From positions 62,001 through 126,000 of the IMG/VR virus record IMGVR_UViG_3300044821_000131: a DNA stretch of 64,000 bases, one strand, 5' to 3'. Made by a program: the position numbers and the translations under genes. This document shows positions 1 to 64,000 of the stretch, piece by piece. Positions within the stretch are counted from its first letter, which is position 1, and each line of letters begins with the position of its first letter. The notes under the pieces are model-generated. The model was not told the DNA's origin. It worked only from the letters and a program-made list of their open reading frames with translations, and ran no database searches.

Positions 1-2
1 AT

Positions 3-92
3 GCTGACGGCGTGAGCCTCATTCTTGTGGATGCCGTCAAAAACGCTGACGAAGTGCTGAACATATCCGCACCGCAATCCGTGAAGCAATGA
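3..92 (+). CDS. 3' end of a hypothetical protein entering from the left edge
   Basis: Open frame from base 3 to TGA at 90-92, just before the next ATG at 103. Confidence 0.35.
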   Translation, partial: ADGVSLILVDAVKNADEVLNISAPQSVKQ

Positions 93-102
93 AAAGCAAA
101 CA

Positions 103-501
103 ATGAACACTGACACACCAGAGACTGATTTATGCGTAAAATCAGCCGATAGATATGGCGACCGAGATGTGGTTCCGGCGACCATCGCCCGCCAACTCAA
201 ACGCGAACTAGACCAAGCCAAAGAACTAATGAAAACCGCCGCAATCTGGATTGAGGCGTGTCCATTTGAAAATTCAATTCCGCTCGGACTAAAACTGCGC
301 AACGCCGCGATGCCCGAAGTGGAGGGCGTAGAGGCCTTGGCAACTGGTTCGGCGACTCCGATCACGATAGCAGATGCCATCGCTGAATACAAAGCCACGC
401 GAGGAACGTCGGCTGTCAATCTACTGCATAAAGTACTCGACCAAATAATCGGTCTCCGCTGCCCGCAATGCGGAGAAGACATAAAGGTCACGCTGGAATG
501 A
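103..501 (+). CDS. hypothetical phage protein, C-terminal CxxC
   Basis: 132-aa ORF in a co-oriented run; ends with RCPQCG. Confidence 0.7.
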   Translation: MNTDTPETDLCVKSADRYGDRDVVPATIARQLKRELDQAKELMKTAAIWIEACPFENSIPLGLKLRNAAMPEVEGVEALATGSATPITIADAIAEYKATRGTSAVNLLHKVLDQIIGLRCPQCGEDIKVTLE

Positions 502-528
502 AACCTGACTGTCAACTTGTGAAATAAC

Positions 529-879
529 ATGTACTCACATCAAATTAGTGAAATGGCTGAATTGTTGGCCAAAACCGTCAAGCTACCTATGGAGCCGGCT
601 GCGAGAACCGCCATGATTTTGGATTTTGTTCATGCTCTCAGTAATTACTGGAGTGACAAAATAGCTATCACTTGGTCTCTCGACGACGTTCGGCATGTGG
701 CAGAGATGCATGCTGAGGACTATACCTGTTCTGAGGCTCAGTTGCGCGAATGCCTGCACAACATACTGCATGGAAGCTCCGCGGACATAGGTGTAACGTG
801 GGCGACGATTGACGATGAATTACAGCACCTGACCAGCGATGAAAAAACAACCTGCTTATCCTGTCACGCCAGAGCTTGA
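529..879 (+). CDS. hypothetical phage protein
   Basis: 116-aa ORF, A-rich leader, C-terminal CLSC. Confidence 0.7.
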   Translation: MYSHQISEMAELLAKTVKLPMEPAARTAMILDFVHALSNYWSDKIAITWSLDDVRHVAEMHAEDYTCSEAQLRECLHNILHGSSADIGVTWATIDDELQHLTSDEKTTCLSCHARA

Positions 880-1168
880 TAAGGTGAAGGCCGTGCACGA
901 GAAGGCTCAAGCCATCGGAGAGTTTTTAGATATCTTCCTTTCTGAAAAGGGAGGTTACTCGATCGGCCGACCGCACAAGCATGGCCCACAATGTGGCGTA
1001 ATTTTTGAAGACGATAGCCCAAGCTGTGGTTATCGAACTGGCGAATTCGAGGCATTGAATGGCGCTATTGAACAGCGCCTTGCTGAGTTCTTCGGTATTG
1101 ATCTCAAGAAGGTTGAACGCGAACGCCGGCAGGTTTTAGACTACATACAAACTCTCAATGACAGATAA
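839..1168 (+). CDS. hypothetical phage protein
   Basis: 109-aa ORF overlapping both neighbours. Confidence 0.65.
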   Translation: MKKQPAYPVTPELDKVKAVHEKAQAIGEFLDIFLSEKGGYSIGRPHKHGPQCGVIFEDDSPSCGYRTGEFEALNGAIEQRLAEFFGIDLKKVERERRQVLDYIQTLNDR

Positions 1169-1406
1169 AACTGAATCCCCTACACTCTCGGATAGCATAC
1201 TCCCGATTTGTCCGCTTTGTGGTCGGGTTTTAACCACTGATGATAAGCTAATTTTGCATTACAACATTACCAGGAAATATTGGGTGACGTCACACTTGGT
1301 GAAGCGGGACAACGGTGAGCTCGCTCTTCGGGATTTCTCCGGACAACTCTGTCAATGGACGAGTAGATGTGCCTGTGCAGATATACAAACAGTGATAGAT
1401 AGATGA
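1158..1406 (+). CDS. hypothetical protein with CPLC motif
   Basis: 82-aa ORF coupled to the upstream gene. Confidence 0.55.
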   Translation: MTDKTESPTLSDSILPICPLCGRVLTTDDKLILHYNITRKYWVTSHLVKRDNGELALRDFSGQLCQWTSRCACADIQTVIDR

Positions 1407-1455
1407 ATTATGACTGAATCCGAATCGAACCGGCGCCGCCTGCGAGCAAAACTTT

Positions 1456-1977
1456 ATGAGACACCAACTAAAGCTATGGCCTGAATATTTCAAGGCCGTA
1501 GCTACTGGAACGAGAACTTTCGAGGTGCGTGAAAATGACCGCAACTTCAAGGTGGGTGATGTGCTGGAACTCCGCGAATGGATACCGCAGCAAAATGATC
1601 CCGAATGTGAAATCCATTACTACCTCATGGGTGATGGTAACTGCACCTGTGGCACAAAAGGCAAATACACAGGGCGGCGCCTCGAATTTCGAGTGACCTA
1701 CATGACAGACTTTGGTCAACCGGACAATCAGGTAGTCATGGCTATTATCCCTAACATGCACAAAAATCAATGGCAATTAATCGAAACCGCTCCGCTTGAT
1801 AGCACAGTCATAGATATATGGTCTGCCAGCGAGGGCAGGCTGACAAACTATCGGCGCGTGAAACTGTCAAAAGACAACATCTTTTACGACCCTGACGAAT
1901 CTGGTGCCTGCTGCATCCGTGATGCAACTCATTGGATGTCGATACCGAATCCGCCGAACGCAAAGGAACGAATATGA
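1456..1977 (+). CDS. ASCH/PUA-like (DUF3850-type) protein with C-terminal DUF551-like segment
   Basis: N-terminus [40 protein letters not shown] is typical of phage ASCH/DUF3850 proteins; C-terminus WQLIETAP...[10 protein letters not shown]. Confidence 0.8.
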
Positions 1978-2049
1978 AATGCCCTAAATGCAACCATGAA
2001 ATCCACGTGGCCTAACAGTTAAATCTACCAAATTGGCGGGCATAGTCCT

Positions 2050-2247
2050 ATGGCATACATCTTGAATTATCGGGAGCCAGGCAAGCGTCCCGGAACGGAA
2101 CGCTGGGCCAAACGAAAAGTGGACTCGGTGCAAGAAGCAATTGAATGGATGAATAACAATAAAGAAATAGCCTTCCTGCCGGCATCAGTCGTGACGAACG
2201 CCTGGCGGCCATCCACGGTCGCCATATTGGGAGGAGTAAAATTCTAA
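2050..2247 (+). CDS. hypothetical protein
   Basis: 65-aa ORF in the co-oriented run. Confidence 0.6.
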   Translation: MAYILNYREPGKRPGTERWAKRKVDSVQEAIEWMNNNKEIAFLPASVVTNAWRPSTVAILGGVKF

Positions 2248-2263
2248 ATAAAAACAACAAACT

Positions 2264-2485
2264 ATGGCTACTGGACGTGAATTAATCGGAGAAACGGTCA
2301 CGCTTAACGTAGGTGCCTATAAGGACCAACAGGGTGTCGTGAAAGCCTATGACCCCGGGCTGGACCAATACTGCATCGTCTGTGACGGATACCCCGACAT
2401 GTACGAACGTGGGGGTTTTCGCACGGACGCGGATCTTAACGGACGTCAAGGCGTGATGGACCGCGACTCGGACTTCTATGCTTGA
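2264..2485 (+). CDS. hypothetical protein (possible KOW/SH3-like)
   Basis: IGETVTLNVGAYKDQQGVVKAYD resembles a KOW motif. Confidence 0.55.
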   Translation: MATGRELIGETVTLNVGAYKDQQGVVKAYDPGLDQYCIVCDGYPDMYERGGFRTDADLNGRQGVMDRDSDFYA

Positions 2486-2780
2486 TCAACGTGATAAACC
2501 CGTGCCGATAGATCTCACCCTCTTGTTCTTTGCACCCAAGGAACTCAGCAAGCGTGAGATTGAATTGATTGATGCCTTGGACTGGTATCAGCCGGACCGT
2601 GAAGCACATCCCGGGCGTCAGACTATAATTCTGGTCAGTGAGCAGAAACTGCGCTCATGCCTGCGAGAGGATTTCGAGCCGTACGCTCTGGAGGACATTG
2701 GTCTCAAGCATCTTCGCGCAGTTGATTATATCGACCCAGTCTTACATCGTTGGGATCGGGATATGTTCTACCACGCATAA
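2478..2780 (+). CDS. hypothetical protein
   Basis: 100-aa ORF; stop lies in the first copy of the 27-nt repeat. Confidence 0.6.
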   Translation: MLDQRDKPVPIDLTLLFFAPKELSKREIELIDALDWYQPDREAHPGRQTIILVSEQKLRSCLREDFEPYALEDIGLKHLRAVDYIDPVLHRWDRDMFYHA

Positions 2781-2855
2781 GTGCGCGATATGTTCTACCA
2801 CGCATAAGTGCGTGATATGTTCTACCACGCATAAGTGCGTGATATGTTCTACCAC
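2760..2855. repeat. 27-nt tandem repeat, ~3.5 copies, each with an internal inverted repeat
   Basis: GATATGTTCTACCACGCATAAGTGCG(C/T) at 2760, 2787, 2814, partial at 2841; contains CACGCA-TAAG-TGCGTG. Confidence 0.95.
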
Positions 2856-2864
2856 ACCCAAATT

Positions 2865-3128
2865 ATGAATGACACACACACGGAGACTCCGCTTCCGCTG
2901 GAACAGGAGTTTCCTCGACTGGCTGAGCACCTGCGCTTAATAGCCAACGATCAGCACCCGGTTGTACTTGGATTCTCAGTTGAGCCGAAGCACTTGCGGC
3001 TCGTTATGCGCGGTACTGAAAAGCATCCTCAGCCCTTTGTGCGGGTGATAGCTCACCAAATGCCCGGTCGAAACGACCCTTGTCCTTGTGGAAGTGGTGA
3101 GAAATTCAAAAGGTGCCATGGCCAATAA
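2865..3128 (+). CDS. SEC-C motif zinc-binding protein
   Basis: C-terminal [19 protein letters not shown]; start placed at ATG 2865 after the repeat. Confidence 0.8.
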
Positions 3129-3312
3129 ATCACAGTCAGCACCCATATCCGCGCTGGGTGCTGACTGGCCTGACACCGGACGCACCTTTCCACCAGATGC
3201 GGCGCTGCATACCACTGTGGTGCATCCTAATTGGGTGGACTTATGTTGGTACGATTCGCTTCGGTCTGTGTGGATATATCTGTCAACATTACCAGTGGAA
3301 AAATTCAAATGA
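3118..3312 (+). CDS. hypothetical protein
   Basis: Short ORF overlapping the SEC-C gene end. Confidence 0.45.
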
Positions 3313-3321
3313 AAGGAAACG

Positions 3322-3558
3322 ATGGCAACAGTATGGTGTCCGAATTGTGCAGCCTTATCTATTAACGGTATCCCTTGTCATGAAACCGGCTGTCCGAATA
3401 GCGACCAGGCTTGGAAGTTTCGAAGCAAAGGCTTGATCGGAAAGTACTGCATCCCTAAAGGTGAAGATCCGGCTGCGTGGATGCATAAGGATTATAGGCG
3501 TCCAGCGAATCTTGAACAAGCTGCTAAGGCGTATGCCCGGCCTTCAAAAATATTATGA
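3322..3558 (+). CDS. hypothetical protein, Cys/His N-terminus
   Basis: CPNC...GIPCHETGCP. Confidence 0.6.
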   Translation: MATVWCPNCAALSINGIPCHETGCPNSDQAWKFRSKGLIGKYCIPKGEDPAAWMHKDYRRPANLEQAAKAYARPSKIL

Positions 3559-3905
3559 AAAAACTAAAATGCTCGGTGTTCGTTACGTTACTCGCGCTAG
3601 CCGTCTGCGGCTGCGTTCAGTTCGGTCCGGTGCCTGTGTACGACGGTTATGCCGTACAAGGCACCCAAACACGACAAGTGCTCGTGGTCAACGCCCCATT
3701 GCACGTGGTGCTGTCGGAAACCCATGTGCTGCCTCTTGTTCCTGTGCCAGGACTTACTTGGATACCTGGTAACTGGGTTTGGCATTCGTATCGTGGGGTG
3801 CCCGAAAATCCATATTGCGGTCGCTACGGCTTCACCTACCCGTGGGGATGTGGCTACTACAACTATGCTCCGTCGTATTATGTACATGGTCAGCCGAGGT
3901 GGTGA
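3555..3905 (+). CDS. predicted lipoprotein with YXWGXW-like repeat
   Basis: Lipobox-like LLALAVCGC; WIPGNWVW; Tyr/Gly-rich tail. Confidence 0.65.
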   Translation: MKKLKCSVFVTLLALAVCGCVQFGPVPVYDGYAVQGTQTRQVLVVNAPLHVVLSETHVLPLVPVPGLTWIPGNWVWHSYRGVPENPYCGRYGFTYPWGCGYYNYAPSYYVHGQPRW

Positions 3906-3922
3906 TTGAATCAGGTTGAGTT

Positions 3923-6868
3923 TTGGCGGGCTACGGGTTAATCTTCGGGCAAATGTTCAAGGTTTCGAGAGTCGTCGATTCTGCCAGCCTAAAGGAAGCG
4001 CGTGCTATCATGCGCCGAATTTATGATGAACATCCTGACCATTGGCCCCATGGCCTTTCTGCCGATCACTTCGACGACGGGTGCTACCTGATCCGTGAGA
4101 AACGATCCTCCACTCCAGTTGGATTTGCCGGCTTCCAGCGGCGTTGGGAATTCGATGGAGACTCCCCGAAACGCGTTGGCTTCTATTCCATAGGCATCCT
4201 TCCGGAGTACCGCCAGAACGGGTTCGCGAAGGAAGCGATCGGCAAATTGATCTCGATGAAGTCTGCCGGTGTAGATCGAGTCAAAGCCCTAATCGTTAAA
4301 GGTAACACACCGTCCTTGAGACTGGCATCATCCTTGGGCGTGCCCGCTATCGTCAAGTCGGCTACGACGACTCAAACGGCCCAGCGTCATCCGTTCGGCC
4401 TCAAGGATGTAGGGGCGATCGGGGGCGCAGCACTTCTAGGTGACACTTGGAATCAAAGTCGTAAGGCGGTCGGATATGCAAACAAGATGACCGCGCTGCA
4501 TGAGGCTCTAGCCAAACGGAAGTTCGCCGACATGCAGGATCCGGACGCGTTCTACGGTCTGATGCATGATTACGGAACCATGGCGCAGGGGGCATTGAAG
4601 ACCCGGGTGTTTGGTGTCCCGTTTCATACCATCGGCAGCGCTTTCCCGTTATCGCGTATTTCCACCGGTGACCAGACTAAAAAGTTGTCAATCGCTCAGT
4701 TGTTGAATCATTACAGCGGCAATAGGCCACTGGATCCAGAAACGACCAAGAGTTTGGAGGATGCCTACGGCCATTACGCCGGGTATTCCCGAAATCCTTC
4801 CGAGATTCAATTCCGGGAGTTCACCACCGGTAATTCCATAGGTAGCGCCCATCAGATTACCGGAGGCATGAGAACGTCCGGTATTACCCCGGAAAAGTGG
4901 GGTGAGATGCTCAAGTCATCGGATCCAATGAAAGCGCTCATGTCCCATATCAAATTGTCTCCATACCGGAAGGTCGCGTTGCGGGACATGTACGAGAACT
5001 TCGGAAAGGGACTTTTGACTGATAATCAGCCCGCAGCCGAATTCTTTGCCGGCAAGATGCCCGTCAATCCTTTCGGTGGTGGCCCCGCAGCCTACGGACG
5101 TGGTATCATAGGCGCCGCGCGTCAGCTTCGACCCCTAGCCGGTGCTGGCGCACTAGGCCTTGCCGGCTATGAGGCTTATAGGCGCACGAAGAAAGCCAGC
5201 GCCCAGTTACAGCGCAAAGATCGTGAAACGGCAGCGGCGGGCCTGTTGGGAGGGGCGGGTCTGGCTTCCAGTGCTCGTCGTTATCGTCCCTCCAATCTCA
5301 TTTTATCAACTGGCGGGCATCTTAAGGAGCCGGTCGCTTGGCTGGATACTGGCGCCGGTCACATCACTCCGGCGCGAGCGATGGCCGAATTACTTCGTCA
5401 GCACCCGGCAGTACAGTCGGGAGATTTCAGCGTAGGCGAGGCATACCGTACAATGAATGAACCTTACCTGAAGGAGTGGCATCAGGGTAAAGGCATGTTG
5501 GGTCCAGAGAATTCGAAGACGCTGTCCCCAATCTCCAACTTGGTACACGGGTTCTCCGATAAGTTCATAAATCCATTCACTGTAAAAGGAATGGAAAAGT
5601 CCAAACCTCACGCTCTAATGATGCTGGAACACGGCATGGGCGGAAATCAGTTTACATTTGGCGGTGCGATTCGTAATCCGCAATTCACTTGGCACCCGAA
5701 AGGTGGCGTGGGCTTCGTCTCGGACTTTGTCCATGACCCGTCTGATATTGCCCAAAAAGACACACTTTTGAATGTGGGCGGCTATCTGAATAAGATGCCT
5801 GCCATTACTTTCGGCAAGCCGCAGTCTCCGAACAAGTATGGACCTCTTTTAAAGCCTCTGATCAATACTTCGGTGCATCCGTTGTTGCAGCAGAAGGTCA
5901 TCGATAACGCGCGCGAGTGGCTGGTAGGTAAACGCAATCCGGCAGATGTATGGCACAATTTAGCGTCCGGAATGAAGGCCACAGATCCTGAAGGCTCGGC
6001 GCGACTTACGGCGGCGGTCCAGACTGGTAAAAAGATTGTTACGGTTTCGGGATCGTCCCGTGGTGATCTGGTAGCCCACCGTGCGGCCGATCTACAGCGT
6101 GAGTTAAGAGCCAATGGCTTGGACGGTCATTTTCAGGTCGTGGCGGCGTTGGGTAACGCCCATAATCATCCACAAGATCTATCTCATCGGCTACTGGATC
6201 ATTATCCCGAAGTGGTGCGGATTGGACACACTGCGAATTATCCTGGTGCCGACATGACGGATCTTGTGCATGCCTCGGATTTCCATTGGGGTTCAACCGG
6301 GGCTTCGGCTCACGCTGAAGCGATGTTGTCGGCTACCCCGACCGCGTTCGTAACCCGGTTCAATGATTCGCCAGAAGGACCTGGTGGTCTTGATAATCAG
6401 CTACGGGAAATGCAAGCCCGTGGATTGGACACATCACATTTCGAGCATATGCGTTCGAAGGGCTACAATCTCGATAGTTGGAATCGTGGCCTGATCAATC
6501 ACATAAAGACTAACATGGCGGGCAAAGAGTTGGGGGTAGAGTCGGCCAATAATGCCAAAGAACTGCTGCCGTTCTTACGGCGCATGTCTGGTGGCGAAAT
6601 CATGCGGTATGCGGATCGGGCGTCGCATCAACTTAACGCCACAGAATTTGAGCGTCGACGCTTATCGGACGCTCTGATCGAACATGCTGCCGTGCTTCGG
6701 TCGGGTGCTGCGAATGCCCGGCTGATGCGTTTGGGTGCAGGTGGTGCGTTAGCGGGTGCGGGTTTATATGCGTTGGGCAAGTCACAGATGGACCGGCCTC
6801 CGGTTCAAGGTCGATTTGCCGACGCGATTCAGAGATTCTCAAACTTATTTCATCAATATCAAAGATAA
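3923..6868 (+). CDS. multidomain protein: GNAT acetyltransferase + unknown domain + GT-B glycosyltransferase (MurG/MGDG-synthase-like)
   Basis: GNAT: VGFYSIGILPEYRQNGFAKEA...NTPSLRLASSLG. GT28-like: TGAGHITPARAMAE, KIVTVSGSSRG, SDFHWGSTGASAHAEAMLSATP. Confidence 0.75.
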   Translation: MAGYGLIFGQMFKVSRVVDSASLKEARAIMRRIYDEHPDHWPHGLSADHFDDGCYLIREKRSSTPVGFAGFQRRWEFDGDSPKRVGFYSIGILPEYRQNGFAKEAIGKLISMKSAGVDRVKALIVKGNTPSLRLASSLGVPAIVKSATTTQTAQRHPFGLKDVGAIGGAALLGDTWNQSRKAVGYANKMTALHEALAKRKFADMQDPDAFYGLMHDYGTMAQGALKTRVFGVPFHTIGSAFPLSRISTGDQTKKLSIAQLLNHYSGNRPLDPETTKSLEDAYGHYAGYSRNPSEIQFREFTTGNSIGSAHQITGGMRTSGITPEKWGEMLKSSDPMKALMSHIKLSPYRKVALRDMYENFGKGLLTDNQPAAEFFAGKMPVNPFGGGPAAYGRGIIGAARQLRPLAGAGALGLAGYEAYRRTKKASAQLQRKDRETAAAGLLGGAGLASSARRYRPSNLILSTGGHLKEPVAWLDTGAGHITPARAMAELLRQHPAVQSGDFSVGEAYRTMNEPYLKEWHQGKGMLGPENSKTLSPISNLVHGFSDKFINPFTVKGMEKSKPHALMMLEHGMGGNQFTFGGAIRNPQFTWHPKGGVGFVSDFVHDPSDIAQKDTLLNVGGYLNKMPAITFGKPQSPNKYGPLLKPLINTSVHPLLQQKVIDNAREWLVGKRNPADVWHNLASGMKATDPEGSARLTAAVQTGKKIVTVSGSSRGDLVAHRAADLQRELRANGLDGHFQVVAALGNAHNHPQDLSHRLLDHYPEVVRIGHTANYPGADMTDLVHASDFHWGSTGASAHAEAMLSATPTAFVTRFNDSPEGPGGLDNQLREMQARGLDTSHFEHMRSKGYNLDSWNRGLINHIKTNMAGKELGVESANNAKELLPFLRRMSGGEIMRYADRASHQLNATEFERRRLSDALIEHAAVLRSGAANARLMRLGAGGALAGAGLYALGKSQMDRPPVQGRFADAIQRFSNLFHQYQR

Positions 6869-7527
6869 TGTCCGAAACAATCTACGTTGGTCTGTTTCAA
6901 GGTAATAATAAAAAGTCCCCATTGGTAAAATATAATGTTCAAGGCGATATACAAACCATCGCGGCGCTGGCACACAGGACGTTGCGAGGTATATTATTGC
7001 TTGAAGCTGATGGGTGCTTTGATGATTTGACAATAGGGGTTCATCCAATGTCACAGGATACGCTCGACATCATTGAACCTTTGCATCAATTAATGCACTG
7101 TCTTTGGACTGTGCGGGCGGATTACGACACATTCGGAAGTAAAATCGCTAATGTCGAGTTTATAGTCGCACTGGTAGAATTTAACGTTATGCTGTTAGGC
7201 TCCAAGATTGGTCGTACGGGTAACGCTTCCACGGACAGGTGGACGCGTCATGAGATTTGGCAGCGCTTGTGTTGTTTCAATATGTCGAATGCCAACAGAC
7301 CGTCGGAGTCGGAGTTAACGGCGGACTCATATCAAAATATCGTCGAGTTGTTGCGTGACCTCTATGTTCTGTACGCTGAAGCTCCGATTGATGAGTACAT
7401 TAGCAATAAGTTCATATACGATCCCATCAAACCAGACATGGAAATCTTTGTCTCCAATAAGAAAGAACTGGCTTGGACAGCCAAGGCCTTTAAATCGAAC
7501 AAAGCTTTAAATCGAACAAAGCTTTAA
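6868..7527 (+). CDS. hypothetical protein
   Basis: 219-aa ORF, TAATG coupling; C-terminus runs into the 17-nt repeat. Confidence 0.7.
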   Translation: MSETIYVGLFQGNNKKSPLVKYNVQGDIQTIAALAHRTLRGILLLEADGCFDDLTIGVHPMSQDTLDIIEPLHQLMHCLWTVRADYDTFGSKIANVEFIVALVEFNVMLLGSKIGRTGNASTDRWTRHEIWQRLCCFNMSNANRPSESELTADSYQNIVELLRDLYVLYAEAPIDEYISNKFIYDPIKPDMEIFVSNKKELAWTAKAFKSNKALNRTKL

Positions 7528-7568
7528 ATCGAACAAAGCTTTAAATCGAACAAAGCTTTAACCGAATA
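7484..7568. repeat. 17-nt AT-rich tandem repeat, ~5 copies
   Basis: AAAGCTTTAAATCGAAC exact at 7501, 7518, 7535; degenerate at 7484 and 7552. Confidence 0.95.
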
Positions 7569-7618
7569 AATCATTACCGTCTTTAAATACGGTACTTCTG
7601 TCAGTTAAATCAAAATTT

Positions 7619-7981
7619 ATGAAAACCCAGGCTAGTTATTCGTATGTGATACCGGTGGAAAGATTTACCAAACTGTTCGACACGGCCTCGGCCAAACGCA
7701 AGTTCGAGAAGCTTTTGGACGACGGTTGGGAATCCAAGGACGAAATTTACGAAGTATTGAAGGAACTATTTCGACGGCTGAAGTTTCCGCCGATGGACGG
7801 TGACATTTTAATTTCGGATGAGGAACAGGCACCCGAGTTGCAGGATGAGTCTACTTGCGGCATGTTTGCGTGTTTTGCCACTGAGACCTTGTTCTTAATG
7901 TTCGATCGTCCGGCTTACACTGAAATGGTGAATCGTGGGGTCAAACCAGAACTTCGTCTGTGGACCACGTTCGCTTATTAA
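7619..7981 (+). CDS. hypothetical protein
   Basis: 120-aa ORF, AT-rich leader. Confidence 0.7.
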   Translation: MKTQASYSYVIPVERFTKLFDTASAKRKFEKLLDDGWESKDEIYEVLKELFRRLKFPPMDGDILISDEEQAPELQDESTCGMFACFATETLFLMFDRPAYTEMVNRGVKPELRLWTTFAY

Positions 7982-7998
7982 CAACAAAATATAACACT

Positions 7999-8268
7999 AT
8001 GGCTGATAGAGATGTTCGAGATGTAAAGAAAGAGTGGGCGGCTAAGTTTCAGCCGCTGGTTGGACGTAAAATCAAAACCGTGCGTTGGATGTATAACGAC
8101 GAGCTCGTGGCCACTGGTTGGTCCAAAGCCCCAATCGTACTCGTGCTTGATGATGATACTCTGTTGTATCCCAGCATGGACGACGAAGGTAACGACGCTG
8201 GCGCACTCTTCACTCAAGAGGGGCGTAAAACTAAAGGGCTGGAGCCAGTTGCCCCGGTTATCAGATGA
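7999..8268 (+). CDS. hypothetical protein
   Basis: Start placed at ATG 7999 after an A-rich leader. Confidence 0.65.
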   Translation: MADRDVRDVKKEWAAKFQPLVGRKIKTVRWMYNDELVATGWSKAPIVLVLDDDTLLYPSMDDEGNDAGALFTQEGRKTKGLEPVAPVIR

Positions 8269-8486
8269 GTCGAAAAAAGTCTGCTCTTGCCGGCACAGAT
8301 TTCCGTCTTGTTCGTAAGACAAAGAACTTTGTATGGCTTCGTTGGTGCGGTACTGGACGGTGGCACGGAAAAACCATCAGAGTTACTCGTTTGTTGTTCA
8401 ACACGATCTTTCGCATTATATCAGATAAAAATATTGAAGTTAAATCACCATGGCAAATTACTATACAGAGTTCAGTTTCACAGTAG
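8265..8486 (+). CDS. small basic hypothetical protein
   Basis: ATGA overlap with the upstream gene. Confidence 0.55.
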   Translation: MSRKKSALAGTDFRLVRKTKNFVWLRWCGTGRWHGKTIRVTRLLFNTIFRIISDKNIEVKSPWQITIQSSVSQ

Positions 8487-8899
8487 CACTGCCCAACAAG
8501 GAAGCACTGGTGGAAGCCTTGGATCTATATCGCCGATGTGGCGAGGACGAGTCTACCATTCCTGAAGAGCTCGAATCCGTTCGAGAACAGGGTGTGGGTT
8601 TTCATTTGGAGGAGGAGTCCAACGAGCAGTCCAACGAGCAGTATCCGCCTACGCTTTGGTTCCACTCCGAAGATGGTGGGAATATCGATTCTGTCTGCAT
8701 GTTCATTCAGTATCTGTTGAAGAAAAACGACATGAAGAACGCGGTCGGCTTTGAATACGCGCTCACTTGCAGCAAGCCCCGTATAGATGCTTTTGGTGGT
8801 GGCGCATGTATGATCACCGCGGACAAAATTGATGGTTTCAATTCTGGCGTTTGGTTGCTGGAGAGTCTGGGGCATCTGGGGCCTTGTCGAAACACATGA
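8450..8899 (+). CDS. acidic hypothetical protein
   Basis: 149 aa, YYTEFSF...FGGGACMIT. Confidence 0.7.
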   Translation: MANYYTEFSFTVALPNKEALVEALDLYRRCGEDESTIPEELESVREQGVGFHLEEESNEQSNEQYPPTLWFHSEDGGNIDSVCMFIQYLLKKNDMKNAVGFEYALTCSKPRIDAFGGGACMITADKIDGFNSGVWLLESLGHLGPCRNT

Positions 8900-9378
8900 G
8901 CTGTAAATCGTATTTTCTTCATGGTGGCAAAGTGGTGAAGTTCTTGGAAGACAACGATGACCTTGGTTGTCTTTGTACTTTTCCGCACGACGATGTAAGC
9001 ACATTGGACGCCGAACGCGTGCGTTCCTTAGCCTACCTCGGAGCTGCTGTCGTGTTACTGCAACGCGGACTCATTGAACATGGGTATCTACCAGATTGTC
9101 TGTCAGATTGGATACGTCGGGAGATCGATGCCAAGTTGGCCGGGCAGCCTTTACCCAACGTTATTACGCACGAAACCCCGTGCTACGTCGCGCTCAAGAA
9201 ACCCGGAGATTGCTTCTACACGTGGTATGATCGTAGCGCAATACTCGATAATCCTACGGATATTCCTACGAAGGAGGAAAGTAAATACGTCACTCGATTG
9301 CAATACAAGGCTAGTGGTGAATTAATCTCTCGTGAGGACGGGGCCAGAGCCGAAGTCTGGAAACCAATGGCGCCTTAA
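8896..9378 (+). CDS. hypothetical protein
   Basis: ATGA overlap at 8896. Confidence 0.65.
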   Translation: MSCKSYFLHGGKVVKFLEDNDDLGCLCTFPHDDVSTLDAERVRSLAYLGAAVVLLQRGLIEHGYLPDCLSDWIRREIDAKLAGQPLPNVITHETPCYVALKKPGDCFYTWYDRSAILDNPTDIPTKEESKYVTRLQYKASGELISREDGARAEVWKPMAP

Positions 9379-9385
9379 AATCCCA

Positions 9386-9706
9386 ATGCGCTTTAAATTA
9401 ATCTGCATGTCGTTCGACGGAGAATACAAGGTGGAACACGGCGATGATCGGAAAGGTTTTTACGATATAGCCGAGGCTTGGACTTGTAGTAATAATATCG
9501 GGTCCAAATGGTATTTCTATCCGTTTCACTTCGTCGTGAGCTTCAGCACGAAGACAATAGTGGCGGCGCCTTGCGGAATGGAATCGCTGGCGGGCAGGCG
9601 TACCGCATCAGTAGCTAGAATCTTTAATAAGTTCGCCGTCGAACCTGCTGCTCAATCTTTGACTGTGTACAAGTTCTTTCAATACGTGACTGGCAGGCTC
9701 ATATAA
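9386..9706 (+). CDS. hypothetical protein
   Basis: Start placed at ATG 9386; WYFYPFHFVV motif. Confidence 0.65.
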   Translation: MRFKLICMSFDGEYKVEHGDDRKGFYDIAEAWTCSNNIGSKWYFYPFHFVVSFSTKTIVAAPCGMESLAGRRTASVARIFNKFAVEPAAQSLTVYKFFQYVTGRLI

Positions 9707-9725
9707 ATTATCGGTTTAAAACAAC

Positions 9726-10445
9726 ATGAAATTCATATTTACACTACTCCTCATCCTGGCACTCAATCTCAGCCTTAACGCCCAAACACCTCCGTTCCCA
9801 GGGGGCACGAACAACCCTCCGATTACCAATTACGATGGCGGCGGCGTAACCGGCAGCACCTATGTGGTCGACACGAATCACCTCTACATCAAGTTCGTCA
9901 GCTACAGTACACACACTACTGGTAGTCACCACAATCCGATCGTCTGGGCCGACAAAGTGTTCTTCATCAGTGGGTATCTGGACACTAATTTGGTGTATGG
10001 GTTGGCTCAGTCCTCATCTATTAACGGCACGTACAAGACGATGGCTACATTCGTTGGAAATGCGAATGGTGTACTGGTGACCAATTCAGTTATTCTGTCT
10101 TCGACCATAACCTCTCCTGCCTGGTTCTTCCGTGCCGTGCAACAAGCTGGGTTCTTAGTGTGGTCCGATTACGAAGGTGGATCTTATGTGGCCTACACTA
10201 AGACCATTGCAGACGGTTGGGGCTGGTCACCGGATCGCAGTGAGTTGACGATCCAAGATCCTCAGAATAGTGACAACACCGTCTTGGCGTTCGGGTCCTA
10301 CGGCGACTCTTGGTCGGGGCAAGGCTTAGCCATCGTTCCGTTTCCCACCTACAGCCCGGTGTACGAATTCTCTATCACATTTGACGATCCTTTGAACCAA
10401 CCCTTTGGCATGTATCCGATCTGGTTAACCGGGTTTGCTCCCTAA
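9726..10445 (+). CDS. secreted Thr/Asn-rich protein
   Basis: Signal-peptide-like MKFIFTLLLILALNLSLNA-QT; repeated TN dipeptides. Confidence 0.8.
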   Translation: MKFIFTLLLILALNLSLNAQTPPFPGGTNNPPITNYDGGGVTGSTYVVDTNHLYIKFVSYSTHTTGSHHNPIVWADKVFFISGYLDTNLVYGLAQSSSINGTYKTMATFVGNANGVLVTNSVILSSTITSPAWFFRAVQQAGFLVWSDYEGGSYVAYTKTIADGWGWSPDRSELTIQDPQNSDNTVLAFGSYGDSWSGQGLAIVPFPTYSPVYEFSITFDDPLNQPFGMYPIWLTGFAP

Positions 10446-10446
10446 T

Positions 10447-10956
10447 ATGAGTTCTCTTCAATTACATCCGTCATTAGGCATCAATGCGCACCTCACGTTC
10501 TGTCCTCGTTGCGGCGGCGACGGACCCGACCTGATGCTTATCGGCAGTCGTACGAGTATCCTGCAATGTAACTCGTGCGGCATAACCATCTACGGCCATA
10601 AACCGTCTAAGCCTTGTCCAAAGTGTAAAAACGGTGGCCCATACTCCACTGGCAACTTCACTCACGTCGGCACCATCGGCGAGCGCGACAAACTGCCTGG
10701 TAGTTTGTGCGATAAGTGCAAAGCCGAGATCGAGTCATTTAAAAAGATCGTCGCTGATGGAGGCATATACTTTAAGTGCAAGACTTGTAAGAATACCGGT
10801 GTGATCAAGTCGAAGTCGGATATTTGTCGACTCGTTCGTGAAAAATTAAAAGTTGAAAAACCAGATCCCTGCGGTATCGAGTTCGAGAACTGCGAACAGC
10901 ATGCGGTGGAGGAATCTGAAACGAAGAAGAAATCCGATGCTAAAGCGCCTGATTGA
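10447..10956 (+). CDS. multi-zinc-ribbon protein
   Basis: CPRC, CNSC, CPKC, CDKC, CKTC pairs. Confidence 0.75.
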   Translation: MSSLQLHPSLGINAHLTFCPRCGGDGPDLMLIGSRTSILQCNSCGITIYGHKPSKPCPKCKNGGPYSTGNFTHVGTIGERDKLPGSLCDKCKAEIESFKKIVADGGIYFKCKTCKNTGVIKSKSDICRLVREKLKVEKPDPCGIEFENCEQHAVEESETKKKSDAKAPD

Positions 10957-11206
10957 TTGGTTGTTCGGTGTTCGACGTTACGGCTCTTCAGGGCTTACTC
11001 GTAAACGTCGAAACTATATCACAATGCTGGGGAACAAGAAGTACTGTATTGGGTACTACGACTACTGGTGCAAGTGTGGCACGAAGCTAACGCATGATGA
11101 ACCAAAGTCCTTTCAGTCCGTCCATGGCCGATACGGCATAGCCACAGCCAAGTGTGAAAAGTGTGGTATTCATTACGGCGTATTACCGGGATTTAGTGAT
11201 TTATGA
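10937..11206 (+). CDS. small zinc-ribbon protein
   Basis: CKCG...CEKCG. Confidence 0.6.
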   Translation: MLKRLIDWLFGVRRYGSSGLTRKRRNYITMLGNKKYCIGYYDYWCKCGTKLTHDEPKSFQSVHGRYGIATAKCEKCGIHYGVLPGFSDL

Positions 11207-11442
11207 ACGCATGTACAAAGAGTCTTAAAACCGGTTACGCAACTTACTATTTTCCGCCACAGTGGTCGTTTGTCGACACGGCAGAATGGATAGTTGCACA
11301 TCTGGGTGTGTTTATGGACGTTTGGGAGTTCGAGGTTGCTAAGATGGTAGATCAGACTTACTTGGAGTCAAAACAACTGAAACAATTCAATGAAAAAAAC
11401 TTGGCTAGTACACCGGTTAAACGCACCGACGAACGGAGCTAA
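11203..11442 (+). CDS. hypothetical protein
   Basis: ATGA overlap, 79 aa. Confidence 0.55.
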   Translation: MNACTKSLKTGYATYYFPPQWSFVDTAEWIVAHLGVFMDVWEFEVAKMVDQTYLESKQLKQFNEKNLASTPVKRTDERS

Positions 11443-11878
11443 CCCGTTCGCGTTCGGTGGCGGGTTTCGTAATGGTGGCATTTCTGACGGCTTGATGAAA
11501 AAGCTCATGCCGATCTTCTCTTTTGATTACATGGGCGCTGCCGAGTACGAGTTCGGCGATACGGCTGAAGCTTTGGAACTGATGTTGAGCGGCCAAAAAT
11601 TGGTGTCTGGTCAGATTCAGTTTCTTAAAACCCGACCGGAGGTCGTTGCATATTATATTTGTAACGCGTCGGATGAGTATGAAGTTCGAGACCGAATTAT
11701 CGCCTTGTACAAAGGCAAGCTGAATACCCGGGAGTATGTGTATTTGAAGCGGGTTTTCGATAAGGAGTACGAAGGAATGACTCGTGGCTGGCTGGAGTTG
11801 GATAACGGATTCGCGTTCTTTGTTGATCGGGAAATGTGGATCAAGTTTGGACGTTTGTTCGAATTAAACTTGGAGTGA
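11390..11878 (+). CDS. hypothetical large-phage protein
   Basis: 162 aa with FSFDYMGAAEYEFG motif. Confidence 0.75.
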   Translation: MKKTWLVHRLNAPTNGANPFAFGGGFRNGGISDGLMKKLMPIFSFDYMGAAEYEFGDTAEALELMLSGQKLVSGQIQFLKTRPEVVAYYICNASDEYEVRDRIIALYKGKLNTREYVYLKRVFDKEYEGMTRGWLELDNGFAFFVDREMWIKFGRLFELNLE

Positions 11879-12058
11879 TATGCCGACGGCTAAAATCGAG
11901 CGTCCTAACAAGCGGCGTGATCTGGACCGGTGGCGGTACAACCGACGGCGCCGCTTGGCCTGTATCCCGGTGCGGAACCGAACTGTGATGCAACAGGAAC
12001 GCATCACTCAACTTGAGTCTCTTATAGACTGGTCAGCCTTTAGACTGGGCAGTCCTTG
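11879..12058 (+). CDS. small Arg-rich hypothetical protein
   Basis: ATG directly after the upstream stop; 59 codons, below the ORF-track cutoff. Confidence 0.4.
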
Positions 12059-12065
12059 ATAAATT

Positions 12066-12344
12066 ATGAAACGTAAAACTATAGCTGATCCGGATGGTGA
12101 GCCCTTGCCAGTGAAGGAGGCGCTTGAGGCGTGGAATAAACTTACACGCCCTATGGAGAAGCTGGGTTTCGCAGTCAACGCAATCGATCCCCGGCGTGCA
12201 GTTCTTATGTCCCCATGGCGGCCCGGTGTTTTCTCTGCTGGTGAGTGCCATTCGTCGGATAAACGCGGCTTTGACTGGCGACTATCCTCCCGAGATAAAA
12301 CTTGTGCCGCGTTCTTCGACAACTCCATGTTACGCGTCGGGTGA
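12066..12344 (+). CDS. hypothetical protein
   Basis: 92-aa ORF, AT-rich leader. Confidence 0.6.
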   Translation: MKRKTIADPDGEPLPVKEALEAWNKLTRPMEKLGFAVNAIDPRRAVLMSPWRPGVFSAGECHSSDKRGFDWRLSSRDKTCAAFFDNSMLRVG

Positions 12345-12351
12345 GATTCCA

Positions 12352-12567
12352 TTGAAAGGTGATTTCATAATTCATCAGCGGGTGAACGAGGTTACCGATC
12401 GGTCGACGTTGTCAACTGAGGAGATCCAAATATGGATTGTCGTCGGCATCTGCGGCGATATGGTTCGATCTAAATGCAGTGGTGCCGATCGATGGCGTCA
12501 GGCTCATTACATAGACCGCATGTGCTTGTTGCAGCGAAAAACGGCACGGAAGCCGTTTGAGGACTGA
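12352..12567 (+). CDS. possible hypothetical protein (TTG start uncertain)
   Basis: 3' part of track ORF 12124-12567 fills the gap between genes. Confidence 0.35.
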   Translation: MKGDFIIHQRVNEVTDRSTLSTEEIQIWIVVGICGDMVRSKCSGADRWRQAHYIDRMCLLQRKTARKPFED

Positions 12568-12602
12568 GGCTATATGGCCAAATCAAAGAAAGTGCGAGAA
12601 TT

Positions 12603-12908
12603 ATGAACTACACATCGAAAGTAACCGAATGCCTGGGCTGTCCGCCGGGTGATCCTGATGTCTTTGCCAGATACGTCGCCAGTCTTCATCCGGAGGGTAA
12701 AGCTGCATCGAATGAATGTGCTGTGTCCGAGTGTGCTTTACCCGAAGTGACTACAGGCATTTTGGAGGCATACGTGTCGGACATCTATAAAGCAGCAGCA
12801 ATCAATCCCGGTGGTTGGGACGAGCAAAGAATCAAGAACTTCATTCGAGCCGTGCTGCAGTCATACGCTGAGTCGACTTGGAAAACTCGACAAGAACGTT
12901 CTTCATGA
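12603..12908 (+). CDS. protein whose N-terminus is a copy of the neighbouring RAMP N-terminus
   Basis: 12621-12692 matches 13046-13117 at 59/72 nt (17/24 aa); the rest appears unrelated. Confidence 0.7.
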   Translation: MNYTSKVTECLGCPPGDPDVFARYVASLHPEGKAASNECAVSECALPEVTTGILEAYVSDIYKAAAINPGGWDEQRIKNFIRAVLQSYAESTWKTRQERSS

Positions 12909-12976
12909 CTGACGGGCTTGGCTTAGTCATCTTCTGGACGCGAAACAGGACCGCGTTCAGATACAGTAAAGTCCTG
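12905..12976 (+). promoter_or_regulatory. predicted hairpin plus H-type pseudoknot in the RAMP-gene leader
   Basis: Stem 12905-12912/12923-12930; stem 12933-12942/12952-12961 (10 bp, one GU) whose loop CAGGAC (12946-12951) complements GTCCTG (12971-12976). Confidence 0.45.
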
Positions 12977-13018
12977 AAACTAAATAACTAAACATTAACA
13001 AAATAACAAAACAAACAT

Positions 13019-13687
13019 ATGATACTCAAAATCCACAGTGTTCTCGTAACCGAATGCATGGGCACCAAACCGGCTGACCCTGATGTCTTTGCCAAATACA
13101 TTGGCAGTCTTCATCCGTCCGGCACCGTTCAGCGTGACGAACTGGATAACGCCAAGGCCCGTGAAGCCACGGGCACCACGATCTTTCATCGTGACGTCTC
13201 CGACGACGCCCCCATCATCTATGACTATCAGGTCAAAGGCTTCATCAAGGCGGCCTGCACCGCCACTAACCGCTTCGACAAGGAATACCGTAACGGCCTG
13301 GGCAAGCTGACGGCCTGTCGCGCCAAGATCACGGAGGCATTGTTCATCAAGCCCCGGATCATTCGAATGGAAATGCCCAAGGGTCTGGAACGCGGCGTTT
13401 GTGAACGCCCGTTGATCGCCGAGACCGCCCAGGGCAAACGCGTGACAGTGGTGCGTTCCGAAACGGTTCCGGCCGGCACGGTGCTCGACTTCGAGATCCA
13501 CCTCTTCGCCAAGGAGCTTCTGCCCCATCTCAAAGTGTGGTTGAACTACGGCCTGATGATCGGTCTCGGCCAATGGCGTAACAGCGGCAAGGGCCAGTTC
13601 AAATGGGAACTGATGAACCCGGAAGTGCTGCCTACGCCTGACGCCATGGACAAAGTGCCCAAGTCGGAAGACGCGGGCGAAGAATAA
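13019..13687 (+). CDS. solitary Cas7/RAMP-fold protein (Csf2/Csm3-like, Vipr-like)
   Basis: N-terminal strand LVTECMGT; GTTIFHRD..PIIYDYQVKGFIKAAC; CERPL.AETAQGKR..V.SE.VPAGT..FEI; C-terminal glycine-rich loop GLGQWRNSGKGQF. No other cas genes in the window. Confidence 0.85.
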   Translation: MILKIHSVLVTECMGTKPADPDVFAKYIGSLHPSGTVQRDELDNAKAREATGTTIFHRDVSDDAPIIYDYQVKGFIKAACTATNRFDKEYRNGLGKLTACRAKITEALFIKPRIIRMEMPKGLERGVCERPLIAETAQGKRVTVVRSETVPAGTVLDFEIHLFAKELLPHLKVWLNYGLMIGLGQWRNSGKGQFKWELMNPEVLPTPDAMDKVPKSEDAGEE

Positions 13688-13711
13688 ATTCAGTTCGCGA
13701 ATATCTGTCAT

Positions 13712-13753
13712 TGCCCGGGCCTTGATACAGGGCTCGGGCATTGAACTTTTCAA
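13712..13753 (+). terminator. GC-rich hairpin (plus small AT hairpin) between RAMP gene and array
   Basis: TGCCCGGGCCTTG-ATA-CAGGGCTCGGGCA (13 bp, two GU), then TTGAA-CTT-TTCAA; terminator or processing site. Confidence 0.5.
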
Positions 13754-13800
13754 ATAACTGCTTCGCCGCTAATCCCGGTGAGGTCGATTATCCTTTAAAG

Positions 13801-14991
13801 CAAAGTGCAGGCAGAGTTTAGTTGGGTAATGGTTTGGTAAGGTCACGTGTGGTCGTGTGAGGGTATAGTCAGGTTAGGTACTGGTCAAGTTAAGCGTGGT
13901 GCTGGCGAAGTGCGGTATTGTGTAGCGTCGGCAAGGTAATGTTACGCGTGGTGACGGCAAAGTAATGTTACGCGTCGTGACGGCAACGTATCGTTTAGTT
14001 AAGGTAAAGTAAGGTGGAGCGCAGTGCAGGTAATGTTACGCGGTGTGAGGGCAACGTATCGTCTAGTTAAGGTAAAGTACAGTGGTGTGATGGTCAGGTT
14101 TGGCCTTGTGCGGGTACGGCAAAGTATAGTTCGGTATTGGCAAAGTTTCGTATTGTGAGGGTAAGGTAAAGTCTGGTCACGTAACGGTAAGGCGTGGTCG
14201 TGTGAGGGCATCGTAAAGTTCTGTCTTGTCTTGGCACTGTAAAGTTCAGTGCTGGCGTGGTGCAGTCGTGTGGAGGCACTGTTTGGTAGCGCGCAGGTAA
14301 AGTAGAGTGCCGTGCCGTGCTGGTAAGGTCTCGATATGCGAAGTGATGGCAAAGTTCTGTTGCGTGTCGGCAAAGTTGAGTCGTGTAACGGCAAAGTCCG
14401 GTCGTGTAACGGCAAAGTCCAGTCCTGTGTCGGCGTAGTGCAGTCCAGTCGTGTCACGGTTTGGTATAGTACAGTGAAGTGCTGGCGTGGTACAGTCCCG
14501 TTAAGGCCCTGTTTGGTAAAGTGAAGTGGGGGCAAAGTTCTGTGTTGTGTCGGCAATGCAAAGTATCGCGCAGTGCAGGCAATGTACAGTTCCGTTCGGG
14601 TCATGTTAGGTGCAGTATAGGCAAGGTCAAGCGCAGTGCAGGCAACGTCAAGTGCAGTAAAGGCGAAGTCATGTTAGGTGCCGTGAAGGCAACGTATGGT
14701 GGCGTTCGGTTTGGGTATGGTATCGTGCAGTGAGGTGAAGGCTAAGTATGGCGCCGTAGAGGCAAGGTTGGGTCCCGCAGAGTGATGGTATGGTCAAGTA
14801 TAGTGCGGTGAAGTGACGGCAAAGTTCAGTAACGTAACGTGAAGGCAAAGTGTGGTAACGTGGTGTGATGGCCGAGTACCGTATCGTCACGTGCGGGCAT
14901 AGTGCCGTGAGGTGAAGGCAACGTGCCGCATCGTCACGTGAGGGCAGAGTAGCGTATCGTCACGTGCGGGCAAAGTATGGGTTATGTTGGC
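13801..14991 (+). ncRNA. pentamer-periodic array [NN-NGY]n punctuated by NN-NGGY hexamers; candidate guide RNA for the RAMP
   Basis: 14581 onward parses as aa-tgt ac-agt tc-cgt tc-gggt ca-tgt ta-ggt gc-agt at-aggc aa-ggt ca-agc gc-agt gc-aggc; the register held throughout where I parsed it; 5- and 26-nt periods are not codon multiples. Confidence 0.8.
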
Positions 14992-15009
14992 ACACACCGG
15001 GTGATTGAG

Positions 15010-15093
15010 GCTTGCACGGCACGGATTTTAAAGATCAGCAGTGCCCCATAGTTTCTAACACTGATCCCGTCCGCCCGTGCAAGCTTCTTTTCT
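15010..15093 (+). terminator. long hairpin with U-tract closing the array transcript
   Basis: GCTTGCACGG (15010-15019) / CCGTGCAAGC (15075-15084), inner GATCAG/CTGATC, then TTCTTTTCT. Confidence 0.65.
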
Positions 15094-15118
15094 GAATTTT
15101 AATTTCCAGTAAATTTAT

Positions 15119-15586
15119 ATGCACAAAATCATTTTTGATAAACTTCGTCAGCTTGCTCCTTCCTTGAGTGTACAAGTGATATGGACGCATGATGACTATT
15201 CCCGTTTTGCCGAGGTCAGACATTGTTGTAAGGGTGGGCCTTCCAAGTGGCAAGCTTGGAACAGCGAAGTTCGTGCTACCATCATCGACGACGGGCACAT
15301 CATTTCTGGCAAATCATATTTAGGTGGCACTTGGGAACGAGCTAATCGGCATCCCAGTAAGAGCAATCCTAACATCTCGGGTTATCTACCGCAGATGGTC
15401 GAAGAGGCTTTGCAAGAACTACGGCTTCACTCAACCGCTCCAGAAATTAAAACACTTTTGGAGTCTGCAATCGCTACAGTGCGTCAGATCATACACGAAG
15501 ATTATGAGCAGAAAATCGAACTGGCTCCGCCGCGGTCTACAGAAGCCTCAAACAGAGTCCGACAGATTAAAAATAAAACAGGCTAA
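15119..15586 (+). CDS. hypothetical protein
   Basis: 155 aa, SYLGGTW...ISGYLPQMVEEAL. Confidence 0.7.
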   Translation: MHKIIFDKLRQLAPSLSVQVIWTHDDYSRFAEVRHCCKGGPSKWQAWNSEVRATIIDDGHIISGKSYLGGTWERANRHPSKSNPNISGYLPQMVEEALQELRLHSTAPEIKTLLESAIATVRQIIHEDYEQKIELAPPRSTEASNRVRQIKNKTG

Positions 15587-15737
15587 ATGGCTGGACCGGC
15601 AACTCGCTAAATTACCAAACGATCCAGCATTGCGTGAGTACGCGCGAAAGAATCCCCAATTTTTGACATGAAACATTTTCGAAAAGAACACTACTGCAGG
15701 CATTTCGGCTGTTGGATTGGTTGTTCAGGACATTGAT

Positions 15738-15887
15738 ATGATTGTAAACTTGGTGTCATTACTCGCTATTGCGGCGGCATGACTCGTGATAATGATAATA
15801 GTCATTGCAATGTTTATGGCCTCAACGTGTTCGTTCTTTGGTGGCAGGTCGGATTCGGAATTTACATTTAATGAAAGGTTTGAATGA
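15738..15887 (+). pseudogene. small membrane-protein ORF with one internal TGA (or sequencing error)
   Basis: MIVNLVSLLAIAAA*LVIMIIVIAMFMAS...; TGA at 15780-15782 splits a hydrophobic helix; final TGA overlaps the next ATG. Confidence 0.35.
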
Positions 15888-16348
15888 TCGAAGAAACTAA
15901 TACGCGAGTCAAAGATGTGCCGGTCGCTTTTTGTGACGACACAGATCCTGCCTATGTTCCACTCGAAGTGTTTGAACAGGCCTATCAAGGCTATCTGCTC
16001 ATAGTCAAGCAAACCGGATTGCCCCTTCATGCTGTAAAGGACAGGATTATTGAACGAGGTGGCTTTACTGCAATTGAGCTAGATACATTCTGTCCAGACT
16101 GGCGAAAGCAGTGTGAGCGGATAAACCGGCAACGACTAGCTAAGTCCGCCTCCGATACACATCAGAAAATGTTGTTCGCCATGGCGAAACTTTCGGTGGA
16201 GTTCCGGGAATATGTGGCCGCCATAGCTTACGAACAAGGACATTCGGCCGGATCTGAGGAAGTGGACGCTATCGCATGTGGTATGGCGACGGACTTGTTG
16301 CCATATATTTCGAGGTATAATACAAGAAAAAATATTCCCAATGACTAG
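15884..16348 (+). CDS. hypothetical protein
   Basis: 154 aa, GGFTAIEL motif. Confidence 0.7.
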   Translation: MIEETNTRVKDVPVAFCDDTDPAYVPLEVFEQAYQGYLLIVKQTGLPLHAVKDRIIERGGFTAIELDTFCPDWRKQCERINRQRLAKSASDTHQKMLFAMAKLSVEFREYVAAIAYEQGHSAGSEEVDAIACGMATDLLPYISRYNTRKNIPND

Positions 16349-16544
16349 CAACTTCAAAGAGTGGTGTCTGATGTCCGTGGTTATTACCGTCGTATGCGAA
16401 TCTTTAATCTGGTTTCTGTACGACGTCCACGATGCTTCAGTGTATTCAATGATGTGGATGGTGCTGCCGTACATGCCATTCATATCAGCAGTGATGTTGA
16501 TTCTGATCTGGTTGCTCGATAAACAAAAACAGCATGAAAAGTAA
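16341..16544 (+). CDS. small two-TM membrane protein
   Basis: Two hydrophobic stretches; start placed at ATG 16341. Confidence 0.6.
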   Translation: MTSNFKEWCLMSVVITVVCESLIWFLYDVHDASVYSMMWMVLPYMPFISAVMLILIWLLDKQKQHEK

Positions 16545-16905
16545 AAAGGCAAAAGGTAAGAGAACCAAAATCTCGTCCTCGTCCTGCGGGGCTTCGAGGT
16601 TCAGGCTTCATATAAGTTATAGACCAGAGACACCTATCGAAATGTTTGGCGCCAAGCACAATCTCACGCTACACGTGGAGGAGCGCGAAGCAGATCGGCC
16701 TAATTACCGAGCAGATAATCGATATCATGCCAGCTTTCCAAATGTGGAGGTTAAGGACGGAATCTTTCTTAGATCTGTTTTCGGCGACGGCGATACGGTT
16801 GCAGCAGCACTTAAGGACTATTGTGGTCAACTGTCCTCGAAATGTATAGTGATTGACGCTATGCTGGAAACTCGTCGAGAGCTTGATGTGCCGAAACTCT
16901 TATGA
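16534..16905 (+). CDS. hypothetical protein (weak HicB-like segment)
   Basis: YHASFPNVE...FGDGDTVAAAL. Confidence 0.6.
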   Translation: MKSKKAKGKRTKISSSSCGASRFRLHISYRPETPIEMFGAKHNLTLHVEEREADRPNYRADNRYHASFPNVEVKDGIFLRSVFGDGDTVAAALKDYCGQLSSKCIVIDAMLETRRELDVPKLL

Positions 16906-17693
16906 ACCTATATCTAAAAGATTCAGACGGTAATTGGAAATCACACAGCTACGAAACGTTATCCGATTTGGCCAATGAGTTTGCCAAACGTAACATAAAA
17001 ATCGGCAATGACGTGACGATCGGCGATTACGTGGCGCTCGGCAATGACGTGACGATCGGCGATGACGTGATGATCGGCAATTACGTGAGGATCGGCAATC
17101 GCGTGACGATCGGCAATTTCGTGAAGATCGGCGATTACGTGACGATCGGCAATCGCGTGGCGATCGGCAATCGCGTGACGATCGGCAATGGCGTGACGAT
17201 CGACAATTACGTGACGATCGGCGATGACGTGACGATCGGCAATCGCGTGACGATCGGCGATTACGTGGCGCTCGGCAATGGCGTGACGATCGGCGATGAC
17301 GTGGCGATCGGCAATGACGTGAAGATCGGCAATGACGTGGAGATCGGCAATGACGTGAGGATCGGCAATCGCGTGATGATCGGCAACGACGTGGAGATCG
17401 GCGATGACGTGATGATCGGCGATTACGTGGTTATTCCCAAAGCTGCGAACGTCCAACTCCAATACGACTTAGTAGTTATCAACAACTTGGGATCCCGGAA
17501 CGCGGCCTTATCTGCTGTTAAAATCAAGGATATCATCCATGTCGCGACTGGGTGCTTCAGTGGCACGATTGATGAGTTTGAGAAGAGGGTAAAGGAAGTG
17601 CATGGGGAGAGTGAGCATGGGCAACAGTACGCTATGGCTTTAACTTACATTCATTCGAGGTTGGGTCGTAAAACAAGAGCTCGGAAGAAATAG
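16902..17693 (+). CDS. left-handed beta-helix (hexapeptide repeat) protein
   Basis: Long run of IG(N/D)xVx hexapeptides from an 18-nt repeat; C-terminal GSRN...TGCFSGTIDEF. Confidence 0.85.
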   Translation: MNLYLKDSDGNWKSHSYETLSDLANEFAKRNIKIGNDVTIGDYVALGNDVTIGDDVMIGNYVRIGNRVTIGNFVKIGDYVTIGNRVAIGNRVTIGNGVTIDNYVTIGDDVTIGNRVTIGDYVALGNGVTIGDDVAIGNDVKIGNDVEIGNDVRIGNRVMIGNDVEIGDDVMIGDYVVIPKAANVQLQYDLVVINNLGSRNAALSAVKIKDIIHVATGCFSGTIDEFEKRVKEVHGESEHGQQYAMALTYIHSRLGRKTRARKK

Positions 17694-17740
17694 CTTGGCT
17701 CGCGGACTACGATTGATTACAACGAATCTGAATCGTAAAA

Positions 17741-17781
17741 GTGTCCCGCCTGGACTTCGGTTCAGGCGGGATATTCTTTTT
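17741..17781 (+). terminator. intrinsic terminator
   Basis: TCCCGCCTGGA-CTTCGG-TTCAGGCGGGA (cUUCGg loop) followed by TTCTTTTT. Confidence 0.85.
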
Positions 17782-17793
17782 GTTAGCTATCAG

Positions 17794-17822
17794 TTGACAA
17801 AGTGTTTCAGGTAACCGATAGT
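17794..17822 (+). promoter_or_regulatory. sigma70-like promoter
   Basis: TTGACA-17-GATAGT right after the terminator. Confidence 0.5.
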
Positions 17823-17905
17823 CTGATCGCATGTCGGAAAATAAACATCACCTGATACGACATCACTCGTGGCAGGGAACAATAAATGAAAGGTTAAAAT
17901 ACATT

Positions 17906-18178
17906 ATGAGCGCACTCGATGATCTGAAAATAGCCACTCAAGGCTTGGTTGCTGAAGCCTCTGCCGTCGCCGCCGCGGTCCTTGCTCTGAATAACACGAT
18001 TGCCTCGTTGCAGGCCCAACTCGCCGCTCCGCAGATCGACCCCGCAGCTGTCGAAGCCGAAGTCGCCCAAATCCAAAGCGTCACCGCCTCGTTGCAAGCC
18101 GCAATTACCCCGGCTGCCACTCCGGCACCCGCCGCAGTCACAACGCCCACTACTCCAGATCCAGCCGCCAGTAACTAA
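17906..18178 (+). CDS. small Ala-rich coiled-coil protein
   Basis: MSALDDLKIATQGL...; Pro/Thr/Ala tail. Confidence 0.75.
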   Translation: MSALDDLKIATQGLVAEASAVAAAVLALNNTIASLQAQLAAPQIDPAAVEAEVAQIQSVTASLQAAITPAATPAPAAVTTPTTPDPAASN

Positions 18179-18275
18179 TTTGTGGGGATCGAAATCAACA
18201 GCGTTCAGAATCATATCTGAACGCTGTTTTTGCTTGTGAGACTCGAATATCGCCGATACTATGCCCGTGACATTT

Positions 18276-18938
18276 ATGAAAAAACATCTCGTACCGTGCC
18301 TGATCACTTTCGTTCTGTTTCTCTCGTTGTCCGCGAAAGCCGTATACCAACCACCCGAATACAGTGTGCTGCCTCTCGGCCTTTATACGGATGTGCTCGG
18401 AGTGGTGCATAACGGATTCAATGGCGGCACGAACAATTTCGCCGCTTCGACGGCAACTACCTTTACCCAAACGGTGCTGATCACCAATAACCTACCGTAT
18501 CAGTACACCACCAATTATCCGGATACGAACAAATATGACAATCTGATTGGCCAGTTTACCTATCCGCCCACACAGGTTACGGTGACCAATCCCGTAGTTT
18601 ATACCTACTTTCCTTTACTACAGGATGTGCGCAACTACTCATCCTTCGGCGTGGTATGGTCTTATAGTCTCATGGGATCCGGTACGTCAGCTTGTACACT
18701 CAATTACGATACGTCGGGTGATACTGTCAACTGGCAGACAAATGCTGGATCGATCACATTGTTGGCGAACGGTACGAGCAAGGTGACCACCAATGCCACA
18801 ATCAACATCGGCCTATTCGGGTGGGTCCGATTCACCGGTATTTCTAACACCCTTAACTCCGCAGCGGGTACGAATAACATCATCCAGATCATACTGAAAC
18901 CGAATCAAAGTGGTCCGCCCCCAATGTCCAACAATTAA
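18276..18938 (+). CDS. secreted Thr/Asn-rich protein
   Basis: Signal peptide MKKHLVPCLITFVLFLSLSAKA; beta-rich body. Confidence 0.75.
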   Translation: MKKHLVPCLITFVLFLSLSAKAVYQPPEYSVLPLGLYTDVLGVVHNGFNGGTNNFAASTATTFTQTVLITNNLPYQYTTNYPDTNKYDNLIGQFTYPPTQVTVTNPVVYTYFPLLQDVRNYSSFGVVWSYSLMGSGTSACTLNYDTSGDTVNWQTNAGSITLLANGTSKVTTNATINIGLFGWVRFTGISNTLNSAAGTNNIIQIILKPNQSGPPPMSNN

Positions 18939-20609
18939 ATGCCAATCGCTGACAAAATACCGCTCTCGCGACTGCTCGCCTACGGCGCTGGCGGCGTAGG
19001 CCTCGCGGCACTCGAGAACCGCTACATCGGCAACAATCTACCGCCCGAACTCAAAACCGTTAACGGCGTGATCGGCGCCACCACCGGTGCCATGCTGGCC
19101 TCCCATAACCCGGCCATGCAAACCGCCGCCCTCGGCTCCATCCCGTTGAAAGAAATGGCCCTGTTCGGTATCGGTGGTATGGATCGCTTCCGCCGAGCCC
19201 AGCAAGGCTTGGTCGATACCAACCTGCAGACAGCCCGCCTCAATCAAGATACGGCTCGGACTACAGCCAATGACGCAAGCAGCCGTAAAGCCATGGCCCT
19301 GGCCTTTCTGTTGCCAGCCCTAGCCGTCGGTGGCGGCGTGGCAGCCAATTCCTATATGAATTGGAAGAAGCAGCACCACAAGACGAATCCACGATTTCAG
19401 ACCCTAGCGTCCTCCGGTAAACCTCGGTCCAGTCAACGCATTCGATTGGACATTCCGCCGTCGGCATTACCCCGATCATTCTTTCAATCGCTGGGCCGCG
19501 CCACCAACGACCCCCGGGATTATACTCGATTGCAAGGTAAGGACAATGAGATGACCGTGCAGGCCAGTGAGAAGGCCCCCTCGGTAACCATGCCCGAGGT
19601 TGTGAAACAGCTTAAAGACGAACAGAAACATCTACCACTGGTGAAAGGTAAACGCGCGGAGATCCTGAAACAGGCCTACGATAGCGGCCAACGCCCCAGC
19701 CTCGCCCGAACACTCGGCGGACTCGCTTGGGGCGCCACCGGTATCCCAATGGCCCAGAATGCCTGGCGTGAGGCCGGATATGGCCTCAATACCCTCCAGC
19801 AGGGCGATTATCACGACGCCAAGCGCTACGGCATGTCTAGCGCTGCCAACGCCGCATTGGCCCTGATTGCTCTGCGTTTCAACATGCCGTTGGCAGCCAA
19901 GCTGTTTGGTAAGGCACGTATCGGTGGCGTGCTCCGTAACGATATGGCGCGTCAGGGGCTGGCACGATTTAACCCTCTGGGTAAGGGCCAGTGGAGTGAA
20001 TTTCCGACGGCTGCACGCTTCGCCAACAAGTGGGGTCTTGGTCATCAGCTCGGACCGACGCATCTCAGTCCCGACGCGCCGATGCAAGGATTCACTTCGG
20101 CTCCGGGTGGATACATCACGGGCGCTGATCGTATGGCTCGTCGCAGCGCGTTGGGCCTTAATACCCGATCACCAATCAATCGCGCCTTGGATATCCATGG
20201 TGCCTACGATCCACAGCGTTATGCGTGGTCGAACCCGACAACTTCTAATCCTTTATTCCGCAAGCTGTTGTCCACCGGTGATCCGAAGACGTTGCCAGGT
20301 CACGCGATCAATCTGTTGCGCTATGGCGCTAATCGCGGTGTGAATGCCATGTATGCCGGTAAACAGTTTATGAAACGATGGCCAAATCTTACGGGGTCAT
20401 TGGCATTACCGGCCGTAGGCGCCGTGGGTGTTGAGGCGGATCGGTATCAACAGGAGCAAGAACGCGGCAATCAGCCTGGGTTCTTGGATTCGTCACGCAA
20501 TGCACCTTCGGGGAACTACATGCCGGCGAGCACGATGTTCGGTAACATGATCGGAGCTTTTGGTGGTGGTGGTCCAATGCAGCCCCTACGCGCGCAGCTG
20601 GGAGGTTAA
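18939..20609 (+). CDS. Gly/Ala-rich putative virion protein with K-x-A motif
   Basis: 556 aa, G/A-rich hydrophobic helices, internal EILKQAY. Confidence 0.75.
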   Translation: MPIADKIPLSRLLAYGAGGVGLAALENRYIGNNLPPELKTVNGVIGATTGAMLASHNPAMQTAALGSIPLKEMALFGIGGMDRFRRAQQGLVDTNLQTARLNQDTARTTANDASSRKAMALAFLLPALAVGGGVAANSYMNWKKQHHKTNPRFQTLASSGKPRSSQRIRLDIPPSALPRSFFQSLGRATNDPRDYTRLQGKDNEMTVQASEKAPSVTMPEVVKQLKDEQKHLPLVKGKRAEILKQAYDSGQRPSLARTLGGLAWGATGIPMAQNAWREAGYGLNTLQQGDYHDAKRYGMSSAANAALALIALRFNMPLAAKLFGKARIGGVLRNDMARQGLARFNPLGKGQWSEFPTAARFANKWGLGHQLGPTHLSPDAPMQGFTSAPGGYITGADRMARRSALGLNTRSPINRALDIHGAYDPQRYAWSNPTTSNPLFRKLLSTGDPKTLPGHAINLLRYGANRGVNAMYAGKQFMKRWPNLTGSLALPAVGAVGVEADRYQQEQERGNQPGFLDSSRNAPSGNYMPASTMFGNMIGAFGGGGPMQPLRAQLGG

Positions 20610-20615
20610 ACTCTC

Positions 20616-21902
20616 ATGCCAAGCTATGCATTCAAGTGGGATCCTTCGACCGGCACCTTCAGCCTTCCTACCGGTGACCAAGTTGCTGTGCCCGTTGCGC
20701 CGTCGAATCTTGTAGCCTTGGCGGTGTCCACTACAGCTATCGTTCTCACATGGAATCCTTCTCCGACGGCGAACGTAACCTATCTGGTCTATAGGAGTCC
20801 GAATGCCTCGTTCACACCCGGCACGGATACTTTGGTAGCATCTGGATTAAGAACTACGACTTTTACCGATACTGGCCTCGCACCAAGTACAATCTATTAT
20901 TACTACGTGGCGGCAATAGTGGTGGATTACGGCTCGGTTCTATCATTGTTGAGTAATGAGGGTTGGTCGCAAACGGTGTACACAACTACCACCACTACGA
21001 CAACCACTACAACGACAACCACGACAACCACTACTACGACGACCACGCCTACGACGACCACGACGACTACTACGGCTGGTACAACCACTACAACCACCAC
21101 CACTACCACCACCACTACCACCACCACCACTACAACCACCACCACCACCACTACCACGACCACCACGACCACCACGACCACCACCACCACCACCACTACA
21201 ACGACCACCACCACGACCACCACGGCACCGCCAGATCCTATTTTATGGATGAAGGGCGATGTTGGTTTATATAAGGATCTGGGTGTGACTCTGGCTACTG
21301 TGGGTGGGGATGCAATCGAACAATGGAACGACCAAAGCGGCAGCAACAACAACTTGACACAACTCACTCTTGCACACAGACCTTATTATAATATAGCTTC
21401 TGGTAGTCCTTATAATGGAAAGCAGTTCCCAGGTTTCAGTCTGGTACTCGGAAATAATGGCAACTTAACCAAATCCCCATTTATTTTGAATCAGCCGTTC
21501 ACCGTGATGTTTAACGTAGATCTTCCATCGCTCGGCTCGCATTGGTATCCGTTTGGCTCGATTGATAATACAAAGTACATAGCTGTAAGCGGTGCTTACC
21601 AAACTATCACAGTTAATTTCGGAACGCCGTTGATCGCAGCGTCGGTTAATCCGATTGGTGTAATATCGGTTGTAGTAAATGGTGCAAGTTCTAAAATAAG
21701 ACTTAATGGAGTGGATGTCGCTACTGGTAACGTTGGAAGTTTAGGACTTACTGATTTATTGGTGGGAACTACAGACTTCCCGCAAACTTTGGGCACGAAT
21801 CCCTATTTGTTGGAAATGATAGTGCATTCCGTGCGGTCTTCTGACTCCGACATCTCGGCGTTTGAGGCTTACGTGAAATCCAAATGGAACTGGCCGCACT
21901 GA
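20616..21902 (+). CDS. FN3 + poly-Thr linker + LamG/ConA-like domain protein (mucin-like adhesin)
   Basis: FN3: APSNLVA..VSTTAIVLTWNP...YLVYRS...FTDTGLAPSTIYYYYVAA; ~80-residue Thr tract; LWMKGDVG...IEQWNDQSGSNNNLTQ. Confidence 0.85.
   Translation: MPSYAFKWDPSTGTFSLPTGDQVAVPVAPSNLVALAVSTTAIVLTWNPSPTANVTYLVYRSPNASFTPGTDTLVASGLRTTTFTDTGLAPSTIYYYYVAAIVVDYGSVLSLLSNEGWSQTVYTTTTTTTTTTTTTTTTTTTTTTPTTTTTTTTAGTTTTTTTTTTTTTTTTTTTTTTTTTTTTTTTTTTTTTTTTTTTTTTTTAPPDPILWMKGDVGLYKDLGVTLATVGGDAIEQWNDQSGSNNNLTQLTLAHRPYYNIASGSPYNGKQFPGFSLVLGNNGNLTKSPFILNQPFTVMFNVDLPSLGSHWYPFGSIDNTKYIAVSGAYQTITVNFGTPLIAASVNPIGVISVVVNGASSKIRLNGVDVATGNVGSLGLTDLLVGTTDFPQTLGTNPYLLEMIVHSVRSSDSDISAFEAYVKSKWNWPH
20982..21224 (+). repeat. 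poly-threonine coding tract (~81 codons)
   Basis: ACN codons of all four kinds, interrupted only by one Pro and Ala-Gly. Confidence 0.95.
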
Positions 21903-21904
21903 CT

Positions 21905-21933
21905 TTGAAAATTAACCATTGCGCGTTCATAAT
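21905..21933 (+). promoter_or_regulatory. sigma70-like promoter
   Basis: TTGAAA-17-CATAAT upstream of 21954. Confidence 0.45.
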
Positions 21934-21953
21934 TCCCGTGCGAGTCTTTCCTC

Positions 21954-23180
21954 ATGTGTGATCACTCACGATTCGAAATTCATGCCACCGTTGATCGTCA
22001 AGTACACGATCAAAAACTCAAATCCCTAAATCTTAAACTCGCCGTCAAATGCGTCGACTGCGGTCAAGAATTCTATGTGGCCGGCACCGCACCGGACCTG
22101 ATACTTAAAGAAAGAGAACCAGATGGCACAGTCCACACCTACGCCGCCACCCGTACCTTGCCCGTACTCGACGTGGCATCCTCCATCACGCCACTGCCTC
22201 CGCTGAGCATCATCATACCCGTGCTCAACGATAAGGATGAGGCCAATGCAACAATTCGATCAATCCGCGCAACCTCGCCGCCGGATGTGGAAATTATCGT
22301 GGTCGACGATGCCTCAGACAACGTCCTGGTGATCGAGGATAAGTCCGCACGCCTGATTCGATACAAACAACGTATAGGTGCTGGAGCTGCACGCCACGCG
22401 GGGGCATTCGAAGCCAAAGCGCCCTACTTGCTGTTGCTCGACGCGCATATGCGCTTTGATCCCGGGTGGTATGAGCCGGCCATGGCACGTCTTCGTAATA
22501 CTAAACTGAACGTCGTGTGGTGTGCTGCTTGTATGGGCCTTAGCGAGGAAAATATGGAGCTGACGCCACATACGCCGATGTACACTGGTGCTGATCTGAT
22601 CTTCTGGGACCCGATTACCAAGCGGGTGTTCGAAGGCGTGTGGCGTCCGGAGGTTCAACACGCGGACGACTATGAGATTCAGTGTTTGATGGGTGCTTGT
22701 TACTTTATGCGTCGCGATTGGTTCTTTCACATTCATGGTCTTGAGTGGAACAGGAAATGGGGCAGCGAAGAACCTTTTCTCTCGTTGAAGACTTGGCTGG
22801 CCGGCGGAACAGTGCGTCTGATGAAGAGCGTCAAGATCGGCCACAAGTTCCGCAATTCCACCCCGTACTCGACCGAGCTGTCCAGCATACTGTACAATAA
22901 GATCCGGGCGATGAAGGAACTGCTGCCCGACGAGCTGTACCAGTTTCTGCTCGCCAAGATCCCGGATGACAAAAACAAGTTTAGTGCTTTACAGCAAGTG
23001 AAATTCAGCGACGCGGACATCACTGAGGAGCAGGCATACTATAAAAAGATTTTCACACATGATGTGTACTGGTTCTTCGAGAAGTTCGGGATTAAGAATC
23101 CGCTTGACGAAACTAAGCTCGATGGTAATGTAACTTTGAGTGGCGGGTTGGCGCAGCCTGGCAGCGCGCAAGTCTCATAA
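21954..23180 (+). CDS. GT-A glycosyltransferase, polypeptide GalNAc-transferase-like (GT2/GT27)
   Basis: SIIIP, EIIVVDDAS, LLLLDAHMRFDPGW (DxH), and MGACYFMRRDWF...WGSEEPFLSLKTWLAGG...IGHKFR, which parallels the ppGalNAc-T WGGENxELSFRxWxCGG...VGHxFR block. Confidence 0.8.
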   Translation: MCDHSRFEIHATVDRQVHDQKLKSLNLKLAVKCVDCGQEFYVAGTAPDLILKEREPDGTVHTYAATRTLPVLDVASSITPLPPLSIIIPVLNDKDEANATIRSIRATSPPDVEIIVVDDASDNVLVIEDKSARLIRYKQRIGAGAARHAGAFEAKAPYLLLLDAHMRFDPGWYEPAMARLRNTKLNVVWCAACMGLSEENMELTPHTPMYTGADLIFWDPITKRVFEGVWRPEVQHADDYEIQCLMGACYFMRRDWFFHIHGLEWNRKWGSEEPFLSLKTWLAGGTVRLMKSVKIGHKFRNSTPYSTELSSILYNKIRAMKELLPDELYQFLLAKIPDDKNKFSALQQVKFSDADITEEQAYYKKIFTHDVYWFFEKFGIKNPLDETKLDGNVTLSGGLAQPGSAQVS

Positions 23181-23218
23181 ACTTGAGGTCGTTGGTTCAA
23201 ATCCAACATCCGCTCCCA
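23142..23218 (+). tRNA. tRNA with CAU anticodon (elongator Met or Ile2), CCA encoded
   Basis: Acceptor GGCGGGT/ATCCGCT, D arm GCGC/GCGC, anticodon CAAGT-CTCATAA-ACTTG, T arm GTTGG-TTCAAAT-CCAAC; lacks initiator hallmarks. Confidence 0.9.
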
Positions 23219-23219
23219 A

Positions 23220-23534
23220 TTTGCTGAGTGCTGGACTAGTGGGGTGGCTGCGACGGACATGCCCCTGCGCCGTTTCCATTACGGTGAATTTTACGGCCCG
23301 TCGACGGTAGCTTGGTACAAGCAAGTTATCGCCAGCACCAGCAAACCCTCTGCCATATGCCCCCTCCGTAAAGTCCTATCTGATATCAAGTTATTCCCAA
23401 ATGCCTAGAGCTTATTGTCAGAAATACCTATATGTTCTTCTGACAGCTCATGTTGAAAACACGTATCTGTTTATACAACATACTTGTAGGTTTGTGCGTT
23501 TGCGGATTGGAGTGAAGGACGATACGATCCGCAA
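23220..23534 (+). ncRNA. candidate structured ncRNA downstream of the tRNA
   Basis: Nested closing stem TTGCTGAGTGCTGG/CCAGCACCAGCAA with internal hairpins, plus stems at 23408-23449, 23450-23481 and 23500-23534. Confidence 0.4.
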
Positions 23535-23596
23535 TTTAATTTGACAGTACTTCTAGGCTGTGCGAGGTTGCCGCGTCACTGGTTCCTATTAAAACT

Positions 23597-23818
23597 ATGA
23601 GCAACGCATTCAGAACGGAATTGGCCGCGGCTATCAACAGGCACAGCAAAGAGAATGGCTCCGATACTCCGGACTACATTCTGGCGGAATACCTCGAACA
23701 CTGCCTGTACGTATTCGACCACGCCGTACATGCCCGGGAGATGTGGCGCCGCCCGACCGGCAACGTCTTGGATAACCTAAGTGTTCTTGGTAATCAAAGC
23801 ACATATTCAAATCGATGA
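23597..23818 (+). CDS. small phage hypothetical protein
   Basis: FRTELAAAINRHSKENGSDTPDYILAEYL. Confidence 0.75.
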   Translation: MSNAFRTELAAAINRHSKENGSDTPDYILAEYLEHCLYVFDHAVHAREMWRRPTGNVLDNLSVLGNQSTYSNR

Positions 23819-25143
23819 AACTACTTTCAATCTGTATAACCTCTTGGAATACCCGGCGCATGGTCGCCCGGAAACTGACTGCGATCGAGAGCGAGTTAAA
23901 AGACGTCGATTACGAAATCTTTGTTTACGAGCAAGGATCGGAAGATGATAGCGCCGAAATGTTACGCAATAGCCGGCGGCTTAACCAAAAGATACACGTG
24001 TTCTACGAGACCGAGAACAAAGGTCAGTGTATCTCTCGTAACTCAATGGCGTCAGCAGCCACCGGTGAGTTCATCCTGTTCTTGGATGGTGATATTGACC
24101 TCATCCCCGGCAGCATCAAAGCGATGCTTGATTTTTTACAGCACACCGATCGATCAATCGGAGCTGTGTGCTACGATGTAAAATCCGATACTCCGAATGA
24201 AGCTGACGCCACTAAAGCTGAGAATACAATTCTACTGGAAGATGTGGTGTTGACTCAGAGATTCATGTTCTTTCATTATGCCATGTGGCGCGCGGATACT
24301 GCTCTAAAGCATCCGTTACCTGAATTCGCGCCGTTCAATGGTCCAGGTTGGGGTTGTGAGGAAGATGCGGCACTGCTGTACACGCCGGGCACAACGACGG
24401 CCATTATAAAATATCGAAAGTTCTATCATGCCCGGGACCAGCGTTCCTTCAATTTTCTCGGTCAAGACGCCTTGGCCCGTAGTCGTGCCAAGCGCTGGGC
24501 CTCTCTTGCCTGTTTGAAGCAGTTGGACCCGCAGCAGATTAAAGAGTGCTTCGCCAGTCGTACCAGCCCCAATCTTGGCGGATTGCCAGCACACGTCGAA
24601 TTACCCGTTTCGAGTTTGACCTGCTCCGCAGCAATGTATGCCTTGGCGGAATACATGCCGTTTGATCATTCGGGTATGCCAAGTAAATTGGGACCGATTT
24701 GTATCGAGCATGAACTGGAGGTATTGAAAGTTGACAAATCTTTCGGGGTCAACAAGTCAACCAACAGGTGGATACCGAAGTCATGCAGCCCGATCTGGGT
24801 GTTGGCCAATGAGCCGGTGATCGCTACGAATCCGTCGAAACCGACATGCACCATACTTCGTGATCGATCGGTATGGTCATCATACGATCAGCTGCTCAAC
24901 GACGCGATCCACTGGTCGTTCTTTTATACAGACAATGTGCACATGCTGTTGCTGCTGTCACTGTCTGGAATACCGTGCGGTCTCATCGAGGACGTCAATG
25001 CTCCCGGCCGCAGGTTCGCGGTCCTCGACTACGGACTACTGCCCGACATGAACATCGATCAAGTCTTGGCCTTTAGATCGGTGGTGCAGCAACGTTGCTG
25101 TAGCCAAGTAATCATTCCTTTAACTAAAATGTTATCGATATAA
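23815..25143 (+). CDS. GT2 glycosyltransferase with C-terminal polysaccharide-modifying-like domain
   Basis: LSICITSWN, ENKGQCISRN...ATGEFILFLDGD, GWGCEE; C-terminal FYTDNVHMLLLLSLSGIP. Confidence 0.8.
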   Translation: MKLLSICITSWNTRRMVARKLTAIESELKDVDYEIFVYEQGSEDDSAEMLRNSRRLNQKIHVFYETENKGQCISRNSMASAATGEFILFLDGDIDLIPGSIKAMLDFLQHTDRSIGAVCYDVKSDTPNEADATKAENTILLEDVVLTQRFMFFHYAMWRADTALKHPLPEFAPFNGPGWGCEEDAALLYTPGTTTAIIKYRKFYHARDQRSFNFLGQDALARSRAKRWASLACLKQLDPQQIKECFASRTSPNLGGLPAHVELPVSSLTCSAAMYALAEYMPFDHSGMPSKLGPICIEHELEVLKVDKSFGVNKSTNRWIPKSCSPIWVLANEPVIATNPSKPTCTILRDRSVWSSYDQLLNDAIHWSFFYTDNVHMLLLLSLSGIPCGLIEDVNAPGRRFAVLDYGLLPDMNIDQVLAFRSVVQQRCCSQVIIPLTKMLSI

Positions 25144-25150
25144 AATTAAT

Positions 25151-25333
25151 ATGCCTGATAATAATTTCATCACGCCGCCGCCTTGCCAACGCCACAGTTG
25201 GGAGGTAGTGCGTACTGTGGCGCTGCGGTTCCCTTTACCCGGGGGATACTCGAGCAAAGTTTATCGTCCATTTGAGTACCTTCGTTGTCGACTGTGCGGC
25301 GAGGTATCGAGCCGGTGGAAGAAGATCGGATAA
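25151..25333 (+). CDS. small zinc-ribbon protein
   Basis: CQRH...RCRLCG. Confidence 0.5.
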   Translation: MPDNNFITPPPCQRHSWEVVRTVALRFPLPGGYSSKVYRPFEYLRCRLCGEVSSRWKKIG

Positions 25334-25413
25334 TCTATGCCAGACTATTGGCCTATTGTCGTTGTGTTTCTCATCGGCCTATTCTGCGGCCTGTTTAAAA
25401 CTCGACAGAAATT

Positions 25414-26313
25414 ATGAGCACCAAATACTTGTACATCCTATGCAATGCCGGCCTCACCAATCGTATGCACGCCATCGCTGGCGCCCAGCGCCTGGCCGAA
25501 AAGACTGGCCGTGAACTTCGGGTGTGGTGGCCCCTTAATCGGCACCTCAATGCCCCATTCAAGCGATTGTTCACAAATCCATTGAATCTCCTGAAGCAGT
25601 TCGAGTTGGAGCATCTGTTGGAGACCGAAACCCGAGTGAAGTTCTACGATTGCGGTCCGAAGGAGGATGCCAGTTCCGGCGGCTATAATGTGGAGCGCGA
25701 TGATCCGCACGACATCATCGCCATCAAGACGTGGTATGTACCGAAGTTTCGAGGCGAAGGATTTCAGGACGTACTGCCGGAAGTCTTGCCCACCGTACGT
25801 GGTTTTAAACCTGTGCCGGAAGTAGTGGACATGGTGAAAGAAGCTATTAAACGGATCGACGGTTGGTGCAACGATGGCATGCTGTTTGGCGTGCACATTC
25901 GATACGGCGATGTGCGTCAGTATAACCCCAACGAGTGGGACGAAGCGATCATCAAGCGTTATGCCGCTTCGAGCGTCTTTGCATTTAACGTCGCGATCGA
26001 ACGCGTGCTGACACGTTTCCCGGAGGCCAAGTTTTTCTTGGTATCTCCCAATGTGGAAATTGAAAACAGATTTCGTGCTACCTATCTGGATCGGGTGTAT
26101 TCACCACTCAAGAGCACGGAAGGTCGTCTCGGCGTTCGCGGTATGCGCGAGGCCTTGGTCGATCTCCTTCTTCTTGCGCAGACCGATCTGATACTTGGTT
26201 CGGACTTCAGTCAATTCTCGAAGGCCGCGTCCGAGCTTGGTAACGTGCCGCTGGTTCAAGTTGGGAATTGGTGCTGGGAACATAAACTGGATCATTTGCT
26301 GGATAAACTGTAA
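25414..26313 (+). CDS. fucosyltransferase-like GT-B protein (NodZ/FUT/POFUT-like)
   Basis: AGLTNRM, GVHIRYGD, ALVDLLLLAQTDLILGSDFSQFSKAA. Confidence 0.75.
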   Translation: MSTKYLYILCNAGLTNRMHAIAGAQRLAEKTGRELRVWWPLNRHLNAPFKRLFTNPLNLLKQFELEHLLETETRVKFYDCGPKEDASSGGYNVERDDPHDIIAIKTWYVPKFRGEGFQDVLPEVLPTVRGFKPVPEVVDMVKEAIKRIDGWCNDGMLFGVHIRYGDVRQYNPNEWDEAIIKRYAASSVFAFNVAIERVLTRFPEAKFFLVSPNVEIENRFRATYLDRVYSPLKSTEGRLGVRGMREALVDLLLLAQTDLILGSDFSQFSKAASELGNVPLVQVGNWCWEHKLDHLLDKL

Positions 26314-26318
26314 ATATT

Positions 26319-27173
26319 ATGAAAACAGGTTTAATTTGGGTTTCCTACGCCAAAGATGTTTTATGGTTCGCTCTCTCTGCCGCGTCATATAGGAAGTTCG
26401 CGCGTGGTTGGGACATGGCGAAGTGCATCGTCCCCAAACAGGATGAAGAACAATTCAAGCCCCTCTGCGCCAATAACGGTATCGAGTTGGAAGCACTGGA
26501 GGAATGGACGGACAAGCCCTTCAATTGGCACCAGTTCATCAAATCGACCGCGGACCAACACCTGCCTAATGCCGATGTGATCTATCATATCGATTCAGAC
26601 GCCGTGTTCGCCCAGCCATGCACGCCAAAGGACTGGATGGTGGATACCCGCATTCTGATGCCGTACACACCGTATGACGCCTTCCTCAAACGCCCGGAAG
26701 ATGAGGATGAAATGCTTACCTTTATGGGCTATACCGGCAAGAAGGTTGATTTCGATCGGGGTCAGTACAATTGGCGTTTCGCTGTGGAATACGCATTGGG
26801 GCACCGCGTGGAGCGTGAGTGTATGGCTTGGAATCCAATTGTTCACTGGCGCCAGACGTACACGAAGATGCGCGATGTGATGAATACGCGCTGGCCTGGC
26901 CGAGGGTTTGACGGGTATGTGAGATCTTGTCGCGATCAACATCCGCAAACTTTTTGTGAGTTCAACACGTTGGGAGCGATTGCTCACAAATATTTTGACA
27001 GCAGTTATTTCTGGTATGACCTTCATTTCAATGGAAAATATCCTTTCCTTGGGAAGGTAATTCAGTCATGGTCTCACGGCGGCTTGGACCGACCACATGA
27101 CTATGGAGAACAGGTCCAAGACAAATCGATAAACACGCCGCGTAAACTTTTCGAGAGCATCGGCCTATTATGA
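26319..27173 (+). CDS. GT-A fold nucleotide-sugar transferase-like protein
   Basis: YHIDSD (DxD), FCEFNTLG, within a GT cluster. Confidence 0.65.
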   Translation: MKTGLIWVSYAKDVLWFALSAASYRKFARGWDMAKCIVPKQDEEQFKPLCANNGIELEALEEWTDKPFNWHQFIKSTADQHLPNADVIYHIDSDAVFAQPCTPKDWMVDTRILMPYTPYDAFLKRPEDEDEMLTFMGYTGKKVDFDRGQYNWRFAVEYALGHRVERECMAWNPIVHWRQTYTKMRDVMNTRWPGRGFDGYVRSCRDQHPQTFCEFNTLGAIAHKYFDSSYFWYDLHFNGKYPFLGKVIQSWSHGGLDRPHDYGEQVQDKSINTPRKLFESIGLL

Positions 27174-27925
27174 GAGTATGGGTGATGACAGTCTGTCACA
27201 ACGAGGCGAAAATACTTCCGTATTTTCTGGCCCACTACAGTCAATTCGCTGAACGCATTCTGGTGTGGGACGATCAATCCACCGATGACACCCGGAAGAT
27301 ATTGGCCGCCAACCCTTGGACTACTGTGCGGGACTGGCCCTTCGATACTGGAATCGACGACGAGGCGTTCGTCAATTTCGCCCATGCGGCTTATCGCATC
27401 GCGCGCGGACGGGCAGATTGGCTGATCTACGTCGATACCGACGAGTTCATCTATCACCCGAATATCTTGCACTTTCTGACGCACAACACGGAGGGGTTGG
27501 AAGTGATTCAGACCTGCGGATTCAACATGATTGGTACTGGCACCGGCGATGGACTGCCCCCATTCAACGGTCAGCAGATATACGATCGATTTCCGATGGG
27601 CGTCCGTGCGCCGGTGTATTCGAAGCCGGTGGTTATTCGACCTGGTGTCGAGCTGCATTGGTCCCGGGGTAAACATAAGCTTGAACGCTGTGCTGTAAGG
27701 CTGAGCGCCACTCCGTTGTTGAAGCTGTTGCATTATCGGTATATGGGTCACGATTGTACCAAGACTCGAAATGCGAAGAATTACGAGCGTTGCGGACTGG
27801 TCAATGGGGACAAGGCCGCGGCTTGGACGTGTGCACCTGGGCACAGAGGAGAACATTCGGCCGTGTGGGCGGATCGCGTTGTCGGAGAAGCATTCAATGT
27901 ACTAAATTCACCATTATATGTCTAA
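27170..27925 (+). CDS. glycosyltransferase family 2 (Glyco_tranf_2_4-like)
   Basis: VCHNEAKILPYFLAHY, VWDDQSTDDT, YVDTDEF, LLHYRY. Confidence 0.85.
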   Translation: MRVWVMTVCHNEAKILPYFLAHYSQFAERILVWDDQSTDDTRKILAANPWTTVRDWPFDTGIDDEAFVNFAHAAYRIARGRADWLIYVDTDEFIYHPNILHFLTHNTEGLEVIQTCGFNMIGTGTGDGLPPFNGQQIYDRFPMGVRAPVYSKPVVIRPGVELHWSRGKHKLERCAVRLSATPLLKLLHYRYMGHDCTKTRNAKNYERCGLVNGDKAAAWTCAPGHRGEHSAVWADRVVGEAFNVLNSPLYV

Positions 27926-28688
27926 ATCATTTAACGAACTTATTAAGAAGATCCATCTCGGTACTAACCCTTTCGAAGGTTATCCAAAGGATCAATGGCC
28001 CGTCCAACACTGGGGCGGCTGGGGCTCCGATCATCCGTTCTTCGCGGAAATGGTGGCCAAAATTAAACCGCACCTGATCATCGAAGTCGGCAGCTTTCTC
28101 GGCGGTTCCGCCATCCAGCAAGGACAATTGCTGAAGAAGAACGGATTGAACGACTCCGCTGTGCTGTGCGTCGATACGTGGCTTGCTGAACAGATCCTGT
28201 GGTCGTTGCCGGATCAACGTGAGAAGCTCAAACTCCGCTTCGGCCGACCGTGCTTCTATTACACCTTCCTTAGTAACATCATCGATGTCGGCCTGCAGAA
28301 CATGGTGGTGCCGCTGTCTATGCCTAGTTTGAGTGCCGCGCGTTATCTTAAGCAATTGGGAGTCACGGCGCCGATGATCTACATTGACGGATGCCATGAA
28401 GAATTCGATTGTCGTCGGGATCTCGATATGTACTGGGATCTATTGGAGCCAGGTGGTGGAATGATCATTGACGATTACGTCTGCGGCTCTGACATGTTTG
28501 CCGGGCTGGTGCGTGATGTGAATCGATTCGTATACGATACGCATAACGATGCTTTGAACTACGATTGGTTTATACCTCAACACGAGGGCGTGCAGCCGCA
28601 GAGTATAACGGAGGTGCAATTAGCCTTCGGGTTGCGTAGCGACAAGGTGTGGCGGGAAACCAACAAGGTTGTCGTATGGAAAGTTTAA
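27918..28688 (+). CDS. class I SAM-dependent methyltransferase (Methyltransf_24-like)
   Basis: IIEVGSFLGGS, CVDTW, MIYIDGCHE, GGMIIDDY. Confidence 0.85.
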   Translation: MSKSFNELIKKIHLGTNPFEGYPKDQWPVQHWGGWGSDHPFFAEMVAKIKPHLIIEVGSFLGGSAIQQGQLLKKNGLNDSAVLCVDTWLAEQILWSLPDQREKLKLRFGRPCFYYTFLSNIIDVGLQNMVVPLSMPSLSAARYLKQLGVTAPMIYIDGCHEEFDCRRDLDMYWDLLEPGGGMIIDDYVCGSDMFAGLVRDVNRFVYDTHNDALNYDWFIPQHEGVQPQSITEVQLAFGLRSDKVWRETNKVVVWKV

Positions 28689-29005
28689 GTCCCAGTCTTG
28701 TATTCTGTGTCGTGGCGGGAGTCGCCTTGTTTACAGGATTGGGCGACTATCTCTCCAAGAAGTTCTCATTGAACCCAAATTGGCACTTGGCATTTTATGC
28801 TGCTTCGGCGTACTTGGTTGGAGTGCTATTTTGGTTTCGGATGATCTATCATTTTCAAAGTCTGGCCCGCGCTGGTGAGTTGTGGATACTTACGTCGGGC
28901 GTATTGTTACTGGTGATCAGCCAATGTATATTTCACGAGCCCTTGTCGCCGAGGCAATGGGCTGGTGTGGCATTGGGTCTGATCGCGATCGTGTTATTGT
29001 TGTGA
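28676..29005 (+). CDS. small 4-TM DMT/SMR-type transporter
   Basis: Four hydrophobic helices; IFHEPLSPRQWAGVALGLIAIVLL. Confidence 0.75.
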   Translation: MESLSPSLVFCVVAGVALFTGLGDYLSKKFSLNPNWHLAFYAASAYLVGVLFWFRMIYHFQSLARAGELWILTSGVLLLVISQCIFHEPLSPRQWAGVALGLIAIVLLL

Positions 29006-29103
29006 CGGAGAAATTGGCTTGCGAGTTTAATTTTCATTATTCATAATCGGCGGCGTGAATTTTTTACTGGCACAACTTTAATGTCGTATGTTATCTTCAA
29101 TTT

Positions 29104-29691
29104 ATGCAACATTACAACGTCGAGTGGGTCTACTACTTCTTGGGTATTATATTGTCGTTATGTGGTGTGTGGCAATTCTTGTGGAAGCCGCTAAACAAGT
29201 TCGTACGCAACGCTAGCCATATTGGACACAGCCTTAACAGCGCCCTTCCCGTCCTCATAAAAATCGCCGAAGAGTTCAAACCAAACGGCGGCAACTCCCT
29301 CCGCGACGTCGTCAACCGCATCGAAATCAACCAGGCCGTCAGCGATCAGCGCCATCGTGCCATCTACGCCTACTTGGACCTGCCAGTATTCGAAGCTGAT
29401 GCCAAAGGCGCCTACACGTTTGTATCGAAAGATTGGTGTAACGCCGTCAATCTATTTCCAGAACAAGCGTTTGCCGATGGCTGGATCAACTCGGTTCATC
29501 CGGAGGATCGCCAGAAGGTGATGTCCGAATGGAGAAACGCTGTGACCGAGAAGCGTGAATTTGCCTTGGACTACCGCCTTGCCGTTCCTCCCGATCGTGA
29601 AGCTGGTCGCGTCTATGCTCGGGCCTTTCCTGCGAGAGTAACTGCGGAGCGTCCTGTTGTTGGTTATGTCGGTACTCTGAGAAAGTTATGA
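29104..29691 (+). CDS. membrane-anchored PAS-domain protein
   Basis: N-terminal TM helix; PVFEADAKGAYTFVSKDW...GWINSVHPEDRQKV..EW...FALDYRL; no output domain. Confidence 0.8.
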   Translation: MQHYNVEWVYYFLGIILSLCGVWQFLWKPLNKFVRNASHIGHSLNSALPVLIKIAEEFKPNGGNSLRDVVNRIEINQAVSDQRHRAIYAYLDLPVFEADAKGAYTFVSKDWCNAVNLFPEQAFADGWINSVHPEDRQKVMSEWRNAVTEKREFALDYRLAVPPDREAGRVYARAFPARVTAERPVVGYVGTLRKL

Positions 29692-30146
29692 TCGAAGAGA
29701 CGCCCGTCGCCACCTGCATCCCTACAGGCAATCCCAAGAAGACGCGTGCCGGTCTTGGTATGCCTGCCTCGTTGTATCTCCACCAGTTTGGCGAACTTCT
29801 TTTCCATGCTTTCGGTGACTATGCCTATCATGTCGGATCTTCGTTGACCGGCGCAACATGGCGCGATGTGGATATCCGGATTATGCTGGAGGCCGAACAA
29901 TACAAAGCCATGGGTTTCGGTGATCCGCAGCGTCCGCACGAGAATAAACGTTGGTGTGCTTACACGATGGCCTTCTCGGAATTGGGACGTCGCATGACCG
30001 GGCTGCCGATCGATTTTCAAATACAGGAGACTGAGACGGCCAGTACGCAGTACGATTTAGACGAAGGCCACTCGCGTAGTGCTCTGATTTTGTGGGCTCT
30101 TCGAACTGCTCATTCAGAAGTTGCAGCGGACGAGGCAAAACCTTAA
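29688..30146 (+). CDS. minimal pol-beta-superfamily nucleotidyltransferase
   Basis: YHVGSS...WRDVDIRI and distal PIDFQI. Confidence 0.7.
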   Translation: MIEETPVATCIPTGNPKKTRAGLGMPASLYLHQFGELLFHAFGDYAYHVGSSLTGATWRDVDIRIMLEAEQYKAMGFGDPQRPHENKRWCAYTMAFSELGRRMTGLPIDFQIQETETASTQYDLDEGHSRSALILWALRTAHSEVAADEAKP

Positions 30147-30155
30147 TATGCCGGC

Positions 30156-30608
30156 ATGCCTGATCTCATAATCGGTATCTCAGTCCTGCAACCTACTTGG
30201 ATCGATAAGGTCTATCGACTCTGGTTTCAAGCCCAGAAAGCCGACGGCGCAAAAAATCAAGGCTGGATCTTCGCCGTCGATAGCACGTCGGCCAGTACCT
30301 TGACCAAGATGCCCGAATACCCGGATGGCTGTAACTCGATCTGGCACTTCACCAGGCAGGGCGACACACTCAACTGCTCACCTTCGGTGAATTGGATATC
30401 TTGGGGTTTCCACAATGCTGGTAGCTGGACGACGCGCTATGTCGAGATGACCATCGCGGAACAGTCCATGTCGAAAGCGGGCGATGATACCGGCGAAGTC
30501 CCTACACGTTTGCGTATTGGACACACGGTTCATTACGATCTGAATAATGGTGCGGCCGATCCTCAGCAGGTGATCGCCGAGTACCGTCAGAAAGGGGTCC
30601 TGAAGTGA
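30156..30608 (+). CDS. hypothetical protein (DUF6527-like segment)
   Basis: WHFTRQGDTLNCSPSVNW. Confidence 0.6.
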   Translation: MPDLIIGISVLQPTWIDKVYRLWFQAQKADGAKNQGWIFAVDSTSASTLTKMPEYPDGCNSIWHFTRQGDTLNCSPSVNWISWGFHNAGSWTTRYVEMTIAEQSMSKAGDDTGEVPTRLRIGHTVHYDLNNGAADPQQVIAEYRQKGVLK

Positions 30609-32524
30609 ATCGGGCAGCACTCAGAGATGGACAATTCGCTGAGGTGCCCGATAAGGACATCGACTTTGAATTCACCTCTCCCAATCAATTTCTCGGCACC
30701 CATGCCAACTTGATCCCATTGCAGTCCGCAGTACAAGGTGGACGCCTGTTCTACGGCGCTCGATTCGCCAATCAGGCGTTGCCGATCAATAACTCGGAGG
30801 CCCCACTCGTACAGCTAAAGTCAGACGATGATCCGCAAGGCCGATCCTTCGACGAAATCCTCGGCGCCTCGGCTGGCGCCGTACACGCCAAACATGCCGG
30901 TACTGTACATGCTGTTACGCCAGACCATGTTATCGTTAAAACCAAGGATGGAGAAAAAGTGACACACGGATTGTACAACGAATTTCCGTATAACAGAAAG
31001 ACGAAGATCCACAACACTCCGGCGATTAAACCCGGGGATACTGTGGTCCCCGGACAGCTCCTCGCTCATTCCAATTTTACGGACAAGCACGGCACTCTGG
31101 CGCTAGGACTCAATGCTCGCGTCGGACTCGTGCCGTATCTTGGTCGCTCCATGGACGACGCGATTGTGATCAGTGAATCCTTTGCTAAACGTCTGGCCAG
31201 CAACCATGCCTACGGCTACGATCTCGACTACAAGCGTGGTGTGAAGGGCGGCAAAGCGCATCATGTCGGGCTGTTTCCCAACAAGTTCATTAATGACCAG
31301 TTAGATAAGCTGGACGATGAGGGGATCGTGAAGCCGGGACAGATTGTTAATCCTGGTGATCCGATCATCTTGGCCACGCGGCCACGCGTTGTGTCCTCAG
31401 CTTCGGCGCAGTTGGGTCTTCTGTCCAAACATATGAAGAACGCGCGCACGGATGCTTCCGTTCTATGGGAGCACGAAACTCCCGGGCGTGTGGTGGATGT
31501 CCACCGCGGTCGTGGTGGGGTGAAATTGAATATCCATACGGATGTGCCTACGCAGGTGGGCGATAAGCTCGCATTCAGAAGCGGAGGCAAGGCGGTTATA
31601 TCCACCATCCTACCAGACGAACACGTACCGCGCACGGCAGATGGCCAGCCATTGGAGGTTCTGCTAAATCCTCAGAGCATACCATCCCGGGTCAATCCGT
31701 CCTTGGTCTATGAGCTCCTGCTCGGCAAGGTCGCAAAGAAAACCGGACGCCCCTACAAACTGCCAGCCTTTACCAAGAACGGCGAAGCCTGGCACAATGT
31801 CGTCAAAAAAGAACTGGATGATAACGGCCTCACCGATACCGAAGACGTCTTTGACCCCCTCCTGAATAAAAAACTCGAGAACCCCATCACCGTCGGTAAT
31901 GGCTATGTCCTGAAATTACACCACACATCCGCCAGCAAGATAAGTGCTAGAGGTCAAGGTAGTTACAGCTCAGATCAGGAGCCGCTTCATGGTGGTGGTG
32001 AGGGTGGGCAGGGCAAGCGGTTATCGGGACTCGAGTCGGGTGCGTTATTGTCATCTGGGGCGTACGGGGTATTACGGGATGGTGCTACGGTACGTGGGAC
32101 ACGCAACGATCAATTTTGGCGGCAGTTACGTGCGGGGCAGGATCCGGCTGAGCCTGGCAGTTCGTTTGCGTGGGAGAAGTTCCGTGCTTTGTTACAGGGG
32201 TCTGGTTATCAGGCGCGCAAGCTCGGGGCTGGTCGGGAGCGTTTAGGTTTTTGGACGGACAAGGATTTAGCGGAGCGCAAGCCGATCAAGGTGAAGACCG
32301 GGGATATTGTGGATTTGAATTCCCTAGACCCAGTTCGAGGTGGGCTATTTGATCCGGCCCTGACGGGCAATCAGAGCTGGGGTTCGATCGATCTACCCAC
32401 CGCGTTACCAAACCCGGCGGCCGAGGATGTGATTTGCAAGATGTTGGGGCTTACGAATGCGCAGTATCGAAGGATACTGGCTGGAGAAGAGTCTTTACCC
32501 GAGCATTTGCTTCATCCACAATAG
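30605..32524 (+). CDS. rpoB: phage RNA polymerase: beta C-terminal half fused to a beta' N-terminal segment
   Basis: NLIPLQ...RFANQALP, LALGLNARVG..Y.G..MDDAIVISE, GDKLAFRSGGKAVIS.I...P...DG.P.EVLLNP..IPSRVN, YVLKLHH..KISAR; then beta'-like GGLFDP..TG...WGSIDLP. Confidence 0.9.
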   Translation: MNRAALRDGQFAEVPDKDIDFEFTSPNQFLGTHANLIPLQSAVQGGRLFYGARFANQALPINNSEAPLVQLKSDDDPQGRSFDEILGASAGAVHAKHAGTVHAVTPDHVIVKTKDGEKVTHGLYNEFPYNRKTKIHNTPAIKPGDTVVPGQLLAHSNFTDKHGTLALGLNARVGLVPYLGRSMDDAIVISESFAKRLASNHAYGYDLDYKRGVKGGKAHHVGLFPNKFINDQLDKLDDEGIVKPGQIVNPGDPIILATRPRVVSSASAQLGLLSKHMKNARTDASVLWEHETPGRVVDVHRGRGGVKLNIHTDVPTQVGDKLAFRSGGKAVISTILPDEHVPRTADGQPLEVLLNPQSIPSRVNPSLVYELLLGKVAKKTGRPYKLPAFTKNGEAWHNVVKKELDDNGLTDTEDVFDPLLNKKLENPITVGNGYVLKLHHTSASKISARGQGSYSSDQEPLHGGGEGGQGKRLSGLESGALLSSGAYGVLRDGATVRGTRNDQFWRQLRAGQDPAEPGSSFAWEKFRALLQGSGYQARKLGAGRERLGFWTDKDLAERKPIKVKTGDIVDLNSLDPVRGGLFDPALTGNQSWGSIDLPTALPNPAAEDVICKMLGLTNAQYRRILAGEESLPEHLLHPQ

Positions 32525-32528
32525 CGTT

Positions 32529-32909
32529 ATGCGACACATTGCTACATTCATCTTGGCTGATGCCCTCACTAAGATCGCGGCGCCCACCTCGTCCAATGCT
32601 GGTAGTTCCATGGCCGGCGGCCTGTTTCGTGGTGGACTGAAGGCGACACAGTCACAAGGTGGGTTGAAGGGTATGAGTGATTTACCGACTGGGATTCAAC
32701 GGCTCTCCATGTTTGGAAAAGCTTTTGGCTCCAAGGCATTTCGTCCGGCCAAGAATCCATTTTCGGCTATTAATCCTTCCGAGTTAGTTCGAACGGCCAG
32801 GCTACGGCAGATGAGCAAGTCAGCGCCATCAATGGGCAACACGGTGATGAGCAACATTCGAAACAGTTTGGGTGGCGGCGCGGCGATGGCGGCACCGGTG
32901 GCTAAGTGA
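32529..32909 (+). CDS. small G/A/M-rich K-x-A-type protein
   Basis: DALTKIAAP followed by a low-complexity tail. Confidence 0.65.
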   Translation: MRHIATFILADALTKIAAPTSSNAGSSMAGGLFRGGLKATQSQGGLKGMSDLPTGIQRLSMFGKAFGSKAFRPAKNPFSAINPSELVRTARLRQMSKSAPSMGNTVMSNIRNSLGGGAAMAAPVAK

Positions 32910-32924
32910 TTGGGCAAACCCGTC

Positions 32925-32953
32925 TTGACATGTTGGCGAATGGTGCAGATACT
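32925..32953 (+). promoter_or_regulatory. sigma70-like promoter
   Basis: TTGACA-17-GATACT upstream of 32988. Confidence 0.5.
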
Positions 32954-32987
32954 TTGTCAACGATAAATTTTTAAATCTGAAACTACT

Positions 32988-33356
32988 ATGAGCACAGCCA
33001 CACAAGTAAAACGCCGCCGCGGTACGACTGCCCAACACTCCACTTTCACCGGTGCCCTCGGGGAAATCACCGTTGATACCGACATCAAAACCATACGTGT
33101 CCACGATGGCATCCAAGCCGGTGGCTACGTGCTTCTACGTCTCAATGCTGATGGCAGCATCCCTCTTGGTCAGTTCACTGTATCGGCGGATGGCACGACG
33201 ATTACCAGCAGTAGTGGTCAGTCGAACGTGCGGTGGAAAAATGGTCAGTTTCAGATTTTCGATGAGGGCGACGCCACGGCGACACCATCGACGCCATGGC
33301 GTATTCTTGGATCGAACAACGGCTCGATTGTGCTGGCCGGACCGGTGGCCACTTAA
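32988..33356 (+). CDS. short tail-fibre-type protein (Mtd N-terminal-like)
   Basis: QVKRRRGTTAQHSTFTGALGEITVDTD...VHDG..AGG. Confidence 0.8.
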   Translation: MSTATQVKRRRGTTAQHSTFTGALGEITVDTDIKTIRVHDGIQAGGYVLLRLNADGSIPLGQFTVSADGTTITSSSGQSNVRWKNGQFQIFDEGDATATPSTPWRILGSNNGSIVLAGPVAT

Positions 33357-33371
33357 TCTTCATCGCGCGCT

Positions 33372-35519
33372 ATGAAAAAAACATTTGTTGTCTCACTCCT
33401 TCTTTGTATCAGTGCGCTGCTGGGTTTTGGTCAGACCCCAACCAACCTGCCAACACCCGGGATTATTGGATTAGGTGCTAATTCGAACAACGTTATTAGT
33501 GTGCCTCCTAATCCGACCAAGCCTTGGAACTTCAATAATGTGGGTCTGTCGAATGTGACGAGCATTTTTGATGGATCGGGCGTGCCCTATATAAAATCGG
33601 GAGATGTGTTCAACGGCGTCAATGCCACGAATCTCCCACCGGTCGGCACTGCCGCCACGGCGACGACGGCGAGCAATCTAGTGCTCGGTGTTACTGGTGA
33701 CGACCAATCGCTTGGGTCAGCTACTTTAACTGGTCAGCGTTGGGTATTATCTACTCCGTCGCCGAGTATTTATATTGGAATGCCAGGAACTAATCTTTTC
33801 AGTGAGACAAATATCTTGTTTATTTTGAACGATCTTCAAACAAACACAACCACCCCAATTGCTAATTTTACAAACACTCCCTATGGGATTCAACCCATGT
33901 GGATTACGATTGATGCGGGGTGTTTTGGTACACGCAAAACCGATTGGCCTTGGATAACGAACAACCTTGGCTCATTAACGTCAGAATCAAACCGTTTCCC
34001 TCACGGCATCCAATGGATTACTGCGGCTGCTCATACTAATAAAAACCTAGTTTGGGTATCTGGATTATATGCCACTAATTTAACCCCTCCCGGCGCGACT
34101 GAATGGATTGCAGATTCAGCCGGTAATAATCTCCAGCCTTGGACAAACGGAACAGGAACTTTTCCAACGAATATCTATGGACCTTATCAACCAGTGTTTA
34201 CTCCTGATTTTGCTCGTCCGATTCAGGGTCAGTTTAATGGTGGTGACATTCAGGAGTTAATTGCTTGGGGTGTGGATGGATTGCGACTAGCTGAATGTGT
34301 CCCTTCGTCTGGTGCCTCTTATTCGCCGATGGACAAGAAGCAACTAACATTCTGCTTTAGTCGTGCAGCACAAGAAGTCGCTATGCCAATGGTTAATAAC
34401 CCCGGATACTATTCTAATGCAGTTCCTACTAGGGTGATTTTCACCACAAATAGTCCGCTGGCTCTTATGGTCTATACTGACCCACAGTTAAGCTCTTATG
34501 GCCAGTCTTTTGCGATGGGGCAAGAAGTGCGACAGAATGTTACCGCATTTGAGTATGGAAATACACAGCAAGGAACATTAGCGGTTGGCGCAAGGGCTTT
34601 ATATCGCGATTTTGCTGGGCTGGATAAGGCTAATCATGGTGGTTATGTTGATTTTCAATTTGTGAGTGACCCAATCAACGAGGCTATGTTCAGTGCCATC
34701 CCGGAAATGGGTTATCGCAATGACGCCATATTTGGAGCAGGGTGGAACAACTGGTTATTCATTACTAACTCTTGGTTCAAGCTAATCAACCAAGACCCAG
34801 ATCAGATGTGGCCAACTCAAATACCACAGTTTACAACTACCAATTCAAGCAGTGCTTACAAACGAAGACTTGCTAATGGTAGCTGGAGGGTTTCCGTATA
34901 TAATGAGGGTTCGGTAACTATTAATCCTGCATTGACTTGGGATATGATGGGGTGGGATACGAATTTGAACGTTAGAATTACCGCTGTGACTCCTGCCGCC
35001 GGCATTCAGTCAACCAATACCAGAAGCTACACAATGACCACAACAGTTGCTTCGTACCAGCTTTATCAGTTCGATTTGATGCCCGACAACATTGGGGCTG
35101 GACAAATTAAGTTTGTTCCTGGAAATGCTGGGACTGTGGCTAATTCTTTTGGCTCAATGCAAATACTTGGTGCAGACAAGAATAGCCAGTTTGGAGGTTA
35201 CTATGGAAGTAAAAATCCGTCATATCCTGTTACAGTTGGAATGGCTGTAGGTCAAATGGTAGGTGGTGTCCCTTACGATGGATTTACAATGAACAATTCT
35301 GCGGGATTGAATGATGTAACATTTTCAAATGCTATTATTGTACGACGAACCATAGTTTTTTCCAATGCATGGAACTTGAATTTCGCCACCAACAATGCTC
35401 CAAACTTCTCAACAATCAAGAACGTCTCCAGCAACGGACCAATGGTGGACATCTACATGAGCAACGGAACGCCATTCATCTATTACCAGACACCTTCGAC
35501 TGGTGGAATTTTGCCGTAA
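33372..35519 (+). CDS. secreted adhesin-like protein with degenerate GH27 alpha-galactosidase-like domain
   Basis: Signal peptide; WITIDAGC, NRFPHGIQWITAAAH, DIQELIAWGVDGLRLAEC, WRVSVYNEG...LTWDMMG. Confidence 0.7.
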   Translation: MKKTFVVSLLLCISALLGFGQTPTNLPTPGIIGLGANSNNVISVPPNPTKPWNFNNVGLSNVTSIFDGSGVPYIKSGDVFNGVNATNLPPVGTAATATTASNLVLGVTGDDQSLGSATLTGQRWVLSTPSPSIYIGMPGTNLFSETNILFILNDLQTNTTTPIANFTNTPYGIQPMWITIDAGCFGTRKTDWPWITNNLGSLTSESNRFPHGIQWITAAAHTNKNLVWVSGLYATNLTPPGATEWIADSAGNNLQPWTNGTGTFPTNIYGPYQPVFTPDFARPIQGQFNGGDIQELIAWGVDGLRLAECVPSSGASYSPMDKKQLTFCFSRAAQEVAMPMVNNPGYYSNAVPTRVIFTTNSPLALMVYTDPQLSSYGQSFAMGQEVRQNVTAFEYGNTQQGTLAVGARALYRDFAGLDKANHGGYVDFQFVSDPINEAMFSAIPEMGYRNDAIFGAGWNNWLFITNSWFKLINQDPDQMWPTQIPQFTTTNSSSAYKRRLANGSWRVSVYNEGSVTINPALTWDMMGWDTNLNVRITAVTPAAGIQSTNTRSYTMTTTVASYQLYQFDLMPDNIGAGQIKFVPGNAGTVANSFGSMQILGADKNSQFGGYYGSKNPSYPVTVGMAVGQMVGGVPYDGFTMNNSAGLNDVTFSNAIIVRRTIVFSNAWNLNFATNNAPNFSTIKNVSSNGPMVDIYMSNGTPFIYYQTPSTGGILP

Positions 35520-35815
35520 TGAAAACCTATCACATTTGGGCGCTTTCGGGCGACCCTCCCGGCGACAATTCCGGCAAGAACATCGGCAACCCGGCTGAGT
35601 CTCTGTCGCAATGCTCCGGCTACGTTCCGGGCGACGGCGTGGCATTAGGGTCGTATTCTTCGGTGCTTCATAATTTCGCGAACGAACTTGTTCAGAGTAA
35701 TTTGGTAGCCTCGGGACCGATCATCATGGGGAGCTACACTATTCTAAACGGAGCTACCAATATCAACTTTATTGGAAATCTGTTTGTAAATGGAGTTCAG
35801 GTAGTCGTGCCTTAA
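35519..35815 (+). CDS. hypothetical protein
   Basis: TAATG coupling, MKTYHIW... Confidence 0.6.
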   Translation: MKTYHIWALSGDPPGDNSGKNIGNPAESLSQCSGYVPGDGVALGSYSSVLHNFANELVQSNLVASGPIIMGSYTILNGATNINFIGNLFVNGVQVVVP

Positions 35816-35820
35816 CGCGT

Positions 35821-37047
35821 ATGCTACTGGCATTTTTGACATCATTCATGGTTGGCACAGCGCCGTCTCCTACTCTACCAACAATCATCGGCAATAAGCC
35901 GTACGTTTATGTTGTGGGTACCACTACTGCTCCGGTCGCATTTAGCTATTCGGATTACTCGTATCAATCCAACGTAATGACGGGTACGATCACGCTTCCT
36001 TCATTAAACGTTTCTTTGTCAAATTATTTTTTAACTCTGGACATACCCTCCAACAATGTGGTTTTGGCAAACAACGATGGTAACGTAGTTGTCACCAATC
36101 CGGGTTCAGTTACCGCCCATTTTATTTTTACTCCGTATGGTCCGGGTACGCCCCTTGGTTGCAGTTACGTGTTCTCGGGATCAGCATCAACGACGACAAT
36201 TACAAATTTGACCTTCACCGGCTTTAGTAATTCAACCCTTGGAAATGTGCTGTGGACAAACTTTACTTCCAACACGAACGTTGTTGGAGTCGATAATACA
36301 ATCTGGGCCACGTACGTTCTTCCTTCGGGCTGGCCGGCTACCGGAACGCCCCAGCTGGCGTGGGACACGAACTGTCTGCTTTATAAATTCAACGATTTCA
36401 CTGCGGTCAGTCAATGCAATACGTCTCAGGGTTATCGTGGTGAAGTTCCATTCACTTTGCTCACTCCACGTCATGCTTATGCACGTGGGCATTCAATGGG
36501 GTGGGAAGGACGCACAGGAGTAGTCACAAACTCTCTTCAAGGAACTCGGGTGTTCTTTTGTACATCTAACAATGTCGTGGTGGAAGCGGATATTTGGTTG
36601 GATATTGGTGAAATTACTAATAGCGCGGGTGACGACTACACCCTTGTTATATTCAGCAATGATGTGCCGGCATCAATCACGCCGATGTGGATACAAGCAC
36701 AGACGAACATATTTTCCTATTATCCGATGCGTCTAGGTGGCGGCATGTTTAATTATGTTCCGTGGGTTTCTTACATAACCGAACAGACAGGTCACGTATG
36801 TCCCTATCTATGGTCAACTGTTACAACACCATTTTACTATAATTTTAATAAAGGCGGAGACAGCGGTTCTCCCTTCATGCTGCCAATGCCGGGGACATTG
36901 GTATTCTTTGCAGGCACTACCACGTCAGGTCTTAATGGTACGTTCACCAATGACCTGAATGCCCTGACCGTAGCCGCCGGTCTTTCGACGAGCACTTATA
37001 AATTGCGTATATACGATTTTTCGGCATTTCCTCTCGTGTCGCCCTAG
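35821..37047 (+). CDS. exported trypsin-like serine protease
   Basis: LLTPRHAYARGH (His), DYTLVIF (Asp), GGDSGSP (Ser); hydrophobic N-terminus. Confidence 0.75.
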   Translation: MLLAFLTSFMVGTAPSPTLPTIIGNKPYVYVVGTTTAPVAFSYSDYSYQSNVMTGTITLPSLNVSLSNYFLTLDIPSNNVVLANNDGNVVVTNPGSVTAHFIFTPYGPGTPLGCSYVFSGSASTTTITNLTFTGFSNSTLGNVLWTNFTSNTNVVGVDNTIWATYVLPSGWPATGTPQLAWDTNCLLYKFNDFTAVSQCNTSQGYRGEVPFTLLTPRHAYARGHSMGWEGRTGVVTNSLQGTRVFFCTSNNVVVEADIWLDIGEITNSAGDDYTLVIFSNDVPASITPMWIQAQTNIFSYYPMRLGGGMFNYVPWVSYITEQTGHVCPYLWSTVTTPFYYNFNKGGDSGSPFMLPMPGTLVFFAGTTTSGLNGTFTNDLNALTVAAGLSTSTYKLRIYDFSAFPLVSP

Positions 37048-37053
37048 CCCATT

Positions 37054-39150
37054 ATGAAAACTAAAATACTCATCTCCTCGCTTCTCTTCATTTCTGTCGC
37101 CTTGCTCGGGCAAACACCGACCAACCTGCCAACACCCGGGCGCGTAAGTCTGGTGGCCAATTCGAACAACGTCATAAATGTTCCTCCCAATCCGACCAAG
37201 CCTTGGAACTTCAATAATGTGGGCCTGTCGAATGTGGTGAGTATTTTTGATGGATCGGGCGTGCCCTATATAAAATCGGGAGATGTGTTCAACGGCGTCA
37301 ATGCCACGAATCTCCCACCGGTCGGCACTGCCACCAACGCGCGCACTGCAATCGTAGCCGGAATCGATACCGTAACCAACGTCGCCAACGTATTCCATGT
37401 CTGCCCTTACACCAATCTTTCGTCGTCGATAACCAATAGCACGCACTGGTTCGGGCCATGGCTGGGTTCCAATTACGTTCAACTGGCGATCAATGCGGCA
37501 AACTATTACAACACGGTAACCGCAGTAGGGGGCGCCGCGGTGGAGATCATCGGCATCAACTACATGACGAACACGTTGTGTTTAACCAACTACTCTGTAG
37601 GGGTTCAGTCATTCAACTTGTACGCTCCAGCCTACACCTACGGGGCGCTCGTCTGCACCACGAACCCGTGCATACAGATGGTCGATAACGACTCGGGCTT
37701 CCACAATACGCTGACGCTAAAGGGGCTGATCATCTCGACAACCTGTAACCAAACGAATTATCTATTGAACCTCGTTGGAGCAAATAAATTTGATATTGAG
37801 GACAACTGGTTCGGTTATTGGAACTACATGACCAACAATCAGGTTAACTCCACGTTCGTTGGTTTGGTGTCGGCAACAACCGGACCACAAGTGTTAACAA
37901 ACAACCTCGTGTTATATCTGACCAGCTCGGCTGATGAATGCATATTCTCCCGTAATTCGATGCTGGGCCTCGCCGCAGTCTATTTGGGCGTGGATCATCT
38001 AATTTGCGAATATAATCAAGGTTCCTATTGCGGCAACAATTACGACGGCAACGGGTACAACAGTATCGTTACCGACTGGAGTACATCATCTTACTTCGGT
38101 ATCGGAGCATTGTTCATTATGCCGTCTGGTGCAAATTACACTGGTGAGGGTCACATCAATTTCAGCCACAATTTCTTCTACCAGTGCTTCGCAGCATACT
38201 TCACAGGTATCGGAAATCTCATGCCGTTCTACTCGTATGACGACGAGTTTGAGACTACGGCGTATGAGTGTCTGTCACAAGCCGCGGATGAATTCGTTTT
38301 TATAAACGCCGACGTACATCAAGCTTTTCCCGGTTATCCTGTATGGGGTCTATACTCGGGATCACCGTATGTCATTACGCCGCAAGGCGCCGCGGACTAT
38401 ATCAAGCTGCATAAAACACCGACGGTGTTCAATGTCCCAGTGCAGATGAATACCAATCTGGTGGTGCTGGGCACGAACAGCGCTTATGCCTCTGTAGCTA
38501 CCAGTTACGTGGGCGACGGCAGCGCAGTGTCAAACATCGTCGCCGCCCACGTGTCTGGAACATTTCCGCCGATCACGCTAGGCACAAATACGGCGAATCC
38601 GACCTATACGCTAGGCACCAACAATCTTGGCACTGTCGTATCCACCAATTTTATAGGTAACGGATCTGGGTTGACCAATCTGCCGCCCACTTCCGTACCG
38701 CTTCTACGACAAGAACTACAGGTGCCGATCGTAGGCTACACCAATGCACAAGTCCTTCCAGGGTCGATCTTGAACGTGGGTTACTATCTGACCAATACGG
38801 CGTGGTTGATCTGGTCCATCGATATGTCGCCGTTTGCTGCGGTCGGATATACCAATATCTATGTGGATTTACGGTGTCTCGTTACGAATGCCTCAGCCCG
38901 ATTAAATCTGAGCGCAACATTGTCGTTGCTTACCAACAATCCATCTGGACCTGGTGGAGTGTATTCGATTGTCTCGAACAACTTTGTGTTCTCGGCGGTC
39001 AATTCGACCAATGTGATTCCGACACCATTTCGTTTCCGCGTGCCAATTGGTATCCTCACAAATATACAGGCCGCGTCTTTGATGATCACTAACAATATCG
39101 CCACCACGAATGGCTGGGCTACGACTTTGGCCGTTACCAATGGGCCTTAA
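37054..39150 (+). CDS. secreted adhesin-like protein with pectin-lyase-like beta-helix
   Basis: Signal peptide; N-terminus nearly identical to 33372; VQLAINAA...GGAAVEI..INYMTNTL followed by Asn-rich repeats. Confidence 0.7.
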   Translation: MKTKILISSLLFISVALLGQTPTNLPTPGRVSLVANSNNVINVPPNPTKPWNFNNVGLSNVVSIFDGSGVPYIKSGDVFNGVNATNLPPVGTATNARTAIVAGIDTVTNVANVFHVCPYTNLSSSITNSTHWFGPWLGSNYVQLAINAANYYNTVTAVGGAAVEIIGINYMTNTLCLTNYSVGVQSFNLYAPAYTYGALVCTTNPCIQMVDNDSGFHNTLTLKGLIISTTCNQTNYLLNLVGANKFDIEDNWFGYWNYMTNNQVNSTFVGLVSATTGPQVLTNNLVLYLTSSADECIFSRNSMLGLAAVYLGVDHLICEYNQGSYCGNNYDGNGYNSIVTDWSTSSYFGIGALFIMPSGANYTGEGHINFSHNFFYQCFAAYFTGIGNLMPFYSYDDEFETTAYECLSQAADEFVFINADVHQAFPGYPVWGLYSGSPYVITPQGAADYIKLHKTPTVFNVPVQMNTNLVVLGTNSAYASVATSYVGDGSAVSNIVAAHVSGTFPPITLGTNTANPTYTLGTNNLGTVVSTNFIGNGSGLTNLPPTSVPLLRQELQVPIVGYTNAQVLPGSILNVGYYLTNTAWLIWSIDMSPFAAVGYTNIYVDLRCLVTNASARLNLSATLSLLTNNPSGPGGVYSIVSNNFVFSAVNSTNVIPTPFRFRVPIGILTNIQAASLMITNNIATTNGWATTLAVTNGP

Positions 39151-39159
39151 AATTGTCAC

Positions 39160-39187
39160 TTGCATTCCCGAAACTCTGAGTTAAGTT
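39160..39187 (+). promoter_or_regulatory. sigma70-like promoter
   Basis: TTGCAT-16-TAAGTT upstream of 39194. Confidence 0.45.
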
Positions 39188-39193
39188 CCGGGT

Positions 39194-39352
39194 ATGACTG
39201 AACAAACTTTTGATTTCAAGTGGTTCGCCTGTCGAAATTATCAACCTGGTAACGGCGCAGGTGATGGGGCTAACAACGGCACATCCCCGGCTAATGCTTG
39301 GATCGATCCAAGTTACTGGACCGTGCCTGAAGGCCTTATCGCTTTCGTATGA
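39194..39352 (+). CDS. small hypothetical protein
   Basis: 52-aa ORF after the promoter; ATGA overlap with the next gene. Confidence 0.5.
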   Translation: MTEQTFDFKWFACRNYQPGNGAGDGANNGTSPANAWIDPSYWTVPEGLIAFV

Positions 39353-39648
39353 TAAATCCCATAACCGGAATCCCTGACGTCATCGCGGCCTGCTGTTCCG
39401 CCATCGACGACGCCGTGATCAAACAGCGGGACATTATTGATTACGAAATCATCGAACGTAATTTCGACACGGCCGAAAAACATATCGAGGCACATAACGT
39501 GCTGGTGATGCTGCGCCAGAATTTAACGCCAACCCCAGCCAACAATTTGTCGGCATTGCTTTATCTGCAGGATATCGTGAAGCAGGAGTATCCTCCGCAA
39601 TTGAAGCGTGTAGCGATTCAGGATGGAAAGGCTGTGGAGTTTGAATGA
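39349..39648 (+). CDS. hypothetical protein
   Basis: 99-aa helical ORF. Confidence 0.6.
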   Translation: MINPITGIPDVIAACCSAIDDAVIKQRDIIDYEIIERNFDTAEKHIEAHNVLVMLRQNLTPTPANNLSALLYLQDIVKQEYPPQLKRVAIQDGKAVEFE

Positions 39649-39673
39649 GCGCCAGGAAAGTTCTACCCATCAA

Positions 39674-40282
39674 ATGAATAAACACAACATTTACACCATC
39701 CCATTGTTAATCCTGATCTGCGGTTGCGCGCAGCCCGCTCCTAAACAGGTTCAAACCGCACCGGGCGTGCAGTCCGTTACATCGGCTTCCGATCTTACAC
39801 CCAAGGTCATACATCCGTCTGTACTTGTGAAGCATCCGCCGCGTCCGCGAACGCTGACCCTGACTTGGAATCCCGGCAGCTTTGGCGTGTCCGGTTATGA
39901 GCTCCAACAAGGCACCGTCGTTGGTAGCGTCACCAATTGGACCAATTCTTTGCTGGTGACCTTGCCCACTGCCACGTTTACAAATCTTCCGCCCACGAAC
40001 GAATTGCACTTTCGAGTCGATTGTTTCAACGCGCTCGGCATGGACAGTGCTTGGACTTCGGATTATCTCTTTCTTACCTTCGCTACCGCCTCGTATATCG
40101 AAGGGTCGGGTCAATTGAGATTCAGTCCGGATTTGGCAAACTGGATACTTTGGCCCACTAATGGGCTGCATGTGCAGTGGACGAATACTCCACCGGCTTG
40201 GATGTTGACGGGCAATGGTTTTTGGCAAGGTGTGAATGGCGGTACGATTATTGAGTCGAATCAAATCGTGGTGATTCCTTAA
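39674..40282 (+). CDS. lipoprotein with FN3-like domain
   Basis: LLILICGC lipobox; LTLTWNPG...SGYELQQG...LHFRVDCFNALGMDSAWT. Confidence 0.75.
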   Translation: MNKHNIYTIPLLILICGCAQPAPKQVQTAPGVQSVTSASDLTPKVIHPSVLVKHPPRPRTLTLTWNPGSFGVSGYELQQGTVVGSVTNWTNSLLVTLPTATFTNLPPTNELHFRVDCFNALGMDSAWTSDYLFLTFATASYIEGSGQLRFSPDLANWILWPTNGLHVQWTNTPPAWMLTGNGFWQGVNGGTIIESNQIVVIP

Positions 40283-40289
40283 TAAGCAC

Positions 40290-40318
40290 TTGACGAGGGC
40301 AGCGTCTTGACTTACGTT
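40290..40318 (+). promoter_or_regulatory. sigma70-like promoter
   Basis: TTGACG-17-TACGTT upstream of 40369. Confidence 0.55.
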
Positions 40319-40368
40319 GCGAGCACACCGGAAATGTATTAACCTCCGGACGATCGAAAAATAAACAT

Positions 40369-41061
40369 ATGAAAAACAAGTTCCTCATCCTCATGGCCGC
40401 CTTGCTCTGTCTCGTCGGCTACCAGTTGAACGCTCAAACAATCATCGTGACCAATCCCGCGCCGGGCATGCCGGCACTTCCGTCGACCAATGACAGTGTC
40501 GTCATCGGAGCCATCACCAATCTCGGCGGTTCTATTCGCGTTGTCCTCAATTACCTGGCGCCGAACACTAACGCGCTGCAGGCCACACGCTGGACATTTT
40601 TCGGGTCTTACACTAAGGCCGCAGGCTTGGTGAAGAATACGGGCTATTCATTCGGCGCGGTATATTATGTCAATTCCGTGGTCGGAACCCAGATTCGTAT
40701 GCAGTATTTGGATACAGGTCACGGTACTGGTGTCAATGGCATTTTGTTACCTAACGGTGCGATTACGCTGTCCAGCGCCTACCAGCCTTTTGGCAGCTCT
40801 ATTCCCGTAACTCTTCGACCGATCGCGGAAATGGGTGCCGCTGGAGATTTAAAGGGTAATCTGTACGCGATTGTTGGCGCCGGCACTGAACTGGATGTTT
40901 ATCACACCACGAACTCCGCCGCGGTCTTTCAGCGCGCGTCCTTTTTCTACGGCAAGGAGCAGTGGCAGGGCGGTAATAAATTTACCACTACCCAATACGG
41001 GGCAGCCCTGAATTTCAATCTCGAGAAACTGATGGCCAAGATCACGACTTGGCTGCCGTAG
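40369..41061 (+). CDS. secreted protein, possible outer-membrane beta-barrel
   Basis: Signal peptide; alternating amphipathic strands ending QYGAALNFNL. Confidence 0.65.
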   Translation: MKNKFLILMAALLCLVGYQLNAQTIIVTNPAPGMPALPSTNDSVVIGAITNLGGSIRVVLNYLAPNTNALQATRWTFFGSYTKAAGLVKNTGYSFGAVYYVNSVVGTQIRMQYLDTGHGTGVNGILLPNGAITLSSAYQPFGSSIPVTLRPIAEMGAAGDLKGNLYAIVGAGTELDVYHTTNSAAVFQRASFFYGKEQWQGGNKFTTTQYGAALNFNLEKLMAKITTWLP

Positions 41062-41086
41062 CTCATATTTTTAACTATCAGCCGCT

Positions 41087-41464
41087 ATGAAATTCAAAAC
41101 TCGTTTACTCGTTGGTGTCGGCCTTCTAGCCTGGATCGAGTGCGTTCGCGCTCAAGTCACCAATACGGTGCCGGTGATCCCATTGCCAATGCCCGAATCT
41201 TGGTACGGTACGTTGGCATCGACAATTGTGGCGCACAGTACGGCGATTGTGTCGTCTGGTTGGCTTATGCGAGAAATTCCCACCTTTTTCACTTGGTTCA
41301 AACAAGTGCAAGATGCGGGCGGCGCATGGCCCAACCTTCTTCGATTCTGGCTCGGCCGGACTACGTTTAAAGTGAATCCGCCGATTACCACGGTCAGCAC
41401 CGGTGGTAAGGCCTTGGTAATCCCTAACCCTCCGGTGGTGCTCACCCAGTCTCCGAAAGTGTAA
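41087..41464 (+). CDS. membrane protein with signal peptide (holin-like?)
   Basis: Signal-like N-terminus, Trp-rich amphipathic segments. Confidence 0.55.
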   Translation: MKFKTRLLVGVGLLAWIECVRAQVTNTVPVIPLPMPESWYGTLASTIVAHSTAIVSSGWLMREIPTFFTWFKQVQDAGGAWPNLLRFWLGRTTFKVNPPITTVSTGGKALVIPNPPVVLTQSPKV

Positions 41465-41467
41465 TCT

Positions 41468-42331
41468 GTGGCCTATTGCGATCTATTGGCTCTGGAAGGC
41501 GGCGGCGTGCGTGGTATCATGCATTGCATCGTCTTAGCCGAACTGGAGCGGCGTACCGGCAAGTCCTGTTACCAACTGTTCAAGCGTATTGCTGGGACGA
41601 GCGTGGGTAGCATTGTAGGGGCGGCATTGGCTATGGGAGTGCCGGCGTCAGAGATTATCAAGTTCTTTACCAAAGATGCCTCCGTAATATTCAGCAAGCC
41701 GTGGTGGGACATCTCGGGAGCTTGGGGTCCGAAGTTCTCCTTGGCGCCGCTCGTAGCTTCCCTACAAACACTCTTAGGTAACGCGAAATTGTCTGGTTGT
41801 AAAACGGATTTCATGGCGATAGCCTTCGACTGCCACGCGGGCGATCCGGTCAAGTTCAAATCGTGGGACATTCAGACCGACTATATGCTCTGGCAGATCT
41901 GCGCGGGATCTGCTGCGGCACAGACTTACTTCCCGGCATTTCCACTGGATGACATGATGCTCATTGACGGCGGCAACACGTCGTCGAACGCCCCGGATGT
42001 CAGTCTGTTTATGAATTCCCACCGTAAGTTTGGGGCTGAGAACATTCGTATGTTGTCATTGGGCACCGGCGATTCTCCTTGGGACATGGATTGGAAGGCG
42101 ATGCAGTCTCCCAGTCCTCTACGCGCGCTGGCGGCCACGGTGAAGATCGAATTCGAGGCATCCTCTGATGACGTGGTGGAAGATGCACAAGCGGGCATGG
42201 GTCCGGCCTACTACAGGATTCAGCCGCCACTATCCACGAATCCTGGGCTGAGTGATGCCAGTCCGGCCACGTTGGCGATGCTTACGGAGGCCGCGCAGAA
42301 GGTAACAGCCGGACCGATCTTCGTTTATTAG
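41468..42331 (+). CDS. patatin-like phospholipase
   Basis: LEGGGVRG, AGTSVG (GxSxG), LIDGG; GTG start. Confidence 0.9.
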   Translation: MAYCDLLALEGGGVRGIMHCIVLAELERRTGKSCYQLFKRIAGTSVGSIVGAALAMGVPASEIIKFFTKDASVIFSKPWWDISGAWGPKFSLAPLVASLQTLLGNAKLSGCKTDFMAIAFDCHAGDPVKFKSWDIQTDYMLWQICAGSAAAQTYFPAFPLDDMMLIDGGNTSSNAPDVSLFMNSHRKFGAENIRMLSLGTGDSPWDMDWKAMQSPSPLRALAATVKIEFEASSDDVVEDAQAGMGPAYYRIQPPLSTNPGLSDASPATLAMLTEAAQKVTAGPIFVY

Positions 42332-42359
42332 TTGCAAACATTGCATATTGGGGTATATT
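42332..42359 (+). promoter_or_regulatory. sigma70-like promoter
   Basis: TTGCAA-16-TATATT upstream of 42419. Confidence 0.5.
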
Positions 42360-42418
42360 AAGGTTATGTCAAAGTTCGGTGCTACACTGGGTAAACACAT
42401 GGTCAACAAATAAACATT

Positions 42419-43249
42419 ATGTCGAAGTCAACCTCCAAGTCTTATAAAAAAGTTCACAACATCGTGGTCATATCGGACACGCATATAGGATCGTCTCTGG
42501 CGATCATGCCGGTTGGCGTCACCGTCAACGGCGAATATGTCACGATGTCGGTAATTCAAAAACAACTACACCGGTTCTGGAACGAGTTCTGGGACTGGAC
42601 TTACGCACGCTTGAACGGTGAACCGTTCGTGTTGGTCCATAACGGTGACGTCATCGATGGTGAACATCACCAATCGAAAGAGAATATCACCAATCAGTTT
42701 TCGGTGCAGGTCGGCATGGCCGAAGAACTATTGAAGCCTCACGTGGACAAATCTGTTGGCTTCTACTGCATTCGCGGCACGGAGGCACACAGCGGCAAGT
42801 CAGCCGAGTACGAGGAAATCATTGCCAAGCATCTGGGCGCCATCAAATGCGAAGAGACTGGTGCCTACACCAGGTATCAAATGTTTGCGGAGCTGGGCAA
42901 CCAGTTGATCGACTTTTCACATCACATTGGTACGTCTTCGGCGCATGCCTACAAGTCGTCACCTGCGATGCGCGTCATGGCCGCGTCATTTGCTACGGCT
43001 GGTGAGTGGGGTCTGCGTGTTCCGAATATCTTGATTCGTGGGCACTCTCATGATTACGTCGAAGTGAAACGGCCCAACTGTCGCGTGGTGGTCTGTCCGT
43101 CATGGCAGGCTAAGACTGCCTTCGTGTGGCGTGTGGATACTGCCGTGACGCCAGTTATTGGCGGTCTGATTATTCGTGAGGGCTCGGAGGGTGTGCACAT
43201 CCGAGAGAAAATATTTACGGTCAAACGTCCTGACGCGGTAACCATCTGA
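42419..43249 (+). CDS. calcineurin-like metallophosphoesterase
   Basis: ISDTHIG, HNGDVIDG, IRGTEAH, FSHH, RGHSH. Confidence 0.85.
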   Translation: MSKSTSKSYKKVHNIVVISDTHIGSSLAIMPVGVTVNGEYVTMSVIQKQLHRFWNEFWDWTYARLNGEPFVLVHNGDVIDGEHHQSKENITNQFSVQVGMAEELLKPHVDKSVGFYCIRGTEAHSGKSAEYEEIIAKHLGAIKCEETGAYTRYQMFAELGNQLIDFSHHIGTSSAHAYKSSPAMRVMAASFATAGEWGLRVPNILIRGHSHDYVEVKRPNCRVVVCPSWQAKTAFVWRVDTAVTPVIGGLIIREGSEGVHIREKIFTVKRPDAVTI

Positions 43250-43253
43250 TTTT

Positions 43254-43583
43254 ATGGGTCTCAAAATTAAGACCGGCATCAAGTCGGTGACGACAGGTCG
43301 GGTGGTATCGGTACAAGAATGGCATCAGTTGTTAGCGACGGCGCGTCAGTCACCGGTGGAGACGCCGGGTCCGGAGTGGAAGTCGGTACCACAGCTTCTG
43401 GAAGAGTCTTTAGCCGCGGGTCTGAAGTGTGAGAAGTCGACGCTAAAGCATAGAATGGTCGGGTTGGTACGCAGGCCGAATAGTCCAGTCGAGCGCAAGA
43501 AGTTTCGAGTCGAGCTGCCTTCGGGTAAGTTACAGTCGGTCTGGCATTATCGGATTATCGAACCGGCGAAAAATAAATCTTGA
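43254..43583 (+). CDS. small basic protein, possible winged HTH
   Basis: WKSVPQLLEE...STLKHRMV...VWHYRI. Confidence 0.6.
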   Translation: MGLKIKTGIKSVTTGRVVSVQEWHQLLATARQSPVETPGPEWKSVPQLLEESLAAGLKCEKSTLKHRMVGLVRRPNSPVERKKFRVELPSGKLQSVWHYRIIEPAKNKS

Positions 43584-43642
43584 TTTTAGTTTGTTGGGTG
43601 ATAGTGTGTGTTTTGTTGTTTGTATCGTGTTTGTCTGGTTGG

Positions 43643-43686
43643 GTCCGCCGCAGTTTTTGTTGATTTTCTGCGGCGGACTTTTTCTT
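43643..43686 (+). terminator. intrinsic terminator
   Basis: GTCCGCCGCAG/CTGCGGCGGAC 11-bp stem followed by a T tract. Confidence 0.75.
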
Positions 43687-43717
43687 TCCATCCGTTGCAT
43701 TCATTAGTACATTTGCC

Positions 43718-45766
43718 TTGTATATGACCGATCCAACCACGTCTTGGGAAAACGCTGCATTCATTAAATTGGCGCGTCAGGGATCTATCGTGTTTCTGCC
43801 AACGTCCGACGGAAACTACTTGCTGCAGCGCGAGACCAACGGCAACCTGCGCCCACCTGGTGGTGGCAAAGACCGCAGCGACAAAGGGCTGTTCGACTGC
43901 ATTGTGCGCGAGATCCACGAAGAGTTCGGCCTTGATCCGTTGGAAATCAAAAAGAAACTCAAATTCCTCGGGTTTGAATACAGGAAACCTTTCTGGGGAA
44001 ACGCCGTATTCGAGCTGCGACAGCACGGTCTCAAACCCGGCGTCTATCAAGCCAGTAATGATCCCAGTGAGAAAATTCACCTGGTACGTGCCTCCGTTGA
44101 CCATGACGACTACGTAGGTCCCTATCCCCATAAACTGCTCTCGGATGCGGCCAAGGAGAAGGGTGATGACCTTTTCAAATCGGCGGAAGATAAATCCAAA
44201 GAAGATCGGGAAATCATTGCGGTCGACTTCGATGGCGTTTTGGCGAAGCACATGGAAAATCAGACCTCGCTTGGTGAACCGGTGCCCGCCATGATCGACA
44301 AAGTGCAATCTTGGATCGCTGAGGGTAAGCATGTCGTAATCTTCACTGCCCGGGCGCATGATCCGAAGAATGTACCGGCCATCAAGGCTTGGATCAAGGA
44401 GCACGGTTTGGGGGATCTCGATGTTACCAACCGAAAGATTCCGGAGATGTCGGTGTTCTATGACGACAAGGCGGTGCAGATTCGGAAGAATACAGGCAAA
44501 GTGGCACGGTCGATAATCGTCTGCCCCGTGGACGATTTGGACAAATCCGCGGCAGTCACCCCGCAAGTCACCCCGCAAGTCACCCCGCAAGTCACCCCGC
44601 AAGTCACCCCGCAAGTCACCCCGCAAGTCGCGAGTCCCACCACCGGTCCCGAAGCCATCGGACTTGCTTTGAGCAATCTCGATCTTAATCAAGAGGAGGT
44701 GCGGGCCAATGCAGAGATCAAACGCGGGCTGAAGACGAAACGCGGCTCGGCCGTGAAGCGTCTCGGATTCATTCAAGGATTCCGTCGGACCGGTGTACAC
44801 CCGAAAGATCTGATGCTGAAACAGGTGCCCGTCATTCCGCCACAATTCCGGCCATTCTCTGTCGCAGGCGACGTATTCATTCCCGGTGATGCCAACGAAC
44901 TCTATCGCGATCTGATCAACATGGTCGGCGTGCACAAAGAGCTTCAACGTAATTTGGGTGAAGGTGGTGCAGCCTCAAATAAATTGAGGATATATGATGC
45001 GATGCGCGCCGTGTATGGTTACGGGGAACCAACGGCGCCGAAGACTAAGGAGCGTGGAGTATCAGGCTTTCTCAAGAAGCTGACGGGTAGCAATCCTAAA
45101 TTCAGCTATTCGAACCGGCATCTATTGAGTCGTGATATGGATTTTGTGGGACGTGGTGTCGTCGGTGTCGATCCTGATATGAATTTGGACGAGATTGGAG
45201 TTCCGGAGGAAATGGCGTGGAAGATTTATGCCCCGTATATTCAGCGCCGTTTAGTGCGCAGTGGCATGGGCCTTGAGGCTGCAGTGCGATCTGTTCGTGA
45301 TAAGAACGAACAAGCACACAGGATGTTGCTGGAGGAATCTAAAGAACGTCCCGTCATGTATTCTCGTAGCCCGGCTTGGCATAAATTTTCGGTGCTGGGA
45401 GGCTATCCGAAAATTATTCCTGGTAACACTGTTATGGTTAATCCGTTGGTTACAAGCGGCTTAGGTATGGATTTTGATGGCGACACCTGTAATATTCATG
45501 TTCCGGCACTTGCTGACGCGGTGGATGACGTCAAGAATAAATTGATGCCATCGAGGATGTTATTTTCGACCAAAGGTCGGGATCAGGTGATGCCTACGCC
45601 CAAGCAGGAAATGATTCTCGGTATGGCCTCGGCGCAGCAACGTCCTTCAAAGCGTCCGCCGGTATCTTTTCCTGACGAGGCCTCGGCACTAGCGGCCATC
45701 CATAACGGTTCGGTGCGTTTAAGTGATGAGGTTCAGATTGGTAAGGCAAAGCCGATCATAGCATGA
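43718..45766 (+). CDS. rpoC: Nudix + HAD phosphatase + VTPQ linker + RNA polymerase beta' catalytic fragment
   Basis: Nudix GGGKDRSDKGLFDCIVREIHEEFGL; HAD IAVDFDGVL; beta' VPVIPPQFRP, LLSRDMDFVGRGV, SRSPAWH, GMDFDGD (45464-45484). Confidence 0.9.
   Translation: MYMTDPTTSWENAAFIKLARQGSIVFLPTSDGNYLLQRETNGNLRPPGGGKDRSDKGLFDCIVREIHEEFGLDPLEIKKKLKFLGFEYRKPFWGNAVFELRQHGLKPGVYQASNDPSEKIHLVRASVDHDDYVGPYPHKLLSDAAKEKGDDLFKSAEDKSKEDREIIAVDFDGVLAKHMENQTSLGEPVPAMIDKVQSWIAEGKHVVIFTARAHDPKNVPAIKAWIKEHGLGDLDVTNRKIPEMSVFYDDKAVQIRKNTGKVARSIIVCPVDDLDKSAAVTPQVTPQVTPQVTPQVTPQVTPQVASPTTGPEAIGLALSNLDLNQEEVRANAEIKRGLKTKRGSAVKRLGFIQGFRRTGVHPKDLMLKQVPVIPPQFRPFSVAGDVFIPGDANELYRDLINMVGVHKELQRNLGEGGAASNKLRIYDAMRAVYGYGEPTAPKTKERGVSGFLKKLTGSNPKFSYSNRHLLSRDMDFVGRGVVGVDPDMNLDEIGVPEEMAWKIYAPYIQRRLVRSGMGLEAAVRSVRDKNEQAHRMLLEESKERPVMYSRSPAWHKFSVLGGYPKIIPGNTVMVNPLVTSGLGMDFDGDTCNIHVPALADAVDDVKNKLMPSRMLFSTKGRDQVMPTPKQEMILGMASAQQRPSKRPPVSFPDEASALAAIHNGSVRLSDEVQIGKAKPIIA
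44555..44626 (+). repeat. 12-nt coding repeat x6 (VTPQ)
   Basis: GTCACCCCGCAA x6. Confidence 0.95.
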
Positions 45767-46365
45767 AAGAAGTTGAAAAATTACAGTTGGCCAAGGTCGC
45801 GGTAAACTTCCGCGGTGTGCCGGTCTATTCCAATCCTTTTCGATTTCTGGGGCGCATAGCCGATCAGCTTCAAGTTAATCCTTTTCTTCGTACTGCCGAC
45901 AAGGTGTTGCCTGGCACAACCGCGCAAGTTGTACACGAGTTGAGAAATGATTTGTTTAATCCGAATGTGCGTGGCATGTCGGCTGGAGGTGCGATATACA
46001 AACAACCCGGTTCACCGAACGGCAGGAGTACGATTGCTCACGAGTGGTTTCACAATGCGGTGCCGCTGGTGGGTCGCAGCGAGACACTGGCGCGCTTCTA
46101 TGGTGGTTATGCTCAGCCTCGTAATGTTGGGTTGTTACCGAGATTGCAGAGTGGTTTGAATTCGGTGAAGTCCTATTATAGACGTGACATCGATCAATAC
46201 AGTCCGATCATGGCTTGGTGGAAACAGCGACAAGCTATTTCTGGTCGGTCGATGCCCCTCGATAATCTCAACCGCTCGCTCTCTAACCCGGTTACCTTCA
46301 GGCCGCGTAACCCTGCTGCGGTATCGAATAATCTTGCTGCACAGCGAAATGACATGTTAGGCTGA
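45763..46365 (+). CDS. K-x-A-type putative virion protein, possible zincin HExxH
   Basis: LQLAKVA at the N-terminus; TIAHEWFH. Confidence 0.65.
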   Translation: MKEVEKLQLAKVAVNFRGVPVYSNPFRFLGRIADQLQVNPFLRTADKVLPGTTAQVVHELRNDLFNPNVRGMSAGGAIYKQPGSPNGRSTIAHEWFHNAVPLVGRSETLARFYGGYAQPRNVGLLPRLQSGLNSVKSYYRRDIDQYSPIMAWWKQRQAISGRSMPLDNLNRSLSNPVTFRPRNPAAVSNNLAAQRNDMLG

Positions 46366-46366
46366 A

Positions 46367-46807
46367 TTGATGATGAAAGTGGCCCAGATACTCCGTCTCA
46401 GCAAGTGTGCCCATGAACTCACACCAATCAACGTGGTGCGAAAATTTCCGATGCGCGCCGTGGCACTTTTGGGTGGTACTGCTTTGGCCGCTCCCTTACT
46501 GCCTTGGAATACCGCAGGTGCCATAAAAGATCGAATGCAAGGTACAGAACATGAAGATCAGCTATCCCAGTCCATTGCCACTGATACTGGTCGCGGCATT
46601 GGTACGGCATTAGGTGCAGGAGCTGTTCGTGGACTTGGTGACACGTGGCATTTGCCGAAGACGAGTCCGTTATTCAACTTGGCTCTGGTGTTAGGAGGTG
46701 CTGGGGTTGGTGGTTTTCTGGGGCACCGGCAGGGTAAAATGATCGGACAAGACTTGTTTCCGGGATCGTTGTCCGATAGAATTCATCGCGCAGCCAATCG
46801 TTTTTAA
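46367..46807 (+). CDS. K-x-A-type Gly-rich hydrophobic protein
   Basis: MKVA, LSKCA; LGGAGVGGFLG. Confidence 0.65.
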   Translation: MMMKVAQILRLSKCAHELTPINVVRKFPMRAVALLGGTALAAPLLPWNTAGAIKDRMQGTEHEDQLSQSIATDTGRGIGTALGAGAVRGLGDTWHLPKTSPLFNLALVLGGAGVGGFLGHRQGKMIGQDLFPGSLSDRIHRAANRF

Positions 46808-46811
46808 ATTT

Positions 46812-47456
46812 ATGCCATTCGACACTCAAGTCTTCAAAGAACTGATGACCTCGTTATCAGAACTCCGCGCCGATCTGAAAAAACAAGCGTTCGTCCCGAT
46901 GCCTGGGGATATGCCGCCGGGTGGTGGTCAAGGCGGCCCTCCGCAGGGCGGACCTGGCGGACCTCCTCCGGGAATGGATCCTTCACAGATGCAGGGTGGT
47001 GGCGGGCCTCCTCCGGGAATGGACCCGTCGCAGATGCAGGGTGGTGGTGATCCTTCTCAAGGTGGTGGCGGACCTCCGGGAATGCCGCCTGGCGCCGCGC
47101 CTGGTGGTTCTGGTGACCCGGCTGGAGGTTCTGATCCCTATGGTCCTGTATTCGAATCCATTCTGCAGGGCATGCAGCAGTTGATGGAAACTGTGCAACA
47201 GATGGGTCAGGAGTTTGATCAGCGCCTGGCAAAATCTGAGCAGGAGTTGCAACAGATGACGCAGGTACAGCAGCAGACTGATGATCAGATGAAGCAGATT
47301 CAGCCATTGGTGCAGCAGATGCTGCAGCCGGCACCGATGGACGGTTCAATTCAGGGTCAAGCTCCGCAAGGGGCCGGCGCGGATCAAGGTATGCTGCCGG
47401 ATCAGAGCGGTGGACCTCCGATGTCGGCGCCGGGTGAAATGGGAATGATGCAATGA
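46812..47456 (+). CDS. G/P/Q/M-rich low-complexity protein with coiled coil
   Basis: KKQAFVP, repeated GGPPPGMDPSQMQGGG, Q-rich helix. Confidence 0.8.
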   Translation: MPFDTQVFKELMTSLSELRADLKKQAFVPMPGDMPPGGGQGGPPQGGPGGPPPGMDPSQMQGGGGPPPGMDPSQMQGGGDPSQGGGGPPGMPPGAAPGGSGDPAGGSDPYGPVFESILQGMQQLMETVQQMGQEFDQRLAKSEQELQQMTQVQQQTDDQMKQIQPLVQQMLQPAPMDGSIQGQAPQGAGADQGMLPDQSGGPPMSAPGEMGMMQ

Positions 47457-47740
47457 ACAACGCCGATAAACTTTTCGTCGCCGCGGCCATCTTGATCAAA
47501 GACGCGGCAACGGCGCCGTCCAACATGGGCGGCACGGGAACGATGCCGATGGCTTCGATGATGCAACAGATGTCGTCCTCCGTGGCCAAGAGCCCGCTGG
47601 AGGCTACGTCCATGAACCCGATGGGTGCGTCAGGCGGCATGCTGGCGCAATGGGGCAGCAAGATGAATATGCCACTGGCATCGCTGTTGAATAATTGGAA
47701 GATGCAGATGGCTTCGAACAAGGGTCGAGCTCTGTTCTAA
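47453..47740 (+). CDS. small Met-rich K-x-A-type protein
   Basis: ILIKDAA. Confidence 0.6.
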   Translation: MNNADKLFVAAAILIKDAATAPSNMGGTGTMPMASMMQQMSSSVAKSPLEATSMNPMGASGGMLAQWGSKMNMPLASLLNNWKMQMASNKGRALF

Positions 47741-47961
47741 TGATTCAATTGCGCAAAACGGACGGTTCGGTGATGCCGGTACCTAAAGAGGGCGTGTTTG
47801 TGGAACTGGTGTCAGACGATGGTACGATCGGTATGGTGTTCTTTCAGACGCCGGGAATGATAGTACAGATCAACCCGGGGTCGATAGATGCTGCACGGTA
47901 CGAGGATATGTTTCGTCCGTGTGGAGTGAAGTTCAATAAAATACTGGTGCAGAGAAAATGA
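47740..47961 (+). CDS. small hypothetical protein
   Basis: TAATG coupling. Confidence 0.6.
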   Translation: MIQLRKTDGSVMPVPKEGVFVELVSDDGTIGMVFFQTPGMIVQINPGSIDAARYEDMFRPCGVKFNKILVQRK

Positions 47962-48470
47962 GCTCGATACAACGTAAATATTCGAAAGCCAAAGCCGCTG
48001 GTGGACACGTAGTCTGGACTGGCGATCAGGTCATACCTGTGCCCTACACCATGACGGGTAGCGTAGTGAACGACGCTTTCGGTTTCTTGCGTATTCAAGG
48101 TAACCCGGTAATCTGCACCGGAATACACGCTCATTTTCAAGTGCCGTCGGGCGACGCCAATTTACAAATGTCCGTACAACTGGCCGATGCTAATAATGAT
48201 TTGGTGCCTGGCACGCAATTGTTTCTCAACGGCGTGGTGCTGGGCGGAGATCTGAAATTCAGTCCGGCCGTGAAGATGCCATCGGGATCTCTTTGGAAAT
48301 TGAATGTTAACATCATCGAAGGTGATTCCAACTTTTATCCCGAGGGCTTGACCGTCACGTACCATTTGCGATACTCGAACGGTCCAGTTCGTACTAATTT
48401 CTGGGCCTCCGGTGAACCAGCGATTGGTATTGGCTTTTATGATGTCAACGGAACGTTTGTGGTACAGTAA
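47958..48470 (+). CDS. beta-rich structural-type protein
   Basis: ATGA overlap; ends IGIGFYDVNGTFVVQ; precedes fibre genes. Confidence 0.65.
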   Translation: MSSIQRKYSKAKAAGGHVVWTGDQVIPVPYTMTGSVVNDAFGFLRIQGNPVICTGIHAHFQVPSGDANLQMSVQLADANNDLVPGTQLFLNGVVLGGDLKFSPAVKMPSGSLWKLNVNIIEGDSNFYPEGLTVTYHLRYSNGPVRTNFWASGEPAIGIGFYDVNGTFVVQ

Positions 48471-48472
48471 TT

Positions 48473-49606
48473 ATGAGCGTCACAACTATATCGGATATCA
48501 AGAATCGTTTCGCCTCGATGGACATGCCGTCGGCGAAAGACTTTTCGGACATGATCGATACGGTCTTGGCTAACGCTATTTCTTTTGCCAAGACCGAAGT
48601 TGTGACGCCCGCCTATGTCACCGGCTGGACTTCGGTGCCGACCGCCTTCACTGTGGTTGTGACTACAATCAGCCCAATGGTCATAGCCAACTCGGTAGCC
48701 GCAATTCCCAATTCTTACACGGTGTCATTGCGTAATGTGAGCGCGGATGGTTCCTATAACGTAAATGACGAGGTTCCGATCAGTGAGTTCACCACGTCCT
48801 CATTCGAGCCGGCGTTTACGGTTAAGGTGTCCACTGCAAATTTCACGATTACGGCTAATGCGGCTTCGAACGCAATACAGGTTGGAAGTTATGTGATCAC
48901 GCTGTCCAAGTGGCAGGCTGTGGTACGTTCGATCATTCCCACCACTTCGGGTATCCCGGTGCTGGCTCAACCGGTGGCGCCCAATGCAACCTATGCCGGA
49001 AGCATCTGGATCAAGACTGATGCAACATCCGGCGCTCCGCTGCGCGCATATAACTATTATTCTGGTGATGGATACTGGCATGCGCGTCATCCTATTCCGC
49101 CGGGCACGACTGTGGCTGTGCTGGACACGTCTTGGACTGTGCCGAGTTTGGCCACATACGATGGTGGCGGATCGCCGGGCATGGGTGCCATGTGGCAGCT
49201 GGCTTCGTCGCTGACCAACCGCTTTATATTCGGTGCCGACCCGTCGACTTACATTATTGGATCTTCAGGTGGTGAGATCACGCATCTGTTGACATCGGCA
49301 GAGGCTGGTGTTGATCCGCTGCACCGGCATGGCCTCGGCCAAGGCTCGTCGAATTTCCACCAGATGGCTTTTGAACTCGGTGGCACATTGTCACCCGGTA
49401 TGCCAGGTGAAGCTGTTGGGGGATCCGGTGATGTTGGCCCGGCCGCCTTGTCCAGTGTCAGCACATTCGGGCCTTACACGTTCCAGACCGACGTTCCTGG
49501 AAGTCCTCAAACTGTTGCACCACACAATAACATGCCGCCTTATGTGGCCGCATATTTTATTCAACGCACGTCTCGATTGGATTATGTGGAAGCACCTGGT
49601 CCTTAA
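48473..49606 (+). CDS. tail fibre/baseplate-associated protein
   Basis: N-terminal DMPSAKDFSDMIDT; collar-like GGEITHLLTSAE...HNNMPPYVAAYFIQR. Confidence 0.75.
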   Translation: MSVTTISDIKNRFASMDMPSAKDFSDMIDTVLANAISFAKTEVVTPAYVTGWTSVPTAFTVVVTTISPMVIANSVAAIPNSYTVSLRNVSADGSYNVNDEVPISEFTTSSFEPAFTVKVSTANFTITANAASNAIQVGSYVITLSKWQAVVRSIIPTTSGIPVLAQPVAPNATYAGSIWIKTDATSGAPLRAYNYYSGDGYWHARHPIPPGTTVAVLDTSWTVPSLATYDGGGSPGMGAMWQLASSLTNRFIFGADPSTYIIGSSGGEITHLLTSAEAGVDPLHRHGLGQGSSNFHQMAFELGGTLSPGMPGEAVGGSGDVGPAALSSVSTFGPYTFQTDVPGSPQTVAPHNNMPPYVAAYFIQRTSRLDYVEAPGP

Positions 49607-49611
49607 ATTTT

Positions 49612-52110
49612 ATGGCAATCGTACCTGTCAATGATTTGAAGCAGCGGTTTCTCACAGGAGATTATCCGTCGGCTAAGGACTTCGCGGATCTGATCGACAC
49701 CATTGTGGCGATCAAAAATACTGCCATTGTGAATGGATCTTTGGGTTTATCCGCGTTCGCGCCGCAAGCTCACAATGAAGTGTTGCAAACTGACAGTTCT
49801 GGAAATGTGATCGTGTCAGCCATGAATTATCCAGTGGTGACCGGTGATGGAAGTCTGACCGGAACTTATCCGAGTATATCGGTTGTCAGTGATGGATCAG
49901 GAATCACGTCTGGCATTCAGTCTCAACATATACGGAATCAGGCGGTGAGTCTTCGACATTACAATCAGGCCGAAGCTGCCGGAGCTCCGATTGGAGCCAG
50001 CCTCACTTGGACCGGCGCCGGCTTCAACTGGCTCAGCGCGGTGTCATCGTCTGCATTGCAACGCGTCGCGGCATCGGGTGGCGTGCGTAAATTCAAATCT
50101 GCATTAATACCATTGCCCACGGTGCCGGCTACTTATACTTCTGGAGGATTTTCACAAGTCGTGGCCCATGGTTTAGGTTTCTCTCCGGACACTTGGCGCG
50201 CGGCGTTGATCTGCATCAATCCCGGAGGTTCGGCGGGATACGCTCAAAACAAAGAGCTGCCACTGAACTTGTTCGTAGGCACCGCCAACGCACCGGTCTT
50301 CTTCACGGATGTCGACAGTACGAATATCACTTGCGTGGCGAATTTCGTTTCGGTCGGTGCCGGTGCCGACTACAACATGTCCGTGTATGATGGCACCGTG
50401 CCGGGACAACTGGATACATTGTCGATGACCGGTGGTGATTTCGCCAGATGGTATCTGGTTCTCTACGCGGAGACCTATATCAATGGCGATGGCTTTGGTG
50501 CTGTGACTGGTTGGACATCGGCGTTGACGGCCTTCGATCATGTTATTACTCCCCTGAGTATCACCAATGTCCAAGGTGTGGTTCCAAACGTTTACAGTGT
50601 GGTGCTGCGCAATGTGACAACGGACGGTACTTATAGCCCAGGGGACGAGGTTCCGATCTCCGAGTTTACCACGGCAGCGTATGAGCCAGCCTTCACCGTT
50701 AAGGCTACGTCCGCGGCCTTTACGGTCACGGCCAACACGGCGTATACCACAATTCAGGTGGGGAGCTATGTAATAACGTTGGATAATTGGCAAGCGGTGG
50801 TGCGTGCCATGTACGCAACGGGCAATGCCACGTCGATTCAATCGCCTACCGCCATTCAATTGCATGGAGTCCGTAATGCGGTACCTTATAACGGAAGCAT
50901 CTATGCTTCGCATGTTCTGGGTACGAATCAGGCTGATGCCAGTCTGGGCAATTATGGGGACTCCCCGACGGTAGTGTCGTCGGTGCTTTCCAGCATTAAT
51001 GTTCAGAACGGCAACATGATCATTGGCGCCGGCATCGTGAGTGGAAATCCTTTTCCATCTTCTGATCTTGCAGTCGGCGCCGGGAAAGGCTGTTACAACA
51101 CATTCGGCCGCGCGCAGATGAACGCGGTACGCTGGCCTACATTGGGTGTTAATGCGATCATGTGGATGCGCGGAAACGATACATTCTTCACCGACGACGC
51201 CAGTCTGACTTCCGCGGGTCCCGTCGAGACGGTTGGCATACCTTATGGCGCAGACATTGTGACAGCATACTTTCCCGACACGGCACCTCCGTCTTTTCAG
51301 ACGTATGGCGCGGTACAAGTCAGTGCTAACAATCCGGTGGTGTACAATGTTTGGGGCTACAATGTTTCTAAGACCAGTCCGCTCACATTCTATCCGTATC
51401 CACAACATTCGGCCATCGTGCAGGTTGATGACAGCGGATCCGCACCAGGTGGAACATCTCATCCGGATCTGTATGTGGTTGGATCCCAGTTTTATCCGCT
51501 TCCGATCATCGGCCTATGTGCCAAGATGGATAACTGTCGTTTCGGTAAGTATTCGTACATATCGAGTGTCTACACGTTTGTCGGTCCGGCCGCGGGATCT
51601 GGATCCGGAGGCTCCCCTACCAGCAGCGTGAACAGTCCGGTTGGAGCGATCAATTGGTTCAATGCCAACATCGTCAACATCACGGCGCGCAACGCCGATA
51701 TCTTTGCGTCCAACCTGGCCTATAACCCGATTTATTATGTGATGGTCCGCTACAATCCGGTGAAGAATCTGTTCTATGTGATCGATGCGTTGACCGGTCT
51801 GCTCCACATTTACAGCTTGGTCATCGCCGGGCATACTGGTGCCGCGACATTGCCCTACTGGCTGGGTAGTGGATCGACGGCGCTGGATTACACCAAATTG
51901 ACGTACACCGGATCCTACGTGCTTCCGATCGGTCCGTCGCGCTATGATACCCTGTTGTTTGAGGACAAGGGAACGCTCAACTGGGAGCCTTCAATGCGGG
52001 ATTCGTGGACGGTGGAATTTGATCTGGTGTCAGGCGCGGAGATATCGATCTGTGTGGCACGCGGCGGCAGTAATGAGATCACCCGGATTCCGTGGATATA
52101 TCCAATCTAA
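49612..52110 (+). CDS. long tail fibre-like protein
   Basis: N-terminal TGDYPSAKDFADLIDT; ~100-aa module shared with 48473. Confidence 0.75.
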   Translation: MAIVPVNDLKQRFLTGDYPSAKDFADLIDTIVAIKNTAIVNGSLGLSAFAPQAHNEVLQTDSSGNVIVSAMNYPVVTGDGSLTGTYPSISVVSDGSGITSGIQSQHIRNQAVSLRHYNQAEAAGAPIGASLTWTGAGFNWLSAVSSSALQRVAASGGVRKFKSALIPLPTVPATYTSGGFSQVVAHGLGFSPDTWRAALICINPGGSAGYAQNKELPLNLFVGTANAPVFFTDVDSTNITCVANFVSVGAGADYNMSVYDGTVPGQLDTLSMTGGDFARWYLVLYAETYINGDGFGAVTGWTSALTAFDHVITPLSITNVQGVVPNVYSVVLRNVTTDGTYSPGDEVPISEFTTAAYEPAFTVKATSAAFTVTANTAYTTIQVGSYVITLDNWQAVVRAMYATGNATSIQSPTAIQLHGVRNAVPYNGSIYASHVLGTNQADASLGNYGDSPTVVSSVLSSINVQNGNMIIGAGIVSGNPFPSSDLAVGAGKGCYNTFGRAQMNAVRWPTLGVNAIMWMRGNDTFFTDDASLTSAGPVETVGIPYGADIVTAYFPDTAPPSFQTYGAVQVSANNPVVYNVWGYNVSKTSPLTFYPYPQHSAIVQVDDSGSAPGGTSHPDLYVVGSQFYPLPIIGLCAKMDNCRFGKYSYISSVYTFVGPAAGSGSGGSPTSSVNSPVGAINWFNANIVNITARNADIFASNLAYNPIYYVMVRYNPVKNLFYVIDALTGLLHIYSLVIAGHTGAATLPYWLGSGSTALDYTKLTYTGSYVLPIGPSRYDTLLFEDKGTLNWEPSMRDSWTVEFDLVSGAEISICVARGGSNEITRIPWIYPI

Positions 52111-52113
52111 TTT

Positions 52114-52848
52114 ATGGCCAAGCAAACGTTCAAGCTCGACTACAATGATCTGATCGAAGAAGATCTGTTCACACAGTCCAATAGCGACAATCTGATCAAT
52201 GGTGTAACCGACACTGGCACAGCACAGTTCGGTGTCAGCGTTGGCGGCACTGGCAATGCCAATTTCGTACCTGGTCAAACCATCGTATATGACGGCCTAC
52301 ATCTCGTGTCGTCAGGATCGCCGCCTATACCAGCAAATCCCGGGGCCTTGATCAACGATGACCGGTACTATACCAAAACGGAGATCGACACTTTCTTTGC
52401 CAGTCTCGGCACGGTCGGAGGTTATGCCGTGGCGTACGCCAATATCACTGGGGCACCGGTGCCGGGCGTGCGGATGCAGTTTTTGTCGGCGCCGGTTCAA
52501 ATTGTATCGGTAAGTGCGGTAATGGGTTCTCCAGTAGCCTTCTCGATGGCCTCTTATGCGCCGGCCGGCACGAAGATCGTGGCGGCGATTATTACAGTCA
52601 CCTGTAAACTAGGTGGCCCGGACGGAACGCTCAATCCCGCGAAGTTCATGGTACAGCAGAATTTGACGTCTCCGCAGATCGACGCGGGTTGGTTCGCGGC
52701 ATCTGGTGGTGGCGATGGTGTGGCGGGCTGCACTGGTAGTTTGGTGCCAGTAGATCCGACAGCACAGTCTTTCTTTTATCAATTGATCTCCAATTTCGTG
52801 ACACCTGGTCCAGTGGTAGCCAATCTGATCGGCTATTTCTTCCAATAG
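52114..52848 (+). CDS. tail-fibre-associated protein
   Basis: DDRYYTKTEID motif; beta-rich C-terminus. Confidence 0.7.
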   Translation: MAKQTFKLDYNDLIEEDLFTQSNSDNLINGVTDTGTAQFGVSVGGTGNANFVPGQTIVYDGLHLVSSGSPPIPANPGALINDDRYYTKTEIDTFFASLGTVGGYAVAYANITGAPVPGVRMQFLSAPVQIVSVSAVMGSPVAFSMASYAPAGTKIVAAIITVTCKLGGPDGTLNPAKFMVQQNLTSPQIDAGWFAASGGGDGVAGCTGSLVPVDPTAQSFFYQLISNFVTPGPVVANLIGYFFQ

Positions 52849-52851
52849 CAT

Positions 52852-52879
52852 TTGACAGATTCCTCCGCACGCGTATAGT
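52852..52879 (+). promoter_or_regulatory. sigma70-like promoter
   Basis: TTGACA-16-TATAGT. Confidence 0.6.
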
Positions 52880-52938
52880 AGCAACAGCATCAGCAATCAC
52901 GCTGATGCTAACAAAGTCCGTATAACGGCAAGCCTACT

Positions 52939-53799
52939 ATGAAAATATTAAATGATTCGTTCGAGCTACGCATTCTCGTGAATGGAAACAAACTCCGTGA
53001 ATATGGTGTTGACAATAAAACTTACGTGGAAGGTCGTCCCGCCATCACTTATACGATTGAATTCAAAAACAATGGTCCCAGGCGTGTACTCTTCGTGCCG
53101 GCGGTGGACGGGTTGAGTGTTCTGGATGGCAACCCTGCAACCCACGAATCCAACGGTTACATCTGCGACGGTTACGCCGCCATCCAGATTCCCGGGTGGC
53201 GCACCAGTCACACGCACTGTCAGGACTTCAAGTTCACTGAGCCTCAAGCCAGCTACGCCGGCAAGACTCAATCCGTTGCTAATTGCGGCGTGATCGGTGG
53301 GCTTGTTTTTAACGAAAAGATCAAACCGGCTCAGAATGCCTCAGTGTTCAGCCACACGACACCTGTTGTGGTGATACAGCCGGCATATCCGAATTATCAG
53401 CCTTGGCATCCTTGGTGGTGGAATCAACCTATGTGTGTTGGAGCAAGTCCAGCTTGGCCCTATCAAATGTCCTCCAGTTGTAGTGCTTCAGTGTCCTCTA
53501 CTCCGGACGCTGCTGTTTGCCAATTTCAGGCTTCCGATCCTTGTGGACCAGTTACTTCGGCCTGCAACAACTTTACTGAAGTAACGGAGTACAATCTAGG
53601 TACTGGTGCTGGGCACGCCCGTGAGAGTCACGTAGATTTAGTTCAATTCGAAAAGGGCGATCTGTGTGCCACGTTTGATATATTCTACACGGATCGGGCA
53701 GGTCTCGAAAAGGCCGGCGTTAAGTTAGACAAGGCTCCGTTAGCGGTAGGCGTGCGTCATCCTCAGTCTTTCAGTGGATTTTGTCAGATTCCGAAGTAA
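52939..53799 (+). CDS. large-phage hypothetical protein
   Basis: ILVNG..LREY...Y.I...N....V..AVDGLSVLDG..GYI...IPGWR...GVIG. Confidence 0.75.
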   Translation: MKILNDSFELRILVNGNKLREYGVDNKTYVEGRPAITYTIEFKNNGPRRVLFVPAVDGLSVLDGNPATHESNGYICDGYAAIQIPGWRTSHTHCQDFKFTEPQASYAGKTQSVANCGVIGGLVFNEKIKPAQNASVFSHTTPVVVIQPAYPNYQPWHPWWWNQPMCVGASPAWPYQMSSSCSASVSSTPDAAVCQFQASDPCGPVTSACNNFTEVTEYNLGTGAGHARESHVDLVQFEKGDLCATFDIFYTDRAGLEKAGVKLDKAPLAVGVRHPQSFSGFCQIPK

Positions 53800-53804
53800 A
53801 TGAG

Positions 53805-53834
53805 AACCGGCGCAGATTCTTGTCTGCGCCGGTT
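53805..53834. terminator. perfect 12-bp inverted repeat overlapping the next -35 element
   Basis: AACCGGCGCAGA-6-TCTGCGCCGGTT. Confidence 0.6.
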
Positions 53835-53860
53835 GACAAACCACTGGTTCGTATTATATT
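53833..53860 (+). promoter_or_regulatory. sigma70-like promoter
   Basis: TTGACA-16-TATATT, 7 nt before ATG 53868. Confidence 0.55.
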
Positions 53861-53867
53861 CAAACAC

Positions 53868-54581
53868 ATGAAAAATCACAAACTGTATGCCTTCACCGGG
53901 CTCATGTTCAGCGGAAAAGATTATGTCGCAGAACAGGCCAAGTTAAAACCCCTAAGTGTAGCCAAGCCGATCTACGAGCTTGTTGAATACTTTACGGGCT
54001 ACACGCGTAAGAACCCCGAAGTACCAGGCATTCGCCGGTTGTGGCAGCAGATTGGTCAATGGGGCTGGGGTGACATCAGCGACAAAACACCGCTTACGAT
54101 TGAACGGGTGCTCATGACCAGCCAGATTCGGATGATGGGCGGGCATATGACCAAGAGTTTCAAGTGGGTGGACTGGGAACGTTATGGTCAGCGTAAGGAT
54201 TTTTGGATCAACATTTGTCTGTCCGCACTACGTCAGGAGTTATTGGATATCGATAATAATCAGTCCGTGTTCGACACCAACTCTCCGGGTGGACGCTACG
54301 CAATCACCAACGCCAGGTTCCATCATGAAGTCACGCCTCTCAAAGAGTTCGGGTTCCAGACGTATCACGTCCTCTGTAGTGAGGCAACCCGGCAGGAGCG
54401 TATGGCGTTGAAAGGTTACAAACAATCGGCGTTGGAAGCTAACGACATATCAGAACAGATGGCAAAGGATCTGATGTCAACGGTTAATGATGATCATGTG
54501 ATATGGTCTGATCATCGGGACATGCCAGAAGGTCATCTTTATTGGACGGTTGCTGAATTTTGCAACATGACGAACAAATAA
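53868..54581 (+). CDS. deoxynucleoside monophosphate kinase
   Basis: P-loop FTGLMFSGKD, RRLWQQIG, ITNARFHHE; start placed at ATG 53868. Confidence 0.75.
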   Translation: MKNHKLYAFTGLMFSGKDYVAEQAKLKPLSVAKPIYELVEYFTGYTRKNPEVPGIRRLWQQIGQWGWGDISDKTPLTIERVLMTSQIRMMGGHMTKSFKWVDWERYGQRKDFWINICLSALRQELLDIDNNQSVFDTNSPGGRYAITNARFHHEVTPLKEFGFQTYHVLCSEATRQERMALKGYKQSALEANDISEQMAKDLMSTVNDDHVIWSDHRDMPEGHLYWTVAEFCNMTNK

Positions 54582-54596
54582 ATCCGACGGAAGAGT

Positions 54597-54634
54597 AACG
54601 CCTGCAAGTCAATCTTTACTTGCAGGCGTTTTTT
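54597..54634 (+). terminator. intrinsic terminator
   Basis: AACGCCTGCAAGT/ACTTGCAGGCGTT 13-bp stem followed by a T tract. Confidence 0.85.
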
Positions 54635-54653
54635 ATATACCGTTCGTCTCGGA

Positions 54654-55094
54654 ATGCTAAACCGATCTCCAGCAGCAATATTGGCCAGATCAAAAACCCA
54701 CGCCAACCCAGGACTGTACTCCCGGGCTCGTGCGCGGGTCATCCGATACGTCGGGGATTCCAACGAAGATAAAGATGAGTATTCACGTATTGGCACTCCA
54801 GAGAAAATCACCCCGAGGCCCATCCCGTATACACCGGCACCATTGCCGGTTACAGGTGTCGATTATGGACTTATCACACAACCCGTAGGCATCACAATCG
54901 ATTACGATTTCAATCCCGATGCCTTCGCTGCGATTCACACACTCAACGATGATTATCTTACCATTGATGTGACACCCGAAGAGTATGATGACTATGGCTA
55001 CGTCGCGTCGCCGGTAGGCATATCTGAGGACTTCGGTCTGATAAGTGAACCGCTGGTGCCGATCGTAGATTTTGGCCCCTTGGTAGTATCCTGA
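54654..55094 (+). CDS. protein with basic N-terminus and acidic D(Y/F)G repeats
   Basis: DYGLITQP, DYGYVASP, DFGLISEP, DFGPLV. Confidence 0.65.
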   Translation: MLNRSPAAILARSKTHANPGLYSRARARVIRYVGDSNEDKDEYSRIGTPEKITPRPIPYTPAPLPVTGVDYGLITQPVGITIDYDFNPDAFAAIHTLNDDYLTIDVTPEEYDDYGYVASPVGISEDFGLISEPLVPIVDFGPLVVS

Positions 55095-55095
55095 T

Positions 55096-56940
55096 ATGCG
55101 TGCGATTGATCTATACGTCAACTCAGTGTTGCCACCCGATCTTCGGTCTAACAATCGTGTGCTCAACAAGAAGAATATCGAGTCGGTACTGGCCGACGTA
55201 GCTCGACGTTATCCTGAGCAGTACGCTGACATATCAAAGTCGCTTTCGGACATCGGGCGCAAAGCGGCTTACCTACAAGGAGAAACTCTTAATTTATCGG
55301 ACTTTCAACCGGTACTGGATCGAGACGGTTTGCTGAAGCAAATGGATCATGAGGTGCGAGCGTCGGATGCCGAGACTAAAAATCCTGACGAGCGTGAAAA
55401 GAAGCGACTCATTATCTGGGCCAAGTATTCTACAGCCATTGAGAAATCCACTTCCGAAAACGCGCGACATACTAATCTCGGACGTTCGGTGACTTCTGGG
55501 GCGCGCGGTAACGCCCTGCAATTGAAAGCAATTTTGTCCACGCCGGCGCTCTATACTGATTACAAAGACAGAGTTATTCCGATGTTTATCAGACATGGTT
55601 TCGGGGAAGGTCTGCGTCCCGCTGAATACTTGGCCTCGTCTTTCGGTACACGTCGCTCTGTGATCTCAACCAAGAGCAGCACGGCCCGCGGCGGAGACTT
55701 CATGAAGCAGATTATAGCGGCTACCACACCGATAATCGTCACCGAAGATGATTGTGGTACGAGTAACGGTCTCGACTTCGATGTTACCGATCATGAGATT
55801 CAAGGTCGAGTGCTGGCCAAGGAAGCGGGTGGAGTGGCGGTTGGTACGACAATCGACAAACATGTAATACAAGCTTTACATAAAGCGGGTGTGAAGCGAA
55901 TCATTGCGCGAAGTCCGATGACGTGTACTTCGAAGAGTGGAATCTGTTCTCATTGTTTGGGCACTCTGCCGTCCGGACATTTTGCACCCCGAGGATACAC
56001 CGCCGGGACCACGGCCGCTCAGGCAGTCGGAGAACCAGTTGTGTCGGGAGCTCTGGCGGCCAAGCACACCGGCGGATCTTTTAAAGGTTCACAAAAACAA
56101 TTTGCTGGATTCGACACGATCACGCAGCTCGTGCAATCGCCGGAAACATTTCCGAATAAGGCTCCGTTGGCCGAGACCTCCGGTAAGGTCGATAGTATCG
56201 AAGATGCACCGCAAGGTGGCAAGTACGTCACGATAGGTGAAAATAAACATTATCTGTTGCCCGATTTCGCCCCGTTGGTCAAAGTGGGTGATACTGTCGA
56301 AGCCGGCACGCCTCTTAGCGAGGGCGTGGCTGATGTGGCCGATGTGGTACGCCTGCGCGGTCTGGGCGAGGGCCGCCGATATTATGTGGATCGCCTGAAA
56401 CAAGCTATGGAAGAATCAGGGGCGGGTCACCCGAGCAAATTAAATCTGGAACTGATCGCCCGCGGGACCTTAGACCACGTCAAAATCGACGATCCTGACG
56501 GCTTGGGCGGGTACCTTCCCGATGACGTCGTGTCCTACGGAACAATGTCCAATTCGTACGTGCAACCCAAATCGGCCACCATGATGAGTCCCGACCAAGC
56601 CGTAGATAAATACTTGCACGCCCCGGTATTGCACTTCACTATCGGTACCAAAATGACACCGAAGATGATAGATCGGTTGAAAAGTGCTGGTATTAAAGGA
56701 GTTGTAGCATCCGGAGAAGAACAGCCGAAATTCCATCCGGAGATGGTGCGGCTGCGCGCGGCGGCGCACAACAATCCTGACTGGTTGGCTCGGATGCACT
56801 CGAGTTATTTGATGAGCAATCTGGATGAATCGGCATCCCGGGGCAGGGACACGGACACTATGGAGAACACGCATTTTGCGCCCAGGCTTGCAATCGGCAA
56901 GAACTTTGGCAAAAATATTGACACGACTGGAAAGTTCTAA
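55096..56940 (+). CDS. rpoC: phage RNA polymerase beta' C-terminal fragment
   Basis: SGARGN, F.EGL..AEY..S.FG.R (bridge helix), VTEDDCGT, RSPMTC...GICSHCLG, AAQAVGEP...KHTGG (trigger loop). Confidence 0.9.
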   Translation: MRAIDLYVNSVLPPDLRSNNRVLNKKNIESVLADVARRYPEQYADISKSLSDIGRKAAYLQGETLNLSDFQPVLDRDGLLKQMDHEVRASDAETKNPDEREKKRLIIWAKYSTAIEKSTSENARHTNLGRSVTSGARGNALQLKAILSTPALYTDYKDRVIPMFIRHGFGEGLRPAEYLASSFGTRRSVISTKSSTARGGDFMKQIIAATTPIIVTEDDCGTSNGLDFDVTDHEIQGRVLAKEAGGVAVGTTIDKHVIQALHKAGVKRIIARSPMTCTSKSGICSHCLGTLPSGHFAPRGYTAGTTAAQAVGEPVVSGALAAKHTGGSFKGSQKQFAGFDTITQLVQSPETFPNKAPLAETSGKVDSIEDAPQGGKYVTIGENKHYLLPDFAPLVKVGDTVEAGTPLSEGVADVADVVRLRGLGEGRRYYVDRLKQAMEESGAGHPSKLNLELIARGTLDHVKIDDPDGLGGYLPDDVVSYGTMSNSYVQPKSATMMSPDQAVDKYLHAPVLHFTIGTKMTPKMIDRLKSAGIKGVVASGEEQPKFHPEMVRLRAAAHNNPDWLARMHSSYLMSNLDESASRGRDTDTMENTHFAPRLAIGKNFGKNIDTTGKF

Positions 56941-57602
56941 TGACCAACCAAGATAAAATCTTTGTCAGCTCCTATTTAATCAAACGAGCTTTCGAGCCTG
57001 CGTCCCTGCTCGGTGGCGATACAGGTTTCGAACACGCCATGGGCGCTTTGTCCTTTGTGCCTGGTGTGGGATTCCTCGGCAATCTGGGGCAAGGTGCCAG
57101 TCAACTTATTCGAGGTCATCCTTGGCAGGCTCTAGGTAGTGCAGCCCTTGGCGCTGGCTCTCTTTTCACAGGCGGTCTAGCGAATGATGCGGTAAAAGGT
57201 ATCGGAGCAGCCAGCCGAATCGGCAAGGCTTTGCCTACCTTTTCTAAAGGTGTGGGCATGTTGAACAAGGTACCGAAGGCTGTGATGGGAATGGGTGCGC
57301 TCAAGTCCCCGAGCTTCCAGTCGTTCGCTCGTAAGTACCCGTCGAATTGGGTTAGTGGCGGCCAGTCTCTTCAAGGGCCGAAGAATTTTGCCAAGAACTT
57401 CGTCGGCAGCAACGTCGTGACCGGAGCGGCGAATCATCTTGATTCCGCCGGCAGTACTGCCCGGGACAATGTGTTCAATTCGACGATGAATTTTGCTGAT
57501 AAGACTCCAAGTTTCATGGGTGGAGGAATGTCGGGCGATCCTCGTTATTTGGCTCCCCAGCCGATCCCGGCCCCGTTCGAGCCGATGTTTGGTCACAGTT
57601 AA
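56940..57602 (+). CDS. K-x-A-type Gly/Ala-rich putative virion protein
   Basis: YLIKRAF; LSFVPGVGFLGN...ALGAGSLF. Confidence 0.7.
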   Translation: MTNQDKIFVSSYLIKRAFEPASLLGGDTGFEHAMGALSFVPGVGFLGNLGQGASQLIRGHPWQALGSAALGAGSLFTGGLANDAVKGIGAASRIGKALPTFSKGVGMLNKVPKAVMGMGALKSPSFQSFARKYPSNWVSGGQSLQGPKNFAKNFVGSNVVTGAANHLDSAGSTARDNVFNSTMNFADKTPSFMGGGMSGDPRYLAPQPIPAPFEPMFGHS

Positions 57603-57652
57603 GTTTGCGGTTGCAATACCATCCTTGCGACGTTAGACTGCAGACAATATTT

Positions 57653-58327
57653 ATGCGGGATGAATTTTCACATAGTGTGGCCTTCGCACAAGGTATCCAG
57701 AAACAACTCGTCCACCGCGCGAAAGAAGCCATGTGTAAACGTGCGCTCAACCCGCGCGTGATCGAAAAAGTTATCTACGACGCGCGGCGCACTCCAGAAC
57801 TCGCAGCATTAGGCCAAAGTATATTTGCTCGGTCATATCGGCAATCCAATCCCTTGAAAGGTATGCTCATGACCGGTTTGGCAGGTTACGGGCAACTTCG
57901 AAATTTGCACGCCGACCGCATGGGCTTCATTAGAGAGATCGCCGGGTTGCGTGGCGAGATGAACCGGTTGCCTGAAGGTAATGCAAATCGGGAATTTCTA
58001 GCCAATCGCATCGCCGACAAGATGAATGCATTCAAATCAGAAAAGCGTACACGCTTGGCTGAAGTGGGTGCCACCGCCGAACCACGATTGAAATTTCTAC
58101 GAACGACAGTACCCGCCACCGTAGCCGGCGGTGCCGCATTGGGAGCCGGATCAGTACTGGGTAATCTTTCGGGTCAAGCGGCATCGCAGAAGGATGTTTC
58201 CGGTGCTCCATTTGGATCCCGGCTGCAGTATCTTCTCAATCCGTCGAAAGTCCCGTCCTCGGTGATGCCTCAACCTCAAGATCCTGGCTCTCAGACATCG
58301 TCAGCAACCGACTCAGGTGGCGTATAA
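57653..58327 (+). CDS. K-x-A-type putative virion protein
   Basis: AKEAMCKRA; AGGAALGAGSVLG. Confidence 0.7.
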   Translation: MRDEFSHSVAFAQGIQKQLVHRAKEAMCKRALNPRVIEKVIYDARRTPELAALGQSIFARSYRQSNPLKGMLMTGLAGYGQLRNLHADRMGFIREIAGLRGEMNRLPEGNANREFLANRIADKMNAFKSEKRTRLAEVGATAEPRLKFLRTTVPATVAGGAALGAGSVLGNLSGQAASQKDVSGAPFGSRLQYLLNPSKVPSSVMPQPQDPGSQTSSATDSGGV

Positions 58328-58328
58328 A

Positions 58329-59048
58329 ATGAAACATACTGAAATTTTGAAGTTCGCGTCCATCCTTAGCGACGGACTGGAGAAAGAAGCCGGACTGGCA
58401 GGACTGGCCGGTGGCATTGGTCGCTTCGCGGGACGGGGTTTTGGTGACGCCGGGCGCTTGGGCGTTCAAGGTGCTATGGGCACAGCACGCGGTTTGGGTC
58501 GGGCCGCGGGCAACGTAGGTCAATTTCTGACCAAAGAAAGGCAGAACCCGTTTCCAGTGCTCGGACGTGAATTCGCCCAGTCCGCGCGACAAAGCTACGC
58601 CGGTATTCATCCGCAATCCACCGGTCAGTTCCATGGTCCAACACCGTATGTGCCGCAGAGCATGCCCACCGCGTACATGAATCCGGCGTTCTCACCGAAA
58701 ACTTTTCATCCCGCTGCCGCACCCAACATGCCTTATTATAGCAGTAACCCATTGCTGTCGACGCAATTTCACGGATCGTCCCCCGCGCCCACAGCCGGTC
58801 CTTCAAGTGGTTCGAACAACTACTACGACCGGTTCAAGACGTATTGGACTTCACGTACCCCAGTGCAAAAGGGAGCCTTGGGTTACGGCGCCTTGACGGC
58901 GGCATCATTACCGAGTAATTACATCAACAATCAGCATGTGGCTTGGCAGCAGCAGCATCCGATCATGTCTTGGGCTGGCCAAACGTTCGGCGGTATGCCA
59001 AATTACACGCGGCGCAATTATTTGATGCCGTCCGTGCTTCAACGATAA
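58329..59048 (+). CDS. K-x-A-type putative virion protein
   Basis: GLEKEAG; C-terminus GALGYGALTAA...N..QQ.HPI.SW paralogous to the next gene. Confidence 0.7.
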   Translation: MKHTEILKFASILSDGLEKEAGLAGLAGGIGRFAGRGFGDAGRLGVQGAMGTARGLGRAAGNVGQFLTKERQNPFPVLGREFAQSARQSYAGIHPQSTGQFHGPTPYVPQSMPTAYMNPAFSPKTFHPAAAPNMPYYSSNPLLSTQFHGSSPAPTAGPSSGSNNYYDRFKTYWTSRTPVQKGALGYGALTAASLPSNYINNQHVAWQQQHPIMSWAGQTFGGMPNYTRRNYLMPSVLQR

Positions 59049-59052
59049 AAAT

Positions 59053-59556
59053 ATGAATAACACAGCTAAACTATTTCTGGTGACATCCATCCACGAAGAA
59101 ATGCGCAAGGAAGCCGCAGCCAACTTGCTCGAACGCGGTCTCGGTTACCTTGGACGTGGCGCCGAACAGATCGAGTCGCGTATGCCGAACAACTCTTTTT
59201 CTCAGGGTGTTGGCCGATTGGCGAGTCGTGCTGTTCCGCAACTCGGAGCCTCCAGCCCCAGCTGGTTGTCAAAGCTGCTCGTCGGATCACGTGAACTGGC
59301 CCCTGCGACTCAGGACATGGGCCTGTCCGGTTTGGAAAATCACTTTCAAGGTGAATTGGGCAAACGTCTATTAAGCCGCGGCACCGTTGGTGGTGCTTTG
59401 GGTTATGGCGGTCTGACCGCGGCGGAAGCCCCGGGCAAATACGAGAACAATCAACGGTTCGCGCAGCAACAGGCACATCCGATTCGTTCGTGGCTGTCCC
59501 AACATCTGCAGGGCAAGCCGAAATTACAGCATGAATCGTATCTGAGTCCTTTTTGA
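59053..59556 (+). CDS. K-x-A-type putative virion protein, paralog of 58329
   Basis: MRKEAA; GALGYGGLTAA...QQAHPIRSW. Confidence 0.7.
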   Translation: MNNTAKLFLVTSIHEEMRKEAAANLLERGLGYLGRGAEQIESRMPNNSFSQGVGRLASRAVPQLGASSPSWLSKLLVGSRELAPATQDMGLSGLENHFQGELGKRLLSRGTVGGALGYGGLTAAEAPGKYENNQRFAQQQAHPIRSWLSQHLQGKPKLQHESYLSPF

Positions 59557-59560
59557 ATCT

Positions 59561-61735
59561 ATGATCAACATCGAGTGGAAAAAGAAAGCGTCGGCGCAAG
59601 CCCAGACGCTCGCCGACATTGAGCAGGCGTTTATGGATCAGGCGTACATGGCCATTCAGACCAAGGCTGCGCCGATCATGAAGCCGCCCTACCGCATCGG
59701 TTTTGAAATCGTTCATCACAATGACGACAACACCCGGCTGGTGGGCATTTTCGTCTTCCGCGTGAACAAGGACCTTTACTATGCCCCGGTCTTTTTCATC
59801 AACGGCAACATCAAGGGCACCGATCTGTTCTACCGTCACACCACCAAGAGTTTCGTGCCCCTTACGGAACGCTGGATCGAGTATTTGATTTCGTTGTCGG
59901 AAACCTCGGAAGGCCATGGCGTTCCGATTTCCGAGCGCACCAACACCCGGCGCCAGTTGAATTTGCAGGCCTTGGTCAGTCCACCGGATACGATGATGAC
60001 CCGCAAGTATGCCTCCGCCGTCTGGGCTGAAATGAAGTCGGCGGCGATCCCGGAACTGTCCAAAGACAGCCTGCTGCGCAAGTTCATGGTTCAGGATGGT
60101 GGTTTTGGCGCGATGAAAAAGCTGGCCCATGCGGCGCGTGAGGATTTCGATTTTGCCCAGGCCCTTTTGAAGGCCAGTTCGCCGGAAAACTACATGCCGG
60201 ACCTCGAACCGCAAAAAGTGGCGGCGTCCCCGGTGCCGCTGCTGACGCTGCATCGGGATCTGATGAAGAATGCCGCGGTGAAGCAGGCGGCGGAGGCGGA
60301 TTTGCGCAAGGGTTATGTTTTTGAGGACAACCGGCCCAAAGCGGCGGTAAACGAACTGGTCTATGAGGCGAACGAGCGCCAGCTGCAATCGGTGACGGTG
60401 CCGGGCATCTACCGCGTGCTGGTGGCGGATGGAAGCACCCGGGAAATGATCTGCGCGTATCATCGGGATCTGCTCAACAAGGACCGTCAACTCGGCTCGC
60501 CCAATGATGCGTCGGCCAGTCCGACCAGCGGTTTCGATCCGGTGCTGCCGTTCATCCTGGTGGACACGGGTGATCGCAAGTCGATCAAGATTGATTTGAT
60601 GCCGGCCGCCAAAACCTGGCGGGTGCTGGGCGAGTTCGACAAGGAACTTTCCGATTCGGTTGGGGAGAAGATTCCCGAATCAGGAAAGATGTATCGGGTG
60701 CTCAATCTGAAAACGAAATCATTCTCGGAACCCCTGTACGTGACCGAGGTTTCCAAGCAGGATCTCGGCTTGACGGAAGTCAAGTTGCAGACTCATGGCT
60801 ACTGCCCAGAAACGATTACGATCAACCCGGATTACACCGGGATCGATCCTTTCGAGAAGGTTCTGGGCCGCCATTGCGTCTGGGTGCCGGTCAAGTTTGC
60901 GACGAGCGGTACGGGCGATGAATCCAAGTATCACCAGGCTGATGAATCCATCGAGCTGGGTGATTTGACGGCCATCAATGAATTTATTTTCCGGCAGGGT
61001 TATTTGAAGGCGGCGGTGCAGAAATCCGCGGGTGAATACATTGTGCGGCTCAAGGCCAACGAGAAGAACACGCCGGGTGCGTTCATGAGCAAGCTGGCGG
61101 CGACGGCGGCACTGATGACGCACTGCGCCCTTCGGGAGGAGGATGCCGACGCGGTCCTCAAGGCGGCGGATGAAAAGGGGCGGTTCATTTTTTATTATGA
61201 GCCGGCCGAGAAGAAGGCGCACAATCTGCGGTTTCCGCAGTTCCCGGAATTCTATGACAACATGAATTCGGATTACAATGTCATGGAGCAACCGCAACCC
61301 AGCAGCATGCTGATCGAGGCGGAACGGGATCTGCCGTACATCGAGAAACACCGCATTGGTGACCAACAAAGGTTCCAAACTTCGGATAACGGCATTGATA
61401 CCGCAACGCCGCTCGGGCTTTACCAGCTGTCGCAGGAGCGCGGGGTTGGCAGTTTATTTGAGCATGGTGTGGTGGGATCGCTGACGAACACTTTTGATTC
61501 GGCGGCGATGATCGACACGTACATGCCGGAGCTGCAAACCGCGCTGGATCGAATTGGTCGCATCTTGTTTCTGTTCTACTGGAAGCCTGAAGATTTTGCT
61601 CAATCGTTCGGGTCGGATGATCAGACGCAACTGGAGAACAAGCTCGTGTCGAATTTCAAATCGTACGGGGAGTTGGTGATGGATCTCCTGCAAAAGAACA
61701 AGCAGAACCAACAGGGTTCGGTCAGCATGGTGTAA
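59561..61735 (+). CDS. large K-x-A-rich putative virion protein
   Basis: 724 aa; IGFEIV...LVGIFVFRV...YYAPVFFING.IKG; KKAS, KSAA, KQAA, KSAG, KKAH. Confidence 0.8.
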   Translation: MINIEWKKKASAQAQTLADIEQAFMDQAYMAIQTKAAPIMKPPYRIGFEIVHHNDDNTRLVGIFVFRVNKDLYYAPVFFINGNIKGTDLFYRHTTKSFVPLTERWIEYLISLSETSEGHGVPISERTNTRRQLNLQALVSPPDTMMTRKYASAVWAEMKSAAIPELSKDSLLRKFMVQDGGFGAMKKLAHAAREDFDFAQALLKASSPENYMPDLEPQKVAASPVPLLTLHRDLMKNAAVKQAAEADLRKGYVFEDNRPKAAVNELVYEANERQLQSVTVPGIYRVLVADGSTREMICAYHRDLLNKDRQLGSPNDASASPTSGFDPVLPFILVDTGDRKSIKIDLMPAAKTWRVLGEFDKELSDSVGEKIPESGKMYRVLNLKTKSFSEPLYVTEVSKQDLGLTEVKLQTHGYCPETITINPDYTGIDPFEKVLGRHCVWVPVKFATSGTGDESKYHQADESIELGDLTAINEFIFRQGYLKAAVQKSAGEYIVRLKANEKNTPGAFMSKLAATAALMTHCALREEDADAVLKAADEKGRFIFYYEPAEKKAHNLRFPQFPEFYDNMNSDYNVMEQPQPSSMLIEAERDLPYIEKHRIGDQQRFQTSDNGIDTATPLGLYQLSQERGVGSLFEHGVVGSLTNTFDSAAMIDTYMPELQTALDRIGRILFLFYWKPEDFAQSFGSDDQTQLENKLVSNFKSYGELVMDLLQKNKQNQQGSVSMV

Positions 61736-61740
61736 CCAAC

Positions 61741-62703
61741 ATGAACGTATCCCGAATAGAAGATCTGGTACTTTCAGTACCTGGCGACGTTCCGCTGTAC
61801 ACCAGGGTAACTCCCGGGACAAGTGCCAGGCCGACTCAGGAGCAAATTGTTGAGCGGACGAATCTGGCGGTTTGGGATCCCCATTTTCCCTGGCTGTATG
61901 CTGCCGCCTTTGCTAATGCGAAGCGGCGTTTGCCGTGTGAGGCCAATGAGGATTATTTGCGCACGGCACATGAGTTTTCGGCAAATGGCCGCATGTGTCG
62001 GGAAGTGAAGTGGGCGCTCATGCTACAGAATCCTGCGTCGTCTATGACTCGATATATGCTGGAGGCGTTGTTGTTAATACCCAGTCAATCGATCGAGGCG
62101 GTATCCAGAATATCGGGTATTGATGTCGAGATCATCAACACTTACGAGCAGTTGTTCTTCAACGTTCGGGATCGTCTGAATGATCTGATATACATCAACA
62201 AGATTGTGTACCCTGAGACCCGGCATCCGGAGGCCAAGCCGAGTTATTATCTCAATGCTCACCCGGGTCGTCTTATGTTAATCTCGGCCATGCAGCCTGA
62301 CGGAGAGAACGTCGAGGCCATTCTCAACATCTACGGCACGCGTACGAATACAGACAAGCTGGCATACGAACTTTTGTCGAAGGCGGTTGAAAATCGTACC
62401 CTCTCTGATGCTTATCGGTTGGTATCGTCCGGCGGTGCGAATCAGAGTCACAGTCCGGTATTGAATAGAGCCATGCAACTCTTGGTGGCGGCCAGGTCCA
62501 ACCCGATGCTCACGAATGATACGAGCGATGCCATCGCGGGGCTGACGGCATTGGCCTTGAATCCAGGGCAGTCGGCGTTGGCCACGATCAAAGGCATTAC
62601 GAACAATGATGCGTATGACGCGGCGTTGGCCCGTCAGACTGTGTCACGACAGGATTGGCTGAAGGTGCAGGAGGTGCAGAAACCCAATCCGTCCCGGAAT
62701 TGA
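61741..62703 (+). CDS. hypothetical protein
   Basis: 320 aa; ..TYEQLFFNVRDRL.. Confidence 0.75.
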   Translation: MNVSRIEDLVLSVPGDVPLYTRVTPGTSARPTQEQIVERTNLAVWDPHFPWLYAAAFANAKRRLPCEANEDYLRTAHEFSANGRMCREVKWALMLQNPASSMTRYMLEALLLIPSQSIEAVSRISGIDVEIINTYEQLFFNVRDRLNDLIYINKIVYPETRHPEAKPSYYLNAHPGRLMLISAMQPDGENVEAILNIYGTRTNTDKLAYELLSKAVENRTLSDAYRLVSSGGANQSHSPVLNRAMQLLVAARSNPMLTNDTSDAIAGLTALALNPGQSALATIKGITNNDAYDAALARQTVSRQDWLKVQEVQKPNPSRN

Positions 62704-62740
62704 CTTGTGACGAGTGGCGGATGATTATAAACTCACTTTT

Positions 62741-64000
62741 ATGAGACAGCAATTGATTACCTGGTTGATCGACGAAATCGCACCGGAGATTCGTAAAAAT
62801 CGGGATCCCGAAGGCACAATCCTCAAGTTCGCCAACGAAAAGAATTTAGCCCCGGCCTTGGTGCAAAGCCTTGGGCAACTGTTCAACACAGCCAAGACCT
62901 TGGCCTTCATGGAGAAGTCCGCCAATCGTGGGGCTTCATTTCCATTACTGGACGTGGACAAGATGGTGGAAAAATATACCGCCGTGCCTCATACGAAGTC
63001 GGCCTCCAAGAATCTGATGGCAGCAACCGAATCAGCGTACGATCACTTCGGCTTCGACACTCCGTCCAAATCCTTGGCTGCCTGTTTCAAGGATGTACCT
63101 GGGTTGAAAATCGAGGATGAGCAGGTGTACAGCGAGGAACCGGTTAAATCGGCCTCGTCTGATACTCGTCAGGCGTTGCGTTCTGAATCTGAGACGCGGC
63201 ATCTGATTGATACTCTAACTCAGGCCAAGGCAGATTTTGAACAGGACGCGCGCGAGTTGCTGATGAAGTCGGCGCAGCAGATCAAACAGGCCGGGCTGAG
63301 TTTCGAAAAGATTGAGCAAGACGCGCTCTGGGTACACGGCGATATAATCAAACCGGCTACGGCGTTGTTGGCGTCTTATTGCTCGGCGGAACACATCAAA
63401 GTGGCCCGGGCACGTGATGCCGGGGAAAATCGTTTGGTTCGGGACAACCTCGATCTCATTAAGAATTTGGAACTGGTGAGTGATTGTTTGTTTAAGATCG
63501 CGGCAACCGATGAGATGATGGCAGCAACCCGCAAGTTGCCAGACAGCGCGAACCCGGTAGACCCCGCTAAAGGCTACAAGTACGAGCGTTCGCCGGATCC
63601 GGAGGAAAGGGTGCGTCCGCTTGATTTACACCAGCCGCCTGACAAACCTCATAAATCCCCAAAAGCTGACCGACCAGAGTCGCGCTCGACTGGTCGATCT
63701 GGAGGACAAAAGAGCGCACCGGCGGCCGAAGACAAGGGCTATTTCGCTCATGTCGGAGGTGCCTTAAATGCTGCGGCCGCACCTTTGACCAACATCCCTA
63801 CTTTCCAGAAGAAGTTCAAAGAGATGCTCGGGCATGGTCGCAATTCGGATCAGCAGCATGTAGATACATCGTTCGAGGATGCAAAGCATCTGGCTGTTTT
63901 ACAGAACTTGTTGACGACAGATGACGTTCTGTCCGAAGCTGATCCGGAAGCTGTCGTAAACATGTACAACACTGTGCGTCGTGCGGCTCCATCTTTGGCT
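62741..64000 (+). CDS. large K-x-A-rich putative virion protein, truncated by the window end
   Basis: Frame from ATG 62741 reads open to base 64000 (MRQQLITWL...KFANEKNLAP...EKSA...TKSAS...VKSAS...MKSAQ); absent from the track because there is no stop. Confidence 0.75.
   Translation, partial: MRQQLITWLIDEIAPEIRKNRDPEGTILKFANEKNLAPALVQSLGQLFNTAKTLAFMEKSANRGASFPLLDVDKMVEKYTAVPHTKSASKNLMAATESAYDHFGFDTPSKSLAACFKDVPGLKIEDEQVYSEEPVKSASSDTRQALRSESETRHLIDTLTQAKADFEQDARELLMKSAQQIKQAGLSFEKIEQDALWVHGDIIKPATALLASYCSAEHIKVARARDAGENRLVRDNLDLIKNLELVSDCLFKIAATDEMMAATRKLPDSANPVDPAKGYKYERSPDPEERVRPLDLHQPPDKPHKSPKADRPESRSTGRSGGQKSAPAAEDKGYFAHVGGALNAAAAPLTNIPTFQKKFKEMLGHGRNSDQQHVDTSFEDAKHLAVLQNLLTTDDVLSEADPEAVVNMYNTVRRAAPSLA

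Follow-up and report, generated by a model that had tools for sequence, protein, structure and literature searches.

A GT27-like phage glycosyltransferase paired with poly-threonine tracts: a probable mucin-type O-glycosylation module

Why would a phage encode a protein with a run of almost pure threonine immediately upstream of a cluster of glycosyltransferase (GT) genes? The locus lies in a 64,000-nucleotide stretch (the window) of the 204,257-bp genome of a jumbo phage that encodes its own RNA polymerase and comes from peat and soil metagenomes. An earlier note, made from the letters alone, read it as a possible mucin-type O-glycosylation system working in the cytoplasm, and all the open reading frames it described are present on the + strand. 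Judged from sequence and predicted structure, a cytoplasmic, phage-encoded, mucin-type protein O-glycosylation module with a probable virion surface protein as acceptor is a fairly probable reading. The candidate acceptor is organised as follows.

20616..21902, + strand: candidate substrate protein, 428 aa, with FN3-like domain, poly-Thr stalk and ConA/LamG-like jelly-roll
20616..20981, + strand: N-terminal FN3-like domain, aa 1-122 (PHROG matches and ESM Atlas features)
20982..21224, + strand: poly-Thr tract, aa 123-203, proposed O-glycosylation acceptor (codon counts)
21228..21899, + strand: C-terminal ConA-like/Laminin_G_3-type jelly-roll, aa 205-428 (homologues, AF2, Foldseek)

The FN3, poly-Thr and LamG architecture proposed earlier was upheld by PHROG, ESM Atlas, PF13385, Foldseek and PDB matches. 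PHROG relates the protein to virion structural protein, the FN3 region of tail fibre J and major tail protein; the FN3-like domain matches phrog_31 (central tail fibre J, FN3 region) at E 1.5e-5 and phrog_4971 at E 4.4e-3, and its ESM Atlas features are those of viral fn3 families (score 0.88-0.94). A Pfam search gave zero matches for this domain at E<=0.1, and the support for FN3 is therefore graded moderate. The jelly-roll domain has 2,207 remote homologues, with PF13385 matched by 17 of 50 aligned, and an AF2 model at pLDDT 88, which Foldseek places with phage ConA-like lectin and minor tail proteins (TM 0.70-0.77). Its PDB matches are lectin-like jelly-rolls, the tailspike of cyanopodophage Pan3 among them. 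Since FN3 and ConA-like lectin folds are typical of phage fibres and minor tail proteins, the carrier has the character of a surface protein, and its domain content makes a virion surface fibre or decoration the most likely role.

The tract itself comprises 78 Thr, 1 Pro, 1 Ala and 1 Gly in 81 residues, with Thr encoded by ACC (39), ACG (17), ACT (13) and ACA (9), in agreement with the earlier estimate of about 80 threonines using all four ACN codons. Tandem Repeats Finder detected imperfect nucleotide repeats matching at 76-78% only, so the tract is no clean recent slippage array. Unitigs of the source run are interrupted exactly at 20982-21230, that is, at the tract, so its exact length and in-frame continuity depend on the IMG assembly; continuity is supported by relatives, in which domain, tract and domain lie within single ORFs. 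This is the sole ORF with a Thr-rich tract in the whole genome, which leaves a single candidate acceptor (one Thr tract in this genome) beside the sole PF00535 cluster. The gene that follows encodes the proposed initiating enzyme.

21954..23180, + strand: GT27-like (ppGalNAc-T-like) soluble glycosyltransferase, 408 aa, proposed initiating enzyme (Pfam, phmmer, profile, Foldseek)
21954..22178, + strand: N-terminal extension of this enzyme, ~75 aa, beta-rich, Cys/His-containing (C2, H4, C33, C36; sequence and model)
22440..22448, + strand: DxH motif, D163-A-H165 (DAH, aa 163-165), Mn2+/UDP-binding (alignment)
22758..22853, + strand: Gal/GalNAc-T motif region, WGSEEPFLSLKTWLAGG (aa 269-285) ... 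GHKFR (aa 296-300) (alignment)
23142..23218, + strand: tRNA-Met (CAT), overlapping the final 39 nt of the GT ORF (ARAGORN; overlooked in the earlier note)

The earlier note had left the choice between GT27 and GT2 to database placement, and the top PDB matches are all GT27 ppGalNAc-Ts rather than ordinary GT2 enzymes. The ORF matches PF00535 at E 8.6e-22, and with phmmer against the PDB its best 16 matches are all ppGalNAc-Ts, with a top E of 1.8e-21 over aa 78-341. The GT family profile matched GT27 alone over its full length (E 3.6e-33 to 1e-21), whereas ordinary GT2 structures were matched over the first ~100 positions only, at E >= 3e-13. The core of the AF2 model has a pLDDT of ~97, and the best 50 Foldseek matches of the model are all ppGalNAc-Ts (E ~1e-20). 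The DAH, WGSEEPFLSLKTWLAGG and GHKFR motifs pointed out earlier were all found in the ORF. DAH aligns with DSH of GalNAc-T10, and its D and H are invariant among 55 GT family members; the WGSEEPFLSLKTWLAGG ... GHKFR region aligns with WGGEQYEISFKVWMCGG...VGHIYR of GalNAc-T10, by which His297 corresponds to the conserved third Mn2+-ligand His. Across the same 55 members G270, E273 (WGxE motif), G284, G296 and H297 are invariant, and W269 is kept in at least 90%. The N-terminal extension forms beta strands in the model at pLDDT 50-74 and does not occur in the ~300-aa homologues, whose alignments cover about 75% of the query. These data show a GT-A enzyme whose modelled fold and catalytic motifs are of GT27 type.

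Eukaryotic ppGalNAc-Ts (CAZy GT27) are the initiators of mucin-type O-glycosylation. The phage enzyme shares with them the GT-A domain, DxH, the Gal/GalNAc-T motif (WG[GS]E...W.[CA]GG) and, as the third Mn2+ ligand, the His of GH.FR; its gene is paired with one encoding a homopolymeric Thr stretch, the kind of acceptor that is classical for mucin-type glycosylation. However, it is bacteriophage-encoded, has 20-24% identity to the eukaryotic enzymes, lacks their C-terminal ricin-type lectin domain and N-terminal membrane anchor and stem, and is soluble, presumably in the bacterial cytoplasm instead of the Golgi lumen. No 4-epimerase was found in the phage genome, so GalNAc as donor is not implied.

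The genetic pairing recurs in related phages, as the earlier note had anticipated. In all 12 fetched close-clade loci a gene upstream of the GT, on the same strand, encodes a long Thr tract; it directly abuts the GT in 9 and lies 0.8-1.9 kb away in 3. Counting the window and one exception, L020, the tract is present in 13 of 14 loci, all from the GT's own clade (support 95/82); L020, whose record is only ~30% complete, has no Thr tract in the 6 kb upstream. From a background of 5 tract ORFs in 945 kb (~5 per Mb), the chance P is ~0.013 per locus and ~5e-24 for 13/14, a value to be read with the shared descent of close-clade GTs in mind, the 13 loci being not fully independent events. Compared without the tract, the carrier proteins fall into at least 4 groups unrelated by BLASTP, and among the window's cluster and flanking genes the GT alone is common to the related loci, save for a weak methyltransferase match in L008. 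The surroundings range from lambda-like tail modules (L003, L131) to PKD/FG-GAP/SbcC genes (L004, L006, L129), and relatives' GT loci lie among tail, collar, PKD and LamG genes; the carriers in relatives have no recognisable virion annotation. L032 supplies a second, separate association: here the gene for the major head protein is followed by genes for two small proteins whose C-termini are poly-Thr tails, and a GT belonging to a different branch of the family lies 1.7-1.9 kb downstream of these two. The GT and the Thr tract are tightly and repeatedly linked, and their pairing in 13/14 loci despite unrelated carriers suggests phage-made mucin-like glycoproteins inside bacteria. The genes downstream of the GT are listed below.

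23815..25143, + strand: second GT2-family glycosyltransferase, 442 aa, GT-A domain at aa 1-160 with C-terminal ~280 aa beyond (PF00535, E 5.6e-18)
25414..26313, + strand: weakly NodZ-like (GT23-type fucosyltransferase-like) protein, tentative, 299 aa (PF05830, E 3.5e-4, under the curated cut-off)
26319..27173, + strand: DUF6492-like phage-specific protein, possibly of GT-A fold, IDSD (DxD-like) motif (ESM Atlas lead)
27170..27925, + strand: GT-A glycosyltransferase (Glyco_tranf_2_4), 251 aa (PF13704, E 1.3e-16)
27918..28688, + strand: SAM-dependent methyltransferase, CmcI/rhamnosyl-O-methyltransferase-like (PF13578, Methyltransf_24, E 7.3e-13)
28649..29005, + strand: EamA/ArnE-like small membrane protein, ~109-118 aa (PF00892, E 2.8e-8)

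The GT2 and the methyltransferase named in the earlier note are both confirmed. The former has the second domain of chondroitin synthase as best PDB match (E 2.4e-9), and the latter also matches PF04989 (E 3.1e-6) and NF045824 rhamnosyl O-methyltransferase (E 1.7e-4). The fucosyltransferase-like label holds in a weaker form, NodZ being the top PDB match but at E 0.17. As for the two further GT-A enzymes, the assignment stands for 27170-27925, which has weak PDB matches to GmaR (E 0.008), presumably the Listeria flagellin O-GlcNAc transferase, and to 7msk (Glyco_trans_2-like domain protein, E 0.047), and a weak NCBIfam match to the SunS-family peptide S-glycosyltransferase (E 0.0058). It is weak for 26319-27173, for which Pfam, PHROG and PDB sequence searches were all without match; ESM Atlas features point to phage clusters, some of them DUF6492 (score 0.98), and the structure neighbours GT8, GT2 and GT6 are those of the top Atlas match's model, not of the ORF itself. 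A crude hydropathy scan found no TM segment in the GT27-like enzyme, in any other GT of the cluster or in the methyltransferase, and soluble enzymes are consistent with the cytoplasmic modification claimed earlier. The supposed small transporter is an EamA-like membrane protein whose membership in the glycosylation system is uncertain. It has an alternative ATG start at 28676, a weak ArnE match (E 1e-3) and two hydrophobic segments in the crude scan at threshold 1.6, and its sequence can be read as about four TM helices. What it would do in a cytoplasmic pathway is not obvious.

Among the alternatives, the one that survives best, itself unlikely, is that the GT27-like enzyme alone acts on the tract and adds one sugar per Thr, with the downstream GT, methyltransferase and EamA genes serving an unrelated pathway. 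Apart from the L008 match, those genes are absent from related loci, and a tRNA gene and a ~600-nt gap part them from the GT. Against this, every PF00535 match or GT2-type gene of the whole genome falls in this one cluster, and relatives too have extra, different GTs or methyltransferases right after the GT or fused to it: GT2-GT27 fusions occur in L003, L008, L127 and L130, and L008 carries Methyltransf_24, GT25 and GT2 genes. This suggests a variable glycan-extension set as a regular part of the module. Since the window's own downstream genes do not accompany the GT in its relatives, bar that methyltransferase match, we infer their role in the same glycan from adjacency.

Somewhat less likely is that the tract serves, unmodified, as a flexible linker or spacer, with the enzyme glycosylating other sites or proteins, such as capsid or tail subunits in the manner of mycobacteriophages, and the adjacency reflecting a mobile cassette of fibre plus accessory genes instead of an enzyme-substrate pair. 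Many secreted bacterial proteins have Thr/Pro/Ser linkers without dedicated GTs. The wider GT family (about 25-46% identity) occurs in phages without a Thr tract, complete 72-78-kb genomes among them having no run of >=10 Thr codons, so that the family as a whole is not confined to poly-Thr acceptors; its distant members adjoin a virion structural protein gene (phrog_3287), which makes other acceptors possible. However, it is the tract itself that travels with the GT and not a homologous cassette, the methyltransferase match in L008 excepted; the carriers' folded domains and flanking genes all differ. Elsewhere in phage DNA, moreover, Thr tracts are very rare. Tract placement also varies, from internal linkers in some carriers to bare C-terminal tails in L006 and L032, which fits a modification target better than an interdomain spacer.

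It is improbable that the cluster alters the host envelope (O-antigen, EPS, teichoic acid or lipid-linked sugar, in a Gtr/Arn-like manner) for superinfection exclusion or receptor masking, with the Thr-tract protein a mere neighbour. Both GT2-type proteins have 'GtrB-like O-antigen conversion' as best PHROG, over the N-terminal half only (E 2e-5 and 4e-7), the second GT2 has weak ArnC-like matches, and the cluster terminates with the EamA/ArnE-like protein. Yet the crude hydropathy scan found no ORF with >=3 TM-like segments in the genome, hence no polytopic GT-C-type transferase (GtrC/ArnT-like), and the C-terminal TM helices of GtrB/ArnC are missing from every GT of the cluster. The first GT resembles peptide-acting GT27 enzymes along its full length, unlike lipid-acting GT2s, cellular genomes yielded no member of the GT family with the clade's motif patterns, and the repeated linkage to Thr tracts on unrelated proteins would be left unaccounted for.

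DNA modification is common in jumbo phages. That the cluster's GTs put glycans on phage DNA to protect it from restriction, in the way of T-even and other phages, is nevertheless very improbable: multi-GT phage clusters are known to assemble glycans on hydroxymethyl-pyrimidines (Pyle 2024, cited in PMC12619734), but no ThyA-family hydroxymethylase was found in the genome (ThyX only), the nearest relatives of the lead GT are peptide-acting, and the linkage to Thr tracts would go unaccounted for.

The mucin-type reading, by contrast, is supported by the GT27 placement and by the co-occurrence of GT and tract as predicted. In the proposed mechanism, the 428-aa FN3/poly-Thr/ConA-LamG-like protein would be made in the infected cell, and the adjacent soluble GT27-like enzyme would attach the first sugar to Thr-tract hydroxyls from a host-supplied UDP-sugar, with Mn2+ bound by DxH plus His297. 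Extension and capping of these sugars would probably fall to the sugar-O-methyltransferase-like enzyme and the four soluble GT or GT-like proteins encoded downstream. The stalk so formed would be a dense 'bottle-brush', about 20 nm in length if extended, stiff, hydrated and protease-resistant, and would keep the C-terminal lectin-like domain at a distance from the particle. Here the Thr tract is the presumed acceptor, the virion the presumed location of its carrier, and the identity of any sugar is putative.

In Gram-positive serine-rich repeat adhesins, GtfA/GtfB and accessory GTs are encoded beside the SRRP gene; cytoplasmic O-glycosylation of the long Ser/Thr-rich tract is followed by extension of the glycan by variable further GTs, and the protein forms a surface fibre displaying a binding domain. 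The proposed phage module resembles this arrangement in its initiating GT beside the substrate and its variable extending GTs. It differs in that the SRRP initiator is a GT-B (GT4) GlcNAc-transferase complex and not a GT27-like GT-A enzyme, that SRRPs are exported via the accessory Sec system whereas the phage substrate is presumably assembled onto the virion, and that the phage tract is almost pure Thr. Mycobacteriophage virions (Che8, Corndog, Myrna) are glycosylated by phage GTs, and the glycans are added in the cytoplasm to C-terminal extensions of structural subunits (Freeman 2023, cited and summarised in PMC11256854, PMC12363180 and PMC12619734). The poly-Thr C-terminal tails in L032, encoded beside the capsid gene, are comparable. 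Unlike in the mycobacteriophages, where the acceptor is a capsid or tail-tube C-terminus, the acceptor here would be a homopolymeric run of Thr, long and set within a fibre-like FN3/lectin protein; host and environment differ as well, and neither the window GT nor its family has a match among 50,697 GenBank phage records, assumed to include Che8, Corndog and Myrna. Secreted glycoside hydrolases with Pro/Thr/Ser linkers and streptococcal IDRs rich in Ser/Thr offer a further comparison (PMC12041528). Like the phage tract, these segments are low-complexity Thr/Ser/Pro linkers between folded domains; they are O-glycosylated, and the sugars give extension and protease protection. Their modification takes place outside the cytoplasm, where membrane-bound GT-C or Pgf-type machinery draws on lipid-linked sugars, whereas the phage enzymes are all soluble.

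No earlier description of a phage GT27-like/poly-Thr pair was found in the literature. If the proposed reading is true, phages would build their own mucin-like glycoproteins within bacteria.

The two genes at the centre of this analysis lie side by side in the window:

20616-21902, + strand: Thr protein, 428 aa
21954-23180, + strand: GT27-like glycosyltransferase (the GT), 408 aa, matched by Pfam Glycos_transf_2, a model that we take to cover GT27 catalytic domains as well

All the ORFs named in the earlier note are present, and its proposal that the second gene encodes an enzyme like the polypeptide GalNAc-transferases (ppGalNAc-Ts, CAZy GT27), rather than a general GT2, agrees with the best sequence, profile and fold matches, all of which are ppGalNAc-Ts. 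When the GT was compared with all PDB sequences, the best 16 matches were ppGalNAc-Ts (best E 1.8e-21, aa 78-341), and the next were generic GT2 enzymes at E > 1e-4. A 51-sequence family profile aligned GT27 enzymes over the full length of the profile (E 3.6e-33 to 1e-21); chondroitin/heparosan synthases and other GT2s were aligned over the first ~100 positions only, the nucleotide-binding half. The AlphaFold model has a core pLDDT of ~97, and its top 50 Foldseek matches in the PDB are all ppGalNAc-Ts from human, fly and Toxoplasma, over ~325 columns at E ~1e-20. D163 and H165 (DxH), G270 and E273 (WGxE motif) and H297 (GHKFR) are invariant among 55 homologues. D163, H165 and H297 align with their equivalents in GalNAc-T10, placing the DxH and the distal Mn2+-coordinating His of GT27 in the GT. 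The Gal/GalNAc-T motif of GT27 (WGGE...W.CGG) is present as WGSEEPFLSLKTWLAGG, with G270, E273 and G284 invariant and W269 and G285 kept in at least 90% of the 55 homologues.

No C-terminal ricin B-type lectin domain of the GT27 kind was matched in the GT, which continues for ~70 aa beyond its catalytic core as helices plus a disordered tail. A hydropathy scan found no TM-like segment in it, a departure from the type II membrane topology of GT27. Because both the lectin domain and the membrane anchor are missing, this phage-encoded enzyme is named GT27-like and not a canonical GT27 member. An N-terminal extension of ~75 aa (21954-22178), absent from the ~300-aa homologues, is beta-rich and carries C2, H4, C33 and C36. 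It is pure speculation that this extension might be zinc-ribbon-like and replace the lost lectin domain in substrate recruitment.

On viral contigs, a single-protein scan gave one weak locus, and an alignment-based scan was required. The GT's family comprises 141 metagenomic matches at E < 1e-5, mostly ~300-aa cores, some of them fused behind a second GT2 domain. Searches of the GT core by tblastn against 50,697 GenBank phage genomes gave no match even at E 1e-3, and megablast of the 8.4-kb region against GenBank phages gave none. Using the motif-restricted alignment A3, whose scope is the close clade (the window GT's own) and not the wider family, no relative with the close-clade motifs was found in 185,579 species genomes.

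The Thr protein has the architecture proposed earlier, FN3, poly-Thr and LamG, each part of which was recovered. Its N-terminus is FN3-like, with a match to phrog_31 (tail-fibre-J FN3 region, E 1.5e-5) and fn3 leads in the ESM Atlas. For the C-terminal 224 aa, a word-based homologue search found none, and an exhaustive HMMER search returned ~2,200 remote relatives. The Thr protein sequence itself has no direct Pfam match, and Laminin_G_3 (PF13385) is matched by 17 of 50 aligned homologues of the C-terminal domain. The domain model (pLDDT 88) is a ConA-like jelly-roll, all-beta with a C-terminal helix. Its Foldseek matches include phage 'ConA-like lectin' and 'minor tail' proteins at TM 0.70-0.77, and its PDB matches are lectin-like jelly-rolls, one of them a cyanopodophage tailspike. 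By jelly-roll fold and PF13385 homology, the domain belongs to the Concanavalin A-like lectin/glucanase superfamily (Laminin_G_3). Foldseek also returned clostridial neurotoxin binding domains. This toxin-like reading was rejected, as identity is 10-14%, the match is to a generic lectin-like jelly-roll subdomain only, and the phage ConA-like proteins are far better matches. The FN3-like and ConA-like folds, together with weak PHROG structural matches, suggest that the Thr protein is carried on the virion.

Between these two domains, aa 123-203 (nt 20982-21224) form a tract in which 78 of the 81 residues are Thr. Each of the four ACN codons occurs in it (ACC 39, ACG 17, ACT 13, ACA 9), and at the nucleotide level the repeat is an imperfect one (76-78%); it is therefore the protein sequence that is maintained, and recent slippage does not account for the tract. 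The virus record, 204,257 bp with direct terminal repeats, estimated complete and represented in the window by bases 62001-126000, contains no other Thr- or Ser/Thr-rich tract. Logan unitigs of the source run stop at 20981 and restart at 21231, short-read assembly leaving the tract unbridged, and the length given here is that of the IMG assembly (unitigs break at 20982-21230). Such a break also accounts for P0121, a public 217-aa protein that corresponds to the C-terminal domain, its start having been assigned to an internal Met on a contig broken at the tract.

The genomic contexts of 12 close relatives of the GT (46-56% identity; loci L003, L004, L006, L008, L009, L127-L131, L136 and L137) were obtained from ENA, JGI, Logan and IMG/VR. 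In all 12, an upstream gene on the strand of the GT encodes a long Thr-rich tract of 13-114 residues, in which some S, P or G is interspersed among the T and the codons are mixed. The tract gene abuts the GT directly in 9 of the 12 (overlap to 25-nt gap) and lies 0.8-1.9 kb upstream in the other 3. In a maximum-likelihood tree, which leaves out the later-fetched L136 and L137, these GTs group in a single clade with support of 95/82; of its 12 rows, 11 are tract-linked, and the sole exception is L020, whose record is ~30% complete. As a control, 2 tract ORFs were found in 580 kb around 80 generic GT2 genes, loci from a metagenome-contig scan dominated by generic GT2 N-terminal motifs that served as control set only. 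Another 3 were found in 365 kb around distant family members. The co-occurrence of Thr tract and GT across phages, put forward earlier as a check, holds in 13 of 14 close-clade loci (the window and the 12 relatives, against L020), with P ~5e-24 for a background of ~0.013 per 2.5 kb, or P ~4e-10 when five independent groups alone are counted.

The proteins bearing these tracts are not of one kind. BLASTP with the tracts masked placed the carriers in at least four unrelated groups, among them the window protein, L130, L004/L008/L009/L006 with L129 and L128, and L003/L131; the L136 and L137 carriers appear different again. When each window gene in 18261-30608 was compared by tblastn with 47 related loci, the GT alone was common, apart from one weak methyltransferase match. 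The phage backgrounds are also unlike, comprising the jumbo RNAP phage of the window, lambda-like tail modules and PKD/FG-GAP/SbcC contexts. Given unrelated carriers and no common neighbours, the GT moves with a Thr tract and not with one protein or cassette. As read from gene order, this is the pattern that would be expected of an enzyme and its acceptor, and it makes polypeptide Thr the putative acceptor by indirect evidence, that of gene linkage. If instead the tract were an unmodified linker and the GT27-like enzyme acted on other sites or proteins, it would be unexplained why an otherwise very rare feature tracks the GT across unrelated proteins, and we consider this reading improbable.

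Glycosylation of the Thr tract need not apply to the whole family. Distant members (~25-46% identity) occur in smaller phages with a virion structural protein gene (phrog_3287) adjoining. No Thr tract was found near their GT, and three complete 72-78 kb genomes with distant members hold no run of at least 10 Thr codons. The family is therefore able to use other acceptors, and the poly-Thr specialisation is clade-specific. In L012, L023, L024, L028 and L038, a conserved 'virion structural protein' of ~590-660 aa (phrog_3287, E ~1e-22) lies directly 3' of the GT and is a candidate alternative acceptor in this tract-free clade. Outside the close clade, L032, from another branch of the family, has two small genes whose products end in bare poly-Thr tails of ~22 and ~30 residues (L032:2624-4305). 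These genes come immediately 3' of the one for the major head protein (phrog_1357, E 1.6e-53), and the GT lies 1.7-1.9 kb downstream of them. Their products may be glycosylated head-decoration proteins.

Downstream of the GT, the window carries the remainder of the cluster, with five enzyme genes 3' of a tRNA gene:

23142-23218, + strand: tRNA-Met (anticodon CAT), overlapping the last 39 nt of the GT ORF
Cluster gene 1: second GT2 (PF00535, E 5.6e-18)
Cluster gene 2: weakly NodZ-like protein, below the Pfam cut-off
Cluster gene 3: DUF6492-like, possibly GT-A protein (Atlas lead only)
Cluster gene 4: Glyco_tranf_2_4 GT, with weak best PDB matches to GmaR and 7msk (Glyco_trans_2-like domain protein)
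Cluster gene 5: CmcI/rhamnosyl-O-methyltransferase-like enzyme
28649-29005, + strand: small EamA/ArnE-like membrane protein, ending an otherwise fully soluble enzyme cluster

The tRNA is followed by a ~600-nt gap with a single 73-aa ORF (23597-23818) before the next GT, and the depth spike seen at the tRNA in each of the two runs is due to short tRNA-like contigs that belong to other organisms. The Glyco_tranf_2_4 GT also has a weak NCBIfam match to the SunS family of peptide S-glycosyltransferases; GmaR is, we assume, the Listeria flagellin O-GlcNAc transferase. All PF00535 matches in the genome lie within the GT cluster. As no NAD-dependent sugar epimerase/dehydratase was found in the phage genome, the donors are taken to be host nucleotide sugars, and GalNAc is not to be assumed.

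Conservation does not extend to the window's downstream genes; the relatives bear their own, different extra GTs and methyltransferases, adjoining or fused to the GT. Judged from gene content, this suggests that a variable glycan-extension set accompanies the GT. Several relatives encode a two-domain protein of 540-690 aa, in which another GT2 forms the N-terminal half and the GT27-like domain the C-terminal half:

L003:10001-11932, GT2-GT27-like fusion
L008:10001-12082, GT2-GT27-like fusion
L127:1179-2885, GT2-GT27-like fusion
L130:6001-7617, GT2-GT27-like fusion

Such a fusion would be an initiator-plus-extender enzyme. At L008, a second Thr/Ser-tract protein (L008:14031-15716, 561 aa, tract at aa ~39-77) is encoded just downstream of the locus's GT, methyltransferase, GT25 and GT2 genes, and a single module may serve two substrates there.

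We regard a Gtr/Arn-like, lipid-linked modification of the envelope by this cluster as quite unlikely. Systems of the GtrABC/Arn type require a TM-anchored polyprenyl-phosphate GT2, a small flippase and a polytopic GT-C, and of these only the small EamA/ArnE-like protein is present. By a crude hydropathy scan, the GTs of the window, its GT2s included, are all soluble and free of TM segments; genome-wide, the scan found no ORF with at least three TM-like segments. Glycosylation of phage DNA by these GTs is hardly credible, as it requires a hydroxymethyl-pyrimidine pathway to supply the acceptor, with a hydroxymethylase of the ThyA family, and that family (PF00303) is absent from the complete genome, which has ThyX.

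The phage that carries this cluster encodes multisubunit RNA polymerase beta/beta' pieces in three genes and is therefore a jumbo phage with its own RNAP; its + strand holds all the large genes. Its DNA comes from a peat metagenome, and a rhizosphere metagenome holds near-identical fragments at low depth. The relevant features are as follows:

18197-18228, + strand: strong hairpin with a 13-bp stem and then a T-run, just 5' of gene 18261-18938
30605-32524, + strand: split RNA polymerase beta/beta'-like gene
43718-45766, + strand: split RNA polymerase beta/beta'-like gene
55096-56940, + strand: split RNA polymerase beta/beta'-like gene (phrog_24349 and phrog_25354 across the three, E 1e-45 to 1e-53)

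The 43718-45766 product has an additional N-terminal HAD/polynucleotide-kinase-phosphatase-like region (phrog_1238, phrog_415), an unusual fusion. A sigma-70 promoter/terminator scan gave counts no higher than shuffles and, the hairpin aside, is not informative where a phage brings its own RNAP. Two unannotated genes, of 225 aa (hydrophobic N-terminus) and 556 aa, lie upstream of the Thr protein. Since no terminator of comparable strength was found between the hairpin and the GT cluster, the Thr protein, the GT and these two genes may form one transcription unit. Further upstream, 16902-17693 (+ strand) encodes a 263-aa protein made up mostly of ~25 tandem hexapeptide units (xIGNxV-type, e.g. 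GNDVTIGD/GNRVTIGN), followed by a globular C-terminal ~70 aa. The repeats are suggestive of a left-handed beta-helix and also yield a long spurious antisense ORF (16959-17462).

For the poly-Thr pair, we infer a mechanism whose steps go beyond what sequence, fold and gene linkage show. The Thr protein would be made in the cytoplasm, where the GT27-like enzyme would initiate O-glycosylation along the tract in a Mn2+- and UDP-sugar-dependent reaction. The neighbouring GTs would lengthen the glycan and the methyltransferase would cap it. The product would be a stiff, extended stalk of ~20 nm at 0.25 nm per residue, held by its FN3-like end and displaying the lectin-like domain on the virion surface.

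GT27-initiated mucin-type O-glycosylation is a process of the eukaryotic Golgi and is usually viewed as a eukaryotic invention, and in bacteria Ser/Thr-rich adhesins are glycosylated in the cytoplasm by GTs encoded alongside them. Unlike eukaryotic GT27 enzymes, the window GT is soluble, minimal (~300 aa core) and lectin-free. In full-text literature searches, neither GT27-like enzymes from phages nor the pairing of poly-Thr with a GT was found described. Virion glycosylation is already known from mycobacteriophages, according to the passages on Freeman 2023 in PMC11256854, PMC12363180 and PMC12619734. The window GTs are phage-encoded; tblastn gave no homologue of the GT in the GenBank phage genomes, among which Che8 and Corndog are assumed to be. 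It is possible, though on balance doubtful, that tailed phages hold a widespread, hitherto unrecognised GT27-type lineage whose enzymes make true mucin-like glycoproteins, poly-Thr stalks with dense O-glycans, in bacterial cytoplasm for mounting on virions. Such a lineage would be the prokaryotic-virus counterpart of the mucin-type initiator, and perhaps its relative by descent or its source.

The pairing of GT and Thr protein can be tested directly with two cloned genes. If true, mucin-type chemistry would work in the bacterial cytoplasm with a soluble, lectin-free GT27-like enzyme and its own poly-Thr substrate, a compact pair for producing mucin-like glycoproteins in bacteria, and the question of GT27 origin is raised. 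Virion glycosylation would then be a trait of environmental jumbo phages and siphophages as well as of mycobacteriophages, and the stalk would represent a novel type of appendage on the virion, which might serve in adsorption or matrix adherence, or in protection from proteases or antibodies.

What the first reader, a model, noticed from the sequence alone, without database searches (positions are those of the whole stretch)
30605..56940. Multisubunit RNA polymerase split at unusual points over three genes about 12 kb apart
Seen: 30605-32524 starts mid-beta, runs to the beta C-terminus and continues into a beta' N-terminal segment (GGLFDP..TG...WGSIDLP) without the Cys4 zinc-binding domain that sits between these motifs in bacterial beta'. 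43718-45766 carries the beta' clamp and catalytic core. 55096-56940 carries the bridge helix, trigger loop and second Zn site. The beta N-half, alpha and sigma are not recognisable in the window. Established: phiKZ-like jumbo phages split beta and beta' into several subunits. Inference: the beta/beta' junction fusion and bacterial-like motifs suggest an independently fragmented enzyme.
Basis: partly seen in the sequence, partly recalled or inferred. Interest (0 to 1): 0.75.

Follow-up and report, generated by a model that had tools for sequence, protein, structure and literature searches.

The report
Five-piece phage RNA polymerase with add-ons
A 204-kb phage from peat encodes its own bacterial-type RNA polymerase cut into five scattered genes, with the end of the beta subunit welded to the start of beta-prime and small RNA/nucleotide-cleaving enzymes attached at the cut ends; this layout is common in metagenomes, and I found no paper that describes it.

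Summary
The three window ORFs are intact pieces of one multisubunit RNA polymerase (RNAP): beta C-half plus the first ~100 residues of beta' without its Cys4 zinc ribbon; beta' clamp/catalytic core; and beta' C-half. (1) The beta N-half lies in two more genes 46 kb upstream of the window's first RNAP gene, one carrying a full intein, so the enzyme has five genes spread over 75 kb. (2) The catalytic-core gene starts with a Nudix hydrolase, a HAD-like phosphatase and a repeat linker. The first beta gene ends in a 2H phosphoesterase. (3) A sigma-like gene exists; alpha does not. The enzyme is not phiKZ-type by sequence: it scores near bacterial RNAP and matches phiKZ/AR9 only at short motifs or not at all. 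It belongs to a large metagenomic clade (at least 120 protein clusters with the same beta-C/beta'-N junction). The nearest cultured relatives are Salmonella phage Arash and Vibrio phage D69, where beta and beta' are fused through the catalytic site. A tree indicates the split after the junction arose once from that fused state. However, two of the four breakpoints coincide with phiKZ/AR9 and cyanobacterial split sites. Verdict: a new variant of a known kind, and clearly functional.

The parts
30605..32524 (+). RNAP piece 3 of 5: beta C-half (DPBB, flap, beta C-terminus; aa 1-~520) fused to the beta' N-terminus (aa ~547-635). GTG start overlaps the stop of the upstream ORF by 4 nt.
   Evidence: Pfam PF00562 E 4e-52; PDB beta chains E 8e-56; E. 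coli beta 649-1320; all 120 best homologs keep the same C-terminal segment
32243..32509 (+). beta' N-terminal segment (zipper-like region, GGLFD at 32339-32368, WGSIDLP... at 32378-32416) with the Cys4 zinc ribbon deleted between the two motifs
   Evidence: Profile A1 vs PDB hits only beta' N-termini; matches the N-termini of Va2 / RHph_TM30 beta' in two stretches separated by ~36 aa; alignment A5; one Cys in the whole protein
43718..45766 (+). RNAP piece 4 of 5: Nudix + HAD-like + linker + beta' clamp/catalytic core in one ORF (probable ATG start at 43724)
43724..44185 (+). Nudix hydrolase domain (Nudix box with REIHEEFGL at 43859-43933)
   Evidence: PF00293 26 bits, above the 21.1 cut-off; AF2 model pLDDT 85.8; Foldseek PDB top hits MutT, NUDT16, RppH, Dcp2, probability 1.00
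44192..44509 (+). small HAD-like phosphatase module (DFDGV at 44222-44242, FTAR, YDD motifs)
   Evidence: phrog_1238 E 9e-16, phrog_415 (polynucleotide kinase family) E 2e-6; weak PDB 2obb match; hundreds of stand-alone homologs; alpha/beta fold at pLDDT >90
44554..44629 (+). perfect 12-nt x 6.3 tandem repeat encoding the (QVTP)n linker between the accessory domains and beta'
   Evidence: TRF 100% matches, score 152; translation
44636..45763 (+). beta' middle part: clamp core, DPBB-A and catalytic loop (MDFDGDT at 45467-45487); ends at the cyanobacterial gamma/beta' split site
   Evidence: PDB beta' chains E 3e-43, cyanobacterial gamma 188-551; E. coli beta' 180-511; every clade homolog ends at this point
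55096..56940 (+). RNAP piece 5 of 5: beta' C-half (bridge helix region ~55498-55713, trigger loop ~56014-56076, second Zn site 55747-55764 and 55924-55962) plus a clade-specific C-terminal ~130 aa
   Evidence: PF04998 E 4e-11; PDB beta' E 3e-39, cyanobacterial beta' from residue 4-11; Arash gp216 205 bits; motifs located

Best explanation
The window holds three of the five genes of one functional, bacterial-type two-barrel RNA polymerase of a ~204-kb tailed phage from peat.

Gene order on the genome:
1. beta-N1 with a C-terminal 2H phosphoesterase.
2. beta-N2, interrupted by a complete Hint+LAGLIDADG intein.
3. beta-C with the first ~100 residues of beta' attached.
4. Nudix-HAD-linker-beta' core.
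5. beta'-C.

Shown:
- Homology of each piece, intact catalytic and structural motifs, and a single full complement.
- Conservation of this architecture in many related genomes.
- A sigma-like gene, and no alpha.

Inferred history: an ancestor of this clade fused beta to beta', the state kept in phages Arash and D69, where one 1525-aa protein runs from beta to the DFDGD loop. The fused gene was later cut again at surface-exposed linkers rather than at the old beta/beta' boundary, so the beta' N-terminus stayed on beta. The beta C-terminus and the beta' N-terminus build the clamp together, so this piece is a natural structural unit. The covalent tether may compensate for the missing alpha platform.

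Inferred mechanism: the pieces assemble non-covalently into a core that uses the phage sigma-like factor on phage promoters. By analogy with Arash, the enzyme is packaged in the virion and enters the cell with the DNA. The free ends created by the cuts serve as attachment points for small hydrolases. These ride on the polymerase and act on RNA ends or on nucleotide signals.
For: Identity of the pieces.

One set only, five genes.

Motifs intact (translations):
- beta GGK, beta' MDFDGD, and the second Zn site.
- Nudix REx2EE, HAD DxDGV, and two HxT motifs in the 2H domain.

Junction is genuine beta' N-terminus lacking the Zn ribbon.

Conservation:
- At least 678 homologs of the beta-C piece at E<=1e-10. 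The best 120 are 55-82% identical, on contigs up to 225 kb (among the listed longest contigs, the largest are ~185-225 kb), and all keep the junction.
- Same gene order and similar spacing in a relative with a 72%-identical beta-C piece.

Fused state in Arash/D69 and some metagenomic members.

Tree:
- The clade is separated from bacteria at support 100/98.
- Fused forms are basal and split forms form one clade (95/87).

Accessory domains at cut ends vary among relatives:
- Nudix, HAD, 2H/Acb1-like, InPase and LigD_N.
- Also lysozyme and glucosaminidase.

Nudix fold.

Sigma-like gene. No alpha.

Host-type promoter and terminator consensus sites are not enriched around the genes.

Virion packaging in the relative: in Arash, gp206 is the most-detected and gp216 the fifth most-detected virion protein by spectral count, and sigma-like gp10 is also in the particle (PMC10585845).

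Precedent for a hydrolase fused to a phage virion RNAP subunit: the HD domain in AR9 (PMC7598289).
Against: - No expression, proteomic or biochemical data exist for this phage. The only sequencing runs found are DNA metagenomes.
- Virion packaging is carried over from a relative only 22-32% identical.
- The tree samples only Gammaproteobacteria and Bacillota as cellular references and has long branches. The root, and therefore the polarity fused-to-split, is an inference.
- The substrates of the Nudix, HAD-like and 2H domains are unknown.
- One of the two conserved beta lysines of E. coli (K1073) appears to be Thr here. This is my reading against E. coli beta from memory; I did not survey it across the clade.
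- Two breakpoints coincide with phiKZ/AR9 sites, which could instead mean shared ancestry.
Confidence: 0.8

Rival explanations
1. It is a phiKZ/AR9-type (jumbo-phage 'non-canonical') split RNAP by descent. The shared breakpoints are inherited, and sequence similarity has simply been lost on the phiKZ side.
For: - The beta-C piece starts within ~13-18 residues of where AR9 gp089 and phiKZ gp71 start.
- The beta' break after the catalytic barrel is the one common to phiKZ vRNAP, phiKZ nvRNAP and cyanobacteria (PMC7598289).
- No alpha or omega in either group.
- A hydrolase domain is fused to a subunit in AR9 vRNAP.
Against: - No detectable match of the beta' core to phiKZ or AR9 at E<=10. Only short motif matches (14 and 28 bits) for beta-C, against 133-139 bits to E. 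coli.
- One RNAP set instead of two.
- A sigma70-related factor is present, whereas phiKZ-type phages have none (PMC7824862).
- In the basal relatives Arash and D69, beta is not split at that site, so the beta break looks secondary within the clade.
Confidence: 0.12
2. The pieces are decaying remnants of a captured bacterial rpoBC operon and no longer form an enzyme.
For: - The pieces are scattered over 75 kb and interleaved with unrelated genes.
- The beta' zinc ribbon is lost and alpha is absent.
Against: - No internal stops.
- Every universal region is present exactly once and the catalytic motifs are intact.
- Piece boundaries and lengths are conserved in more than 100 divergent homologs.
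- Gene order is conserved in a relative.
- The nearest cultured relative carries the proteins abundantly in virions.
Confidence: 0.02
3. The separately encoded pieces are re-joined after translation by split inteins (protein trans-splicing) into conventional beta and beta' chains.
For: - Inteins are very common in this clade's RNAP genes, with at least seven insertion sites in beta-C homologs and several in beta' core homologs.
- beta-N2 of this genome has one.
Against: - The intein in beta-N2 is contiguous. It runs from Cys1 with a TxxH block to ...GN followed by Ser+1, and has 52 residues of C-extein after it.
- The termini of the five pieces carry 2H, Nudix or ordinary RNAP sequence, not Int-N or Int-C halves.
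Confidence: 0.03
4. The enzyme is functional but not a virion enzyme. It is made after infection for middle/late genes, and the fused hydrolases serve nucleotide housekeeping rather than injected counter-defence or RNA-end processing.
For: - No proteomic data for this phage.
- Arash's authors themselves note that abundant proteins may contaminate particles.
- Nudix and HAD enzymes are common housekeeping enzymes in phages.
Against: - In Arash, gp206 is the most-detected and gp216 the fifth most-detected protein by spectral count (3516 and 1210 spectra), and the sigma-like protein is also in the particle.
- Some relatives carry lysozyme or glucosaminidase domains on RNAP pieces, which is typical of ejected virion proteins.
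- The RNAP genes sit among probable tail-fibre/structural genes (weak).
Confidence: 0.25

Closest known systems
Salmonella phage Arash gp206 + gp216 (and Vibrio phages D69/D181/D148)
   Same: - Same RNAP lineage: best annotated matches at 314 and 162 bits.
- Same beta-to-beta' covalent junction and same deletion of the beta' zinc ribbon.
- Same break after the catalytic barrel.
- Homologous sigma-like factor, portal and terminase.
   Different: - In Arash, one 1525-aa protein runs from the beta N-terminus to the DFDGD loop. Here that protein is cut into four genes dispersed over 64 kb.
- This genome has added Nudix, HAD-like and 2H domains and an intein.
- Only 22-32% identity between the two.
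mReC, the multisubunit-RNAP-encoding Caudovirales of Weinheimer & Aylward 2020 (PMC7481178)
   Same: - Tailed phages, some over 200 kb, from metagenomes.
- Their beta/beta' are alignable to cellular enzymes and form a clade outside Bacteria.
- TerL of Pfam PF03237 is found here too.
   Different: - That study selected long, COG-like beta and beta' genes. The paper's text does not contain the words 'split' or 'intein', and I saw no mention of accessory domains in the parts I read.
- The Gp23-type capsid reported for some mReC was not detected here.
- Membership could not be checked directly.
phiKZ / AR9 split virion and non-virion RNAPs
   Same: - Jumbo-phage two-barrel RNAP without alpha or omega, encoded by 4-5 dispersed genes.
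- The beta break and the beta' break after the barrel fall at the same places (PMC7598289).
- AR9 vRNAP has a hydrolase (HD) domain fused to a subunit.
   Different: - No usable sequence similarity.
- One set rather than two.
- A sigma-like factor instead of gp68/gp226-type subunits.
- The sources read describe no beta'-N-on-beta junction for phiKZ-type enzymes.
Cyanobacterial/plastid rpoC1-rpoC2 (gamma/beta') split
   Same: The break between window ORFs 43718-45766 and 55096-56940 maps to it. The ORF 43718-45766 aligns to gamma up to residue ~551 of 624, and ORF 55096-56940 aligns from residue 4-11 of cyanobacterial beta'.
   Different: A cellular enzyme with alpha, omega and a zinc ribbon, and without the other three breaks. 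No evidence of specific kinship.
Natural rpoB-rpoC fusion of Helicobacter/Wolinella and engineered tethered E. coli beta::beta' (from my own knowledge, not retrieved here)
   Same: The beta C-terminus is covalently continued into the beta' N-terminus, and the enzyme remains functional.
   Different: There the whole beta' follows in one chain. Here only ~100 residues of beta' follow, or about 500 in Arash.

Membership tests
Two-barrel multisubunit RNAP (beta/beta' type) | beta' barrel with the metal-binding DFDGD loop | tested here: met
   MDFDGDT at window 45467-45487; PF00623 E 9e-20; aligned to the NADFDGD region of B. subtilis beta'
Two-barrel multisubunit RNAP (beta/beta' type) | beta barrel/hybrid-binding domain (Rpb2 domain 6) with a conserved lysine | tested here: met
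   PF00562 E 4e-52, positions 2-362 of 373; GGK at 31574-31603. The second lysine of E. coli appears to be Thr here (my reading; not surveyed further)
Two-barrel multisubunit RNAP (beta/beta' type) | bridge helix, trigger loop and second Zn site in the beta' C-half | tested here: met
   Alignment to beta' 720-942 and 1154-1282; cysteines at 55747-55764 and 55924-55962
Bacterial RNAP core (alpha2-beta-beta'-omega) | alpha subunit as assembly platform | tested here: not met
   PF01000 and PF01193 give no match in the complete genome, while both ring in 14/14 control genomes
Bacterial RNAP core (alpha2-beta-beta'-omega) | Cys4 zinc ribbon in the beta' N-terminus | tested here: not met
   ~35-residue deletion in alignment A5; one Cys in the 639-aa protein
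phiKZ/AR9-type split phage RNAP | sequence membership in the phiKZ/AR9 beta- and beta'-like families | tested here: not met
   beta' core: no match at E<=10. beta-C: 14 and 28 bits on short motifs. PHROG phiKZ-type families match only partially
phiKZ/AR9-type split phage RNAP | two paralogous sets (virion and non-virion) | tested here: not met
   One set in the complete genome
phiKZ/AR9-type split phage RNAP | beta' split directly after the catalytic barrel; beta split before the conserved 'LIP...R..M....QA' region | tested here: met
   beta'; beta; offset ~13-18 residues
phiKZ/AR9-type split phage RNAP | no sigma-family factor | tested here: not met
   Gene at C1:151391-152092 hits Sigma70_r3 at 27 bits, above the 25.3 cut-off, and is homologous to Arash gp10. 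The Sigma70_r2 model gave no match
Arash-like RNAP clade | beta C-terminus covalently continued into the beta' N-terminus, zinc ribbon deleted | tested here: met
Arash-like RNAP clade | groups with Arash/D69 apart from bacterial and other phage beta' | tested here: met
   Tree of 36 beta' cores, branch support 100/98. Cellular sampling is limited
Arash-like RNAP clade | RNAP and sigma-like protein packaged in the virion | not testable with these tools
   Known only for Arash (PMC10585845)
mReC (Weinheimer & Aylward 2020) | RNAP clade sister to or outside Bacteria; TerL PF03237; MCP PF07068 | tested here: inconclusive
   Outside the sampled bacteria; TerL PF03237 at 23.2 bits; no PF07068 hit. 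The mReC sequences themselves were not available for comparison
Nudix hydrolases | Nudix fold and a Nudix box with the REx2EE catalytic helix | tested here: met
   PF00293 above the cut-off; REIHEEFGL; Foldseek probability 1.00 to MutT, NUDT16, RppH and Dcp2. Substrate not determinable
2H phosphoesterases (LigT / Acb1-like) | two HxT/S motifs in a 2H fold | tested here: met
   PF13563 at 38 bits, above the 27 cut-off; PF23474 (Acb1) E 8e-4; HIT and HVT motifs in the translation. The fold was not modelled
Inteins | Cys/Ser at position 1, TxxH block, C-terminal Asn followed by a Ser/Thr/Cys extein, insertion in a conserved host motif | tested here: met
   beta-N2...IEGPE|CFSDD..., TPNH...WSGN|SERIGV. 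Hint and LAGLIDADG_3 hits are weak. The penultimate His is replaced by Gly

The most novel reading that the evidence does not exclude
In this clade, cutting the polymerase genes creates free chain ends. These ends are used as a modular docking system. Interchangeable small enzymes are tethered to polymerase pieces and so are packaged and injected with the virion RNAP. The domains seen are Nudix, HAD-like phosphatase, 2H/Acb1-like phosphoesterase, pyrophosphatase, LigD-type phosphoesterase and cell-wall hydrolases. They would act in the first seconds of infection, either on nascent or host RNA ends or on defence signalling nucleotides.

A second novel reading concerns the two breakpoints shared with phiKZ/AR9. 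They may mark this bacterial-like, sigma-using clade as the missing link from which the highly diverged phiKZ-type polymerases descend.
Probability: 0.3. Interest if true: 0.8.

Novelty: new variant of a known kind. Interest (0 to 1): 0.62.

Why it matters
Phage multisubunit RNAPs are used to study how little a cellular-type polymerase needs, and they bear on debates about the origin of transcription. This clade is bacterial-like enough to align residue by residue. Yet it works without alpha, omega or the beta' zinc ribbon, tolerates four cuts and many inteins, and keeps a sigma-like factor.

It gives a natural series from fused, to partly split, to five pieces. That series can test:
- which covalent links matter for assembly;
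- why the same linkers are cut repeatedly, in cyanobacteria, phiKZ/AR9 and here;
- whether enzymes fused to the cut ends are delivered with the polymerase.

Cultured relatives (Arash on Salmonella, D69-type phages on Vibrio) make these questions testable at the bench.

Tried and rejected
Searches that found nothing:
- A DNA-level search of the phage collection found nothing.
- A single-protein scan of IMG/VR found no close relatives.
- The 2H tail has no sequence match in the PDB.
- Profile A1 finds nothing in phiKZ, AR9 or the E. coli chromosome by the genome-scan route. It does hit E. coli-type beta' N-termini in the PDB search.
- Rfam found no group I or group II introns in the window, only a tRNA.
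- A T7-like single-subunit RNAP model gave no hit, but its control rang nowhere, so this test is void.

Dead ends and weak results:
I put E. coli first in the query alignment, so it returned only Gammaproteobacteria. The tree therefore lacks broad bacterial and archaeal sampling.
- A simple k-mer search of intergenic regions for a phage promoter motif found nothing convincing.
- Sigma-70 promoter-like and terminator-like consensus sites are at shuffle level.
- ESM-Atlas look-ups of two intervening genes gave only weak leads: GH27-like and tail-fibre-like.

Explanations rejected:
- Pseudogene decay and split-intein re-ligation (see the rival explanations).
- Recent capture from a bacterial host. 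Identity to bacteria is only 26-30% and the clade branches outside the sampled bacteria.

Full report
**Setting.** The window is bases 62001-126000 of a 204,257-bp virus record with direct terminal repeats, judged complete. The DNA is held by a peat metagenome run, and a relative by a rhizosphere run. In my longest-ORF gene call, 231 of 275 ORFs lie on the + strand. Most large proteins have no PHROG or Pfam match. It is a very divergent tailed phage with recognisable DNA polymerase, SbcC-like protein, tail fibre and baseplate proteins, terminase and portal.

- *ORF 30605-32524 (639 aa)* matches RNA_pol_Rpb2_6 at E 4e-52. It aligns to bacterial beta from about E. coli 649 to 1320. Its tail is genuine beta' N-terminus. 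A profile of the last 130 residues of 53 family members hits, in the whole PDB, only N-termini of beta' or gamma chains plus one chance hit (best E 0.002). The same profile matches the N-termini of the full-length beta' of Vibrio phage Va2 and Rhizobium phage RHph_TM30 in two stretches about 36 residues apart. In the five-way alignment, E. coli, Va2 and RHph_TM30 have the CxC...CxxC ribbon in that gap. This phage and Arash have nothing there. The whole protein contains a single cysteine.
- *ORF 43718-45766.* Residues 305-682 are beta' 180-511 in E. coli numbering, with MDFDGD.
- *ORF 55096-56940* is beta' from about 590 to the C-terminal conserved regions. It has the bridge helix, the trigger loop and the second zinc site, and lacks the E. 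coli SI3 insertion.

*More genes.* The rest of beta is encoded 46 kb upstream of the window's first RNAP gene.
- C1:43441-44985 (514 aa) carries the beta N-terminus (E. coli 34-195; Arash gp206 30-262), followed by a 2H phosphoesterase with both HxT motifs.
- C1:45712-47163 (483 aa) carries beta 420-565. A complete intein is inserted in the universally conserved ...ETPEG motif. It starts with Cys, has a TxxH block and a LAGLIDADG region, and ends in Asn followed by Ser. Another 52 residues of beta follow.
- Searches with Pfam, PHROG, Arash and E. coli queries find each region once only. This is one enzyme in five genes spread over 75 kb.

*Accessory domains.* The first 300 residues of ORF 43718-45766 are not RNAP.
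- A Nudix domain scores above the Pfam cut-off with an intact REx2EE helix. The AlphaFold model has pLDDT 85.8. The best PDB fold matches are MutT, NUDT16, RppH and Dcp2.
- A ~100-residue HAD-like module carries DxDGV, T and DD motifs.
- A perfect 12-nt x 6.3 tandem repeat encodes a (QVTP)n linker.

*Partners.* A homolog of Arash gp10, annotated there as a sigma factor, lies at C1:151391-152092 and passes the Sigma70_r3 cut-off. Alpha-subunit models find nothing, although they ring in all 14 control genomes.

**Relatives.** The only annotated phages with good matches are Salmonella phage Arash and Vibrio phages D69, D181 and D148. In Arash a single 1525-aa protein, gp206, covers what is here four genes: beta-N1, beta-N2, beta-C with the beta' N-terminus, and the beta' core. 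gp216 corresponds to beta'-C.

In the large protein collection, the beta-C piece has at least 678 homologs at E<=1e-10. The best 120 are 55-82% identical. Most are about 640 aa. They lie on contigs up to 225 kb, and the largest listed contigs are about 185-225 kb. All of them carry the beta' N-terminal tail.

The other pieces vary in architecture.
- *beta' core homologs* come in three forms. Some are bare (~375 aa). Some have N-terminal extensions of 100-760 aa holding Nudix, HAD-like, 2H/Acb1-like, InPase, LigD_N or glucosaminidase domains. Some are still fused to beta-C. All end at the same residue.
- *beta-N1 homologs* likewise are bare (33), carry a 2H tail (23), or carry other tails (64). 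The other tails include InPase, Nudix, lysozyme plus Nudix, and a group-II-intron-type reverse transcriptase.
- *Inteins* occur at seven or more sites in beta-C alone.
- *Gene order.* A relative with a 72%-identical beta-C has the same order and similar spacing: beta-C, 9.7 kb, Nudix-beta' core, 8 kb, beta'-C. A more distant relative has beta-C and the core only 4.3 kb apart.
- *The Nudix-HAD pair* also occurs as a two-domain cassette in many unrelated large proteins.

**Relation to known split polymerases.** By sequence the enzyme is not phiKZ-type.

| Piece | Arash | E. coli | AR9 | phiKZ |
|---|---|---|---|---|
| beta' core | 162 bits | 133 bits | no match at E<=10 | no match at E<=10 |
| beta-C | 314 bits | ~139 bits | 28 bits | 14 bits |

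A maximum-likelihood tree of 36 beta' cores separates the clade (this phage, metagenomic relatives, Arash and D69) from the sampled bacteria plus Va2 and RHph_TM30, with support 100/98. Within the clade, the forms still fused to beta-C are successive basal branches. All split forms make one group (95/87). This fits a single cutting event in a fused ancestor. Caveats are midpoint rooting, long branches, and only two bacterial phyla sampled.

The breakpoints are not all unusual.
- The break after the catalytic barrel is the cyanobacterial gamma/beta' site. The review of jumbo-phage RNAPs states it is also common to phiKZ-type virion and non-virion enzymes (PMC7598289).
- The beta-C piece begins about 35 residues before the conserved LIP...R..M....QA region. 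AR9 gp089 begins about 22 residues before it, and phiKZ gp71 about 17.
- So two of four cuts coincide with phiKZ/AR9 cuts.
- The cut inside the beta lobe, and the cut about 100 residues into beta' that leaves the beta/beta' junction intact, have no counterpart in the papers I read.
- From memory, not tested here: the cut about 100 residues into beta' lies where Thermus beta' carries its large non-conserved insertion. This agrees with the offsets of the Thermus chains and suggests a permissive surface site.

**Mechanism.**

*Shown.*
- All universal RNAP modules are present once and intact.
- The architecture is conserved across many genomes.
- The accessory domains have intact catalytic motifs.

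*Inferred.*
- The five chains assemble non-covalently into a core, as the four or five chains of phiKZ/AR9 enzymes do (PMC8287921).
- The beta-C/beta'-N chain is a ready-made clamp unit and a tether that may stand in for alpha.
- The sigma-like protein directs the core to phage promoters. Host-type promoter and terminator consensus sites are not enriched (weak evidence).

*By analogy.*
- In Arash, gp206 is the most-detected and gp216 the fifth most-detected virion protein, and gp10 is also in particles (PMC10585845). The enzyme is therefore probably packaged and injected for early transcription.
- Lysozyme and glucosaminidase domains on RNAP pieces of some relatives fit ejected proteins.
- The hydrolases at the cut ends would then be delivered with the polymerase. 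Their targets are open. Candidates are RNA 5' ends for the Nudix domain (its fold neighbours include RppH, NUDT16 and Dcp2), cyclic-phosphate ends or cyclic-oligonucleotide signals for the 2H domain, and phosphorylated ends for the HAD-like module.
- AR9's virion RNAP carries an HD hydrolase of equally unknown role.

**Novelty.**
- *Known.* Phage multisubunit RNAPs, their splitting, the mReC clade (PMC7481178) and Arash are all known.
- *Not found described.* Several features appear in no paper I found: the combination of a beta::beta' junction fusion with secondary cuts, the five-gene dispersal, the loss of the zinc ribbon, the modular hydrolase tails, the intein load, and the coincidence of two cuts with phiKZ/AR9 sites in a bacterial-like, sigma-using enzyme.
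- *Rating.* I rate it a new variant of a known kind, of solid interest to people who work on transcription and phage biology.

Noticed in passing
G000:C1:46240-47004 (L011:10240-11004), outside the window: A complete Hint + LAGLIDADG intein sits in the beta-N2 gene, inserted in the conserved ...ETPEG motif of beta. It has Gly instead of the usual penultimate His. Relatives carry inteins at at least seven other sites in the beta-C piece.
   Followed up: partly
G000:C1:44455-44985 (L011:8455-8982), outside the window: A 2H phosphoesterase domain (LigT-like, with weak similarity to the anti-CBASS protein Acb1 family) is fused to the C-terminus of the first beta piece. The same position in relatives holds InPase, Nudix, lysozyme or a reverse-transcriptase domain.
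   Followed up: partly
window 44554-44629: A perfect 12-nt tandem repeat (6.3 copies) encodes a Pro/Thr/Gln linker. The 100% copy identity suggests recent expansion and possible length variation between strains.
   Followed up: partly
window 23142-23218: A single tRNA-Met (CAT) gene. It lies partly inside the mechanical ORF 21954-23180 and just downstream of a GtrB-like glycosyltransferase region.
   Followed up: no
window 55696-56091: Arash gp7, a 226-aa 'structural protein', shows 27% identity (E 2e-7) to a stretch inside the beta' C-half around the second Zn site. It may be a small paralogous fragment of beta' in Arash.
   Followed up: no
window 33372-35516 and 49612-52107: Large ORFs between the RNAP pieces give weak ESM-Atlas leads to GH27 alpha-galactosidase-like and tail-fibre-like proteins. 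In a relative, the same interval holds an Mtd_N-domain protein next to a 1407-aa protein. The RNAP genes seem embedded among tail/host-recognition genes.
   Followed up: partly
window 21954-25140 and 3923-6865: Two GtrB-like glycosyltransferase-domain proteins, and a 981-aa protein with an acetyltransferase domain.
   Followed up: no
window 30605-30608: The GTG start of the beta-C gene overlaps the TGA stop of the upstream 150-aa ORF (GTGA), which suggests translational coupling. The public gene call for this protein starts 13 codons later, but homologs align from residue 2-3.
   Followed up: partly
G000:C1:44995-45711 (L011:8995-9708), outside the window: A 238-aa gene with an N-terminal DUF3008 domain is wedged exactly between the two beta N-half genes. 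Its function is unknown.
   Followed up: no
L121 (Rhizobium phage RHph_TM30) and L122 (Vibrio phage Va2): Other cultured phage groups (Kleczkowskaviridae, Va2) encode unsplit ~1130-1190-aa beta' proteins that keep the Cys4 ribbon. In the beta' core tree they fall on the bacterial side of the branch that separates the clade.
   Followed up: partly
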